Source of the DNA: Catajapyx aquilonaris
Lineage: Eukaryota
Length of the DNA: 64,000 nucleotides
NCBI GenBank assembly: GCA_000934665.2
Contig: JYFJ02001343.1
Span: forward strand, 1-64,000
Direction of reading: 5' to 3'
The notes beneath the pieces were generated by a model, which had not been told where the DNA came from, did not search any database, and was given only the letters and a program-made list of their open reading frames with translations. The position numbers and the translations under genes were made by a program. Shown one piece after another: positions 1 to 64,000 of the stretch. How positions within the stretch are numbered: position 1 is the stretch's first letter; each line of letters begins with the position of its first letter.

Positions 1-588
1 AGGTTCGACTACGCCAGTAGAAAAGGCGCATGGCGTCTTACCATCTTCGACGAAACAAGATACAATCATTTCACTTCTTGGGGGAAGGTTTACAGGCGTA
101 CTCAGGGTAAGTTTAAGTTTACACGGGTAAGCGACAGGAGGAGAGTCTTGGGTAGGTGATTTACAGTACAGGGTGTCAGTATCTAAATCGATATGACACC
201 TTTGCTTCTTTAGGAAATCCATCCCTAATACTACATCCAGTACAGGGTGTTCAACTACCAGGAAAGAGATCTGGTAGAGTACATTTCCCATTTCCATGGG
301 GAGGAGAATTTTCCCTAGCGGGAAGCAACTCCTGCCATCTCCTACTCGTAGAACCACAGAAGAAGGTTCCAATGGCTTTTTGACTCCGTTGGGGAGTTCG
401 TTCCATACAGTTTTGCTTATGACTGACAGCATGGCACCTGTATCTACAAGGGATTGGTATTCCCGCTTGTAAATGCGAACGGGTGTGATAGTGGAAGCTA
501 TCACAGAAGGTTGGGGTTCTGGGAGCTCACCAATAGGCGAAGCAGAGACCGGAACACACCCCTTAGGGCCGGTCTTCAATAGTTTCCC
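1..588 (-). CDS. pol: Ty3/Gypsy pol, N-terminal part (aspartic protease), in the -1 frame relative to gag; continues beyond the window start
   Basis: Manual translation is stop-free from 588 to 1: ...VRIYKREYQSLVDTGAMLSVISK...VVLGMDFLKKQRCHIDL..., containing the retropepsin DTGA and LGMDFL motifs. Not in the ORF track. Confidence 0.92.
546..588 (-). promoter_or_regulatory. -1 programmed ribosomal frameshift signal (slippery G GGA AAC plus stem-loop)
   Basis: Heptamer GGGAAAC at 588-582 is in X XXY YYZ register with gag. After a 6-nt spacer, AGACCGG (575-569) pairs with CCGGTCT (552-546). pol is in the -1 frame. Confidence 0.85.
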
Positions 589-1433
589 GGTAATCCCGGT
601 TTAGTTTTTTCCCAGGCCTTTACCTCTTCTTCTAACTTCCAACAAAATTCCATGCTGTGTCCAGGCTTCTTGCAATAGTCGCAAACCAGCTTGTTTACGC
701 TATTCTTAGAGGAACTCGTAGGTTCATGTGGAAGGGGGGGTGTCCCCCGTCCGCGACCAGAGAACCTCCGTCCACCGCGACCACGCCCTCTCACAAAAGT
801 CTGAGAGCGCAAAGGGCTCGTAGTGGAGGTTTCTGAAGGAACTTGATGTCCGTACCCTCCAAATCCGTCATTAGGAGTGTAAAAGTCTACTGACTGTGGT
901 ACGGTTGTTTCAGCTCGCGAAAGGTTTCCCTTCCACTTGCGAATGCCTTCAGATAGCTTGGCTACCCTTAGAATGTCAGCTAAGGAAGACAAGTCTTGAG
1001 TCATGACCTGCTGCTGGGTCTCCATCGGTAAAGCTTCGAAGAGCTTTCCGCTTACTAATTGTGAGACCGTTTCGGGAGAGGCAGTAGGGTAAGACTTCGT
1101 AATTGCCTCTCTGAGGCGAAAGGTGAATGAGTCCCATCCCTCGGTAGGATCGAGAGCTAGCTGGGAGGCTTCACATTGTATCAAAACTTTTGGAGTTACC
1201 GGACTTAGGTACGTCTCCAACGATGTACAAGCAGTATCAAAATCTGCACGTTGAATTTCACTCAAGAGACGGTACGCCCGAAAAGCGGCGGTTCCCAAGA
1301 AGAATGGGAGGCGGGCCAAAAGCTTAGGTCCGTCCCATTCCATCACGGCTCCATACATGACGTATAACTCCTTCCATTCTTTGAAGGAAGTTAAACCGTC
1401 GAATTTGGCCATGGTTGGTATTCCAGAAGCCAT
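576..1433 (-). CDS. gag: Ty3/Gypsy gag (capsid-like region, RG-rich stretch, CCHC zinc knuckle)
   Basis: 285-aa ORF with CDYCKKPGHSMEFC (CX2CX4HX4C) near the C-terminus and an N-terminal KFDG...FKEW motif typical of retrotransposon gag; lies downstream of LTR and PBS. Confidence 0.92.
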   Translation of the reverse strand: MASGIPTMAKFDGLTSFKEWKELYVMYGAVMEWDGPKLLARLPFFLGTAAFRAYRLLSEIQRADFDTACTSLETYLSPVTPKVLIQCEASQLALDPTEGWDSFTFRLREAITKSYPTASPETVSQLVSGKLFEALPMETQQQVMTQDLSSLADILRVAKLSEGIRKWKGNLSRAETTVPQSVDFYTPNDGFGGYGHQVPSETSTTSPLRSQTFVRGRGRGGRRFSGRGRGTPPLPHEPTSSSKNSVNKLVCDYCKKPGHSMEFCWKLEEEVKAWEKTKPGLPGNY

Positions 1434-1724
1434 CCTGATCTGGTTGAAAGCAGATCGGAGTATTGATACAGATAACTACCCTCGTACGTGTTCCCTTGAG
1501 TATGCAAGAAATGCCATACTCACACCAGAGCACGTACGAAAACACTTCGTGTATACTGTGCTCGTATCCCGAACAGGGATTGTTCAGTGAATGCACTCGC
1601 AAGAGTATACGCAAACACAGAGAACGTAAGAGCACGATAACAATTGTCCGTAACCTTAAGAAGATAGGTATGGGTTCGTACTCGTACTGTCTGAACCTAT
1701 CCGTAACTCTCGAAGGAGAAACAG

Positions 1725-1742
1725 ATCCCACTTCTGACACCA
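1725..1742 (-). promoter_or_regulatory. Primer-binding site, tRNA-Leu type
   Basis: Minus strand reads TGGTGTCAGAAGTGGGAT, 8 nt inside the LTR end; this matches the tRNA-Leu-complementary PBS known from many Gypsy elements. Confidence 0.8.
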
Positions 1743-1750
1743 CGTTTATA

Positions 1751-2155
1751 TGTGACCCGAGCGGCTGGGTACATACTGAAGAAAAAGCAAGTGGGGTTTG
1801 TTCAAGCACAGTAAGTTTATTTGCAAGCAAAACTGAGTACGTGAGGATAGCAAGGTTAAGGAGGGAATTTAAGGTAACCAGAGAGGTAGCAAGGATAACC
1901 AGGTATGGGTAGGTAACCTCCGGAGAGGAGTGACTGTTGACCAGGATATTCTCCTGGCTACTAAGCCTCGAGGGTTGGTCGGCGGCTGGTTATATAGGTA
2001 GTGCCCCAATGCGAGGTGGGTATGGATGTTGGCAGGAGTCACGTGACAGGTATGCGGCACGTGGGAAGCCAAGTTGGAAAAGTACATGTACAGTGTGGTA
2101 CAAAATAACATCCGTTAAGTGGGGCATCATATGGGCACGATAAAATTCGGTCACA
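1751..2155 (-). mobile_element. 5' LTR of the Gypsy element (~405 bp)
   Basis: Bounded by TGTGACC...GGTCACA inverted termini (TG...CA). Minus strand has TATATAA near 1990-1996 and AATAAA near 1816-1821. PBS is adjacent. Confidence 0.8.
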
Positions 2156-2266
2156 GTATCATTACAAAACACCCAATATAGCCTACAGTAAAGCACTTCA
2201 TCGCTACTGTACTGTACAGTATTGTACAGGTTCGGAAGCTAAACATTGAAGTCACTTGCCTTTTAA

Positions 2267-2422
2267 CCCTGTAATGCCCCTTGGGTCATGTCTGGCACAC
2301 CATTTAGTGCAATTTGGCACACTTACAGAAAATATAAAAATTGCAAAAGTTGCAAAAATTGCACTAAATGGTGTGCCAGATATGACCCAGTGGGAATTAC
2401 TTAGATTAGTGGCATTACAGGG
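2267..2422. mobile_element. piggyBac-type MITE
   Basis: TTAA on both sides; TIR CCCTGTAATGCC...GGCATTACAGGG; internal inverted repeats. Confidence 0.8.
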
Positions 2423-2685
2423 TTAAAAGGGTTAGCCTTGTTGTTGTCATTGTGGCCCCAGTACTTATATCCCGAATGCTGTTTTTTTGTTATGAACTGA
2501 GGCGGCCGTATATTTTCTTTTATTTAAAAGTATAATATAGTGAATATTTCATATAGTTATTAGTTATTAGTGCTTTTTCTGCCAGTTTGATTCATGATTT
2601 TGTGTTTAAATGGTAACATAATTGACATTTTCCACTGAAATTTTGCAGTAAATTGATGGATAATTTCCCAAAACAGTGAGAATAC

Positions 2686-5023
2686 CTGGTAGTATATTTT
2701 TAACACAGCCTCTTCCTCACTACTGATGACCTCGGTGAAGGTGTTGACTGCGACAATTTCTGTATACTGGCACGGTTGAGGGCAGGTGCAATTTGCCTTG
2801 GATAGAGAGTTCAGTTTCATTAATCGGTCGTTGGCCCTCTGAGCTCTCTTGTGTTGTCCTGTCCCACGGCAGGCTGCGAAGCTCTCATTCATTTCTGTAG
2901 AAATAATCATATAATAATATGGTCGCACATTTTCATCCCATTTACAGTGGGTTTACGTCTTCGGGAACGGAAAGGGAAAATAACAATAAATAATTGGTGG
3001 GAGATATTTTGGGAGCAATTGACATAAGCTGATAAGGCAGTCAAGTATAATGTTACTTTTTAGTAACATACTTTGGATAAATGGCAGGCGGCATTCCACT
3101 AGTGAAGTCGTATACTTGGAGTAACACTCCAGTAAGCAGTGTGACCTGGAATATTCAGGATCTCTTCTGCACGGTTGGTATATTCTGTTTATAGACTTGT
3201 ACTAAAAACAACATTTAAGTATATTTATGCTGGGAAATATGACGAATATAATACGTTTTGTCTTAATTGTATTTACCACTGTAGCAGTGATTTCTGTGAA
3301 TTTTGCAACTCCTTTAGGAAGTGAGAGGCCCTTGACTGCAATATCCAAGGTTGGAATGTCCTTGGTGTTGTGGATGAGGTATATCCATCCCTCATTTTCC
3401 CTCTGAAGTTCTTTAACAGAGTCTTGCATTGTTATTGTAAAACTCTGGTGAATCCCGCTCACTTTCATTTGATGGCTTGCTGCAAGGTGTGGACAAGATT
3501 ATTTACTTGCAACATTCCTCTTTACATGTTCATAGGATAAAAATTGACTGACTCATGAAGTAGGTGAAACAAACTCCACGAGCTGTGAAGACAGACTCCC
3601 ATTTACCCACTTCGTTGCACATGTCGTTCCTGGCTCCGATCCGGCACTGTTATAAGATATTTTCAACATTACATAGTCAACTTAGAATCACTTCAATGGT
3701 ATAATGATTATTAATTATGTGATAATTTTTACATACCACTTCATGTATATGCTAAATTGGCATATGAAGTGGGAAGTATGTAAAACTTACTTCCTTGATT
3801 ATCTTGGATGCCCTGCTTTGAACCCTGCTCCACAGTTCTTCGACTTCCATTCCCTCGAAATCTGGCCGTTCCAACAATTGTTTTTCTTGTTCCTAAAGTT
3901 CAAATCCTAAAGTTCCTGAAGTTTTTAAAAGACGTGTACAGGGTGTTTCTCTGTCCGAAAAGGAAGGACGGGGAAAAGCTGGTGGTTTATTAACCTCTGG
4001 CGATGAAAACGGAGTTGGCGGCGTGCAAAAAGTCACAGGATAACCCAAACCACATGCCCAGTCTGTAATTCTAGTGCGTGCCATGGGTGACTAATCCATC
4101 AATACTTCTCTGCCCTTTCTTTTCGGATTGTCAACGTGGACATAGAAACACCACCCTGCATTGTACACATGAACTACAATAACTTTTGATTTCTTGTCCT
4201 GTAACTTGGCATTTTTGTCATGCAACAAGAACAAGTACCGGGTAATGAATGGATTATTATTAGCTAACATTTCTGCCTCTTGCATGATCTAAGAATAAAT
4301 TGATATGATCTTGACCACTACAATTTATCTATAAGTCTGGCCACACAGGGCATAATGGAAGCTTAAGCTCACTCTTATTTAAAAGACATGCGCAGTCTGC
4401 ACCATGTAAAACTATGCCCCCCCCCCCCCTTCAAATATTGCTGCTCTTCCTAGTTAGGACATGTCGTGTAATAAAGTTTTTTTCCCCTATCAGTACGCTA
4501 GTCAGCAATCGTTACTTCCGATGGGAGATGAAATGAATCCAAGTAACGAAACTAATGATGCGCCTACCCCCATTTCGTTCCACTGATTTCTTGCCATTTC
4601 GAGGGCTACATTATTTGGCCACTCCGCTTGGCATACGGTGACAACAGGAGCTGGAAGGCTTTCGTTGAATATTATTCCCGTCTCTATCCTGACGGGGAAG
4701 TTCGACCAGTGCCATATCCTGCGGGAAATCTGAAATCCAGTGGCGCAACAGGCCGCCAGGAGCAAGACCATCCAGCATATCCTTCGCAAGGGGTTGGCTT
4801 GGGAGTCGAAGACTGTTCGAAGTCCTGGGATGCGTAGCTGGCGGGCTATGAAGGTGGCCGTGTGTCCAGGCCTGTCCTTTCCTAAGGCTCTGGAGCCCAA
4901 GGCTCTTCCGTCGATGGGACGCAGGGGAATCTCCACCTGCTCTTGTTCCTCCCCTACGTCATCGTCAGGTGTCCACGCTACCCGTCCTGCAGGTTGCTTG
5001 TGCTTATTCCACTTCTTAACCAT
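2686..5023 (-). CDS. DEG/ENaC (pickpocket/ASIC-like) channel, copy A; six exons seen, terminal TM2 exon not found in window
   Basis: Exon 1 has RRICWMVLLL (TM1) and LPAPVVTVC. Later exons give EQEKQLLERPDF, GVCFTY, YSRSHCLLECY...CRLPF and CTCPQPC; GT-AG sites keep frame and are collinear with copy B. Confidence 0.85.
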
Positions 5024-5586
5024 TGCGATCTACTTCATGAACCCGGCTTATTGTTGAGGTGCCGTTTCCAAGGAAGAGCATGGCTAAACATAATAGCAAA
5101 GAAGCATGCAGAAACTATGAAATCTGCACATGCCTTCATCCTGTTTGGCAGGCAACGTGGTAACAGATTTGCAGTGACCTAACTGTCAGGATGAATTCCC
5201 ACTCTATTTTTTTATTAGAAAATGAGACACTTAATATGCCAGGAGAGAATATTACTGTAAATAAGTAATACCTACTGAAACACCTACTTTTTCTTGCAAT
5301 TGTAACAAAGGCGCTTTTAAAAAAATCAAGTAAGGTAAAGACGTAGTGTGCATAAATTATATTTTTTGGCGTACCCTGCAGTCTGCATCACATTTTGGGG
5401 CATGTCTATACATTCGGTGTAACATTTGTAAGAGGTTTCATTCATTTGCTAAATATCAGAGTACATCGGTGTCACACTAATCTGGCTTCAAATCTGTACT
5501 TTTTGTGTGGCTTCGATTTACGTCTCCTGCTGCAAATAAAAACACAAGTACAGTGTTTGTATATGTAACTTCCAGAGTACGAGTAC

Positions 5587-7646
5587 TTACTTCAGTGCCA
5601 GGAACATGCGTAGTTTGAATTTTATAAGAACTTCTGCTATTTCAAAGAATGTGAGCAACGACGCTCCGAGAATCAGTGATAAAATAGCTCCAATGTGCGC
5701 CAGAAGGCGGAACATAGAGTAGTGGAACACTTCTTCAATATATTCGTAATTGAGGTCCTGAAATAACGTACGTGTTACTGTACCAACTTCGAGTGCATAA
5801 TTTAAAATATAAAATACCTTATAATAGAGTTTTAAAACGGCCAGGTTTTCATCTTCCGAGTCTGTCCGAGGTTCTGTAAAAGAGTTGACTGCAACTACAC
5901 TTATATACTCGCACGGGGGGAGGCATGAGCAATTTGCTTTGTCCATGTAGTTGAGCTTTAATAGCCGGTCCAGTGCTCTCTGTGCTCTTTCGTGTTGAGC
6001 CATTCCTCGACACGATGGCATGTGATCAGTGACTTCTGTTTAGACAATGTGGAGAAAAAATGTCATTTACACGACGTTCCACTTGTGATTGGATTGAACA
6101 AATTGTTAATTGCGAATTGTGACATACTTTTGACAGATGGCAGCCGGCATTCAACTAGCGATACCATATATCTAGAGAAGCACTCATGCAGGCACTGTGA
6201 CTTTGAATAACCTGGGTTTTCTTCACAGGGTTGAGATGGCCGATTTGGTGCCTTGTGCTAGAATTAAACATATGGGACGACATTTTCAAGCGATATTTAT
6301 TTTCCGCTAATACACTTTTATTAGACTAGCCGAAAGCCTACAAGAAGAGGTGAAACAGTACCTTGGTAACATGAAGTTCTACCGACTTAGTCCATCCTCT
6401 TCGTAATACAAGGCCGTGAGTTTCAATATCCACAGCCGGAGTATCCTTGCGCCCATGAATCAAATATTTCCAACCATGGACACCTTCTCTCCGTAGTTCT
6501 TCGACACTAGCTTGCATCGTTAATGTTATACTTTGGTGCATCCCACTCACTTTCAGAACCTCAGCAGCTAATGTTTCAAGCCACAAATCGTGTCTGAGTG
6601 TGTTGAATACGACTTTACTGATGATTGTGTTATTCTAGGGATATTTTGCCATGCGGGGTAAAATAATTCTCGGCTTTTATTATTGTTAACATATACAATA
6701 CTGCCGTTCATTGCAATCATTCAAACCTTGAAAAGTCCGACGTTATACCGCATGTCAAAGTGCCCAATTTTTCTTGCACATAAATACTCACCTAAGTGGT
6801 AGGTGAAGCAGACCCCCAGCGCTGTCGCCACAGGATCCCACTTGCCCACCTCATGACACAAAGCGTTCTTTGCTCCTATAGTACACTGCATGAAAGTGTA
6901 AAAGATTTCCCAGAAGAATTCAAGACCCGATGCAATAAATACCTACCGATTTGATCATATCCATCACTCTGCTTTCTACTCTTTGCCACAGTTCTTCAAC
7001 CACCATTCCTTCAAAATCGGGTCGCTCCAGAAGCTGCTTCTCTTGTTCCTACAGCGAATTTAGTACGAATTACTGCCTAGCACAATTATTATTTTTTGCT
7101 TCTGTTTTGATGTATGACCTGGAGCTCGTTCCAGGCGTTCCTGGCCATATCTAAGGCCACCCCTGTCTTCCACTCTGCGGCGCACATGGTGAAGACTGGC
7201 GCGGGCAGGCTCTCGTTGAACTCTATCCCCATTTCGACCCGGACAGGCAGGGACGTGTAGTAATCTATCCTCTCGGCCATCTGTATCGCGGTGACCACGC
7301 AGCCCGCGGCCAGCAAGAGTGACCAGCATATTCGGCGGGCCGGGTGAGCCTGCGAGTCGAAGATGGTTCTGATTCCGGCCACGCCGATCTTTCCGGCTAG
7401 CTTGGAGGCCGAGTGGGACTTGTCTTTTGACTTGGACTTGGATCCCAGGCTCCTGCCATGCACTAGCCGAAGGGGTATCACTGTCTGGGACGTGTCCTCG
7501 GTCTGGTCGTCGGCGGGGGTCCATGCCACGTGCTCCGACTGCCGTGTCTTCTTCTTCGCCCATACGCTGGGTTTCCTCTCCTTTTTGCTCATCGCTCCCT
7601 CCAATAATTTGTTTTTGCCCCGTTTCCACGGTGATGGTGCTTCCAA
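5587..7646 (-). CDS. DEG/ENaC (pickpocket/ASIC-like) channel, copy B; complete, seven exons
   Basis: TM1 RRICWSLLL, PAPVFTMC, Cys-rich thumb (CLHEC...CRLP...CSCLPPC), TM2 with the GAS filter (ILGASLLTFFE). Exons splice in frame at canonical sites. Confidence 0.9.
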
Positions 7647-9848
7647 GGGTTTTCATCCATTTATTGTGATTTGATTTTATTTTTTGCATTTTTTTTCTCG
7701 ATTCATATAAAAACTCAAATCAGGTTTTTCCCACCTTGTTGTGAATAATTGTCTGAATAAATATACCAAACAATTGAGATCAAAAGAAACCCAGAATTTG
7801 AAGCTGTATCTGAAATTGGGCATCGGGTTGTTAGTTGAGATGTGTGTACAGTACTTGGCTTTATAAAGTCCATCCTCCCTCCTCTTCGTTCATTTTCTAC
7901 ATATAGAAGACCAGATCCATCGTGGATCCATCAAGCTTAAACTCTCGAGTGCATCAACATGAACAACTGGCTTAGGCCGCGCCTAAGATTTTTACAAGGA
8001 TATTTAGGTTCTTCCCTTATTTGCCCTTGCTAGGTTCATTGTTGCCAACAATGAATAACAAGGATATACTCGTACGTGGATCTGCAATGGTGCAATCTGC
8101 CCAATAATGCACAATCTGTACGCACTGAAGCACCAGACGCACAACACAAATGTACTCTTTTGAGGGTTGTCTTCACATTTGTGTCAGCATGAACGGACAC
8201 ACGCGTAGTTGTCGTTATTGTTGAACTTGTAGTTTGTCATGCTAGCAGCTAGGGACAAAATGCTCAGCCGTCTTACCGAGCTACTCTGCATCTATGGAGT
8301 ACTTTGTAATGAGTCTAGTTAGGGTACTGGTACAGTAAATAAACTGATATTATTTTATTTCAAGAAAAACGTTCATACATCTTATTGCAGGTAGTATGTT
8401 TATTCCTGCTCACAGTCCATTATGGTTTCCATCTGAGTCACATAATTTGTTATTGTAACATTTGACACCAACTTAAGTACCTCACACTCTCGCTCACACT
8501 TCATCACAGGAGTTGGGTGAGGCCACGTATTATTTATTCATGCGCATATACACAATATAATTATTATGAATCTGGGATTTTAAAAATTCACTAGCCCATT
8601 ACCCTGCATATTTATATTATATTTTTGAATAGTCAATATTTTCTCTTTGAAAAGTGGTGTATTACGAGAACTACAGTGTTAAATATTTAACCAAAACATC
8701 TTATGCTAGAGCACCTTTACGCACATAAAACAAGTAAATGAGTATAGGTATAGGCCTACTCATTTTGGGAGTTCCAAATGTGTGTCAACAAGACGGCATT
8801 TGACGTGAATCGCCCAGACCAACCACAGTGCATGCATTAATTTAATTGATACCATCATGTCAGTCATCTGCTTTCAGTGTTGACATAATTATTATCTGTG
8901 CACCGATGCCGAAACCATGTGAAAATGTCACAGCTCACGTATTTCTTCTGTTGCTGTTGTAACTACTATGTTTTCATACATTTATAAGGATATTTACCGG
9001 TAGATGATATTGAAGCATACTGGTCAATAGTGATAAAAGGTGCAATTTCATTTCCAAAAAATAAATAAATGAAAATGCCCTTTAAAAATCATTTTTACAT
9101 AAGAATAGGAAAATATGAAATAATTTTCTCATTACATATATTTGTTGTGTGCCCCGTATTCCTCAAGTTTCAATCTTATTTCTTTGCATGTTATCTGGTT
9201 TTCAGATGTTATATTAAGTCCAGAAATCAGCTGGGACATGAAATTGCAGGATTTTTTACTATTTACCCATACTCAACAATATTACCTATCTTCTCAGTGG
9301 AATAACAAAATGTACGTGCTACCACAGGACCTGGATATATTGTCATCACGCCCAATAAAACCTTTCCGCTTATCAATATACGTATTACACAATGTTGACC
9401 CAGAGAGATATATGAGTATACTCCAGGACTGTAGTTGGTCGATCGGCTTTGTTTGTGTAGGCTGCCCTCGAGACAAGAGACACAAAAACAATACTTACTA
9501 CATCAAATAAAGACACGACAAAATAATGTTTTTTCAATTGAATACAAGACAGTGTAAAGGTCAAGGGTGCTGTGAGCACAAGTTCGTGCATTTCGTAGAT
9601 GTCAATAGCAACTCAACGGTGCATAAAAAAGCTATACCCTGTTTTACTCTGAAAGATTCGGGCTCGTCATCTTTCTTATCAAAATAGTAATCAAAGAGTT
9701 TACTGTTGCCGAGGATTTACTCCCGCGTTCCTTGACATACATAAATAACATTAATACTGCCATTATCACCAAAGTTGTTTGAGATATATTTTAAAAACTT
9801 CTTCCAAAATAACTCTAATGCTAAACCTTTGTAATATTATTGTTAACT

Positions 9849-12344
9849 TTATACAGGTTGAGAGACTGGGCTGGGTGAAGAACCTAGAATCTCTAGAATG
9901 CGCCCAACTTGTTCACTCAATTTCTCCATACGGTCATCTATTAATTCTACCTTATTTTTAATGACTAGGACATCTTTTTGAACCTCTCCGTTTAGTTTTC
10001 TCATGTTGTCTTCCAGACTGTTTACGTCAGCTGTCAATTCCTTAAATTGCTCTGAAAACTTCTCATATTCCTCTTCCTCTTCAGTGTCTTTCAGAAATTG
10101 GAGTATGTCGTCCAAGAGATGCTCCGGGATACGGAAGAAGGTGGAGGACACTGCTCCAGTTACCAAGTTGAGAGTGACGCCTTCTTCTGGCATAGAAGGC
10201 AACACAAGTAGGTACTCCGGGATCTTGCGGAATAACTTAAAGACGGCACGGGTGACAATGTTGTCACACAAGCACGAGCAGCACCTGAAACACAGTTGAC
10301 ATTGTAGATTATTTAGTTGACCTTTCCTGAATAAGAAACTTACTTTGGAAGTTTCCTACTCATCATATCGACACTGGATGACGTCCAGAGAATCGACTCA
10401 ACGTAGCAAACAAGGTTGACGCAAGGCAGCAGGCCATGCAATTCAGCCTCGTCGGCAATCTTTTGGATGTCGCTGACTGCCAGGGCGTCCAGGAGGTTCA
10501 TCAGCACCAACATGATGAGGAATATGAACAAGATGACCAGTATGAATGTGGAGGGCAAGAGTGCTCCGTAAGGGAACTCTTGCAGGTCCATCTCCCCCAT
10601 CATCATCAGGGTTGTCTTGAGTCCAGCCATGGGAAAGAAGTTGTACAGCTTGTTGCAGTCGCCCACAGCTTTGTCATTACAGAAGTTGAAAGTGAGGTAG
10701 AAGCTGACCACAAATCCACACAGGATGAAGACGAAGGGGAAGAGGAATTTCAGATAGTTCTTTGACACTGTGGTGAACATGAATATGTACTGGGTAAATG
10801 ATGGGAATCGGCCAATCAGGAAAGCCAATTCAATCCATGTAAAGAGGGGCCAGAGGGTGGCACAGCTTCTCTTCACACTCAGAGGAACGTTATCCATGAA
10901 GACTGCAACGCTAGCCAATAGGATTATGCAAGCCTCCATGTAGTTCTCGACGTGAGTAAAGTAATGGTATCCGCTGCTTATAATTTGAAATCCTTCCCGG
11001 CTTATTAGCATGTATAAAAACACTTTGACGATCAGATGGAGAGTATCGTCCGGATCATGGTCGTCCACGTCTGTGTTAGTTGTATTGCTGTCGTTCTTAT
11101 CATGCCCAGGAACAAAGGATATTGCATACATCGACGAGCAAATGACGTAAGCGAAGTAAATTGCAAAATTTAAGCAAAATAGGGGTAGAATTCTCTTCCA
11201 CTTGAGGCAGATAAACGTGTGCAGTACAGGATGAGTGAGATTGTTCCTGTGCTTAGGCGACTTAATAAAAAATGACAGTCTCTTCCATTCGGGTTTATCG
11301 GGACTGGGATTAAGGATGTCATATTTGATTATAGCCGTGGGTTCCTCATTCTCCATCTTGTCTTCTAGATAAATACAAGAATTCAGGTAAGCTTCCAGAG
11401 TCTTTTTTGGGATGTCATCGATTGGGCGCTGCCCGCTTTGATCCTTGGTCCAAAGATCTGCCCCACAACTGATCAGCTCTACCGTGGTTTTGATTGATGC
11501 TTTTGACACGGCGTGATGCAACGGGGTTTTACCAGCAGTGTCTTTTGAGTTGACATCTGCACCACGCCAGAGCAACGCGACTACGTAATCAGGCAGTCTT
11601 CGAGTGGCAGCGTAGTGTATGCTGACTTTGCCCTGGCTACACCTGTGGTTTATATCCGCACCTCGCTCTAGTAGCAGTTCGAAAATCTCCATTTCCTTAT
11701 GTTCGATGGAATTCTGAAGGAGGACGAAGGCATTCAGAGTTATGTGTGACAGAGTAATGGTTTGGTGGTTACTCACCTGAAGAGCTGACCGACCTTCCCC
11801 GTCAAAGCCGCAATCTGGATGGAATCCCATATCAAGAATGAGTCGGACACATTCTAAATATCCTTCAGCCACTGATATCATTAATATTTTCCCCGCGTAC
11901 TCATTTTCTATCTTGGAAATATGATTTAGTAGAACCTGAAGGATCTCATTATAACCCCAATAGGCAGCGTGTTCTGCTGCAGTCCATTCCTTATCTTTGT
12001 CTTTGACCATGATGTCGGTCTCGGGAAATGCAAGCAATTTGTTGACATCATCTATGTTGTTATTTACAGTCGCTTCAATCAGAGGTTCTTCATCGTTGTC
12101 CTTCTTGACGGAAAGGTCATCTTCGCAGCATATCTGAGTTTCCAGCTGAAAATATTGTCGTTACATAAATTACTCGTAATTATTCATTCATTTGTAGATA
12201 TAAGAATAAGAAATATACTATTTAATAACTGTAGAAATTGTAGCACTGATCAGTCAGAGCAGGCTTCTGGTACAATTTAGTGCAGTAAGCTATATTCTGC
12301 TGGAATTCTGGAACAATATGTCAATGACGTACCGTACTGTTCAT
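9849..12344 (-). CDS. TRPA channel, painless-like, copy 1
   Basis: Ankyrin repeats, HPVLHTFICLKW pre-S1, six TM segments, pore MMMGEMD, S6/TRP-like MNLLDALAVSDIQKIADEAEL and a C-terminal coiled-coil exon (9849-10285). The first 12-nt exon (12333-12344, MNST) is tentative. Confidence 0.9.
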
Positions 12345-14041
12345 TCTGAAGGCCAATGTCAAGGTGTTAAGTTATTCTACTTGCCTACATGAACCATGTC
12401 GTACATGACGAGGCCCGTGACACTTGAAATATGGACGCTAATATGGATTTATAGGTAATCAATGTCAAAGTGGTGTCTCCTAAGGCAACGGGCGCATTCG
12501 TAATTATGTCAGACAAAGGTTTCCTTGCCTAGAAATGCGCAATGTTAAAGGCTATGACGTGGGTGGTTTCCTACACAGGTTGTCACAGGACGTGCGTGGG
12601 CTGTGTGCTAGCAGTACTGGTCCCGAATAAAGTTTAAGTCATGCATAATAATCAATGTAGTTTGTCACAGATGTTTCTGAGGGTCATTTCAAGGAACTTA
12701 CATGCGAATTATTGGGCTAAGGAATGATCGTTTAAATATTATTGAATTAAATTCTACAGTACTCTGTCCATTATAATTTTAACTCCTTATGTGGAATTAT
12801 GACCCAATGAGGGCACTAAATAAAAATTGCTCTCAATAGATTTTAAATTAAGATTTTCATTCTCCACTTGTAAAACTTCTTTGGCTGCAGTGGTTATTAT
12901 GGAGTAGTTTTGTTCTTATAATTATCGTTTTGGAACATTTAGCAGGTTAATTTTAATTATTTTGGGCACTACAGACCGTTATTATTTGCTTGACCACAAA
13001 CAGTAAACTCCACACACCCCTCCACTTATCAGTGTGATGTGTAATCAGCACTAATCAATATTGTTAGTTCTTGTGGGCAGTTCAATACAGACGTGTATTC
13101 AAAACTAATAAATACTCTAATGCCTGCCACGTGGAAGGTAGTTTCTTTCTGCAAGTGTCTGCATATGAACAACGAATTTCAAGAAAATATGTATTAAAGT
13201 CACATTCAGTCACCCGAAGATCCATTCTAATAATTATATTGGTCATACGAGACGGCTAGGTGTACACACTAGTCGTCGCTGGGATTTCTGGAATTTCTGG
13301 GATTATGCCGGTATGTATTGAATGAATGAATGAATGAAATGTATTAAAGTAATTATTATGTACACCAAAAATATACTTTTAAGACTGACAGCTAATTTTT
13401 TTAAGCCTGTGGTTTCGAAAATAAACAAATTTTTTGTTATTGTTATTTATTCGATACCATGTGTTTTTGAACAGATCAAATTCATTTGATATACTCTAAG
13501 CTATAATAATGTTTTAAATTCGGGATGAAAGCAAGAGAGTGCAAAAACTTGAACAACATATCCTTACTTTGGATAAGAGCGAGTCGACCGCCTCCTTTGA
13601 GTCCATGAGGGAGCCTGGAAGAGACAAGCCATTAGACCAGCCGTCCTCTTCTAGTTGCGGCATTATATGCCTATTGCAGGATGACCCACACGAATCGACT
13701 TTTTAAATGAAGAAAGACATGGCGTGCATTGTGCGTACAATACTCGATCGTACGTCTGAGTGGGCTACCGGGCCGAGGTCAGAGCGGCACTGTTGCGCTG
13801 TAGGCTTGTCCCCATCGATCATAACGTTGTGTCGAGCCTCTTCCAGGAAATACTATTAGTTGCTGACACCAGGACAGTGCGAATAAGGGATTGGTGGGTT
13901 TCCTTTCCAAGTGGCAAATGGTAGTTCTGTAATCACTTATTACATATCTACAGAAATCTATATAGATGTGATTAGTCTTGCGATCAAGTTATTTTTCGAT
14001 AGTATGAGCTATATATTGCATTTTAATGCAGAGTGACTAAT

Positions 14042-14341
14042 CTATCTATCTATCTATCATACCCCATTGAAGCCGTTCTGGCTTTTTAGGGGGGAGATTT
14101 GTTTTTTTTTTTGGCTGGAACTCTTGTAAACTTTATTTCGCTTTTTGGGACGGGATAGGGATGGAAGGAAGCGGCTGTGGCCTATTAACTAGGAAACAAC
14201 TCCGGTATTCACCTGGAGGAACCGTGGGAAACCACAGAAAACCACGGTCAGAGTTGCCGGCACCGGGATTCGAACCTCGAACCCAGGACCTCCCGATTAG
14301 CAGGCGGACTCCATATCCACTACCCCAACCTGCTTCGGTAA
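14042..14341 (-). mobile_element. tRNA-derived SINE
   Basis: Box B GGTTCGAATCC, body GGTTTTCTGTGGTTTCCC...AGGCCACAGCCGCTTCCTTCC, (TAGA)n tail and a 13-bp TSD CAGAGTGACTAAT (14029-14041 and 14342-14354). Confidence 0.85.
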
Positions 14342-14567
14342 CAGAGTGACTAATACTCGTACGTGCTAAATATATTAGAAACTGTTTCGCAGAAAGGTTT
14401 GAAACCAACTGTACAAGTCCAAAAACTATCTTCTCCATGAGGGCGGCTGGTGACGTCCATCTGTCGTATAAAATAATGATTGTGCTTAAGAACATGACGC
14501 TATAATTTGGATACAGTCGCCATCTCACTATCAGCATCAGTTTCATTGAAACCCAGCACACCATCAG

Positions 14568-14694
14568 GCACGCTGGAAATGGGTCGGGATCCCGAAGTTT
14601 CAAGTGTGCTGAGGTCCCATAATTTTATACCGTATAAAATTATGGGACCTCAGCACACTTGAAACTTCGGGATCCCGACCCATTTCCAGCGTGC
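14568..14694. repeat. Perfect palindrome, 63-bp arms, 1-nt spacer
   Basis: GCACGCTGG...TTTTATAC / C / GTATAAAA...CCAGCGTGC is an exact reverse complement. Confidence 0.95.
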
Positions 14695-15643
14695 TCTTTC
14701 TAAGTAGTGCAGTCTGGCGGAAGTCTTCCAGTATAATTATGCAATATGCTACACTGTACAGTCATGAAAAAACAACAATTATTACATTAGTAACGGAGTC
14801 TAAATGATAACCCTACATAAAGTAAACCTATAGCTCACAGGAATAGAATGTTTTATATGCTGAAATTATTTCGGAACACCCTGTGAAATAATGATTAACT
14901 TTGCATATAGGGAAATGACAATCCTACGTTTGCATTCTGCATAAGTTACTGCATTATAGTTTTTCGCACTTAATTTTCTTGGATGAACTTGTCGCTATTT
15001 ATAATAATGTACAAGTTAATAAAATATTCTGCCACCTTTTAAACAATCGAGAAAAAGGTTTTTAATGAAAATATTCACCAGAAACATAATTATGGTAACG
15101 TCAATTTATTTGACGTATTGTCTTGGTTATATTTCAATAGAATTTTCTTGGAAAATCGTCTTCAAAAATAATCACTTTATGACATGATAAGGGACAACCA
15201 TTTAAAACAAATTGTGAAACTTAAAATAATTGATATAGATGACATACGCTTGAATTACCGGGTGGTTCAGAACATTGAACTTTGAATGCGTGGAAATGAT
15301 AAAAACAATAATGATTGTATTCGAACCGAAGCATGAATATGCATTACAGTATAATCGACTCTTATGAACCGGGATTCTTTAATGAATATCATAATTTAAA
15401 ATATCCATTAGTAAGGAGCAGACTGTAATGCGCTGTTAACATTAACTACATGTAACAAATATATATATAACATATAAAAATAACTACTCTGATGACTGAA
15501 AACACAATCAGTCAAAGGATACAACTTTAAGCCAATTATAGGGTCCATTAGAAGTACAAAACATATATCAAGATGGTACAGGTAAGAACTGTACATTATG
15601 CAATGTGCACTTTATGCACCTTAAAGTGTGCAATTTTTTGATT

Positions 15644-18600
15644 TTACTTCTTGTTTGTTCTAGTTTTGTTCGTTTCACGTTGATCAATCTCTTTCTTCGC
15701 ACTCGTGGCCTCTAAGTTCAGAGCTTTTTTCAAGTCCTTTTTCATGTCTGACACTGACTGTTGGATCTCTTTTATTTCTTCCAGGATTTTCTTGTACTCC
15801 ACCATCTCTTGGGCTGCCACAGCCTCACTTCTCCTCTTATCCACGAGAATATTCAAAGCCCTAACCACGTTTTCAGGTACTGGAAAAAAATGAGACCCAT
15901 TCACTGATCCCGTGCGTAAGTTAACAGCAATTGGTCGGTCAGGAACCGTCAGAAGTTCGACGACAAAATTAAGAGCTCTGCCAAAACATCCTACCAGTGG
16001 TATTCTCGAAAACATCCAGGCTACTTTTTTGAATCTGTAAAAAAAGTGCAGAGAGATTACAGGTAATAAAATAGAGGGTGTCGTTACTCTATAGCGTAAC
16101 TTTGGTTATTACTTTGGTCTGTACTGGATATATTGTACTTATGAGCTCTATACCAGCAAAACTACCTACCTTGAGAGCAAAGGTCCGTATTTGTTCCTTG
16201 TCTTGGGGCAGAAAAAGGCTTCAACGTCACAAACCATGTGCAGGAGGGGGTTGATGGCATAAATTTCAGCCTCGTCTGCAATCTGCTGAGCGTCACTCAC
16301 TGCCAGAGCGTTGAGCAAGTTCATAAGCACCAACATTATCAGAAAAATAAAAAGGAACACTAGGGTGAAAGTGTAAGGCGTCATATTTCCATACGGAAAG
16401 TCCACCAAATCCATTTCTCCCATCATCATGACCGTCGTTTTGAGCACTGATATCGGAAAGGAGCGGTAGAGCTCAGTGCAGTTGTCCGTGACGCACAAGT
16501 TGAAGGTGAGGTAAAACGACAGCACGAATCCGGCAAGGATGGCGGTGAATGGAAACAGAAACCTGACGTAGTTGTATGCAACTTTGCTGAACATGGCAAT
16601 ATACCTGGTGAAGATGGGAAACCTCCCGATCATCAATCCAAACTGAAGCCAAGCCAACAGGGGCCACAAAATGGCGCAACCTCTTCTGCTTATGATCCAC
16701 ACGTCATCAAGGTAGAGTACTGCAATCGCCATAGAATAAGAAGCTACTTCTATGTAGTTCTCAAAGCTGATCAAGTATCGCCAACTAGTACTCAGAAACT
16801 GTGTCACCTCCCCGAGGCACAAAACCAGCAAGAGGACTTTCACAGCGAATTCCCAGACTGGATGTGACTGGCCCAAAGTGTCCGTAGTTGGAGCAGCAGT
16901 GCTTAGAGTATCTTGAGCTGTCAGTTTGAGGGTGCTGGATTTCAGCGAGAGCACACACAACGTGGATGCAGCAAGATAAGCGGTGAACGTCACAAATTTT
17001 AACAAGAATATTGGTAACACCCTCTTCCACCTTAATGTGATGAAGGAGTATAATAGGGGGTGCTTCAGGAGTCTCTTGTGCCTGTGGGAAAACGCAAAGT
17101 ATTCTAGCCTCTCGTATTCAGGTTTGTTATCGCGAGACTTCTGTATCACGTCGTACTTGATCATCACGTGGGGCTCTTCCAGAAATCCTTTGCTCTCTTC
17201 ATCACTAAGTATGCATTCATCAAAGTAAGCCTCCAAGGTACTGCAAGGTAGGCGGTAAATAGGTTTGGTAAAGGTCTTGTCCTCCTGCCACATATCTGCT
17301 CCATTTCGAAGGAGGGTGACAGCAGTGTCAGAAAATGCGTACAATGCTGCATAGTGCAATGGAGAGCGGCCCAAGTGATCGGAAGAGGTGACCACAGCTC
17401 CTTTGTCCAACAAGAGGGTCACGAAGGACGGATTGTCCTTCGAGGATGCGTAATGCAGTGGCATTTTTCCATCTCTGCTGCGGTGGTCCACGCTGGCTCC
17501 CCTGGACAACAGCTCTTCCACCACATCCAGATGACCAGCCATTATGCCCTTTTGAAGTGCAGAGCAGCCATCAGTGTCGTCCGATGTATCAACCTGAGTA
17601 AAAAAATTAATTACAGTAAATCCAAATAAAGTGGCTGATCCTAATTATTCATTGTCGGTAACAATTTTCTAAACCACTTGTTCGGGGTAGCTTACTGTAC
17701 CTGAGCACCTGCTTCTAGTAATGTTCTCACGCATTGCAGGTGGCCTTGCAGCACAGCAATCAGAAGAGCGCTGTTCAAAGTATCAGGCGTGACCCTCTTA
17801 TTTGAAATCCCCAGGAGAATGTTGAGGACACCAACGTCCCCATTGAATGCGGCCCAATGAACTGCATTCCATCCCCGCTTGTCCCTGAAGTCTGGAGCGA
17901 TTCCAGAGTCCAGGAGTTGCGTTACGGTTTCCGCGTCTCCAATTTTGGCGGCCTCCAGAAGAAATGCTCGCTTGGTATCCCATGGGCTCTGTAATGCACC
18001 GATTTTTTAAAAATTTGGTTAAATCATTGTCATGTTGCCACAAATGCAATTCGAAGTAGTTTTCCCATTTTGCCTCTTGGGTTGGCCATTAGTTGAATGA
18101 GGGGAAATCAATAGATCACTTGATTCTTTACTTCATTCATTGTTAATCACGATATGGAGTGCTTTAGAAAATCAATAGCGACAGCATAACCTTGCTACTG
18201 TTTTCATGTTAACATGGCAAAATGTAAATTGTTCGCATTTGATTAGGTAACATAAACATATTGCAGAGTATTTAAAATTTATTTTTTATGATCGTAGTTT
18301 GGACATCGAACTTAACTAATCCATTTGGTAACTACTTTTGTCTTCTTCTAATATTCTACGTTCATTACCATTGTAGTCTACGTATATGCCCAGTACGGTC
18401 TCCAGAACAGGGCCCCCAAGAAATATCAGCATGAGTGTACTTACAACTTTCTTAATTATGCCAAAGAATTGTGCTTTTGGCATTGTAATCTACCTAATGA
18501 CATCAGATTTAGTAGCAAAAAATGATCAATAAGACGGGGTAACGTTAAAAGAACGCATGTTCACCCCACGGGCCATAAAAATCTGGGGATCACTAGTATC

Positions 18601-18727
18601 GACCATTCTCAGTAAAGGTGAAAAAGAGAAGTTGACAATAACATACCTGATTGCGGTTGATTAAAGAATCCGTGCAAGTGATGACTTCGTCCATGATGGC
18701 TCCAGGTGGGGTGATGGGGAGGTCCAT
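15644..18727 (-). CDS. TRPA channel, painless-like, copy 2 (four exons)
   Basis: Exon 1 MDLPITPPG...NQ (18727-18647), ankyrin exon (~17988-17701), TM exon with HPLLYSFITLRW, MMMGEMD and MNLLNALAVSDAQ, then a coiled-coil exon; all join in frame. Confidence 0.9.
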
Positions 18728-20178
18728 ATCGCCTTAGTTGTTCGAATTCAAAGGCGCACAATTCTAGCTGTAAGAAGCAGCAGCGACCTCCATTTCTGGT
18801 GTGCTTTCGGGCTATGGCAACAACGATCGATGGTCACTCGGAGTACCCTGTACTGTATAAAGTACGGGCCAAATGCCTTATGTCCACCCCGCCTACCAAT
18901 TTCTGCAGCCCTCGATACGTAGAACCATAGACCTTAGAGCTCTATAAGGTCTATGCGTATAGAACTTCACAGACAATAATAAATTGCAGACTACATGATG
19001 GCTTCCGAGGTCGATAGTGGCTGCTGGAGATTACCAGGTACTTTTCGCTGTTAAAAATGCCCATTGCGAGAGCAATAACTCACGCGACGCATCAATGTGT
19101 TCACTGTAATCGTTTTATTAGAGGGTGGGACAGTAATAGTCTATGGATGCTTATATAGCCTATTAATAAAACTCATATGAGCCGATGCTCGTAAAACAAG
19201 TAATTATATTTTTGTACGAAGTCGTAGAATCACACATGCATCGATATTAAATATCATACTATTAGGTTCATTTATGTTACGCTCAATAACAATATTTTTC
19301 AGTAACTTTGTCAGTCAGAAACTTACAGCCTAAAGTGCGTGTAGTTCAGAACATACAGTCAGTAGACAATGTTATATTACTAGATATTATAATTATTATA
19401 ACACTGTTTATCCTTTGAAACATTTTGATATAAATATTCTAAAACAAACAACAGGCAAACATGGAGAATTGACTCCATGCATCCGTAGGTTTCAGCATTA
19501 TAATATTTATCATTCAATACATGACATTGTTACCACATTTTATTGTCCAGCACTAACTAATGTTTATTTGAAATTAAAAATATATTATTCTGAAGTGTTG
19601 TAATGGCCAAACTGGACGTCAGGTTTTACTAATAATGTAGAGATTGCCTTAATGTGCATAATTTCTCATCATTTGAATTTATCAAATCCTTATTTCAGGT
19701 TCCTGTTATAAGCAGCCAAGAGAGAGAAAATGAATTTATCGTTAGCGTAATTTTTGTTTTATTAATACACGAATTAGTCTACACGTGCAATCATGCAAAT
19801 AGTCAATAAGCTCTGCTAATAACAATGTAATAATGTGTAACTGTATCCTTTGCCAATCAAACACTTTCAACCATTTTGGGCGCGGAGAAGGGAGAAAAAT
19901 TAAATAATTATGCGACACTTTACTGATGGTTTAAATACAGGATACAACAGAATACTTTTTATTTTTTATCAGATTCAAATGACGTCGACTTTATTACCAT
20001 TGTAATAATTGTAATTTAGCAATGCCAACAGTTGTCATACAGTTGGGACCTTTAAAAATAAATACGCCACATCGATTTTTCATAAACATAAGAGTGATAA
20101 AGTAAGAAACAAAATAATAAATGTGGCTCAGTTGCTGGCTGGCAAACGTTACGGCCAGTATGCGAAGTATTGTACGTA

Positions 20179-20584
20179 CAGTCCTGTTCATAAAGAATGG
20201 TACGACTCTATGGACGACGTGTTTATTCTGACTATCCAGCATTATTCCCAACCTGATTTCGTCGCGACACTATGGACAACTTGTCCTAGATCTCTGGCGA
20301 CCCATATGACCCCCTCCCTACTTTTTCCGAAATTTTTTATTACCAAAATGTTCAACCTGGTACAATGCTTACATACAGTAGATTTCAGATGAATTTCCCC
20401 CCTTAAATTTTCTTACTTTGCCTTTTTCTTCTTCTCTTTTCTTCTATTTTCTTCTTGATTTTAATTGCCTTTACCCAGCCTTCCTCATGACCCCTATAAG
20501 AACATGCTGGTGACCCAAGGGTTGGGAACAGAATAAACATTATTTTTGTCCATAGAGTCGTACCATTCTTTATGAGAGGTACTG
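20179..20584. mobile_element. Tc1/mariner-type MITE
   Basis: TIRs CAGTCCTGTTCATAAAGAATGGTACGACTCTATGGAC / GTCCATAGAGTCGTACCATTCTTTATGAGAGGTACTG; TA on the left side. Confidence 0.7.
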
Positions 20585-20915
20585 GTACTATATAGTATAT
20601 ACCATTGGGAGATGGCAAAGCATACGATATATTCGAATTACTGCGGAAGCCATGTCAAGAGAGAGGCGATTAAAAATTTATACAGGCTATGATGCTTTGT
20701 AAATATTAATAACCACTAATCACTAAATCTACTAAGCTTATCGTCCTTGAGATTTAGAAGACACTATATCGAAATACACTTGAGGTAAAGTAGCACCTCT
20801 ACAGCCCTGTAGCGACGCATGTGTTGTGTAAGTTAAATAATGAAGTAGGCCTATACATCCAACATGGACCTCAAAATTAATGTCGAAGAAAATCACTCAA
20901 ATATGAAAACAATAC

Positions 20916-23900
20916 TTAAACTCGACTCTCTATAGAAAAGTAGTCTTTAATGATTTGAAGAACCTCCTCTACCTGCTTACCGCGAGCTTCCACTTTGTCA
21001 TTAACAGCTCTTATCTCATTCCGGAGATCATCTCCCAGTGCGTCTAGTTTTTTAACCTCCTGTTTAATAAAAGTAATGTCCTTGGCCATTTGACCTTCTT
21101 CTTCAGTCTGCTTCTTTCTTTCTATCAAGTCTTTTATACCAGTCACAACATCTTCCGGAAGAGTGAGACCGACATCTTGAACAGTACCGGTCCTCAGGCT
21201 GACCGTTATTGTGCAGTCATGTATGCGTGGTAAAACCAGAAGGAACTCGAAGAGATGTCTTCTAAGTACTTGGCAGCATTCGGGAAGATCGCCGCACCTA
21301 AACACGATGGGATACTAATTATTTCTCTGTTACTTTCACGAGGTAAAGACTAAAATGCAGAACCGTCAGAGTAATATTTACTTACTCAAAATTGAGTTTT
21401 GCACTCTATTTAATAGTTATTGGCACGTGCTTGTTTTTATTGCTATGATTATTTTCAATTTATTATGAACTCCACAAGGGATAATCGCATTTTTGAAACT
21501 TTTAAAGTCGCATATCTCACAATCATTCCGTTGTGATGTGCATTGAAACTTACCAACTACAGCATCTAGCAAGAATAGCCATCAGGTTTGGCTTGTAGAA
21601 CGTTCCTTCCACGTGACATATGAGGTTGACCAAAGGGACGAGTCCATACAGTTCCGCTTCGTCGGCGATCTTCTGGGTATCACTCACAGCCAGTGCGTCC
21701 AAAAGGTTCATCAGCACCAACATGATGAGGAACACGAAGATGAGAATCAGGATCAGGGTGAAAGGCAGGAGTTCTCCGTAAGGCAAGTCTCCCAGGTCCA
21801 GTTCTCCCATCATCATTACCACTGTCTTGACGGCAGCCATGGGGAAGTGTTGATAGGTATCTCCACAGGTGTCAGGCAAGCAAAAGTTGAAGGCTAGGTA
21901 GAAGCTGAGTACAAATCCAGCAATTATGAAGGAAAAAGGGAAGAGGAATCTGAGGTAATTCTTGGAGACAGTCGTGAACATGGCAATGTACTTGGTAAAC
22001 GTCGGGAATCTCCCGATAAGGAAGGCTAGTTCCACCCAGGTGAGAAGAGGCCACAAAATGACGCAGCCACGTTCGATGTACAACGGAATCTTTTCGAAAA
22101 ACACTACCACTCCAGCCGTGACTATAATGGCGATCTCCATGTAGTTCTCTACTGTTAGGAAGTAATAGAGACGGGCAGTGGACAACTGATACAACTCCCT
22201 GCACATCAGCAGGACAAGAAATGCCATTACCACATGATGCAGCACCTGGTTGGTCTCGGGTGATTCCAGCAGGGATCGCATGTCTACGGGCCTGGAGGCA
22301 TTGACCGGCGGCATGAAGGAAAGGGCATAAACAGATGATGACACCACAAAGGAGAAGTAGATCAGGAAATTGCATAAGAAAAAGGGGAAGCAGCGCTTCC
22401 ACTTCAGGTAGACAAATGAAGCAAGGACCGGATGTTTCAGAAGGATTCGCTGCCTCTCGGACCACATGAAGTATTTCAGACGTCTAAACTCTGCTTTACC
22501 TTGTGGAGATGGGTCTAGGATTTTAAAATTGACTCTTGCCATTGGCTCCTGGTTCTCGCTGGTGGCAGGCGGTAGAGTAACAAAAGTGTCGAGATAGGCC
22601 TGCAAAGTCCTCCGCCTGATTTGATCGATGGGCTTGACCCCTCGTGGGTTGGGTCGCCACAGGTCAGCGCCATGCTCCAGCATATGGATGGTCTGTTTGA
22701 TAGAACCGTACGTGGCCGCCGTATGCAGGACAGTGTCGCCGTCCTTGTTTGTAGAATGGATGTCTGCTTTCCTGTCCAGGAGGAGGTCGAGGCACGCGGT
22801 GTCGTCGTTGACGGCAGTGAAGAATATGGCCTCCTCACCAAACACAGTCTTTTGGTGTATGTCTGCACCTGCATCCAGGAGAATCTTGACGGCATCAACC
22901 TGAAAGGAATCAAAATAGTAAATCCCATTTAATGCTGAAGGTGCAGTAGGCCTACTTTAATACGTACATTCATTTATAACACCTACACTACAGTATTGTG
23001 AAGTGACATGCAGCTGTGTTTGTGACCCAGATTACATCTTATTAAATGGGATAATGATTTTTGTGCCTGCTGCACTAACTTGTAAATGTTTAGACTGACC
23101 TTTTCTGACAGTATGGAATTGTGCAATGCTGTAATCTTGTAGTCATCGGTGGCGTTGACGTCAAACCCTGATTTCAGCAACAACTGGAGGCATTGATAAT
23201 TGCCTATTTTAATCGCACACTCCAAAGACTTCTTCTGGAACAGTAAGGGAATTTGGCATGGGCTGTGAAAATCTAAAAGTATTCGAATGGCAGCAAGATT
23301 GTTGTTTGTGCAAGCAATATCCAGCGGTGACAAGAGGCACATGTCGGAATGTTCGGTCAGGTCCATTCTGGCGCCGGATTTTAATAAGGCTTGAAGGTCG
23401 TCAAGGTTGTTCTTCTTCACAGCTCTAATTAACTGGCAATGAGCTTTGATGGCGTCTGGATCTGCCTTGACTTCCTTCTGGAAAGCAACATTTTATCGTT
23501 TAAAATAAATAAAAAAACACGGCGCAGTATAAGTATTTCATTATGAATCATTTGATTTATCAAATAGCTATTGTCAACATCATCGTGAAATTAAAATGTT
23601 CCCAGCAATTTCTCGACTCGTACGACAGGATCGATATATTTCTTCTGGCCCTGGGTCATGTGTGTAGGGTAACTGCCCTGATAAGAAATCTGACTGAATA
23701 TGTAGGCTATTGATTTCCAATGTAATTATGACCTACTGACCTAGGTGACATATCGTGACTCATTCGCCGCACCCAACACAGGCATATGTTGAGCGAAACT
23801 GGCCCCACTGGACATCCTTCGGTCCCAAGATATGATTCCGAGAGTGCACTTCACAATATTAAAATATCTTGTGACATCGTTACGCTTATTATACGCTTCT

Positions 23901-24278
23901 GGAATGCTAATGCATCTCAACACATGTACTTTTAAAGTGAGCAAGTACATATTTTGAAATAGGGCAAATTCATTATTGCTTAATTAATTTCCATGCGTGA
24001 CACTTTCATGTACGTAATCAAATATTCTTAGGTAGATGTTAGTAATATGTAGGCTATCTTATGTTATAAATCTATGGCATGATATTGCTCAAACTAAACT
24101 GCCCTATGAACCTTAACAATTATAACCAAATGCCCTCCAACATTCCATATTGTAGCCATATGGTTCTCACCTTGCATGTCTCGGTTCCATCAATGTAAGG
24201 CAGGCTGTCTGTGTGTTCGTCATCAATCATGGCGTAAGGGAAATCCCCACTGTGTGCGCTTCTGGGTGTAGTAGCCAT
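20916..24278 (-). CDS. TRPA channel, painless-like, copy 3 (four exons)
   Basis: Exon 1 MATTPRS...TCK (24278-24171), ankyrin exon (23477-23100), TM exon with HPVLASFVYLKW, MMMGELD and MNLLDALAVSDTQ, then a coiled-coil exon. Confidence 0.9.
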
Positions 24279-25205
24279 CACTAGTAGCAACAAAAATCCT
24301 GTTGGTGACAAGTGACAAGTTCCTTCTTGTGCGTCGTCGGAGAGAAACACACTGAATGAGTCCAGCCGCAGATGTTACTCTGGATAAGAAGTAGTATAGT
24401 ACTATAGGGATGGATCGATGGCAGTAGGCGACTAAAAAGCAGCAGGACCACTCTTCACTCCGCACTGCTGCATGTTGGCTGGCTGGCTGGGCTGGCTTGG
24501 CTGTGTATCGGACCAAGGGGCGCCGGTTCAAGGAAGTGTCGGGACAGACGCCTCCACTTCCATAACCAAAGTCGTAAATACAGCCAGGCAATTTGCTACC
24601 TTTTGGCTACACTCCAGAGACAGATAAAGTTGTAGAAGGATTCGAAGGAAGAAAAAAAGCCTCTTCTATTGTGTAACAAAATTAGTGGCACGTTACTGAC
24701 AACTTTAGTTAGCTTTAATCGAATATGGATTTGATTCTACATAATCATAATCATCACCATCACGACATTTCCCTATAATGGGGTAGTCAGCGATGACGGG
24801 AGCCACAAGCTAACCCAAAATATTAACTAAATTAAAACTTGTAAAAATAAACTCCACATCCCTGCCCATCTCAGACGACAAACACTCAATATTATTCTAC
24901 ATAATTATAAAATAAGTAAATAATTATTGGACAATGATTCTTTGAGTTAATAGAGACAGACTGCACTAGACATTCAGGTTTAGCATTTTTTTAAATTGAC
25001 GATATTGGTGAAAATACAACATTTCCAATGTTTGCAGTTTATTGCAACTCATAAAATATTATTTACATATTATCCAGCTAATAACATGACAGTTATCTTG
25101 CAATTAGCACAGCCGTAACAAAGCGGAGATTATTGCAGACGCTGACATGTTGATAATTATGCACCTTTTCGTTCAATTAATACTCTACTAGCCTTCTGAA
25201 CCTCT

Positions 25206-27908
25206 TTATATATCGCTTTCGACAGGACTTGACGGATGATCCATCAAGGCAAGAATGCGTTCAAGTTGTTTTTGCACTTCCTCCAATCGATTGTGCACAC
25301 TATTTCTGAATTCGTCCACTTTACTGCCGTTGTTCAGTCCAATCAACTCAAGCCGGACAATATCTTTCTGGAGACGGTTCAATTGAGTTTCCTCCATTTC
25401 CTTGTCTTGAGCCTCCAGGAAGCGAGCCAAGATATCTAGAACGGTGCTTGGGACACTAGACACCATGGTTTGCTGATCGGTAAAAAGCTCTCCTGTTCGC
25501 ATGTTCAACGTAATTTGGCATCCAGGCAACGACGGCAGGATTAAATTATGATGAGTCACGGCATTGAAGGCTTCTTGAAGATAACGCAGCGGAAAGCAGC
25601 AACAACATGGAGTCAAACATCTGTTTCCAAGATAGGAAAAAAATTATTGTTATTAGTTTTTATGAATCACACTGTGGATTTAGTCTAAAGAAGAGCGCCT
25701 GGCAATTAGACTTCCTGCAAAACAGAAGAGGCTCATGGGTAGACCTTCAGTGTTAGGATAAAGTTGGGATGGATATGAACATGCAAGGTCCGGTACAGTA
25801 CACTGTACAGTACAGTATTATAAAACAGCTAAATATTCTTTAAGCCTGATGGCGCACTGTATTTACAGAACAATTCCTGTTAAAAGTGACTAGAAAAACT
25901 AGATTTCACATTAGGTTTTCCTGCATCATGCCTACCAATAATGTCGCGGAGGCAGGGTGATCATTAGTTATGAGACCAGTGCAATAAAAAGCTGACCACG
26001 GCAGCATCCGATCGATTTACTGCATGTGACTATCGTATAGTGGGCCTTGGGCAGAGAGCCAGTAAAATCTGCTGAGGGGTGAAAGGACAAAGAAATAAAA
26101 AAAGTGAATCGCGTTGTGGTATACCAACCTGTTGATGCAGCTGGAAAGTCTGGGCTTCCAAAAAAGATCCTCGACGTAACAGACCAGTCGGACCAGAGGC
26201 ATGATTCCGTACAACTCGGCTTCGTCGGCTATTTTCTGGGTATCACTGACGGCCAGAGCGTCCAGGAGGTTCATTAACACTAACATTATGAAGAACATAA
26301 AGATCAAAACTAGGATGAGTGTCGAGGTGAGAAGGTGTCCAAAGGGCAGATCGGCCAGGTCCATCTCGCCCAGCATCATCAACACGGTTTTGGAAGCTGC
26401 CATGGGAAAGCTGCGATAAAGGTCGCTGCTGCAAGTGTGCTCCGTACATTGCTGCAGGGTCAGATAAAATGCCAGGATGAATCCGGCTATGATGAACGAG
26501 AAGGGAACGAGCACTTTCACGTAGTTTTTGGCCACGGTGGTAAACATGGCGATGTACTTGGTGAAGGCGGGGAAACGTCCTATCAGGAAGGCGAGATCTA
26601 CCCATGTCAACAGAGGCCACAAGATGACGCAACTTTTTTTGGTGCTCTCCGGTATCCCGTCCAGGAATAGGACAGCTCCGGCCAGCCACACAATCAACAT
26701 TTCCACATAGTTCTCAATGTTCAGAAAGTAGAAGATACCCTTGTGCAGCAGCTGGTACAGCTCCCGGATTAGCATCAGGACGAAGAAGACGATGCACATG
26801 ATCCACAACAAACGAAGGTGTTCTGGATCGTGTTCGCCAATGAACGCGATTGCAAACACGGAAGAGACCATCACGAAACAAACGTAAAATATGAAGTTGA
26901 GCATAAAGAAAGGCAGGGCTCGTTTCCACTTGAGAAGCACAAAAGTAGTGATCACCGGATGCTTCAGGATAGCTCGATGTCGATTTGACCTCAACAAGTA
27001 CATCAATCTTTCCCACTCCGGCTTGTTATTGAACGGCTGGAACGATATGGTGATCTGAGCGTCTTCGTTTTCTCCAGTAGGCTGCTTGACCACAAATGTG
27101 TCCAAATATTCACGCAGGGTCTTGGCAGGCATGAGGTCCACTGGGCTTATCCCCCGTCGATCCCGATGCCACAGGTCGGCACCACTGCGTAAAAGTTCGA
27201 TAGTTGTACGGATTGATGAGTGTGTGGCTGCGTAATGAAGTGGGGTACGTCCTTCTCTATCCTCAACCTTATGACCAATATGACATGGTTTAATGACCAC
27301 TAATTTTGTAAATAAATTGTACGCTTACCTGGACATTGCCCCCATAATCCATAACAAGTCGCACCAAATTGGGTTCCTGGTTGTATGCCGCAAAGTGCAT
27401 GGGCGACCTTCCCCCTACGTCAACAGCTCGAGGGTCTACTCCACGTGTCAGCAGCACCCTGGCCACCTCAAAGTGAGCCATAAACAGGGCCTTGTGAAGT
27501 GCATTACGCCCACTGGCATCCACGCGATCCAGGTCTGCACCCGAGTCTAACAGGAATACCACGCAATCAACATGTCCCATCTCAGCAGCCGTACTCAGCA
27601 GGTTTTCATACTCCGGAGACATGAGGTCCTTCTGGTTCAGGAGTTGCTGAAGGACCTCCAGATGACCCTGGAAGGCCGCCCAGTGAATCGGGGTCCACTC
27701 AGACACGTGTCCGGCAGCCTCTTGCTGTACCTGCAAGCAACAAGTGAGTGTCATTACATTATTCTAACGATGGGATGTGATCAATTCAACTTACAGATGT
27801 GGTTGGCACGTCTGATTGGAGTGTTGGCTTGTAAAACCCATTCTCGTTGCCTTTTGGCTGCTCGTCCATGGTCGACTTCAGGTTGACTTCCGCAGAATGG
27901 CCTTGCAT
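25206..27908 (-). CDS. TRPA channel, painless-like, copy 4 (four exons)
   Basis: Exon 1 MQGHSAEV...PTTS, ankyrin exon (27730-27329), TM exon with HPVITTFVLLKW, MMLGEMD and MNLLDALAVSDTQ, then a coiled-coil exon. Confidence 0.9.
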
Positions 27909-28789
27909 CTTTGATATGCCTTGTGTATAGGTGGGCTAGTATGTGCTTGATCGATTTAACCTCTATATCGGGTTCTTCTCAGACATTCCGGCGCCCAGAA
28001 CGAGCTATCGGTCATCACGAATGGGGATTTGAGGGATAAACTCTATCTTTATACCTATGCTAATGAGCGTTATCTGACCATCTACCGTGATCGTTATTAA
28101 AGCAAAAGTACAGGCCGCTTGTTCGCCTGAATAGCTAAATATACTCTCACCAATAAATCCTAATTACGGTAAGTTTATTACATTCAACTGAAAACTGAAA
28201 CTGAAAATGCATTACACCGGGAAGAAAGGTCATTTCGCTCAATGTTACGCATTACTGAAACAGAGAGCTCATTATTATAGGCTGCCTTAATTTTATTAGA
28301 GTGCTTAGTGTGGTTTTGCCAAGTTTTGCCGAGATCCGTATAGGCTATCTATCTCTCACACAGTATAAAATGAAAATACCAGGAACAAGCACGTACGGGT
28401 ACGGAGTCCCAGAAGTTTTTTTTTTTTTAAAGTACCGGTAACAGGTACGGTAATTTATGCCCGCATTTACCTGAGCAAAAATTTATTGCGCAGTTATTAG
28501 ATTCGACAAAAATCGAGGTTCCATTTCTATTAATTGTGAGTGTGGGTATGAATGGCCCACTGTTGTAATGATTTTTTGCTGACTGACATACCTTGCGTTT
28601 TTCCTACCATGCAATGCCTCCTAAATAAGGCATATTATCAAGCATATTATACACCATGTAAGGATAGGCGGAATAAATGCACAATAAAATTTATTACACA
28701 GCGCAGCCGTCTGTTGTGACTTGTGCAGGACTTGTGTCTTGTGAGGAGAGCCAGTTTTTATTTGTACCGCAGCTGCTTGGTGTGACGCA

Positions 28790-28884
28790 ATCACTTCCGT
28801 TGGCGACACTGCGGCACCTTTTGGCATGCTTGTTCCAAGATGGCGCCGCCCATGATGTGCATTTGCACGGCGACTCTTGAATAA
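28790..28884 (+). promoter_or_regulatory. Probable SUV3 promoter/TSS region with an ETS-like and a YY1-like motif and a short uORF
   Basis: CACTTCCG near 28792 and CAAGATGGCG at 28836-28845 in a locally GC-richer patch; the ATG at 28840 opens a 14-codon ORF ending TAA at 28884. Confidence 0.45.
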
Positions 28885-29570
28885 TCTGTCCTGTGTACAG
28901 ATTAATTCTTCCTGGGCGTTGTTACTCGGTGAAGCACTGGACACCATCGCTGCATGTATTTTCCGGTAACAGGAAAACGAACGTAAGTGCATTCTATTCA
29001 TGCAGATTTAATTTGTCTCACCGGGCCTTGCACGTGGATTTTAATACATTACGAGTGTAATGTCCTTTTCCAGGATCTGAATCCGATTTACTTGCTCGTG
29101 ACTTATGCATGTACTCTATGAGCGGCCACACTAAATAAACATTTGTCTTTATATCTTGCTTGCACATCATGTTCATTGCACATGATGTCATCATTCAGGT
29201 GCTCCCATGTTACCACGCAGCAATTAATTTTCACAAGGGACTGCAAAAGTATATATTACAAGTGCATTCTGCCACTTTGACAGAGCCACCTTGCCCTTTT
29301 GGCTTATCCGAACTAGTTCGTGACTCATTGCATTGGCCCTACGCCGTGGACAGGTCCAATGCAAGCCTGAGGACTAGTTCTAAAATAGTTTGGAGTAGCC
29401 AAACAGGTCAGTTTTTGAAGGAACATTAGTGATCTCAGTATAATTTGCTTTAAGAGGACTCATTGAATGATTTGTCTCATATGTGCAAGACATTTGTTGT
29501 ACAATAAATAATATTGTGATCATTAAATTTGCTAATTTAACATTTCAGGTATTAAATCACTTGTTCTGCA

Positions 29571-31774
29571 ATGGCATGTCAAGCAGCTTTTGAAAAAGGC
29601 ATGAACACTCTTAGGAGGCATCTGCTACCACGGTTGAGCCATTGCTTCACCACCCTATCCAGCAGTATATCACCAGTGACTACTAAGCATCCTCTGGTCC
29701 TTCAGTGTCAGAAACGGGGGAAGAAGGATGATGTTTCAAATCTGTTTGTACCTGTTTCTGTACCAGTGAAGTCTAATCCAGATGACATTAATGTTGGAGC
29801 AGAGTTGTCAGGAAGCAAGCTGAACAAGCAAGAGGTGCTGAAGCTACTGAATGACTTCAACCGGAGGGATACAATTCGCATGCTTTCCTTTGAGAATGGT
29901 CTTGACAGTACGTACAGCACAAATACGGTGCATTCATGATTGAGGGAAATAATGGGTGCTGCTTTATTTGCTGAACTGCCAACTATGCCAGGATAAGTTT
30001 ATATGAGTTAACGGATCATTCTCAATATGATGACTTGCTCTCTCTAGCCATGAAAACAAAGCTGCTGTTTGTATTAGTACTTATTGTTATTAGATATTCT
30101 GTGTCCTTGACAGTAATGAGGAGATGCATTTTTTGTTAATACAGTAAAACCTGTCCATGTTGGACACTCACGGTTCCATTAAAATGTCCAACATAGGGAG
30201 GTGTCTAACATATTAGGATTTCAATCTCTCGGGTTTCATAGTGCAGGACAGTAATGTGGAGTACAACTCAAAGTACTGTACAGTATTCATCCAGTAATCA
30301 ACTTCCATTGCATGTTTATGTATTAATTTGCTTTTAGTACAGTCTACATACAATTCCTGAAACTGGCCTTCTTTTTGGTAAAAGATTAGGTAACAAGGGA
30401 CTGTTTTAAATTTGCCACCCTCTTGGACAGCACAAATTTGGTCAATAATTTCGTGGCACTAAAATGACTCAGGCATGCTTCACAAATTGTATTCAGACTT
30501 CAGCATGGTTCAATTTTAAGGAAAAACAAAAATGCACATAAAGTAAATGTGAAAATTGTACTGTACGTGTCCACCTTAAGAGGAAAAAAAGTGTCCAACT
30601 TCCAAGATAGAGAGCTGTACAACTTAGCAACATTGCAAGGGTTAGGCTTTTTGACGGTTCCAAAAATAATGACCAACATAGAGAGGTGGACAACTTATTG
30701 AGGTGTCCAACTTGACAGGTTTTACTGTACTTATTACTTTCATGTTGACCAAGACATTTTTCACTGATACTGATTTAATACTGAACACTTTATACAGTAT
30801 TCCAACTGACCCAATAAGAGCACTTCTTGTCTAACCTATGTTTGTTTCTTCGAAAGGCCAGTTGTTCCACCAGGCATTTGTGAGTTTTCGTCGCTCCTGC
30901 TTGGAAGTGGACACTCTTCCAGTGGACCTCCACATCATATTTAGTGACATCTTGCAAGGAGCAGGCCATGTAGATGATCTCTTCCCTTACTTCCTGAGGC
31001 ATGCAAAGGAGATTTTCCCTCATCTGGATTGCATGGATGAGCTCAAAGAGATCAGTGACTTGCGGTCTCCTGCCAGCTGGTAAATTCCACCTTTCACTTA
31101 TTTTGAAAATTATATTGTATTAGTTATTCATAGTATCCATGGAAGTCATCTTGCGTTTGCTCCAGTTGTTCTGTAAGGTATGAATATTTTAGGTATCTGG
31201 AAGCAAGAGCTATTACTAGGAAGATTATATTTCATGCTGGGCCTACCAATAGTGGAAAGACTCATCATGCATTAGAACGGCTTTTATCTGCCAAATCAGG
31301 AGTTTATTGTGGACCCCTGAAGCTTCTTGCCAACGAAGTCTTCCAAAAGTGCAATGACAGGGTGAGTATTGAACTCTGACAGCAAATTATTGATGTGAAA
31401 TTCAGACCAGGTCTAAAAAATGTGTTATGTTGATTAAGATGGGACTTTCGTGCAATATAAACCATCATTTAAGGTCCAAGGCAAATCAGAAGAATATACA
31501 ACTGACACCAGAGGGTGAATTAGAAGCGTCTCATATAAGCAGAACTTGCCTCCCCCATAAGATTTCAATAGTCAGTAAATAAGATTTTCAACATTCTAAA
31601 GGAGTTTTTCATGTGCAGGGAATTTTGTGTGACTTAGTTACTGGAGAGGAGCGAAAGTTTGCCTCACCCGAAAAGAGTGCAGCGGCACATGTCTCTTGCA
31701 CTGTTGAGATGACTTCTGTGAGCACACCATGTAAGTGGAACTGTAATGGTTTTTAATGAAGGGTGTTGATGCAT

Positions 31775-31818
<44 letters not shown>

Positions 31819-34800
31819 CACAATATAATTTTTCATTATATGAAGTTGCTCTTGTACATGTATCATAAATAACTCTTGCAATTCATGAACCTTAGATGAA
31901 GTGGCCATAATAGATGAGATCCAGATGCTCCGTGACATGTCCAGAGGATGGGCCTGGACCCGTGCTTTGTTGGGTGTGGCAGCAGAAGAAATTCACCTTT
32001 GTGGAGAAGAAGCATCAGTTGAATTGGTTAGGAGCATCCTCTTAACCACAGGAGAGGAGATGGAGGTCAGAAAGTATAAGAGACTGACTGACCTTGAGGT
32101 GGAGGACTCAGCTTTGGGATCATTGCAAAATGTGCTTCCTGGTGACTGCATAGTGTGCTTCAGCAAGAACGACATCTATTCCGTTTCCAAGAACATCGAG
32201 AGAATGGGCCATGAAGTTGCAGTTATTTATGGTGCATTGCCTCCAGGCACCAAGTTGGCACAGGCGCAAAAGTTCAATGATCCTGATAACCCTTGCAAGA
32301 TCTTGGTTGCTACTGATGCCATTGGAATGGGACTTAATTTGTGAGTTTTGTTCTTTCTGCAATTGATAGAGGCCCTTTTTTCCTTGAGTAGGTATGTGTC
32401 TGAGCATACCCTGCTGTCCGCTGTCAGTGCTTTCCTGTTGTTAGCATGGGCAAGTGTTGTCAAGCTAAACATGCATGCATCAGTTGATGATTGACAGGTG
32501 ATAAAGTATCAAAATAGTAAATGCTGCAGATTTTTAATTCCTTACTTTTACCTGTAGAAGGAGGTTTCAAGGATTGGTGTTTCTGTGTTTCCAATAATTT
32601 CTGGTGGAAATTGTAGCTGTTATTATCAGCTATATCTTTTTCCCCAATGATTATGCTTCATATTTGGGACTTGTCAATTTATTTAAAAAAATATTCATAT
32701 CGCCATATGTTGCATAGAAATTTTGATTCAAAGTTTTTTTTAGCAGTAGGAGATGCCAAGTGATTTAGTTTAGCATAACCTAAATGCAATGCCAACTACT
32801 ACATTAGTACATATGCAGTGGTTGCAAAGGTGTGCTTCTTGTGCATTTCTACATCGAAATTACCCTAATTGATTTTGGCAGCTTCACCTTCATTGCAGAC
32901 ATAATATATGGGATCCGGACTTTTCGCCCCCGCCGTTTCGCCCCGGCATATTGGCCCCCGTGACATATTCCACTTTGAAGCATTCTGCTGGGCATTTCTA
33001 GAAAAGTGACCTGGCCTTGTGTGTAGCCTGGCAATGGCGGGGGTGGGCGCTGATTGGCTCGCTGAACATTATTGCGGAAGGGATGGAGTTGCCCTTTGTC
33101 TTGGTGATGCTGTATGGCTTTTTGTTACCGCAACAGTACTGTCCATTCCTGTGGCCCTGCCAGGCATGGTACGTCGCCTGTGCGTGATATATTTAGTTTA
33201 TTGCGGAGCGAAAGCGGAGCTGAGCGCCTCTTGTGGGTTTCTGTATCGGCAACATTCACTGTCCGTCTTGTGGCGCCGCAGGCCAACAAACGTTATTGTG
33301 GCTTTGCCCACCACAACATACTGAGGGATGGAGTTGCCCTTTGTCTTGGTGATGCTTATTGTGGGTTTTGTCCTTGAGCATTCCATCAATATTTGTCCAT
33401 TCGAACAATTCGAGCACTTATTTTTATCCATGAGGATGCGTCTCCCTTAACAATGGGAGTACCAAAAACCAAACACACCCAAGGTCACCCAATGCCAACA
33501 AAGCTGATTTCTTGTCCCCTGGCAGTGGAAGTAAAATAAAATAAAATAAAATAAAATTTGCAATTACAATATTGTTCCCGTAAATAAAATGCACAATTTT
33601 GCAAAAAATTGCACAAATTTTCTCTTATTTACAATACAAAGCAATGGAGTCCAAAATGCTGCTGAGGTGTACACGGCGTGGGAGAAATTGTCACGGGGGC
33701 TAATACGCCGGAGGCGAAATGGTCATGGGGGCCAATATGCCGGGGGCGAAACGGCGGGGCCGAAAAGTCCGGATCCCATAATATATTGCTTATTAAGTTT
33801 TGTATGCTGAGGGTAGGGTCCATCCTGTATTCCAGGTCACACATGTAGTAGAAATGTTTCAGGTGGCCTGGCATACAGTGTACATGCCTTAACAAGTGAC
33901 TATCTCCACATGCACAATTTACAGACCGAACTTAAGCTATCAGTAAGGAAAAAATATTTTCCTTTGCTTATGAAAATGTTATTTTCAACTTCCATGAAAA
34001 ATTCCTGTGAGGTATCAAAAAACCAGTGCATGGATACCTCCTTCAGAAAAGAAACCAAATTTGCCATTGTTTTGAAGAAGTTATCTGTACTAATATTTGT
34101 ATTTGAATTATTAGGAGCATTAGACGTATAATATTTTACTCACTGATCAAACCAGTGATTAATGAGAAGGGAGAGAAGGAAATGGATACGATATCAACAT
34201 CACAAGCCCTTCAAGTAGCTGGCAGAGCTGGGCGATATGGGACACAGCATACAACGGTGAGTGTTTCTACAAGGCTAAGCGTCTGATGGCTCTCTTTATG
34301 GACATATATAGAGCATTCAGACTCTTAGCTGTGTAGAAACCTAAAGGGGAATATGTTTTCATTTCAGCCAGATGTACATTATTTCCACCTTTATCCACAG
34401 GGATATGTAACAACATTCAAAGCAGAGGATCTTCCTAGACTTCAACATATTCTAGCTCAACCTGTGGAGGTTCCCCATCAAGCTGGACTTCATCCAACAG
34501 CAGCTCAGATCGAATCATATGCATTTCACCTCCCTAATGCTACATTGTCGAATTTGGTGGTGAGTGTGACACTGGATCTGTTGCAGCAAGTTTGAATTAT
34601 TCATGCTTAAGGGGTGGTTACATGTGGAAACCTTATCAACGATCCGATCGTATGGCCAACCAGAACCAAGCGATCATATATATGATCAGATCACATCATA
34701 TGATCAACCTGGCGACCAACCGTGCAACCCGTCCAACTTTTAAGATGGCATCCCTTGAGTTTATGATGTCACCCAAGCTGGTCATACTCGTCGTTCTAGA

Positions 34801-36165
34801 AAGGTCAAGAGGGCTAAACCTTTCGGTTTCCGCTCAAACTTTTTCGTTTCGGACCGACCTGAAGTCGGATCGTCAGCCAAGTTGGAGGCTGTTGGATGGT
34901 TTTCAGATAGGTCTCCAACTTCCTATCTTACCTGTGTATTTCAAGTTGGCAGAAATTGGCCTGCGATGGGATCATATGATAAAGTTTCCACTTGTAAGCG
35001 CCCCTTTAGGTGCTCAAAGGCAATATGAAAATTAGCCTAAAAAGGAAAGCATATAGCATGCCGTCACTTGCCTGAACCTGTTGACTTCCCTGTAACCCTC
35101 TGTGACAATTGGAAGCAAAGTTGTGTCTTTTTAAGTGGTCATGATAATCTCTTTCGTACCTGCAGGATATATTTGTGAACCTGTGCATCGTGGATGATTC
35201 CTTGTACTTCATGTGCAACATGGATGACTTCAAGTTCCTCGCAGACATGATTCAGCACATCCCCTTGCCACTACGTGCCCGTTATGTCTTCTGTTGTGCT
35301 CCCATAAATAAGAAGATGCCCTTTGTGTGCACAATGTTCCTCAAATTTGCTCGCCAATATAGCAAGAATGAACCCATTACCTTCAACTGGATGTGTCGTC
35401 ACCTGGGATGGCCCTTCTCTCCTCCTAATAATCTGATGGACCTAGTGCATCTTGAGGCTGTGTTTGATGTCCTGGATCTCTACCTGTGGTTCAGCTACAG
35501 GTTCCAGGACTTGTTTCCAGATCAGGACTTGGTGAGAGACATGCAGAGGGAACTAGACAGTATCATCCAAGTGGGAGTAGCCAATATCACCAACCTCCTT
35601 AGGAGTACTGAGACTGGGATCAGCAGTGGAGTTGGGTCAGACTATGAAGATGATTTTGCCATGAAGAGGCAGAAGCAGTCTTATCTCAGAGGTTAGCATG
35701 TTACTTTCAAAGCGTCTTGCATTCTGGGTCTATCAAGTAGATGTGGTAATGATAACTGAAAACTGTTCGATTTGAAGTGGAATTAATTTTTTGTGGCCTG
35801 TCACAGCCTTGTAGCTATGGAAGATGAATTCACTCGTTTTTTTTTCTGTAGGACAAGATATGTCACCTGAGGGCAGAAATCCGAAAGGGAAGTCGCTCGG
35901 GTCATTAAAAAGGGCAGGTGAGTTCCAGATCTTGAAGACATTTAGGTTCATGCAGAAGAGTAACCAATTTTATTATTTCTGAAATTCAGGTCGAGGCAGG
36001 CTCACTGATCGTCTTCTAATGCAAGGCCTTCTGACACCCCGCATGTTGGAGCAGCTTCAAAGAGAGTGGCAACAAAAAGGTGTTAGTTCAGACTCTGAAG
36101 ATGATGATGACCCAACTGTACCAAAGTTGGGGAAAAAGGGCCGCAAGAAAGGTGGAAAGAGTTGA
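29571..36165 (+). CDS. SUPV3L1: Mitochondrial ATP-dependent RNA helicase SUV3, about ten coding exons
   Basis: Arg-rich targeting-like N-terminus; [15 protein letters not shown] (Walker A), AIIDEIQM...[51 protein letters not shown]; canonical splice sites in frame; stop at 36163-36165. Confidence 0.96.
30142..30727. mobile_element. pogo/Tigger-type MITE in a SUV3 intron
   Basis: TA-CAGTAAAACCTGTC...GACAGGTTTTACTG-TA. Confidence 0.8.
31778..31819. repeat. (GA)n microsatellite
   Basis: Read directly from the sequence. Confidence 0.95.
32910..33777. mobile_element. Non-autonomous Mutator-like (MULE) element in a SUV3 intron
   Basis: TIR GGGATCCGGACTTTTCG.../...CGAAAAGTCCGGATCCC; perfect 9-bp TSD ATAATATAT (32901-32909 and 33778-33786). 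Confidence 0.85.
34610..35005. mobile_element. PIF/Harbinger (Tourist-like) MITE in a SUV3 intron
   Basis: TTA-AGGGGTGGTTACATGTGGAAAC...GTTTCCACTTGTAAGCGCCCCT-TTA. Confidence 0.75.
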
Positions 36166-36976
36166 TATTCTTTGCAGCATACATGCTGATAATGAAATCA
36201 ATTTATTAAGACCTCGAATGTAGTCTTTTACTGATTGACTGTTGATGGACTTATTTTAAAAGTTCATTAATATATTCATTCGTGTGCTTCCAGAGTGGTG
36301 TCATTCTTGCCTTGTACCCATGGTGGCATTTCTTACAGGGAAATGAGGGGAAATGTATGCATGTATTATGTACATTTGTTGGGTAGCATACTGAGATGCT
36401 TGAAAAATTCAGCTGAAATTTCACCACTTATTAAGGGGAGCATCTGAGACAGTGAGTCCCAGAAGTGTCTAAATTAGTGCAGTCATGCAGAGATTGGTAC
36501 TGGTACAGTACCTCTGTCAGGTGTGAGTAGAGTGTGAATATGTTCTTCCAGGACCACGTCTTGACTGTGATGACTAAGAGGTCATCACAAACATGTTTCT
36601 AATTGGCGTGGAGACAGCCTTCTAATTAATGGTACAAATGTGCATTTGCATGAAATGGTTATTCGTAGGAGAGAGACAGGAGTCGTGAACTAATTTACAT
36701 GTAACTTCAAAAACTTGCTTTTGAGTCTTGGAACTCTGAAAACTGTCTTCAGCATCGTTTCCGAGTCAGTAGCACAAAAATGGATTATGGAGTTCTGACT
36801 GTTCTGTAATATGAGTTTAGAGATATTAATTTGATATGGCATCTTCCATATTTTTATAGGTAAGGCATGCTACAGTAAACAAGCAAGCCTACTGAAGTCT
36901 TTTCAGCTTGGAATAATAACAGAATAACCAATGCTGCTTGTTTATTTCAACTTGCAGTTCCTATAGTGACATTTAA

Positions 36977-38016
36977 CCCCTTAGGCCCCAGCTATACCCG
37001 CCATTGCCTATTTTTCCACGTACGAGTACTCTGAGGATACACACAAGATATTTAACACAAAATAACAGCTAGCGATGAGGGAAAACACTATGAATGAGTC
37101 TGGAACAATTTTCCTCGTCTAGAAGTCCTTCAATTAATTTCCAAAAATATTGCTGTAAGACTCGAAATTAGAGTATTCCTGCCAACTACTTGGCTGATTT
37201 AATTATAAAATACGGTAAAATACACGGAATAACAATATTGAGAATAGTGCGAGAAAATTTTTCTGAAATCATCGTACGTTGCAAGAAATAAATTATTTAT
37301 TACCTGCGGCTTTCCTGTTACTTCGTAATATCTCCCAAATTCATTTATTTCTCGTGAAGTACAACGATTTCAGCAACTTCGTCTGGCATGGTTCTCAATG
37401 TTAATATTCCGTATATTTAAATGTATTTCATAATTAAATCAGCCTAACAGTTGGCTCGCAATTCTCGAATTTCGAGTTTTTTTACAACGATCTTTTTGGA
37501 AATTAATTTAGGAACTTCTAGAGGAGGAAAAATTTTCTAAACACATTAATAGCATTTTCAAGGAACATGTCCTTATCTTCAGAGTACGTTTTAGGGAAAA
37601 TCTAGGCGATGGCCTAACAGTTGGCCAGTAGTACTTGAATTTCAAGTTATTACTTTTAAAAATTAATGTTGGGACTTCTAGACGAGTGAAAATTGTTTAC
37701 AACACATTCATAGTGTAGACTAGAGCATGAATGTGTCAGTGTATCTGTTATTATTATTTTGTGAAATATCTTGTCCTTTCAGAGTAAGTGCAAGCGAAAA
37801 TTTAGGATATGGAATTTACAGCCATCTTTTTGGAAAGTAATTTAGGGACTTCTAGATAAGGAATATTGTTTCCAAGATAATATGTTGTGTTTTCCGTGAA
37901 CTTGTAAGTATAGCTGTTATTATTGGTAAAATATATTATTTTTTATCTTCAGAGGACATGTAAGTTTATCAGAAACGAAAATCTAGGTGATGGCGGTATA
38001 GCTGGGGCCGAAAGGG
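36977..38016. mobile_element. piggyBac-type non-autonomous element
   Basis: TTAA-CCCCTTAGGCCCCAGCTATACC...GGTATAGCTGGGGCCGAAAGGG-TTAA; internal subrepeats. Confidence 0.8.
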
Positions 38017-38368
38017 TTAAATGGGTGATTTGAGTTCAGGTTTTGGAAAATGAAGTCTTCCAGGTTAGAAAATACAAAACCCTTTTTCTGTAGTGATCTG
38101 TTAACTGATCATGGCACGATATGCAGTCATTTCCTAGTGTCATGTTGTATATTATTTTCAGCTTGGCACATTTTACTAGACAGTTGGGACACTGTTTTGA
38201 AAATAATTGGTAGAAAATGATATCTGCCATGATTCTGCCAAAATTTGGGACTACCATGACTTCAAAAATATTTGATAGGACCTTGAATCACGGGTATGAG
38301 TGAAAGAATGGCATGTTTAAAAAAACATTATCTTGCGTAAGTGAACATAGTTTTTTGCAATATTTTGC

Positions 38369-38546
38369 AAATATTTTTTTGCCTAGGTTAAAATGTATTT
38401 GAAAACAAAACCTGTAAATATGTTCATGTCATCAAAAAGACTATGACACATGAACAAAAATTCATGTGTCATAGTCTTTTTGATGACATGAACATATTTA
38501 CAGGTTTTGTTTTCAAATACATTTTAACCTAGGCAAAAAAATATTT
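38369..38546. repeat. Perfect inverted repeat, 86-bp arms, 6-nt spacer
   Basis: 38369-38454 is the exact reverse complement of 38461-38546; spacer CAAAAA. Confidence 0.95.
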
Positions 38547-38991
38547 CAGCCTTTCCTCATTGCACTGGATTCTGATTAAGCCTCATGCACTGTACAGTGC
38601 TGTTGGCTCAATGTGCTGCTGAACTGACACCTCCTAGGCAGGTGATTCTATTTACAATAATTGAAGGAGAGGCTTGGTGAAATTGGACAGGAAGGCAGCA
38701 ATGAGGTATTGGGAAAGAACCACTTCTTCCCGTGTGACATTCCAGTGGTAATTCACTTTGCACAAATAATAGTGTTTTCTTTTTCACAGATTTCCCCTTG
38801 TGATACTTTGTGTGGAATGGATTGTACTCATAAAGTGGGGACTAGTCTGTGCCCATCTTGTTGGATACGTTCGAAATTATGATGCTCTACATTGGCTGAT
38901 TTTTTACCTGAAAAGAAACTGGCAACCAACATTTTTATGTTTCTGTATTTTGCGGGACAAATTCAGTGCTACCATTTCTCTTACAACACTG

Positions 38992-39638
38992 CTAGGGATG
39001 CCTTGTAATGTAGTAGGTGACGAGTACAATAAATGTTATTGCAGTTATGGGAACAATTAGGTCATCATTGGTAACATCAATGTCATGCAATCCTGTTCTA
39101 TTCGTGTAACGCCTGTCTGGCAGTGATTCTGTTACTGCTGTTTCTGCTCTTGGTGCGGCCTTCACCCCACAAGGAGCGGAACATGCCCCTCCATCTGCAA
39201 TAATTGTGTCAGCAGTAGGCATTTGCACTTCATTGATGATTGGCACTTCATTGATGATTGGCACTTCATTGACGATACGCATTTCCAGCTCGCTTGCTAA
39301 CACCATGTGGCTCAAGGTGAAAAGGTCCTGTGCAAATTGTGGAGTTTGTGGAAAGCTCTGGAAAATGTAATGGGTGAGAGAAATGACTCAATTGTATAGC
39401 ATGTCTGTTTTATACTTGATCATAATTGTTAATAAGTTTCCACTGACTTTGCAAATGGAATCTGCTCTCTATCTTACTTTCGAAGAGATCTTCCATGAAT
39501 TATTACCATAAATACGTAAGCTCTATATCCTTAACTTTGGAAATCAGAACTAGATTCATTCAAAAAAATTATATGCTAAAATTTTTAATGGTACTTGTCA
39601 GTCATGTGTTATTTTTTTCACTTCTCTCTCTCTCTCTC

Positions 39639-39688
<50 letters not shown>

Positions 39689-42600
39689 TACCTTAATCAA
39701 GATAATGAGTAGTGCAGTTAATTAAAAATAATGTTCTTGGCATTTGTCTGTATAACATCATAGCGTTGCACCTGCAAAGGCCCATTCGCATGATGCATCC
39801 AGATGTCATGTGCTCCATGCACACACCTTTGGACAATGTGCATGTCCGTGTATGCTATGGAGTTGCACAAGTTGTTACATGGTGATCCAAATGGATGCTC
39901 ATTTTCTGTATAGGCCTACCTGAGTATCAGGGTACCTTGTGTACCCTAAATCTTGCCTTATCTACCGTAGCCTTAGCAATAATTTTAAAAACTGCAATAT
40001 TATAATGTAAATCCTAACCTGCTAATTAAAATGTGTTAGCTAAGAAATATATTAGTATATTTCACCATTTTCTTTTGTCCAATAACGTTGGTAAAGGGGT
40101 AAAGTGTGTGGCACTTGCCATACACTAGGTTTTGCATACTGATATCATTAAGGTCTGGTTGCATCAGCCACAGAAAAGTTTCTTCATTGTTGAAACAAAC
40201 TTTTGTGTCTCTGTTTCAGCAGTAATGCTTCCTAGAGGTGGTGCAATTGGACCTTAGGGTCTATAATTTCACATTTTACATTTAAATTACAACACTAAGA
40301 CTGGTGAACAATATGCCCACCCCTTGACGTGAATCAGGTGTCACTTGAGATGAAATGGTTTCTTCAACCCCTGAGAAAGTTGAGTCCGTCATCGTTGTTG
40401 TTGTTGTTGTGGTGGTGGTGGTGGTGGTGCCACAAGGTGGTGTTTTGAAAAACAGCGGGTCTGATCTGGGTATTATTATGCCTTCTTGTCCCTGAGATAT
40501 TGACGCCCTCCATGGCTCTATCGCCACCCCAATGGACTCCAGGAGAGCTCGGGATTGGACAAGTGTCTCTGCGAGGGGTCCTGTGTCAGATCCAGATGCA
40601 TAGTCCCCAGAAAGTGATCCAGAACCATGGCTGCCACTTATGGGATAAGGAGATAGGAGCATACGGCTAGCTGTCCCAGTTGAGATGGAGGAGATTGGAG
40701 ATTTTATGGCGCCTGTAGTACTTGGCTGTATTACATCTGTGCTCCATCTGGGCTTGAGAGGGTACAGCAAATAATGTAAATGTTCAGTCAGTGATAACTG
40801 ATATGAAGTACAGTGTTTTATGAGTTAGCCCACATTTGTGCAGATAAATCCATGAATATGTTAATTTCCACTCACCCCTGTGACCTCATCTTTAAGTTTT
40901 AAGTGGAATTTTGCAAACTGTTGAAAATTCCATGTAATGAGCTTTCCAAGAGTGGGTGTAACATGCCGCCAAAATTGAAGGCAAGGCTAACTTGAGCTAA
41001 CTTATGAAACATGATGTACCGTATCTCATTTTCCCCATAAATAAACACAACATTGTAAATATGCATCTGTGATTCAACCAGATTCAAGTAAATGGTCCTA
41101 CTCCACAAACATTACCGAAGATATATTAGAAAAACTATGAAAGAAACTGTAGTAACTGCCATTGCTGTAAAAGCGAGATTCCTTTATGTAATCAATCTAA
41201 TGTAAAAATACAGGTTTCTGAAAAAAGTGGAATTTTCCTATTTTTCATCAGCTTTAAGAAAATAACCAAACATGCATGTTCCCCCCCCCCCCCCAAAAAA
41301 AAAAAGTTTTCCTGGCTGGCCTTTATAACATTACCTCTGGCACTAAGCAATCTAGACAAATAAGTAATGTTTTCTTACCTCTGGGCCCTCTTCAGTTGCT
41401 TGTGTTCTGAACAAAGCCTGAAGGAAAAGGTATGTTATGGAGCAATCTGGCCAAATAAGTGATGTTTTCTTACCTCTGGGCACTCTCCAGTTGTTTGTGT
41501 TCTTAACAAAGCCTGAAGGAAAAGGTATGTTATGGGGCAATCTGCTCATATAAGTGATGTTTTCTTACCCGCGGGCCTTCTTCAATCTCTTGTGTTCTTA
41601 ACAAAGCCTGAAGAAAAAGGTATGTTATGGAGCATGTGCAGGGTTGGTCTTTACCGCAGTGGCAGCAATGAATGAAGTCTTCCCTTTCCTTATCTGAGGC
41701 CATGTTGGTGAGGCCTACATGGTTAGCATGGAAACAAATTTTTCACTAACTTATAGCCATTGTTGGAATAAAGCCTGGCTTGGCATTCACCACGAACTAG
41801 AGTCACCCTGATACTGAGATGCTGGAGGTGGACAGGTCAATTCTTCAGTGCCATGGATGTAATAAAGGGGGATAATAATGCAACTGTGTGCAATGTTCTC
41901 ATGCATAACAAATTCTGATGCTTTGTTATGGTTATCATTATTTATTATGATTGTTTTGAACCAATGAGCCCTTTGTCTGGCTAGTGCAAATTCTGACCAT
42001 GCTCAAGAACTAGGAAAACAATATTAGTGTTAATGCATAGATCAGACACTGTGCTCGTAGTACTTGATTCACACTTCAGGAAGTGGGTTTAACCCTTAAC
42101 TACGTAGGTGGGCGAAACACCTTTAACTACGTAGGTGGAGCCTGAGAGGCTCCAACGATATATTTAAATTTATGCTTATCAACTAAATTGTTATATTGGA
42201 CTTTTCACATACAGAAAGTGCAGTTCAGATCATTAGGCTTCCGAAAACGTAAAAATCACACGCTGAGTCAGCATATTCTGACATGGAAAAATTTTTAATT
42301 AAAAGGTTACATCAACAACTTTGAGCCGCTCTGGCTTCACCTGCATAGGGATAGCCTGAGTGGTTAGAGGGACCTGTTCCTCGTTACGAATTTTTTTAAA
42401 CCAAAGAATAGGGACTAAAAAATTTTTTCTTTCCTTTTCATGCGTAGGAAGGTTTTTCTGACAAAGTCACGGAAGGAGAGTGGAAAATAAAATTCAATGA
42501 AAAAGTTACATGCGTTTAAATAGTGCTTGGAGCCTCTCAGGCTCCACCTACGTAGTTAAGGGTTAAAAAATAATTTCGAAGACATACCATGTAAGTGCTG

Positions 42601-44440
42601 GTTGCACCAGGGTCCCCTACATGGTTCGATGGTTGCCTCCCCCACCCTAACCAGGGTATTGTCTTCACGTAGTCCTTATGCAATCTAGGTCCAATATGGC
42701 TAGGTGGGGGAGGCCCTCATGTAGGTGACCCTGGGTTGCACCAGAGAGTGAAAAGTATTCAGATGATGCAGGAAATAACTTCCATAATAAATACATACAA
42801 TATGTTTATTAATACCTTGTACATATGTTTCAAAGAATCTCTTCTGTCTCTCCACCTGCAAGAATTGGAACAAAAATTTCATCCAGTTTTGGGGTGGCAA
42901 CATCTTCATTGACTTCAAACACCACCTGACAAAAAAAAAGAGATGAGGAATAAATAATTTTTCTTGAAAGTTCTCAACACCAGCAATGCCCAGTAATGCA
43001 CAGTACGGTGTTGGACATTAATAACATCATACTGCTGGAGACATTTTCCGAAGCGGCAGAAGAACGAATCTTGCTTGCATGGCTTTCACTATCCATTGCT
43101 TCGATTAGTTCTTCTGGCACTTCAGAAAATGTCGCTAGCAGTAGGACACGATTAATGTCCAACGCTGTACAAGGAAAGTGTTTACTCTTTTAGTTCATTT
43201 TTACAGAAGGATAATTGATTGGTAAAGCTTAATAATTGTGACATGAGAACACAGAGCAACTGAAAATGACAACTTAAGGATATTGGACCTGTGAAAATTA
43301 TGGCAAGTAGTCAGTTAGATTTTTTTTTCTTAGGCTGAAAAGTCTGAAAAGAATAATCTGTAATGAGGTATACATCACTGTACTGTCTATTAGTTGCTTT
43401 CTACAATTAAAAATAATTCACTTAATTCTTACACTTAATTCCTTACAGTGTTAAGCTACATCAGTACAAGCTGGACCGTTCTCACCATTGTTTCACTTAA
43501 TTTCTAAAAAATTTTAATTTCTAAAATTTTGTGAAGCTCGAATTCTTTTCCCTATCCTTGTTGTTCCTGACATGCCACACATGTCATATTACAAATTACT
43601 AACCTCTCCTGCACCAGTTAACTTGACCCTTGGCTCATGCTTTGCAACAACCTCAACCTCAGGACATGGCACTTTCTGTAACCTGGTTTCTGACCAAATC
43701 TGGTTTTCAGGCTTGACTTCTGCAGGAGTCACAAGTACTTTTCTCTGGCATATAAATTCCACCAATCTTGACCAGGATGCAGTGATTTGCATGCAGATTC
43801 CACCACTTTTACCTCTGCATTCAGTAAGGAATATGGTTAGGAATACAATGGTATTGTCAAATTATTAGGTAGGAAGTTCATGAGTACTCAAGGATGTGTT
43901 CGGGTGATGGGCCAAAAATGGGAGTAGGGAGCCAGGCCGGGATGTCGATGTAAACAGCATGTTGATGTGGGCAGCCACATTCTGGTAGCAATCCTGCAGG
44001 TCTCTTGCTTGGTTGTGCCACCACAGGCCTCTGCTAAAAAAAGAGCATATAAGTTATTGTAGAACACGACGGTCTTCGTAAATATTATATTATGCAACAG
44101 GATGGCAGTCCATGACTAAAAGACTTGTGAAATACTACTGAAAGAAAACTATGTTATGGTTAATGCTAAAAAATAACCAGAGAGACCTCATTTGCCTTTC
44201 TCATACATGTATATTCTCCCCGATGCATTATATCAGATACAATACCCCATGCGTTGAGACGTCCGATGGTAAAACGCCAGTCATAAAGTTGGAATATTTG
44301 TCAGGTATGACAACAAAAGGTATAGTTAGCCGCAGAAATACTTGGGGAGGGCAATTCCTGCCAATATTTACGCTCGAACTAACATTTTTCTCCATCAGCT
44401 GGACTTGGACGTTCGAAAGATGAGCCACGGGGGAATCCAT
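38992..44440 (-). CDS. Unidentified multi-exon protein: low-complexity Ser/Thr-rich region, micro-exons, C-terminal hydrophobic anchor
   Basis: In-frame GT-AG exons: 44440-44342 (MDSPVAH...), ~44034-43889, ~43815-43604, 43503-43486, 41714-41655, three 39-nt exons, 40917-40876, ~40753-40321 and a last exon ending LIVPITAITFIVLVTYYITRHP*. The middle part (42000-43400) is unresolved and no family was recognised. Confidence 0.55.
39624..39685. repeat. (CT)n microsatellite
   Basis: Read directly from the sequence. Confidence 0.95.
41355..41635 (-). repeat. Three 95-bp tandem units, each a 39-nt exon plus a 56-nt intron
   Basis: Each unit on the minus strand reads polypyrimidine-CAG|GCTTTGTT...G|GTAAGAAA; exons at 41607-41569, 41512-41474 and 41417-41379. 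Confidence 0.85.
42093..42562. mobile_element. piggyBac-type MITE
   Basis: TTAA-CCCTTAACTACGTAGGTGG...CCACCTACGTAGTTAAGGG-TTAA. Confidence 0.85.
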
Positions 44441-44928
44441 CTTGGAAAGTGGAACCAACCGAACAGTGCGGCTGCTGGCTGAAACATGTAACGCTTTTTT
44501 TCAGTTTACTAATTATTTACGCGGATGTTATAAATTACCATGTTTGTGTTTTAATTTATTATATTTGTCCGTAAAATTGAAACAATCTTGGAAGAAGGGA
44601 GGTGACAGGCTCGTTCATTTTGATGGGATGGGAAGGGTTGGCACCACCGCCACACGCTCTTGAATTTCGATGCACAAAAACCGTTAAGGGAATTTTTACG
44701 CAGTTCCAGGTCCTGTCAGCCTCGAATTGGTGTTATTGCAGCCCTGTCGCAATGCAGAGGTTCACGTGAGCCCCGTACCGTCAGGTGAGGCACCTGCATT
44801 CGGTGTGTTGTACGACTTGTGATGCCATGGAGTGTTGTGTGCTTATAATTTGACAAAGTGTGTTCTTTGTGCATATTTTAGAAGCACGAAATGATTTCAT
44901 TTATTGATTTGTAGTTGTCCACAAGAAG

Positions 44929-47900
44929 ATGATGGAGAAGGACGAGACAACTCTGGTGGAGGTTGATCAAGATGAGTCTGGCGTCATCCCTGATGTGACA
45001 CAGCAAACGTCTGACGAGTTTGTGGCACTCCCAGAAGTACAAGCCAGCACGTCATCTGCGGACAGCCATGTTCAGCCCACCTTTTCAAAGCGGTACTCAG
45101 AGGGCCCACTTGACATGTCACCTGCTGTTGCTGTTCCTCGTGATTCTTCACCAGGTGATGCCAAGCTGGCTGGAATGCCATTGCACAGTATGCTAGTTGC
45201 TGACATGACGACAGAGAAGTCTCCATTAAAGACATCTACACCAGGTGATTCAAGTGAGTCAAAATTAACTGCTCAACTACTTAGGGATCTGGCCTTAGAA
45301 GACACGCCAATGAGGAAAACCAGTAAATTGGATGAAGCAAATGCATTGTTCAAACATATTTCAAATCCAGACAGTGACTTAAATTCACAAGATGAGTTAC
45401 CCGAGGCGCCTGTTGGCATGCGAAAGAAATCTGATAATCCCCACCGTAACACATCAACTGGGGACGAAAAAAGAAGAACGAAGCTGCCAGCATTTCACAG
45501 TGCCTGTGATCCAACTATTGTTGGATTAATTTCAGAAAAACCTCGAACATGTGCTGAGGCAAAGACGGTCACGAAGTTGCCCCCTATTGACATATCTGCA
45601 AGAAAACCCTCTTTCCAAATTGGTGGTTTAATCAGTCAGTCTAGTGATGTTGTTCCAGAAGAACGGTCTCACTCTCTTTCAAGTGTTGCATCCAGCAAGC
45701 GGCTTGAGTGGGATGCGGCAGCAGATGTTGGGTATGAAAATAATGCTGCCCCAACACACTTAAGTACACTAGAACGTGTCGCCATTGGAAACTATGCCCT
45801 CTTGCAGCCAGACTCAGACTCAGATCCGTCTGTTAGTCATCATTCAGGTGGGACTGTTCGTATGTCAAACAGTCCAGAAAGACCCACCACATTGGTCAGG
45901 TCACGAAAATCAGCATCAATGAATGATTTAGGGTGCCACAAGGAGGGCAAAGGTGGTTCTATGTTTGCTATACAAGAAGTGACAAGGTTGTCAGGTGGAG
46001 CTGGTTTGGACACTGATGCACCCAGTGTTACAAGTGAGATAATGTCCAAGTTTCATCACTTTTTGGGCCGGTTGCCTGGAATGAAGCGAGAAGTTTCTTC
46101 AGCAAAATCGAGTCAGCGTAACGTGCATCGCACACTGGTACAAATTAAGGAATGGATTGCATTCCTTGAAACACCATCGGAAAATCCAACAGACCAATGC
46201 ATGAAGTCACAAATGCTGCAGTGGCTGGCAAAAGCAATGGTTGGTGATTCCAGGCCAGGAAGCACTGCACACTCAAGTGACATCACTACTACAAGAAAGC
46301 AGATCAGAGTGAAAGAAAAGATCACTCTCACCAAGAAAGTGTGCACCTGTCAGCCCAACTTGGGCACTGTGGGTTCAACCAAAGCCTTCAGACATAGGTC
46401 AGACAGTGAGATATCAACAAAAGCATCTAATTGCATGTCAGAGATCATGGACTTGGCTAAAGCCTCCAAATCCAGTACTGATTCAAGTCCGGCAAGCCCA
46501 CATTCTTCAGACAGTGTAGATTCAGCCAATGCATCAAACCATAGTTTAGATTCAGGAAAATCCAAGTACATGTCAGACCATTCAAACTCAGAACAAAAAG
46601 AATTCAGACCTGCAATGCTTTCCAGGCTCCCAGAGGTTCCCAAATTAATGGTTGATGTTCAAACTCAAGTATCACGTAGTAGCCTGAGTAGCACAAGCGC
46701 CAAAGAGAGTGATAGCAGTCGAGACTGGCGCGCTTGTAAAACACGCTCCGAGCAGGAGCTTGAATTGAGTAAAGAGGCAGCACGGACGTCCCTGCAATCT
46801 CAGGAAGAATATTTACGTTCATGTCGAGCTGCATTAGAAGAGGTGAAGCAAGCTCTGAATGAAGATGCAGGCCCAGCTGCTCAAGAGGTGTCCATTTACG
46901 ACAATGTGGTAGGACATCTTCGTGATGAGCAACAGAGGAGTGGGCACCTGCCAGAGGAGATTGCCTGTTGGGTCCAGGCAGTGCAGAGAGAAGCTAACCT
47001 TTTAAGAAGTGTGCAGGAAGGACGCAAGGAAAGGATTCAGCAGTTCCGGAAATTCATAAGATGGCTGGAGACACATCACAAGTAAGTAGGGTTGTAAGAA
47101 ATGTATGTGAAGGAATGTATTACTAACTGTAATTATTATTGTTTATTATTAAGTTATTTATTATTTTGCAAACTTGAGTTTGAATTGAAAATGCTGCAGT
47201 TGGAATACAGGAAAGAGACCAACACTAGGCTGATTCTTTGACCTGACTGACACCACTTAGGCACTTATCCATCAATAACAACTTGCCAGCAGGTTTTTTT
47301 TTAAAGAAAAAAAGGTTTTTACTTGATTGGCTAATGCCTTCCAGAAATAACGTAGAAAATGTCCTCTATGCATAGTATTAATGACAAGAAATGGCTGTAT
47401 AAACTGGGCTGTCACTATACTTTAATATATCAGTAATTGGCTGCATGTACTTCTGGTCCCCGTGGTACAATGAAAATATCAACAGAAAACTGCATTTTGT
47501 GAAGAAGCAAACCATTTTGCACACTAATTGTTCCTTAGACCCATTTGGTTGATTTGGCTCGTAGGTCCTTCCATTTCGTCCCTTAGGACCCACAAAATTG
47601 GGGGCGGGGTGGGAGGAGGGTGAATTTCTCAAAAAGAATTTGCAGAATTGTTAAAAAATCGCTGATGTGTGATCTCGGTGTTGATTTCGCATGAATCAGA
47701 CCCACTGAATATGATGACGCTGTTTAAAATGCCGTCCGAGCAACGGAAGTGACGTCAGATAGGTCATTTAAAAAAATGGCGGCCAAAAATGACCAATGCG
47801 TTCGAAGTGACCCATACCGACGTGTAGGGTGTCGTTTTCGACAGTTTTGAGGTCACTGAGTCACCCTGAGAAGGCTATAACACGATAGAAGGCATGCCAA

Positions 47901-50900
47901 ATGGTCTACACTGCCCTGCAGTGGGTGATGGCGGGACGATTAGAGTGTGACGATTGCAAATCCTGTCAAAATTTTGTTGGGTTATACGTTGAGGTCATTG
48001 GTGAAGAAATGGTACTGTGCTGCAGTTATCAGAGAGGCCTGTAGGTTTCTTAATCATCTTGGTCCTCCAAATTATTCCCATTCAGTTGATCGGACGCTCC
48101 AAGTCTCCGTGACTTGCAGCATTCTCCACCGTGTTCCTGCTGCTGGAGGAGAAAGATGAGTATCAAAGGCAATGCAGTATTGATCAGTCCTGGCATTTGC
48201 ATTAGAAAAAATTTGTAAATTGCCTTTCATTACTGCATTCACCCTTGCAATTCCTGCAGGCCAGAGTACAAGGTAGCAGGTACACCTGCGAGCATAAATA
48301 TGGAGACGGCAGGCCCTCACCTTCGGCAGGATGCTCTGTCAATCTCAGCAATTACGGTATCAAATATACTGTCATAAATACACGAACACACGCCTGAAGC
48401 AGCAAACTCCGTCCAAAAAATAGTTCATTAATTTGAGTCGGATAAAGAAAGGTCTAAAAAGGGCCTGCCGTCTCCATCTTTATGCTCGCGGGGGTACCTG
48501 CGGCAGCAGCAGCAGCGCAGAGTTTCCCATCCTGTGGTACAGGCGCACTTGTCGAGTGATCTACAAGCGGCCCATATACATCAGGTTGCAACCTCCAGAC
48601 TGGTATCCACGTATCTTTGTCTTTCTGCCACCTCCAAAGATCTGGGGAGGTAGGGTGTTCAGATTCAATGTCAATGGCTCTGCCCCAGATATGTCCAACC
48701 TGATACGCAGCTCTCTTCGGGTGCTGTACTAGTGCTGCTCGTGTCCGTGGTATAGCATGGTGTGTTAACGCCACGAGTCATGTTGTTAACACGCCATGCA
48801 GCGGAGCCGATCACAACATCGCACAGCTTCTTGGAGAAGAAAAAACAGTCGCATTTAGAGGATTCCACACCTTCATGGGATGCAATACTGTGTCTTTTTT
48901 TGGATCGAAGGGAAAAAGATCGGCTAGGGCTGCATGGGGTTATAACGCCATGACAGAAGCATTTAAAAGTCTGTCATACCCACTGGACGAAGAGCCTGAT
49001 GAGGAGCTGGTAATATGCATAGAGCTGTATGTTGTACACTTATACAGTGCTTACAAGGGTGGCTGCAGTGGTGTGAACGACGCAAGGAAGAAATTGTTTG
49101 CCTCTCAGAGTAAACACATAGGTGCTATACCACCGACACGAGCAGCACTAGTACAGCACCTGAAGAGAGCTGTGTATCAGTTTGAACATATCTGAGGCAG
49201 AGCCATTGACATTGAGTCTGAACACCCTACCTCTTCAGATCTTTGGGGGTGGAAGAAAGACAAAGATGCGTGGATACCAGACTGGAGTTTGCAACCAGAT
49301 GTATATGGGCCGCTCGTAGTTCACTCGACAAGTGCGCCTGTACCACAGGATGAGAAACTCTGCGCTGCTGCTGCCACAGGTACCTGCTACCTTGCACTTT
49401 GGCCTGCAGGAATTGCAAGGGTGAATACAGTAATGAAAGGTAATTTACAACTTTTTCCTAATGCAAATACCAGGACTGATCAATACTGCATTGCCTTAGA
49501 TACTCATCATTCTCCTCCAGCAACAGGCACACGGTGGAGGATGCTGCTAGCAAGTCACAGAGACTTGGAGCATCCCATCAACTGAATGGGAATAATTTGG
49601 AGGACCAAGATGATTAAGAAACCTACAGGCCTCACTGTCAACTGCAGCACAGTACCATTTCTTCACCAATGACCTCAACGTATAACCCAAAGAGTTGGTA
49701 TAACCCAACAAAATTTTGACAGGATTTGCCGTCATCACCCTCTAATCGTCCCGCCATCACCCACTGCAGGGCGGCGTAGACCATTTGGCATGCCTTCTAT
49801 CGTGTTATAACATTCTCAGGGTGACTCAGTGACCTCAAAACCGTCGAAAACAACACCCTACTCATAAGTATGGGCCACTTCGAACGCATTGGTCATTTTT
49901 GGCAGCAATTTTTTGAAATGACCCATCTGACGTCACTTCCGTTGCTCGGATGGCATTTTAAACAGTGTCATCATATTCAGCGGGTCTGATTCATGCAAAA
50001 TCAACACTGAGATCACACATCAGCGATTTTTAAACAATTTTGCACCCTTTTTTTTTTTTTAATTCACCGCCCTCCCATCCCACCCCCAATTTTTCGGGTC
50101 CTTAGGGATGAAATGAAAGGAACTATGTATCAAATCAACCAAATGGGTCTAAGGAACAAGTGTGAAAAGTGGTAAGCTTTTTTCACAAAAGTGCAGTTAT
50201 TTTGGCGTACCACGGGGACTATTCATATCATGCAACTCATCTCTACACAGACACGTCAATGACTCAACTTCAACAAGTTCGTCTCCAAAGAGCCAGAAGC
50301 GCCCTAAAGTCCCTTCCCCTCGTAAACACCGCTGTTCTGCAACTGCCACCCAGCCAGATCCATTAGTGCCCTCATCTCAAACCCATCAAGCACAACTTTC
50401 CAGCAGGATTTTAAAAGAAAGGTTTTTACTTTATTGGTTAACGCCTTCCTGAAATAAAATAGAGACCTGAATGCATAACAGTATTAATGATAAGAGATAG
50501 ATGTATTAAGTGGGATGTCAATATACTTTAATATATCAGTAATTGGTAGTATGTACTTTATATAATGCCTCTCTTCTTTACACAGACACGTCAATGACTC
50601 ATCTTCATCAAGTTCGTCTCCAAAGAGCCAGAAGCGCCCTAAAGCCACTTCCCCTCCTAAACACCACTCTTCTGCAACTGCCACCCAGCCAGATCCATCA
50701 GTGCCCTCATCTCAAACCCATCAAGCACATCTTTCCAGCAGGATTTTGAAAGAAAGGTTTTTACTTTATTGGTTAACGCCTTCCTGAAATAAAATAGAAA
50801 GAGTCCTGAATGCATAGTATTAATGATATGAGATGATGTATTAATTAATTGTGATGTCAGTATACTTTAATATATCAGTAATTGGTGGTACGTACTTTAT

Positions 50901-53900
50901 ATAATGCCTCTCTTCTTTATACAGACACGTCAATGACTCATCTTCATCAAGTTCGTCTCCAAAGAGCCAGAAGCACCCTAAAGCCCCTTCTCCTCCTAAA
51001 CACCACTCTACTGCAACTGCCACCCAGACAGATCCATCAGTGCCCTCATCTCAAACCCATCAAGCACAACTTTCCGGCAGGGTTTTAAAAGAAAGGTTTT
51101 TACTTTATTGGTTAACGCCTTCCTGAAATAAAATAGAAAGAGTCCTGAATGCATAGTATTAATGATAAGAGATAGATGTATTAACTGGGATGTCAATATA
51201 CTTTAATATATCAGTAATTGGTGGTACGTACTTTACATAATGCCTCTCTTTTTTACACAGACACGTCAATGACTCATCTTCAACAAGTTCGTCTCCAAGG
51301 AGCCAGAAGCGCCCTAAAGCCCCTTCCCCTCCTAAACACCACTCTTCTGCTACTGTAACTGTGTCAAATCCATCAGTCCACTCATCTCAAACCCAAACCA
51401 CACCCAAATCCACCACTGAATCTTCCGTTACTCCTGTGCCTACTTTCGAGCCTCTTACTCGACCATCAACCCCGACTCCCTGGCCAACCTCATCTCCTCA
51501 GCCAACCTCATCACCCCAGCCACTCTCACCCCCACATCTAACCTCATCTCCCCAGCCAACCTCATCCACCCAGCTAACCTCATCCCCCCAGCTAACCTTA
51601 TCCCCTGAGCCAACCTCATTCCCCCAGCCAACCTCAACCCCACATACCTCTGAGTCAGGATCAGTTTCACTCCCTTATTCCAACCTGCAGAGTGAAAGCA
51701 GTCCTATTGTAGATCCATGCTTGTCACAATTGGAATTTGGACAGACTTTCCCAACACCTCTACCAGCCAGGAGAAACTATTCAATTGGAGTCCAGACAGA
51801 GGTCCAGATCCTGAATGACAAGACAGATGGTCCCTCCAAGCCTGAGAAGAAAAAAACATCAGTGGCATATACACTCAATTATGATACAATGCAGGTTGGT
51901 AGTTATCAATCACCTAGGATAGAAAGAGATGAAGAAAGGGAAAAGGAGAAGTCAAGAGACAGGAAGAGGAGGAAGGCCCGAAGCAAGTCAGATGCAGCCA
52001 AGAGCAGGGTGAGGGAGCAGGTGCTGCAGCAGATTGGGAGGAAGGAAAATGAGATTACTCTACAGGTGCGCCATGTTTTTAAGACATAACATTGGGTTCT
52101 CACATAAAGCCAATGTACAGCCAACTCCGGATATGAGAGTCTCGGCTATATCCAACTTGAAAGGCTGGTCCGGCATACTACAACATTATGGCCTGTGTAT
52201 ACATGAATATGGGAAACCTCAGTTATAGGATACTGATTCCGTGGTCTCTTGAAGTCTCTCATATCCAGAATCGACTGTATCTGTGTTAGTTTTTTATGAT
52301 GCAAAATGAAAATTTTACTACTACCAATTTTCCACACTCATCCCACCTTCCAAGTGATGAATGAACTGAAAATTCACTACCATTATCAGTAAGAAGTGGC
52401 ATTTTAATCCATGCCTCATTATTTCTGGAAACAATTGTTGGATAATTATATTGTGACTTCCACAAATTTTTTCAATGGAAATAGGTTTGGGAGTGGACAA
52501 AATGGCACGTCCTGCAGGTGTAAGAATCGGCTATCAATTTTCCAAATGTCCTCAGAAATTGCACATTCAAAGGATCCAACATGTGTGAATTTGCAAGAAA
52601 CCTGTTTTGCTTATGGTGCTAAGAATTTAGATCAGCGCTTTCCAATCTTTTTCGTTGGTGACCCCAGAAAATTGTCTTGTAAAATTTGCGACCCCAACAT
52701 GAAAACAGTGGTAAACAGTGAAGAGTGTCAGTCAATGTCAATCATTGAAAACTATTATCGCGTATTTGAATTGTTCTGTAACTATCACCTTATGGACATA
52801 ATTTTTAAGAGAAATGGAATCATTTTGTTAAAATAATTTGTTACTCTCTTCCTCATGACCCCAAATATTAACTTTGCGACCCTGAATGGGTCGCAACCCA
52901 TGGTATGGGAAGCAGTGAATTAGAAGCATATTACAGTGTTTGCTTCATAGTGTCTAGAAAAGAACAGACAGACAGAGAAAAGTGAAAGCTTGCAATATAC
53001 TGTATGTTTCACCACCTGATATGCACAGTATTCTTAACTAATAATATTGTACAGTTTCACTTTTTAAGACTTCATTCAACTAGTTACTTCTGCAAGGGTG
53101 AAATTGAATTAACTGAATAAATTAGGTAACTATTACATGTGAAATTTCTTTTGTGTTTCTGAGTACTCCATTGAAGTCTAAGTGCTTGAGTTTTATTAAG
53201 TCCATTTACACACAGTTTCCAACTTCGCCAATGCTTGATCTTTGAACTTTGATTCCTTTCAGGAAGCACTTCGTCTCTTTCGTCCTGACTACCTTGATGC
53301 CACGCAGCAGCGAGAGATGCGTCTGAGGGCAATTGTTCAGCAGCGCAAAGAACGACAAGACAGAAAGCGACAGTGGCTGACCAAGAAGGCTGCAGGACTT
53401 TCCAAAATGAAAGGGTTCAATGGCAAAGCAGGGAATCAGATTGGGAGTCTTGGAATGTCTTTTTCCAAGTCAAAGAGTCGAGTTCTTACACGGGCAGAGA
53501 TGAGAGCTAGGACGGAAAATATGTACAAGAAGTTACCAGAGGTTGTGGGAAAGGTGGAAGAGAAGAAGGTGAAAGAAGCTCATGTAACCAATCGGCTCAT
53601 GGCTTCTATGTACAATAAGGTGAGTCTTGCTTTATTGATAGATATTGTAGATTATCTTGATGAGCAATTAGTGATGGAGATATGCCTGCACCATTGTCTT
53701 CACTGTAATGCTCCCCTGTGTGCCGAGCTTCTAATTTTAAAGCAAGACTTGAATTTGCCACTTGCAGAGCACTGTAGTACAGTATAATTATAACAACTAC
53801 AGTAAAACGTTGATTTAATGCTCCTACATATAACACTTTCCCTCTTTTAATGCCCCTTTTTCCGGTCCCCTGATCAGCCACTGGTAAATTTTCTTGCTTA

Positions 53901-55064
53901 GAACACTTCCCGCTTATAATATTTTCGAGCTCGGTTTCCCTGGCCCCCAGAGAAACTTATCCCGCATGTAACATCAAAAGGCGTGTTATGTGGCTTGAAG
54001 TTCACCCTGCTGGCTGAGGTTTGGTTGGGCGAATGTTGTGGCAATGATGAGGAGGCTTTGGTTAGCTGATAGACTTGCTGCATCATGGTAGGATGTGGCC
54101 TGAGGCCCATGGGGGACGGGCTGAGAGTAACTCAAAAGTAGGCTGGCAGTATGGGAGCGATGAGTCATTATTGACAACAAGCGAGGAATAACAGGAAATA
54201 CACTTTCCATGTACTTTGGATGTATGAGGGTCTTTGTGGGATTTTGCAAGGAGATGGGCCTTGTTACCAAGTGTTAAACCTGTCAACATGGCAGAGAGGC
54301 AGCTTTTGTGAACTGTGACCCTGGTTAGTCACTATTGTTTTGGGTACTTCAGGAGATACTTTTGGAGTCTATGTGGTACTGTATGTGGGCAGCAGGTCAG
54401 TTCAGGTTAATGTGGTTTATAAGCATCCATATACATAGCAACAGTGAAGGCATTCACTTCTTGAGAAAAGGGTGAATTAAATTGCATTTCCCACATACAG
54501 TATAACGCAGCTTTTGGGTGGACTCTTGAAGTTACTGGTAGACAGAGATCAGGAAAGAGCCTTTCTGTGCATGTGGCGTAGTCTGGACTCTTCGGCTGAA
54601 AAATTAGAAAATTTTCTGTACTCGCCAACATGAACTTCGACTTACGGAGACTGAAAATGCATCAATATCCCATTGTAAGGCCCTGCCTGCACTTCGAGTT
54701 TATGGAGAACTTCGAGATATAGAAATTTGAGTTAGGGAAGTTTATTTCCTATTATTTTACATTGTGACCAACCAAGCTCATCATTTTCTTCGACTTATAG
54801 AGAACATCAACTTAGGGAAGTTCTACTTATAGAAGTTTTACTGTATCTTATTAAGGAAGCTTGACAGGACTGATCCAACCTTTTGAAGGTCCTATAGCCC
54901 AAAGGACCTTCCAAAGGTTTGGTCAGCCCTGGAATAAAAAAACCCTGAAGATATGGAGGGCCCACTTTATCTTCTAATAATTTATATTGACCTTTTAGAA
55001 ATTGCAAGAGAGAGTGCTGAAAGGCCAAGTAAGTGTGTCGCACTTTGCCACTGTCCTCGTGTGA
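44929..55064 (+). CDS. ALMS1: ALMS-motif centrosomal/basal-body protein (ALMS1-like)
   Basis: Large Ser-rich exon 44929-47081 with RLEWDAAADVGY; exon 51261-52065; exon 53263-53619 with the ALMS motif (QEALRLFRPDY...EMRARTENMYKKLPEV...TNRLMASMYNK); last exon 54999-55064 KLQERVLKGQVSVSHFATVLV*. Confidence 0.85.
47454..50221. mobile_element. Non-autonomous fold-back DNA transposon, Academ(X)-like
   Basis: Termini T(G/A)GTCCCCGTGGTAC with an apparent 3-bp TSD TTC. Arms 47454-48757 and 49123-50221 are inverted copies. The decayed coding remnant GFHTFMGCNTVSFFGSKGK...IPPTRAALVQHLKRAVYQ resembles the XPG-like C-terminal part of Academ proteins. Confidence 0.75.
48283..48494. mobile_element. TA-targeting MITE nested in the left arm of the fold-back element
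   Basis: TIR ...GCGAGCATAAATATGGAGACGGCAGGCCCT; TA duplicated; absent from the right arm, which keeps the empty site GCAGGTACCTG. Confidence 0.85.
50225..51400 (+). repeat. ~337-bp tandem duplication of intron end plus exon start in ALMS1-like (four acceptor copies)
   Basis: ACAG|ACACGTCAATGACTCA... recurs at 50251, 50587, 50925 and 51261 with high identity. Confidence 0.92.
51484..51642 (+). repeat. Coding 18-bp minisatellite (PTSSPQ-like)
   Basis: Repeated CCAACCTCATC(T/C)CC(T/C)CAG units inside the ALMS1-like exon. Confidence 0.85.
52633..52917. mobile_element. hAT-type MITE (degenerate)
   Basis: CAGCGCTTTCCAA...TGGGAAGCAGTG termini, GCGACCC subterminal motifs and an imperfect 8-bp flank match. 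Confidence 0.6.
53800..54843. mobile_element. pogo/Tigger-type non-autonomous element in the last ALMS1-like intron
   Basis: TA-CAGTAAAAC...GTTTTACTG-TA. Confidence 0.6.
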
Positions 55065-55286
55065 GATGGATGATCTTCACTTTGGTAAGGTTTGTGCATA
55101 TTTATTTCTACTACAGTACTGAATTTTTAAAATTATGGAAGTCTTGATGCTCAGAATCTTGATTAGAATTATTACAACTGCCTGGTTGCAAAATTGGAGG
55201 AGTATTGGCACAACATCTCAAGAAATAATGCTTTAAAAATAAATAAACATAATCTAGTGCCAATTACTTATGTAACCACTTTGTAT

Positions 55287-55963
55287 GAGGGCCAGTCAGA
55301 AAATAAGTTTCGCGTTGCTACAGTTTCGCCGCCATGCGACGGTCAGGGTAAAGAAGTGCATGAGCAGATGCTTCAATTCTTCCAGTACTTTATAGGATGG
55401 ACAGGCGTAATCTTGCAGCCTATGCGCCGGTACGGCAGCCGTCGGATGAGAGCGAGTGGGAAGCCGAGCATGCTCGCCTATATGCTCCGGGAAAAGTCAT
55501 GTCAGACAGAGAGTGTTGGTCACATGGACTAAGGCAAAGGTTAGGACATTTGAGGACACTCAGTAATTTCCGTGGCTGGTTGTCCGGGTCTCTGGTTGTC
55601 CTTCAGGCTCGGGAGCTTACTTCGAAATTGCTGTCACCATATCGCCACACCATTATCTCAGACATGACATATACCCTCCAGTAGCCGTCGATGGATGTCG
55701 TATGTTGACCACTGGTAGCAAACATCTGCCCTAACTTCTGCCTTAGTCCATGTGACCTACACTTTCTGTCTGGCATGACTTTTCCTGGAGGCATATGGGC
55801 TCGGCTTGCCACTTGGTCTCATCCGATGGCTGCCGCGCCTGCACATAGGCTGCAAGCAAAGTACCAGAAGGATCGACGTATATGCTCATGCTCGTTTTTA
55901 CCCTCTATGTTGCATGGCGTCGAAACTGCAGCACCACGAAACTTATTTTCCGACTAGCCCTCG
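55287..55963. mobile_element. mariner-type MITE, largely palindromic
   Basis: (T/C)GAGGGCCAGTCAGAAAATAAGTTTCG...CGAAACTTATTTTCCGACTAGCCCTCG with long internal inverted similarity. Confidence 0.75.
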
Positions 55964-56375
55964 GACATTGATAATAATTTGAAGAAGCTTGAGTAGAGGC
56001 AAATCCATCATTTTGGAAGCTTCAGGTTCAATTTTCTAGTTTTGGTTACCCTTGTCCTTTACTTTTCTCGCAAAACAACCTTGCAATCGTCTGTAACATA
56101 TTGTCACAATGGCAGGGGGGTATTGATGCCAACATGACATCCTTTGACATGGGGGTGGGGGTTCTGCAAGCAGGGCACCATACTCAAGACCTCAAGTCAT
56201 GATATGATCATGCGTCTTAAAGAGTTGATCAAGGCACCAAGACTCAGGTGTTGAGAATCAAGTCTTGATTCTGCTTCAGAATTTGTGAATTTTATTCTCT
56301 GCCAGCACTGCCTGTTGGGTTGCCGTGTCTTAGTGTCATATAGCAACGACAGTTATGAAGTAAGCAGAAATAGTA

Positions 56376-56733
56376 ATAATAATAATAATAATAATCGGGT
56401 TAGTGCACCGCCCTAATTGGGCATCTGGCACGGTACCTTTATTTGCTTAAGATGTACAAGCTTTTACAAGTGGTCCTTTTCCGTAACGCCCGGATACTGC
56501 GAGCGAAGGGGGAATAAATAGGAGGGGATGTGCAAAGTGCAAGTGCAATGTCTCTAATTGGTCATTTTGTGAACTCCCCCGGGTGGCTTAGTCTGTCGGA
56601 AATTGCCACCCGAAATGAAGCCAGAGATGGCCCAACTCTGCACGGATAAAGGTGGGAACCCCGGGTGGGGATTGAACCCGGGACCTTAATATCCGTGGGC
56701 GCGCGCGTTACCGCGGCGCCACTTCATCTCCCT
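56376..56733 (-). mobile_element. tRNA-derived SINE (second family)
   Basis: A-box-like TGGCGCCGCGG, B-box GGTTCAATCCC, (TTA)n tail and a 15-bp TSD TAAGCAGAAATAGTA (56361-56375 and 56734-56748). Confidence 0.85.
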
Positions 56734-57350
56734 TAAGCAGAAATAGTATAGTACACCGACACACGCTGTTAGTTTGGTGTCATACTACTGGACTGCCAGC
56801 AGATCTCTGAATCGACATGCAACCCTCCAGGAAATTTTATTCTCAAGTGTTTGTGAGTAAAGAGCCAGCTGGAGGGCAGTGGTGGGGTATGCTGGGAATG
56901 GTATTGTAGGTAGAAATCTGTGATAAGGAATCTCCAGCAAGCTCATGAGTCACATGTGTTGAACACGTCCTTCAGGTTCAAAGATCCACTGGCTGTGCAA
57001 TGCTCTGCTGATGCATAGCTTCTCTTAACTGATGCTGGCATTGTTGTTAGGAGTGATAGCTGTGAAGGTTTCATTTCATAATTTAACAGTGTGCATGTAT
57101 TCTCTAACATCTAACTCATATCTGGCAATTGATTTGTTTCAGATGAAGTTTCAATGGATTTGCCTCAGTTGCTTGAGGTTGTGGCAGTTTATAGTAGCTT
57201 TATCTTGCCAAGAAACAAAGTGCAGATTAAGGTTGCATCATCATAGGTTTCTCTCAAAGCCCGCAATGGTACAAGCCTAAAGGACCATTTAAGTACAAAC
57301 CCATAGTTCTGTAAACCCATGCCCCCAGTTCAAGAGGGTTAGACAATATA

Positions 57351-57526
57351 CGAGGCCCGTACTAAAATTATTTAAAATCAATTTATTTGCCACAAATACA
57401 GTGGCCGTACAGGTTGGCAGATAGTCACACATTATAGATAGAATCCTCATGGAGCCGAATGCACTACCACCACAGGCAGATTTGTGGCAAAAAAATGAAT
57501 TGTAAATCATTTTAGTATGGCCCTCG
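57351..57526. mobile_element. mariner-type MITE
   Basis: TA-CGAGGCCCGTACTAAAA...TTTTAGTATGGCCCTCG-TA. Confidence 0.75.
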
Positions 57527-57793
57527 TAGATTGTATTTTATAAGCCAGTAACCAGCTTAAAAAGAAGTAACCCCTTGGAAGCAATAATCAGGGCCACAGT
57601 CACTAGTTGTGACTGTTGCTTCATTTTAATTTAGTTGCTGGGCTAAACAATTCATAAACTTCTTCTCTTACTCCCTGCTTGAACTGGGGACGTGGACACG
57701 GCATACTCCTGTGTTTCCCAATCAGTATGATTGGATAGTTCAGGAAAGTATTTGATGCATGAGACAGATTGAAATATTTTCATGTTGGGAGTG

Positions 57794-58937
57794 CAGGTTG
57801 AGAATCCCTTATCCAAATTCCAAAAACTGAAAATCTCCAAAATCCTCAAGTTTTTTTTAAAAGTGCTGAAATGACGCACCACAAATGGAAAATCCCATGT
57901 GAGTGGAATATGACTAGCATCATTACGTGTATCTGTATGTACACAAAATTAGTATTGTAACAATTTATATAAAACTACCCTCAGGATTTATGTATAGTCT
58001 CTATTGTGAAATGGAAATGGAAATCGTGTTGAGGGTATTTGTCCATTCCAAAGCTGACCCATTTTATAGATGCAAATATACGTGGGTTGATTCATAATTC
58101 ATTGCATGTATTTTTTTATTCAAAAACAGTAACACATACAGAGATGACCTTTGCTGAGTATTGAAGTTCCGGCGATTACAATTTTTGGTCTGGCATATAG
58201 ATGTCGCCCATATTGCAGGGGAGGCAGGGAAACAAAAGGGGATCGTGACACCCCCACCGCACCATCGCCCTAAGAAGGCCAGAGCCTGATGCGCTTGGAG
58301 CTGTTGGACGCTGCAGGCTGGACACTCAGAGAAGGACAACACTGGAGCTTGCTTTCGAGTGTGGGACGAGTCAGAGCACTATGCTTAGGACTCTGAAAGA
58401 CTGAAAGGTCTCAGGAAGTTGGCATCCTCATTGGTGTCTAACCATCCCGTTGAGGTGCAAAAGAGCCACCATTTTGCCTTCGCTTGGAACTCGATCACGT
58501 TGAGGGCGATGGTTTTTTCAAACAGTTTGTGACGATGGATGACACATGGCTCTGGCCATAGTAGTTCTCTGACTTGTCCCACATTTGAAAGCAAGCTCTA
58601 GTGTTGTCCATCTCCGAGTGTCCAGCATGCAGCATCCAACAGCTCCAAGCGCTTCAGGCTCGGGCCTTCATAGGGCGATGGTGCGGTGGGGTGGTCACGA
58701 TCCCCTTTTGTTTCCCTGCCTCCCTGGCGATATGGGCGACATCTATATGCCAGATCAACGTGTAATCGCCGGAGCTTCAAAACTCAGCAAAGATCATCTC
58801 TGTATGTGTTACCGTTTTTGAATAAAAAAATACATGCAATGACTTATGAATCAACCCATGTACAAATATTTCAAAATTTAAAACACATCCAGTCCAAACG
58901 AAGTCCAAAGCAATTTGGATAAAGGATTCTCAATCTG
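57794..58937. mobile_element. Tigger/pogo-type element with an internal inverted duplication and a transposase HTH remnant
   Basis: TIR CAGGTTGAGAATCCCTTATCCAAAT / ATTTGGATAAAGGATTCTCAATCTG-TA; 58073-58355 is inverted against 58586-58862; the centre (minus strand) encodes FQAKAK...FCTSTGWLD, resembling the CENP-B/pogo FxASxGWL motif. Confidence 0.7.
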
Positions 58938-59398
58938 TATTTAAATGCCTTGTTCATTACAGTTGTATTGCATTAATGACTGAAAGTGTGAGCTTCACAT
59001 TTTTGACATGCATTGTTTGATTTAGTATTGTTATTCAGTTACAGCATTAATGCATGCTGTTAATTTGACCATGCTGTCATCAGTATTGGAATTGTCTTTT
59101 TTGGACTAAAAACAGGGTTTATACCGCTATATGAATTGTCAAGGTAAGGTTGATATTGACATGCATTGATCTACTTTTGAACCTTGTGTTATGTATAATC
59201 ATTACATTCTGAGATTATATTTTGAGATCATAACTGTGTGAAGGAATAATTGTGAAGGGAGGAAGTGAAGTAGTCATTGCACATACTGTAATTATTAGTT
59301 ACCTTTAAAAGCCCATTTCAGACCATGCATCCAATGAGCATCCTGCCATTTAGTCCTTGCCTCTTGACACCTTTGGACACGTGAATTAGACTTTAGAG

Positions 59399-59677
59399 AA
59401 GTGTTTCCCAAGCTGTGGGTCATAACATAATATTTGGGGTCGGCAGGGAGGATAACAAATTATTTTCGCAAAATAATTAGCCATCTCTCATGAAAATTAT
59501 ACCCATAAGGTAAGTTACAGAACAAGTCAGATACTCGACAATAGTTCAACATGCTTTTCATTTCCACTGTTTACCTGTCTTTTCATGTTGGGGGATCAAA
59601 ATGTCCACAGCTGGAGGGTCACGAATTTTACTAGGCGAGTTTTTGGGGTCGCCAACAAAAAAGATTGGGAAGCACTG
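59399..59677. mobile_element. hAT-type MITE
   Basis: (A)AGTGTTTCCCAA...TTGGGAAGCACTG termini; near-perfect 8-bp TSD CTTTAGAG/CTTTACAG; GGGGTCGC motifs. Confidence 0.7.
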
Positions 59678-61960
59678 CTTTACAGCATATTCTAAATTAA
59701 GTGTCCAATGGTATCATCCCAATTTGCCCAACGAGTACACACACCAAACAATGATATTTTCCTGCCATAATACAAGCGCAATGCAATATATTCAGAATGA
59801 ATCATGACATTATTCAAATGGTCATACCTCAAGTCAACATTCCAGACGAAGGATTGTAGAGCTGATAACAGTACTTGCTTAACAAGCAGCTATTTTTTAT
59901 TATTGGTATGAAACTGATAACTGAAACACAATGCATGGCAGGTGATGAGGTGAATAGATACGGTGGGCAAGTATGTACAATGGGCAAAAATTTGTTGGGC
60001 AACTGTAATCGGGTGCATGTGCATTGGGCGAATTGTTATGGAATTGGGTCCAACACATGGCATCCAGCAAGCTGGAATCCTGGGAGATTTGTCGTGGAGG
60101 GGAGGAGCGAATGAGTGTTGAGGTGATTGAGGCCTTTCAAAGCTCAGGAGTTAGAAAATTCTGTGAGGCCCTTGAGCTGAGCCATCTTGAACCACTTCAG
60201 AACAAGTAGAACTGTGAGGTGGGATTCATGGAGCAGTTCAGGCAATGCTTCAAAGTCTTACACTTCTGCCACATGGAGAAGATGCATGGTCTGAAAGGGC
60301 TGTTTGTAGGAAAATTAGGGAAAATCTCCATTATGTATACTAGGTATACACAATACATTATGCAACCGAATTTGAGATTTTTTCTTTGTGTTCATACAAC
60401 TAGCCCATAAGCTCAAGTGAAATTCCCCTTTAGTAAAAAATTGATGAAATATTGTATAGTTGACCTTGTAGGCAGTGCAAATACTGCCAACACTGAGCTT
60501 GTAACACAAGCAACGTGTGCTTATGTAATTGTAATTACTGTAAACAGTATATTGATGTGATATTTCAAGGATTTTGGGAAAATGTAAGAAAATCAAATGA
60601 AATTATAATTATGCAATAAATATTGATAATAAACAGGCATATTAATGTAGATTACTACGTGGGGCAAATGTTACACAGGAAGAACCATTAATTTTAATAG
60701 CATAAAATGCCTCTCAAAAGTGAGGCAAGGCCACCGGAACATTATGGAACAAGTTCAAATCTGGCAAAACTGACATGGAATGACCCGCAATTATTTGGCG
60801 TGCGTTAAGTGCATGCAGGTATTCTGGAGCATTTGCTGATTGGATTGATAGAGCAGTGTGTGTAAAAAATATTGTCAGGATCATGTTTTTAATGGAAACT
60901 TTTCAGATGTACTGGTGATAATGAAAAATATTCTGATCCTACAACCATCTTAATTAGTGAAAGCTTACACAGGAAATGGTATTTCTTGAATGGGCCACTT
61001 CTTATTCAATATTGGAGTGGACCAGGCAGAGAAATTAATTTCTTGTGCCACATAGGAGTGTAAATAATGTGGTGACATTTACCTTTTTAGCTAGTTTCCC
61101 ACTAACACTAATCAATAAAACAATTACCATTTAGCACAATATTATTTCAGACACTTTCATGCACTTTTCTTATGGGAGAGTGTCAGTGATAGTACACCCA
61201 CAAATCCAATGCAGGTGCACAGCTCATGTAAAAAGTATCTTTTAACGAACATTTTATTTTCCTTTTGAGATTCCAATATTAAAGTACATAATGTACACTA
61301 AAATATATGTATATCTGAAATTCACTGGTTGCTTGCAAGGGAACATTGCGAAGTGACTACTCACAAACGCACATGAAATATGACAGCAAGTAAATCATGT
61401 TTATGCAGTACATGATAGACTTAACACTTCAAGTTGTGAGCATTAAAAAGACGCTGGCTTTTTCTGGTATCCTGAGCTATTGCCCCAAAAATTAAAACTT
61501 GAAATGGTAATTTTATAACACCACATGACCTTCAACAAGCATGCTGCTGTAAGTCCCATGGATTTTTTCTTCTCCAAATGTTTATTTTCAAAGTCAACTG
61601 GCTAGTGGTCACATGAATGCAAGAAGTCATGAGTAACCAACATCAACAACGGAAGCATTGCGCATGTGGGCATTTGTGGCTGTTGTCACTTTCATGGCCC
61701 CATGTCTGATGCTTTGTTGGATCTGACTGCACCCCAGCAGCATTTCAGGGATTGTGGAGCATAGAGTGTCTAGTAGGAACTGAAATGGGTTGCGAGTAAG
61801 GGCATTGGTACATAGCACATTAGAAGGGCTGAACAATGGTTAAAAATAATAGCAAGGGATCACTCCAAAGCTGGACTGAGACAGTGACCCTTATAGACAT
61901 CTGAAATGTCGTCGTATCGGATTTGACCGGAAAAACCACCCACTTCCATGTGTTTCATTA

Positions 61961-62442
61961 GGGCCATTCACATGTACCACACTGATCATTTTCCACCCGA
62001 AAATCGCGGTTGGGGTGTTCACACCTGCCCTTCCTCCACCCAATCGTGGTTGTGAAGTTGACTTGGGGAATCAGCTTGTAGAAGTTCACTGCCAGGTTTC
62101 CACTCCTGATGTCACTCCCCCCTCCAGACTGGTTCTTAGCCGAGCAACATAGCGGCTCTCTACTTGGCCCCATCTGCCCCTCGCTCTGCGGGCAGACCTG
62201 TGTAATAATGTAGATAGCATGCCTCCAGCCCTCCATTCTATTAGAGCCAGGCCTATCGTCGAGTCACCCATGCCTTTGGCCATGAGCCGAAGCGAGTAAT
62301 TTTTTTCGCCAGGCAGGAGGGCGTGCTTCCAGTCAACTACCAAAAATCACGAAAAGTACATGGCTCATGTGAACAGTCACCAAACAATCCGCGAACCAAT
62401 CATGGTTGAAGATTGAGGTTTTGTGGCATGTGTGAACGGCCC
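61961..62442. mobile_element. PIF/Harbinger-type MITE downstream of the SUFU stop
   Basis: TTA-GGGCCATTCACA...TGTGAACGGCCC. Confidence 0.6.
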
Positions 62443-62794
62443 TATTTATGACGCCACAAGAAACAGTACCAAAGGAATCGGATGAATAGGCAGGAAGTAC
62501 CTCTCTTTTGCGTGCATTTTAACTAGGTTAAACAGTAGGAATGTACTTTTTTAAAGAACTTGTAAAAGTTGAGTGCAAGATGGTGGCTTCACTAGTCTGT
62601 TTAGGCATGTGATTTACCAGCCATGTCAATTTCATGTCCACCTGTGAATAGCCCTTTCTAGACAACTTACGCAAAATGAGTTTTGAAATATATTATTTAT
62701 CATAAAATAGGTTTAGTAATAAACTCTGTTCACAACAGGTTAGACATCATTGAGGTATAAATGCAGTCTAAATTCACATCCTTTTCTTGGATTA

Positions 62795-64000
62795 TCAGTC
62801 AGGGACAATGGTGATAGCAAGTTTATGTTCCGGCCAGGAGAATGTCTTAGGTAGTGTGATCTGAAAAGGAAGGCACATCAGGTCTTAGTATGTTGTGCTG
62901 TCATAGCACCCTATTATTAGGTAACAAACCTGTTCTGCAGTGCTAAGCATAACCATGTCATCTAACATTCTGTCAGCTAGATCCTCTCCAATCAGAATTT
63001 GTACCCAGGATCCTTGCACTGCATACGGCCGTCCTGAGTCTACAAAAGCACCAGTGACACTTGGTGCAACCAGAGTCACTGCAATGCTTCCAGTCATGAA
63101 AGCCTTGAATGTGAAATGCCTGCCATGTTTAATCCTACCCCTGAAAACAAGACAGAGCAGAGTTATTTATGAGGTCATTACTGCATGGAAAGGTGAGGTG
63201 CTTGTATGGTCGTTACATCTGACTTGAATGACAAAATGGGACTTCTTCATACAATGTGCCTTGACTTTTACACACAGCTGCCTAATGGTGGGCCCTTAAA
63301 ACCCATTTGAAAGAGATACAAGTGAACAATTACCCAGAGTGTCATGCAAACTCACTCTTACCTGAGTGCAAGTGGTAGCAAAATTCCAGCCTCCAGATTC
63401 AAAGTGAAATGGATTCCATCCAATATTCGAGCTGCCAGCAATTCAGCAGATTCCAGCATCACATTTGAGGCACTGCTCTCAGATTTGGATGATGAGCTGT
63501 AGGGTAAAAAACTTGTTAGTTAATTACATACACTGCAATACATTCAGGTTTACAAGGTGCAAATGGTTGTAATATGCAACCAGTATTTGAAAGACCCTGA
63601 CACAAAAATGACTTAATAATGATTGCCAATTATAATAACATGAGAGAGGTATCATTTTAATTCATGAAACTATGCTGTCATAATCCAACCTATTCCTCAA
63701 CTCCTTCCAGTTCAGTGCTCTTCCCTTGACCGCACCACCATGGACCATCCCTCTCCTCTCCTTGGGTGCGTCTTCCTCTGTGCTGCATTCTTCCTCATAC
63801 TCATCGCTCTCCACCTCCAGTGCTGAAGACCGACCCCATTCAACCCAGGTGCAACGAGCACTCACGCCACTTAGGTTGGATCCTTCCTTCTCCACTGCCC
63901 CATCCACTTCTTCATGGACGGTAGGGTCTAGTTCATACATGCTTTCTCCACGTCGCATGTTTGTTACCAGCCAAGGACCCCCAGCACTGAAAGTCACATC
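62795..64000 (-). CDS. SUFU: Suppressor of fused, 3' exons (5' part lies beyond the window)
   Basis: GGPWLVTNMRRGESMYELDP...EGSNLSGVSARC; GIHFTLNLEAGILLPLALR|GRIKHGRHFTFK; last exon 62860-62795 ITLPKTFSWPEHKLAITIVPD*. Confidence 0.95.

Follow-up and report, generated by a model that had tools for sequence, protein, structure and literature searches.

Six genes for ion channels of two unrelated families, DEG/ENaC and TRPA, lie head-to-tail within 25 kb on the minus strand of a Catajapyx aquilonaris contig. The question raised by this arrangement is whether they form one sensory locus under common control or two gene arrays that happen to be neighbours. The initial annotation of the 64,000-nucleotide stretch of DNA analyzed here (the window) had proposed the former. 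The following features of the window are relevant to the question.

1..1475, minus strand: LTR-retrotransposon gag-like and aspartyl-protease ORFs (Pfam gag-asp_proteas, 1e-9; RVP, 8e-5)
2271..2400, no strand assigned: MITE-like inverted repeat with 45-nt arms, 91% complementary (repeat search)
2560..5023, minus strand: ENaC-1, DEG/ENaC; exons 5023-4568, 3892-3791, 3646-3553, 3479-3277, 3201-3072, 2894-2686 and tail exon 2634-2560
5587..7592, minus strand: ENaC-2, DEG/ENaC, 464 aa; seven exons, 7592-7119, 7048-6947, 6885-6792, 6567-6362, 6257-6128, 6035-5818 and 5757-5587
9849..12344, minus strand: TRP1, painless-like TRPA, 728 aa; exons 12145-11777, 11713-10344 and 10284-9849, with an uncertain four-codon first exon 12344-12333
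15644..18694, minus strand: TRP2, painless-like TRPA, 716 aa; exons 18694-18647, 17988-17701, 17593-16170 and 16034-15644
20916..24278, minus strand: TRP3, painless-like TRPA, 737 aa; exons 24278-24171, 23477-23100, 22899-21554 and 21297-20916
25206..27908, minus strand: TRP4, painless-like TRPA, 689 aa; exons 27908-27795, 27730-27329, 27267-26129 and 25620-25206
29556..35696, plus strand: SUV3-type mitochondrial RNA helicase gene (Pfam Suv3_N, DEXQc_Suv3, Suv3_C_1, SUV3_C)

Between positions 2560 and 27908 the minus strand holds six spliced, stop-free gene models, whose splice sites were predicted from sequence and are least certain for the first exons of TRP1-3. Two are DEG/ENaC genes (Pfam ASC) and four encode channels with ankyrin repeats and six transmembrane (TM) segments. 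No frameshift or internal stop was present in any of them, and the existence of the six genes is far beyond chance. The span 2686-27908 runs from the final base of ENaC-1 exon 6 to the ATG assigned to TRP4. When ORFs between the genes of the cluster and in the adjoining flank were compared with Pfam, none passed the curated cut-off, and searches for Rfam families and tRNAs across the full 64-kb window were empty. The initial annotation, which saw six co-oriented channel genes with stop-free exons, two unrelated families expanded side by side and no other protein-coding gene between them, was therefore borne out in these respects. The spacers between the channel genes are 0.56-3.3 kb in length. 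From the stop of ENaC-2 to the ATG of ENaC-1 the distance is 564 bp, and TRP4 and TRP3 are 0.93 kb apart; the remaining spacers are 2.2-3.3 kb long and have repeats in them. On its upstream side the TRPA array is bounded by the SUV3-type helicase gene, which is divergent from TRP4 and lies about 1.65 kb from its ATG.

The Pfam ASC profile places both genes of the first pair at the level of the DEG/ENaC family. Positions 4-75 of the profile were matched by the N-terminal exons of both genes (E 1e-9 for exon 1 of ENaC-1 and 2e-6 for ENaC-2) and positions 347-454 by the C-terminal exon of ENaC-2 (8e-16); an atlas feature search for ENaC returned ASC clusters at 0.94. The best solved relative of ENaC-2 in a PDB search was ASIC1 (1.2e-5), and a word-indexed protein search found no ENaC relatives at E <= 0.001. 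The two genes are 55% identical and share all six intron phases, the exon junctions of ENaC-1 mirroring those of ENaC-2. With its TM1, TM2 and GAS belt, and with two hydrophobic segments, ENaC-2 resembles known family members (ASIC1, ENaC, Drosophila pickpockets) in its ASC ends, its two TM segments and its GAS belt. The pair is, however, very divergent from the family and lacks the His of the HG motif, which is described as highly conserved in DEG/ENaC proteins (PMC10148893): the position reads AG in ENaC-2 (alignment with ASIC2) and PG in ENaC-1 (alignment with its paralogue). BRTNaC1, a heat-activated DEG/ENaC of centipede antennae, is similarly small (431 residues in the PDB chain versus 464 in ENaC-2) and is reported as evidence that the family can supply thermal receptors alongside TRPs (PMC9974506). 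Its match to ENaC-2 was marginal (E 0.011) and confined to the TM2 region, and gave no sign of a specific relationship.

The proteins encoded by TRP1-4 are about 689-738 aa long. Pfam Ank, Ank_2, Ank_4 and related models matched all four genes, and 5-6 ankyrin repeats per protein were counted by eye on the alignment. Ion_trans was matched by TRP1 (7.8e-14) and TRP3 (7.6e-11); in TRP2 and TRP4 its Pfam match did not reach E 0.01. Six hydrophobic segments are present in each of TRP3 and TRP4, to which TRP1 and TRP2 align, and in all four proteins the six-TM domain has a pore loop linking S5 to S6 and is followed by a long post-S6 helix. A phase-2 intron before the last exon is common to the four genes. 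In a crude scan the last exons contained heptad stretches of 28-56 residues with 43-90% hydrophobic a/d positions; against Pfam families of coiled-coil type they gave sub-threshold hits only. An AlphaFold model of TRP1 exon 3 (pLDDT 87.9) contained the expected helices.

Comparison with solved structures identified TRPA1 as the closest solved relative of all four proteins. In PDB sequence searches TRP1 matched TRPA1 at 2e-28. When the TM domain only was used, all nine matches of TRP2 were TRPA1 (best 2.4e-10), and the best matches of TRP3 (4.1e-18) and TRP4 (5e-15) were Drosophila TRPA1; in these TM-only searches TRPV6 and TRPV3 were either absent or weaker in E by about 1e7-fold for TRP3 and by about 40- to 1e11-fold for TRP4. 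In a Foldseek search with the TRP1 model, ranks 1-13 were all TRPA1, followed by TRPV. Against the human and Drosophila TRPA1 cryo-EM structures (6pqq, 6v9v, 7ykr) the model gave query-normalised TM-scores of 0.51-0.61; identity over the structurally aligned positions was about 19%. The candidate assignment of TRP1-4 as TRPA1 orthologues was nevertheless rejected. Proteins of 689-737 aa with 5-6 ankyrin repeats compare with 17 repeats resolved in 7ykr, and at least 150 cluster representatives, with painless-like ones in the lead, scored 104-174 bits versus no more than 103 bits for TRPA1. This short ankyrin domain, together with painless-like relatives outscoring TRPA1, argues that the four genes are not TRPA1 orthologues.

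An exhaustive search returned 1678 relatives at E <= 0.001; identity was only 37-39% even for the best, and the nearest were pancrustacean proteins. Among the 30 nearest cluster representatives, whose names are automatic annotations, 12 were painless or painless-like, two pyrexia-like and two of TRPA1 type, with generic names or none for the other 14. Short relatives of 710-796 aa were found in barnacle, copepod and dragonfly. Trees were built with FastTree on 153 rows and with IQ-TREE on 54 of those rows. In both, TRP1-4 came out as a single clade with a support of 100, its stem measuring 1.5-2.0 changes per site. In the IQ-TREE analysis this clade fell, at a position that did not resolve, within a group of 46 rows (SH-aLRT 99). 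All painless-named rows belong to this group, and the Artemia, Macrosteles and Homalodisca rows with the automatic name pyrexia-like are excluded from it. The label "painless-like TRPA" given by the initial annotation is thus supported, the grouping with Painless being made through auto-named rows in a tree that does not include Drosophila Painless, Pyrexia, Wtrw, TRPA5 or TRPA1. Ankyrin repeats followed by a six-TM channel of TRPA type are common to TRP1-4, Drosophila Painless and the painless-like genes of Pancrustacea, but from the nearest of the latter the four stand apart as a clade of their own. The N-terminal domain of canonical Painless (p103) is described as 468 residues long with eight ankyrin repeats (PMC3266251), as opposed to 5-6 repeats and approximately 295-330 residues before S1 in TRP1-4.

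The copies are old. Pairwise identity among TRP1-4 is 35-43%, and in all paralogue pairs pS is 0.73-0.83 with pN at 0.28-0.45 (pS 0.73 and pN 0.28 for ENaC-1 versus ENaC-2). Synonymous sites are therefore saturated in every pair, which makes both arrays ancient.

We conclude, with a probability of about 0.7, that the locus consists of two independent, ancient tandem arrays that are neighbours by happenstance, and we take their adjacency as neutral. One array would comprise the two DEG/ENaC subunit genes and the other the four painless-like TRPA genes; each would have expanded by tandem duplication, which would have kept the orientation of its copies, and would since have been maintained under purifying selection. 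Since tandem duplication explains orientation within each array, the common orientation of the two amounts to one event of 50% probability. Their adjacency, too, is a single event. A constrained locus would also fit co-oriented genes with spacers of this length that were kept together until synonymous saturation. The analysis itself establishes how the genes are built, which families they belong to, and the monophyly and age of the copies. From what is known of the families we infer stoichiometry, sensory role and expression, by which the DEG/ENaC pair should give trimeric cation channels of the amiloride family and TRP1-4 tetrameric non-selective cation channels acting as thermo-, mechano- or chemosensors. 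If the arrays are merely neighbours, they provide a clear arthropod case of two sensory channel families expanding in a lineage-specific way, and the divergent painless-like clade and the two DEG/ENaC subunits without the HG motif are candidates for heterologous expression.

Expansion of this kind is a pattern already known from crustacean TRPA genes, where several painless-type copies occur in one genome, as they do here. Seventeen TRPA genes are reported from Procambarus clarkii (PMC13483504) and 13, including five Painless, from Portunus trituberculatus (PMC10795286); multiple painless-type copies per crustacean genome are also found in the three reports taken together (PMC13483504, PMC10795286, PMC7067487). 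The accessible text of these papers describes neither a compact four-gene tandem array nor linkage to DEG/ENaC genes, and the term "tandem" occurs in neither of the two genome-wide TRPA papers (PMC13483504, PMC10795286). The best reading of the locus is that of a further case of commonly expanded sensory channel families.

Two ancient arrays may at the same time be partly in decay, ENaC-1 being a pseudogene truncated by transposons and some of the long-branch TRPA copies, TRP2 above all, perhaps unexpressed relics. ENaC-1 retains TM1 and has one hydrophobic segment only. It is homologous to ENaC-2 through exon 6, tblastn with ENaC-2 ending at 2686; past this point its frame enters an unrelated 24-residue tail, encoded by the non-homologous exon 2634-2560. 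A TM2/GAS exon was not found anywhere in the window by tblastn at E <= 10, or within positions 1-2700 by a motif and hydropathy scan, so five of the genes look complete and one does not. The expected place of this exon is occupied by two elements: the MITE-like repeat sits between the final ENaC-1 exon and the LTR retroelement, whose ORFs come immediately after the truncated 3' end of ENaC-1 and read out of the window. It follows that ENaC-1 is either disrupted or extends past the window. As for TRP2, its end branch is the longest (about 1.0), and it lacks the Cys-rich segment found in TRP1, TRP3 and TRP4. Against decay, all six models are open throughout, pN is well below pS in every pair, that of ENaC-1 and ENaC-2 included, the invariant pore and S6 residues are kept in all four TRP proteins, and the missing exon could sit beyond the retroelement, outside the window. 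On this balance partial decay is a tentative possibility that we consider somewhat doubtful.

The co-regulated nociceptive, thermal or chemosensory locus favoured by the initial annotation would require shared enhancers or a chromatin domain, expression in one sensory neuron class and linkage under selection. In its favour, all six genes point the same way and no further gene was detected among them, and the copies, although ancient, are still adjacent. Painless and PPK1 are reported to function in the same Drosophila nociceptors (PMC3293903), acting together in class IV neurons (PMC3293903, PMC10148893). The argument thus comes down to adjacency and an analogy with Drosophila. Several results speak against it, besides the simple explanation of orientation given above. 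A repeat search found no non-coding repeats shared between the six genes; only coding repeats were shared. No 7- to 9-mers were shared upstream of the six genes beyond shuffled controls, in a weak test limited to exact words within 563-800 bp before the predicted starts: four 7-mers occurred in at least five of the six upstream regions (null mean 2.2; 38 of 200 shuffles reach four), and one 8-mer occurred in at least four of six, compared with 0.9. An ENaC gene was present on none of the 11 metagenome contigs carrying distant TRPA relatives, although these are no longer than 9.6 kb and make for a weak test, and a literature search on linkage of pickpocket and TRPA genes found no report of such a cluster. 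We consider co-regulation unlikely. We know of no case in which mechano- and thermosensory channels from unrelated families make up a single genomic unit; were the six genes co-expressed, this would be the first such unit known, and would offer a way to study how polymodal nociceptors put together their sets of channels. In a more far-reaching form, the two ENaC and four TRPA genes together would be a selected sensory "supercluster" in a common chromatin domain or under a common enhancer, expressed in one polymodal neuron class. ENaC subunits without the HG motif and short-ankyrin painless-like channels would then operate as matched partners in transduction, and the partnership of Painless and Pickpocket known from fly nociceptors would be hard-wired in the genome. 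This we hold to be quite improbable.

Transcription of the co-oriented genes as one or two polycistronic units resolved by trans-splicing, of which the spliced-leader type is used by some crustacean groups, is very improbable: only the common orientation and short spacers such as those from ENaC-2 to ENaC-1 and from TRP4 to TRP3 would suggest it, whereas other spacers are longer and repeat-containing and each gene model has a plausible first exon of its own with an ATG.

The window is eukaryotic, with a GC content of 36-49%, and between 2.5 and 28 kb its list of stop-to-stop ORFs showed long frames on the minus strand. Pfam placed these frames in two families, ASC (PF00858, amiloride-sensitive sodium channel) and ankyrin with or without Ion_trans:

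4502-5029, minus strand, ASC frame
5587-6039, minus strand, ASC frame
7089-7652, minus strand, ASC frame
10340-12160, minus strand, ankyrin frame with or without Ion_trans
16166-17644, minus strand, ankyrin frame with or without Ion_trans
21550-22956, minus strand, ankyrin frame with or without Ion_trans
26017-27324, minus strand, ankyrin frame with or without Ion_trans

Further ankyrin frames were present just upstream of each of the last four. When full-length TRPA-like database proteins were used in tblastn, the same four blocks and no others in the window were matched. Gene models were made by reading the sequence and scoring GT-AG junctions where frames stay open, which gave two DEG/ENaC genes (ENaC-1 and ENaC-2) and four painless-like TRPA genes with ankyrin repeats and a six-TM channel (TRP1 to TRP4):

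5023-2560, minus strand, ENaC-1, 422 aa
7592-5587, minus strand, ENaC-2, 464 aa
12344-9849, minus strand, TRP1, 728 aa
18694-15644, minus strand, TRP2, 716 aa
24278-20916, minus strand, TRP3, 737 aa
27908-25206, minus strand, TRP4, 689 aa

There were no internal stops in any of the six models. This confirmed the initial annotation, which had described six channel genes in a row on the minus strand with no stops in their exons; its limits of 2686 and 27908 correspond to the end of ENaC-1 exon 6 and to the TRP4 ATG, respectively. It had also recognised no other protein-coding gene in between, and indeed the ORFs taken from intergenic stretches of the cluster and its flank had no Pfam family above threshold. 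Scans of the window for Rfam families and tRNAs found nothing. Introns in the predicted models are mostly 57-260 nt long; a phase-2 intron precedes the last exon at the same place in all four TRP genes, and all six intron phases are common to ENaC-1 and ENaC-2. Five genes, all but ENaC-1, look complete; the predicted first exons, that of TRP1 most of all, are provisional. We favour the explanation, at a probability of roughly 0.7, that the six genes form two independent ancient tandem arrays, the ENaC pair and the TRPA quartet, which are neighbours by happenstance.

Searches and folding were run on single exons. With the 606-aa ORF as a query the result was swamped by ankyrin-repeat proteins, and the TM region alone gave 6 matches. 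For the TM parts of all four TRP proteins, taken without the ankyrin repeats, the best solved relatives were TRPA1 structures; Drosophila TRPA1 (7ykr) ranked first for TRP1 (2e-28), TRP2 (2.4e-10), TRP3 (4.1e-18) and TRP4 (5e-15), with TRPV far behind or absent. The AlphaFold model of TRP1 exon 3 (mean pLDDT 87.9, from a 50-row alignment) was compared by Foldseek; TRPA1 took every place from rank 1 to 13, with TRPV6, TRPV3 and further TRPV channels next. At E <= 0.001 an exhaustive HMMER search of representatives with the TM part yielded 1678 relatives, and identity to the best of them was only 37-39%. Names were looked up for 30 cluster representatives: 12 had a member called painless or painless-like, two pyrexia-like and two TRPA1-type, and 14 were generic or unnamed, and the nearest relatives among those looked up came from krill, dragonfly, barnacle, porcelain crab and copepods.

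In phylogenetic analysis TRP1-TRP4 formed one clade with support of 100 (FastTree, 153 usable rows). The same clade was recovered by IQ-TREE on 54 of these rows, comprising every row with a name, the apparent sister clade and a selection from across the others. Its stem is 1.5-2.0 changes per site long, and in the IQ-TREE result it is nested in a 46-row group (support 99) to which every painless-named row belongs. The family labels of the initial annotation, painless-like TRPA and DEG/ENaC, are upheld within limits. For the four TRP genes painless-like TRPA is a fair description, although the row names are automatic, the Drosophila references were not among the rows of the tree and the clade is not a plain orthologue. 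Canonical Painless has 8 ankyrin repeats and an N-terminal domain of 468 residues (PMC3266251); the four TRP proteins have 5-6 repeats, and S1 is preceded by about 295-330 residues. Orthology with TRPA1 was rejected on two grounds: the number of ankyrin repeats is too low, and TRPA1 is outscored by at least 150 cluster representatives, with painless-like ones leading. A pyrexia type was rejected since the pyrexia-like-named Artemia and hemipteran rows are left out of the 46-row group, although two other such names, also automatic, fall inside it.

TRP1, TRP3 and TRP4, unlike TRP2, carry a Cys-rich run after the post-S6 helix, at the start of the last exon, with 4-6 Cys within about 15 residues; it may serve for palmitoylation or as a metal site:

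10284-10250, minus strand, Cys-rich run of TRP1
21297-21255, minus strand, Cys-rich run of TRP3
25620-25580, minus strand, Cys-rich run of TRP4

For ENaC-1 and ENaC-2 taken together, Pfam ASC matches covered both ends. The best solved relative was ASIC1 (E 1.2e-5), the Atlas search gave back the family name only, and a word-indexed protein search with the C-terminal ORF and longer proteins found no relatives at E <= 0.001. Two segments of ENaC-2 are hydrophobic, and its TM2 bears the GAS belt expected of DEG/ENaC channels. The His-Gly (HG) motif before TM1 is, according to a review (PMC10148893), highly conserved, and its histidines form a lower gate. This histidine is lost from both genes: the position aligned with HG of ASIC2 is AG in ENaC-2 (approximately 7380-7400) and PG in ENaC-1 (approximately 4820-4840). 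Both genes are very divergent DEG/ENaC members. A specific kinship with BRTNaC1, a centipede thermal receptor, was rejected, as the match reached only E 0.011 and fell in TM2.

TM2 and the GAS belt of ENaC-2 are encoded by its last exon. Similarity between the two genes stops after exon 6, where ENaC-1 has a 51-nt intron-like stretch and its frame then closes after 24 unrelated residues. The minus strand of 1-2700 contained neither a GAS motif nor a hydrophobic stretch resembling TM2 in a channel context, and the expected site of the exon (1-2400) is occupied by mobile elements:

1-1475, minus strand, LTR-retroelement gag-like and aspartyl-protease ORFs (Pfam), reading out of the window
2271-2400, MITE-like inverted repeat (repeat search)

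ENaC-1 is thus either disrupted or runs beyond the window. That it is a transposon-truncated pseudogene is possible but rather doubtful; this is a side issue, compatible with the other explanations of the cluster.

Identity is 35-43% among the TRP paralogues and 55% between ENaC-1 and ENaC-2. In all pairs pS is saturated (0.73-0.83) and pN is lower (0.28-0.45), so both arrays are old and have on average evolved under purifying selection. TRPA/Painless expansions are known in crustaceans (PMC13483504, PMC10795286, PMC7067487). Tandem duplication accounts for proximity and common orientation inside each array. The two arrays meet at a single junction, where 2.26 kb separate the stop of TRP1 from the ATG of ENaC-2, and their shared orientation counts as one agreement.

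The initial annotation had proposed that the six genes may be one co-regulated nociceptive, thermal or chemosensory locus. The repeat search found no conserved non-coding blocks between genes; repeats common to them were coding blocks only (families D1 and D2, four copies each, spaced 4.6-5.8 kb). Compared with controls resampled by a first-order Markov model (dinucleotide frequencies), the upstream 563-800 bp showed no excess of shared 7- to 9-mers. A literature search found no report of pickpocket-TRPA linkage, and none of 11 metagenome contigs had an ENaC neighbour at E <= 0.1, these being too short (1.6-9.6 kb) and their TRPA relatives too distant (29-41% identical) to weigh. Co-regulation is neither supported nor refuted by these data, and we regard a single co-regulated locus as unlikely.

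Two repeats were observed in the spacers of the TRPA array. A perfect 127-nt palindrome at 14568-14694, between TRP1 and TRP2, has 63-nt arms, 100% complementary and 1 nt apart; a foldback element or an artefact of assembly could explain it. Between TRP2 and TRP3, at 20179-20584, lies another MITE-like inverted repeat (37-nt arms, 89% complementary, 332 nt apart). The upstream end of the array is bounded by a divergent gene, and another gene was found further on:

29556-35696, plus strand, SUV3-type mitochondrial RNA helicase gene, head-to-head with TRP4, the two starts about 1.65 kb apart
44908-53787, plus strand, gene with a C-terminal ALMS motif (E 3.8e-21), a Pfam-less 725-aa exon and a Pro/Ser/Thr-rich exon

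The product of the latter is probably an ALMS1/centrosomal-type protein. At 48454-49585 ORFs overlap on both strands and a near-identical peptide block occurs twice (at about 48.5 and 49.2 kb), which probably reflects a repeated element in an intron of the ALMS-motif gene.
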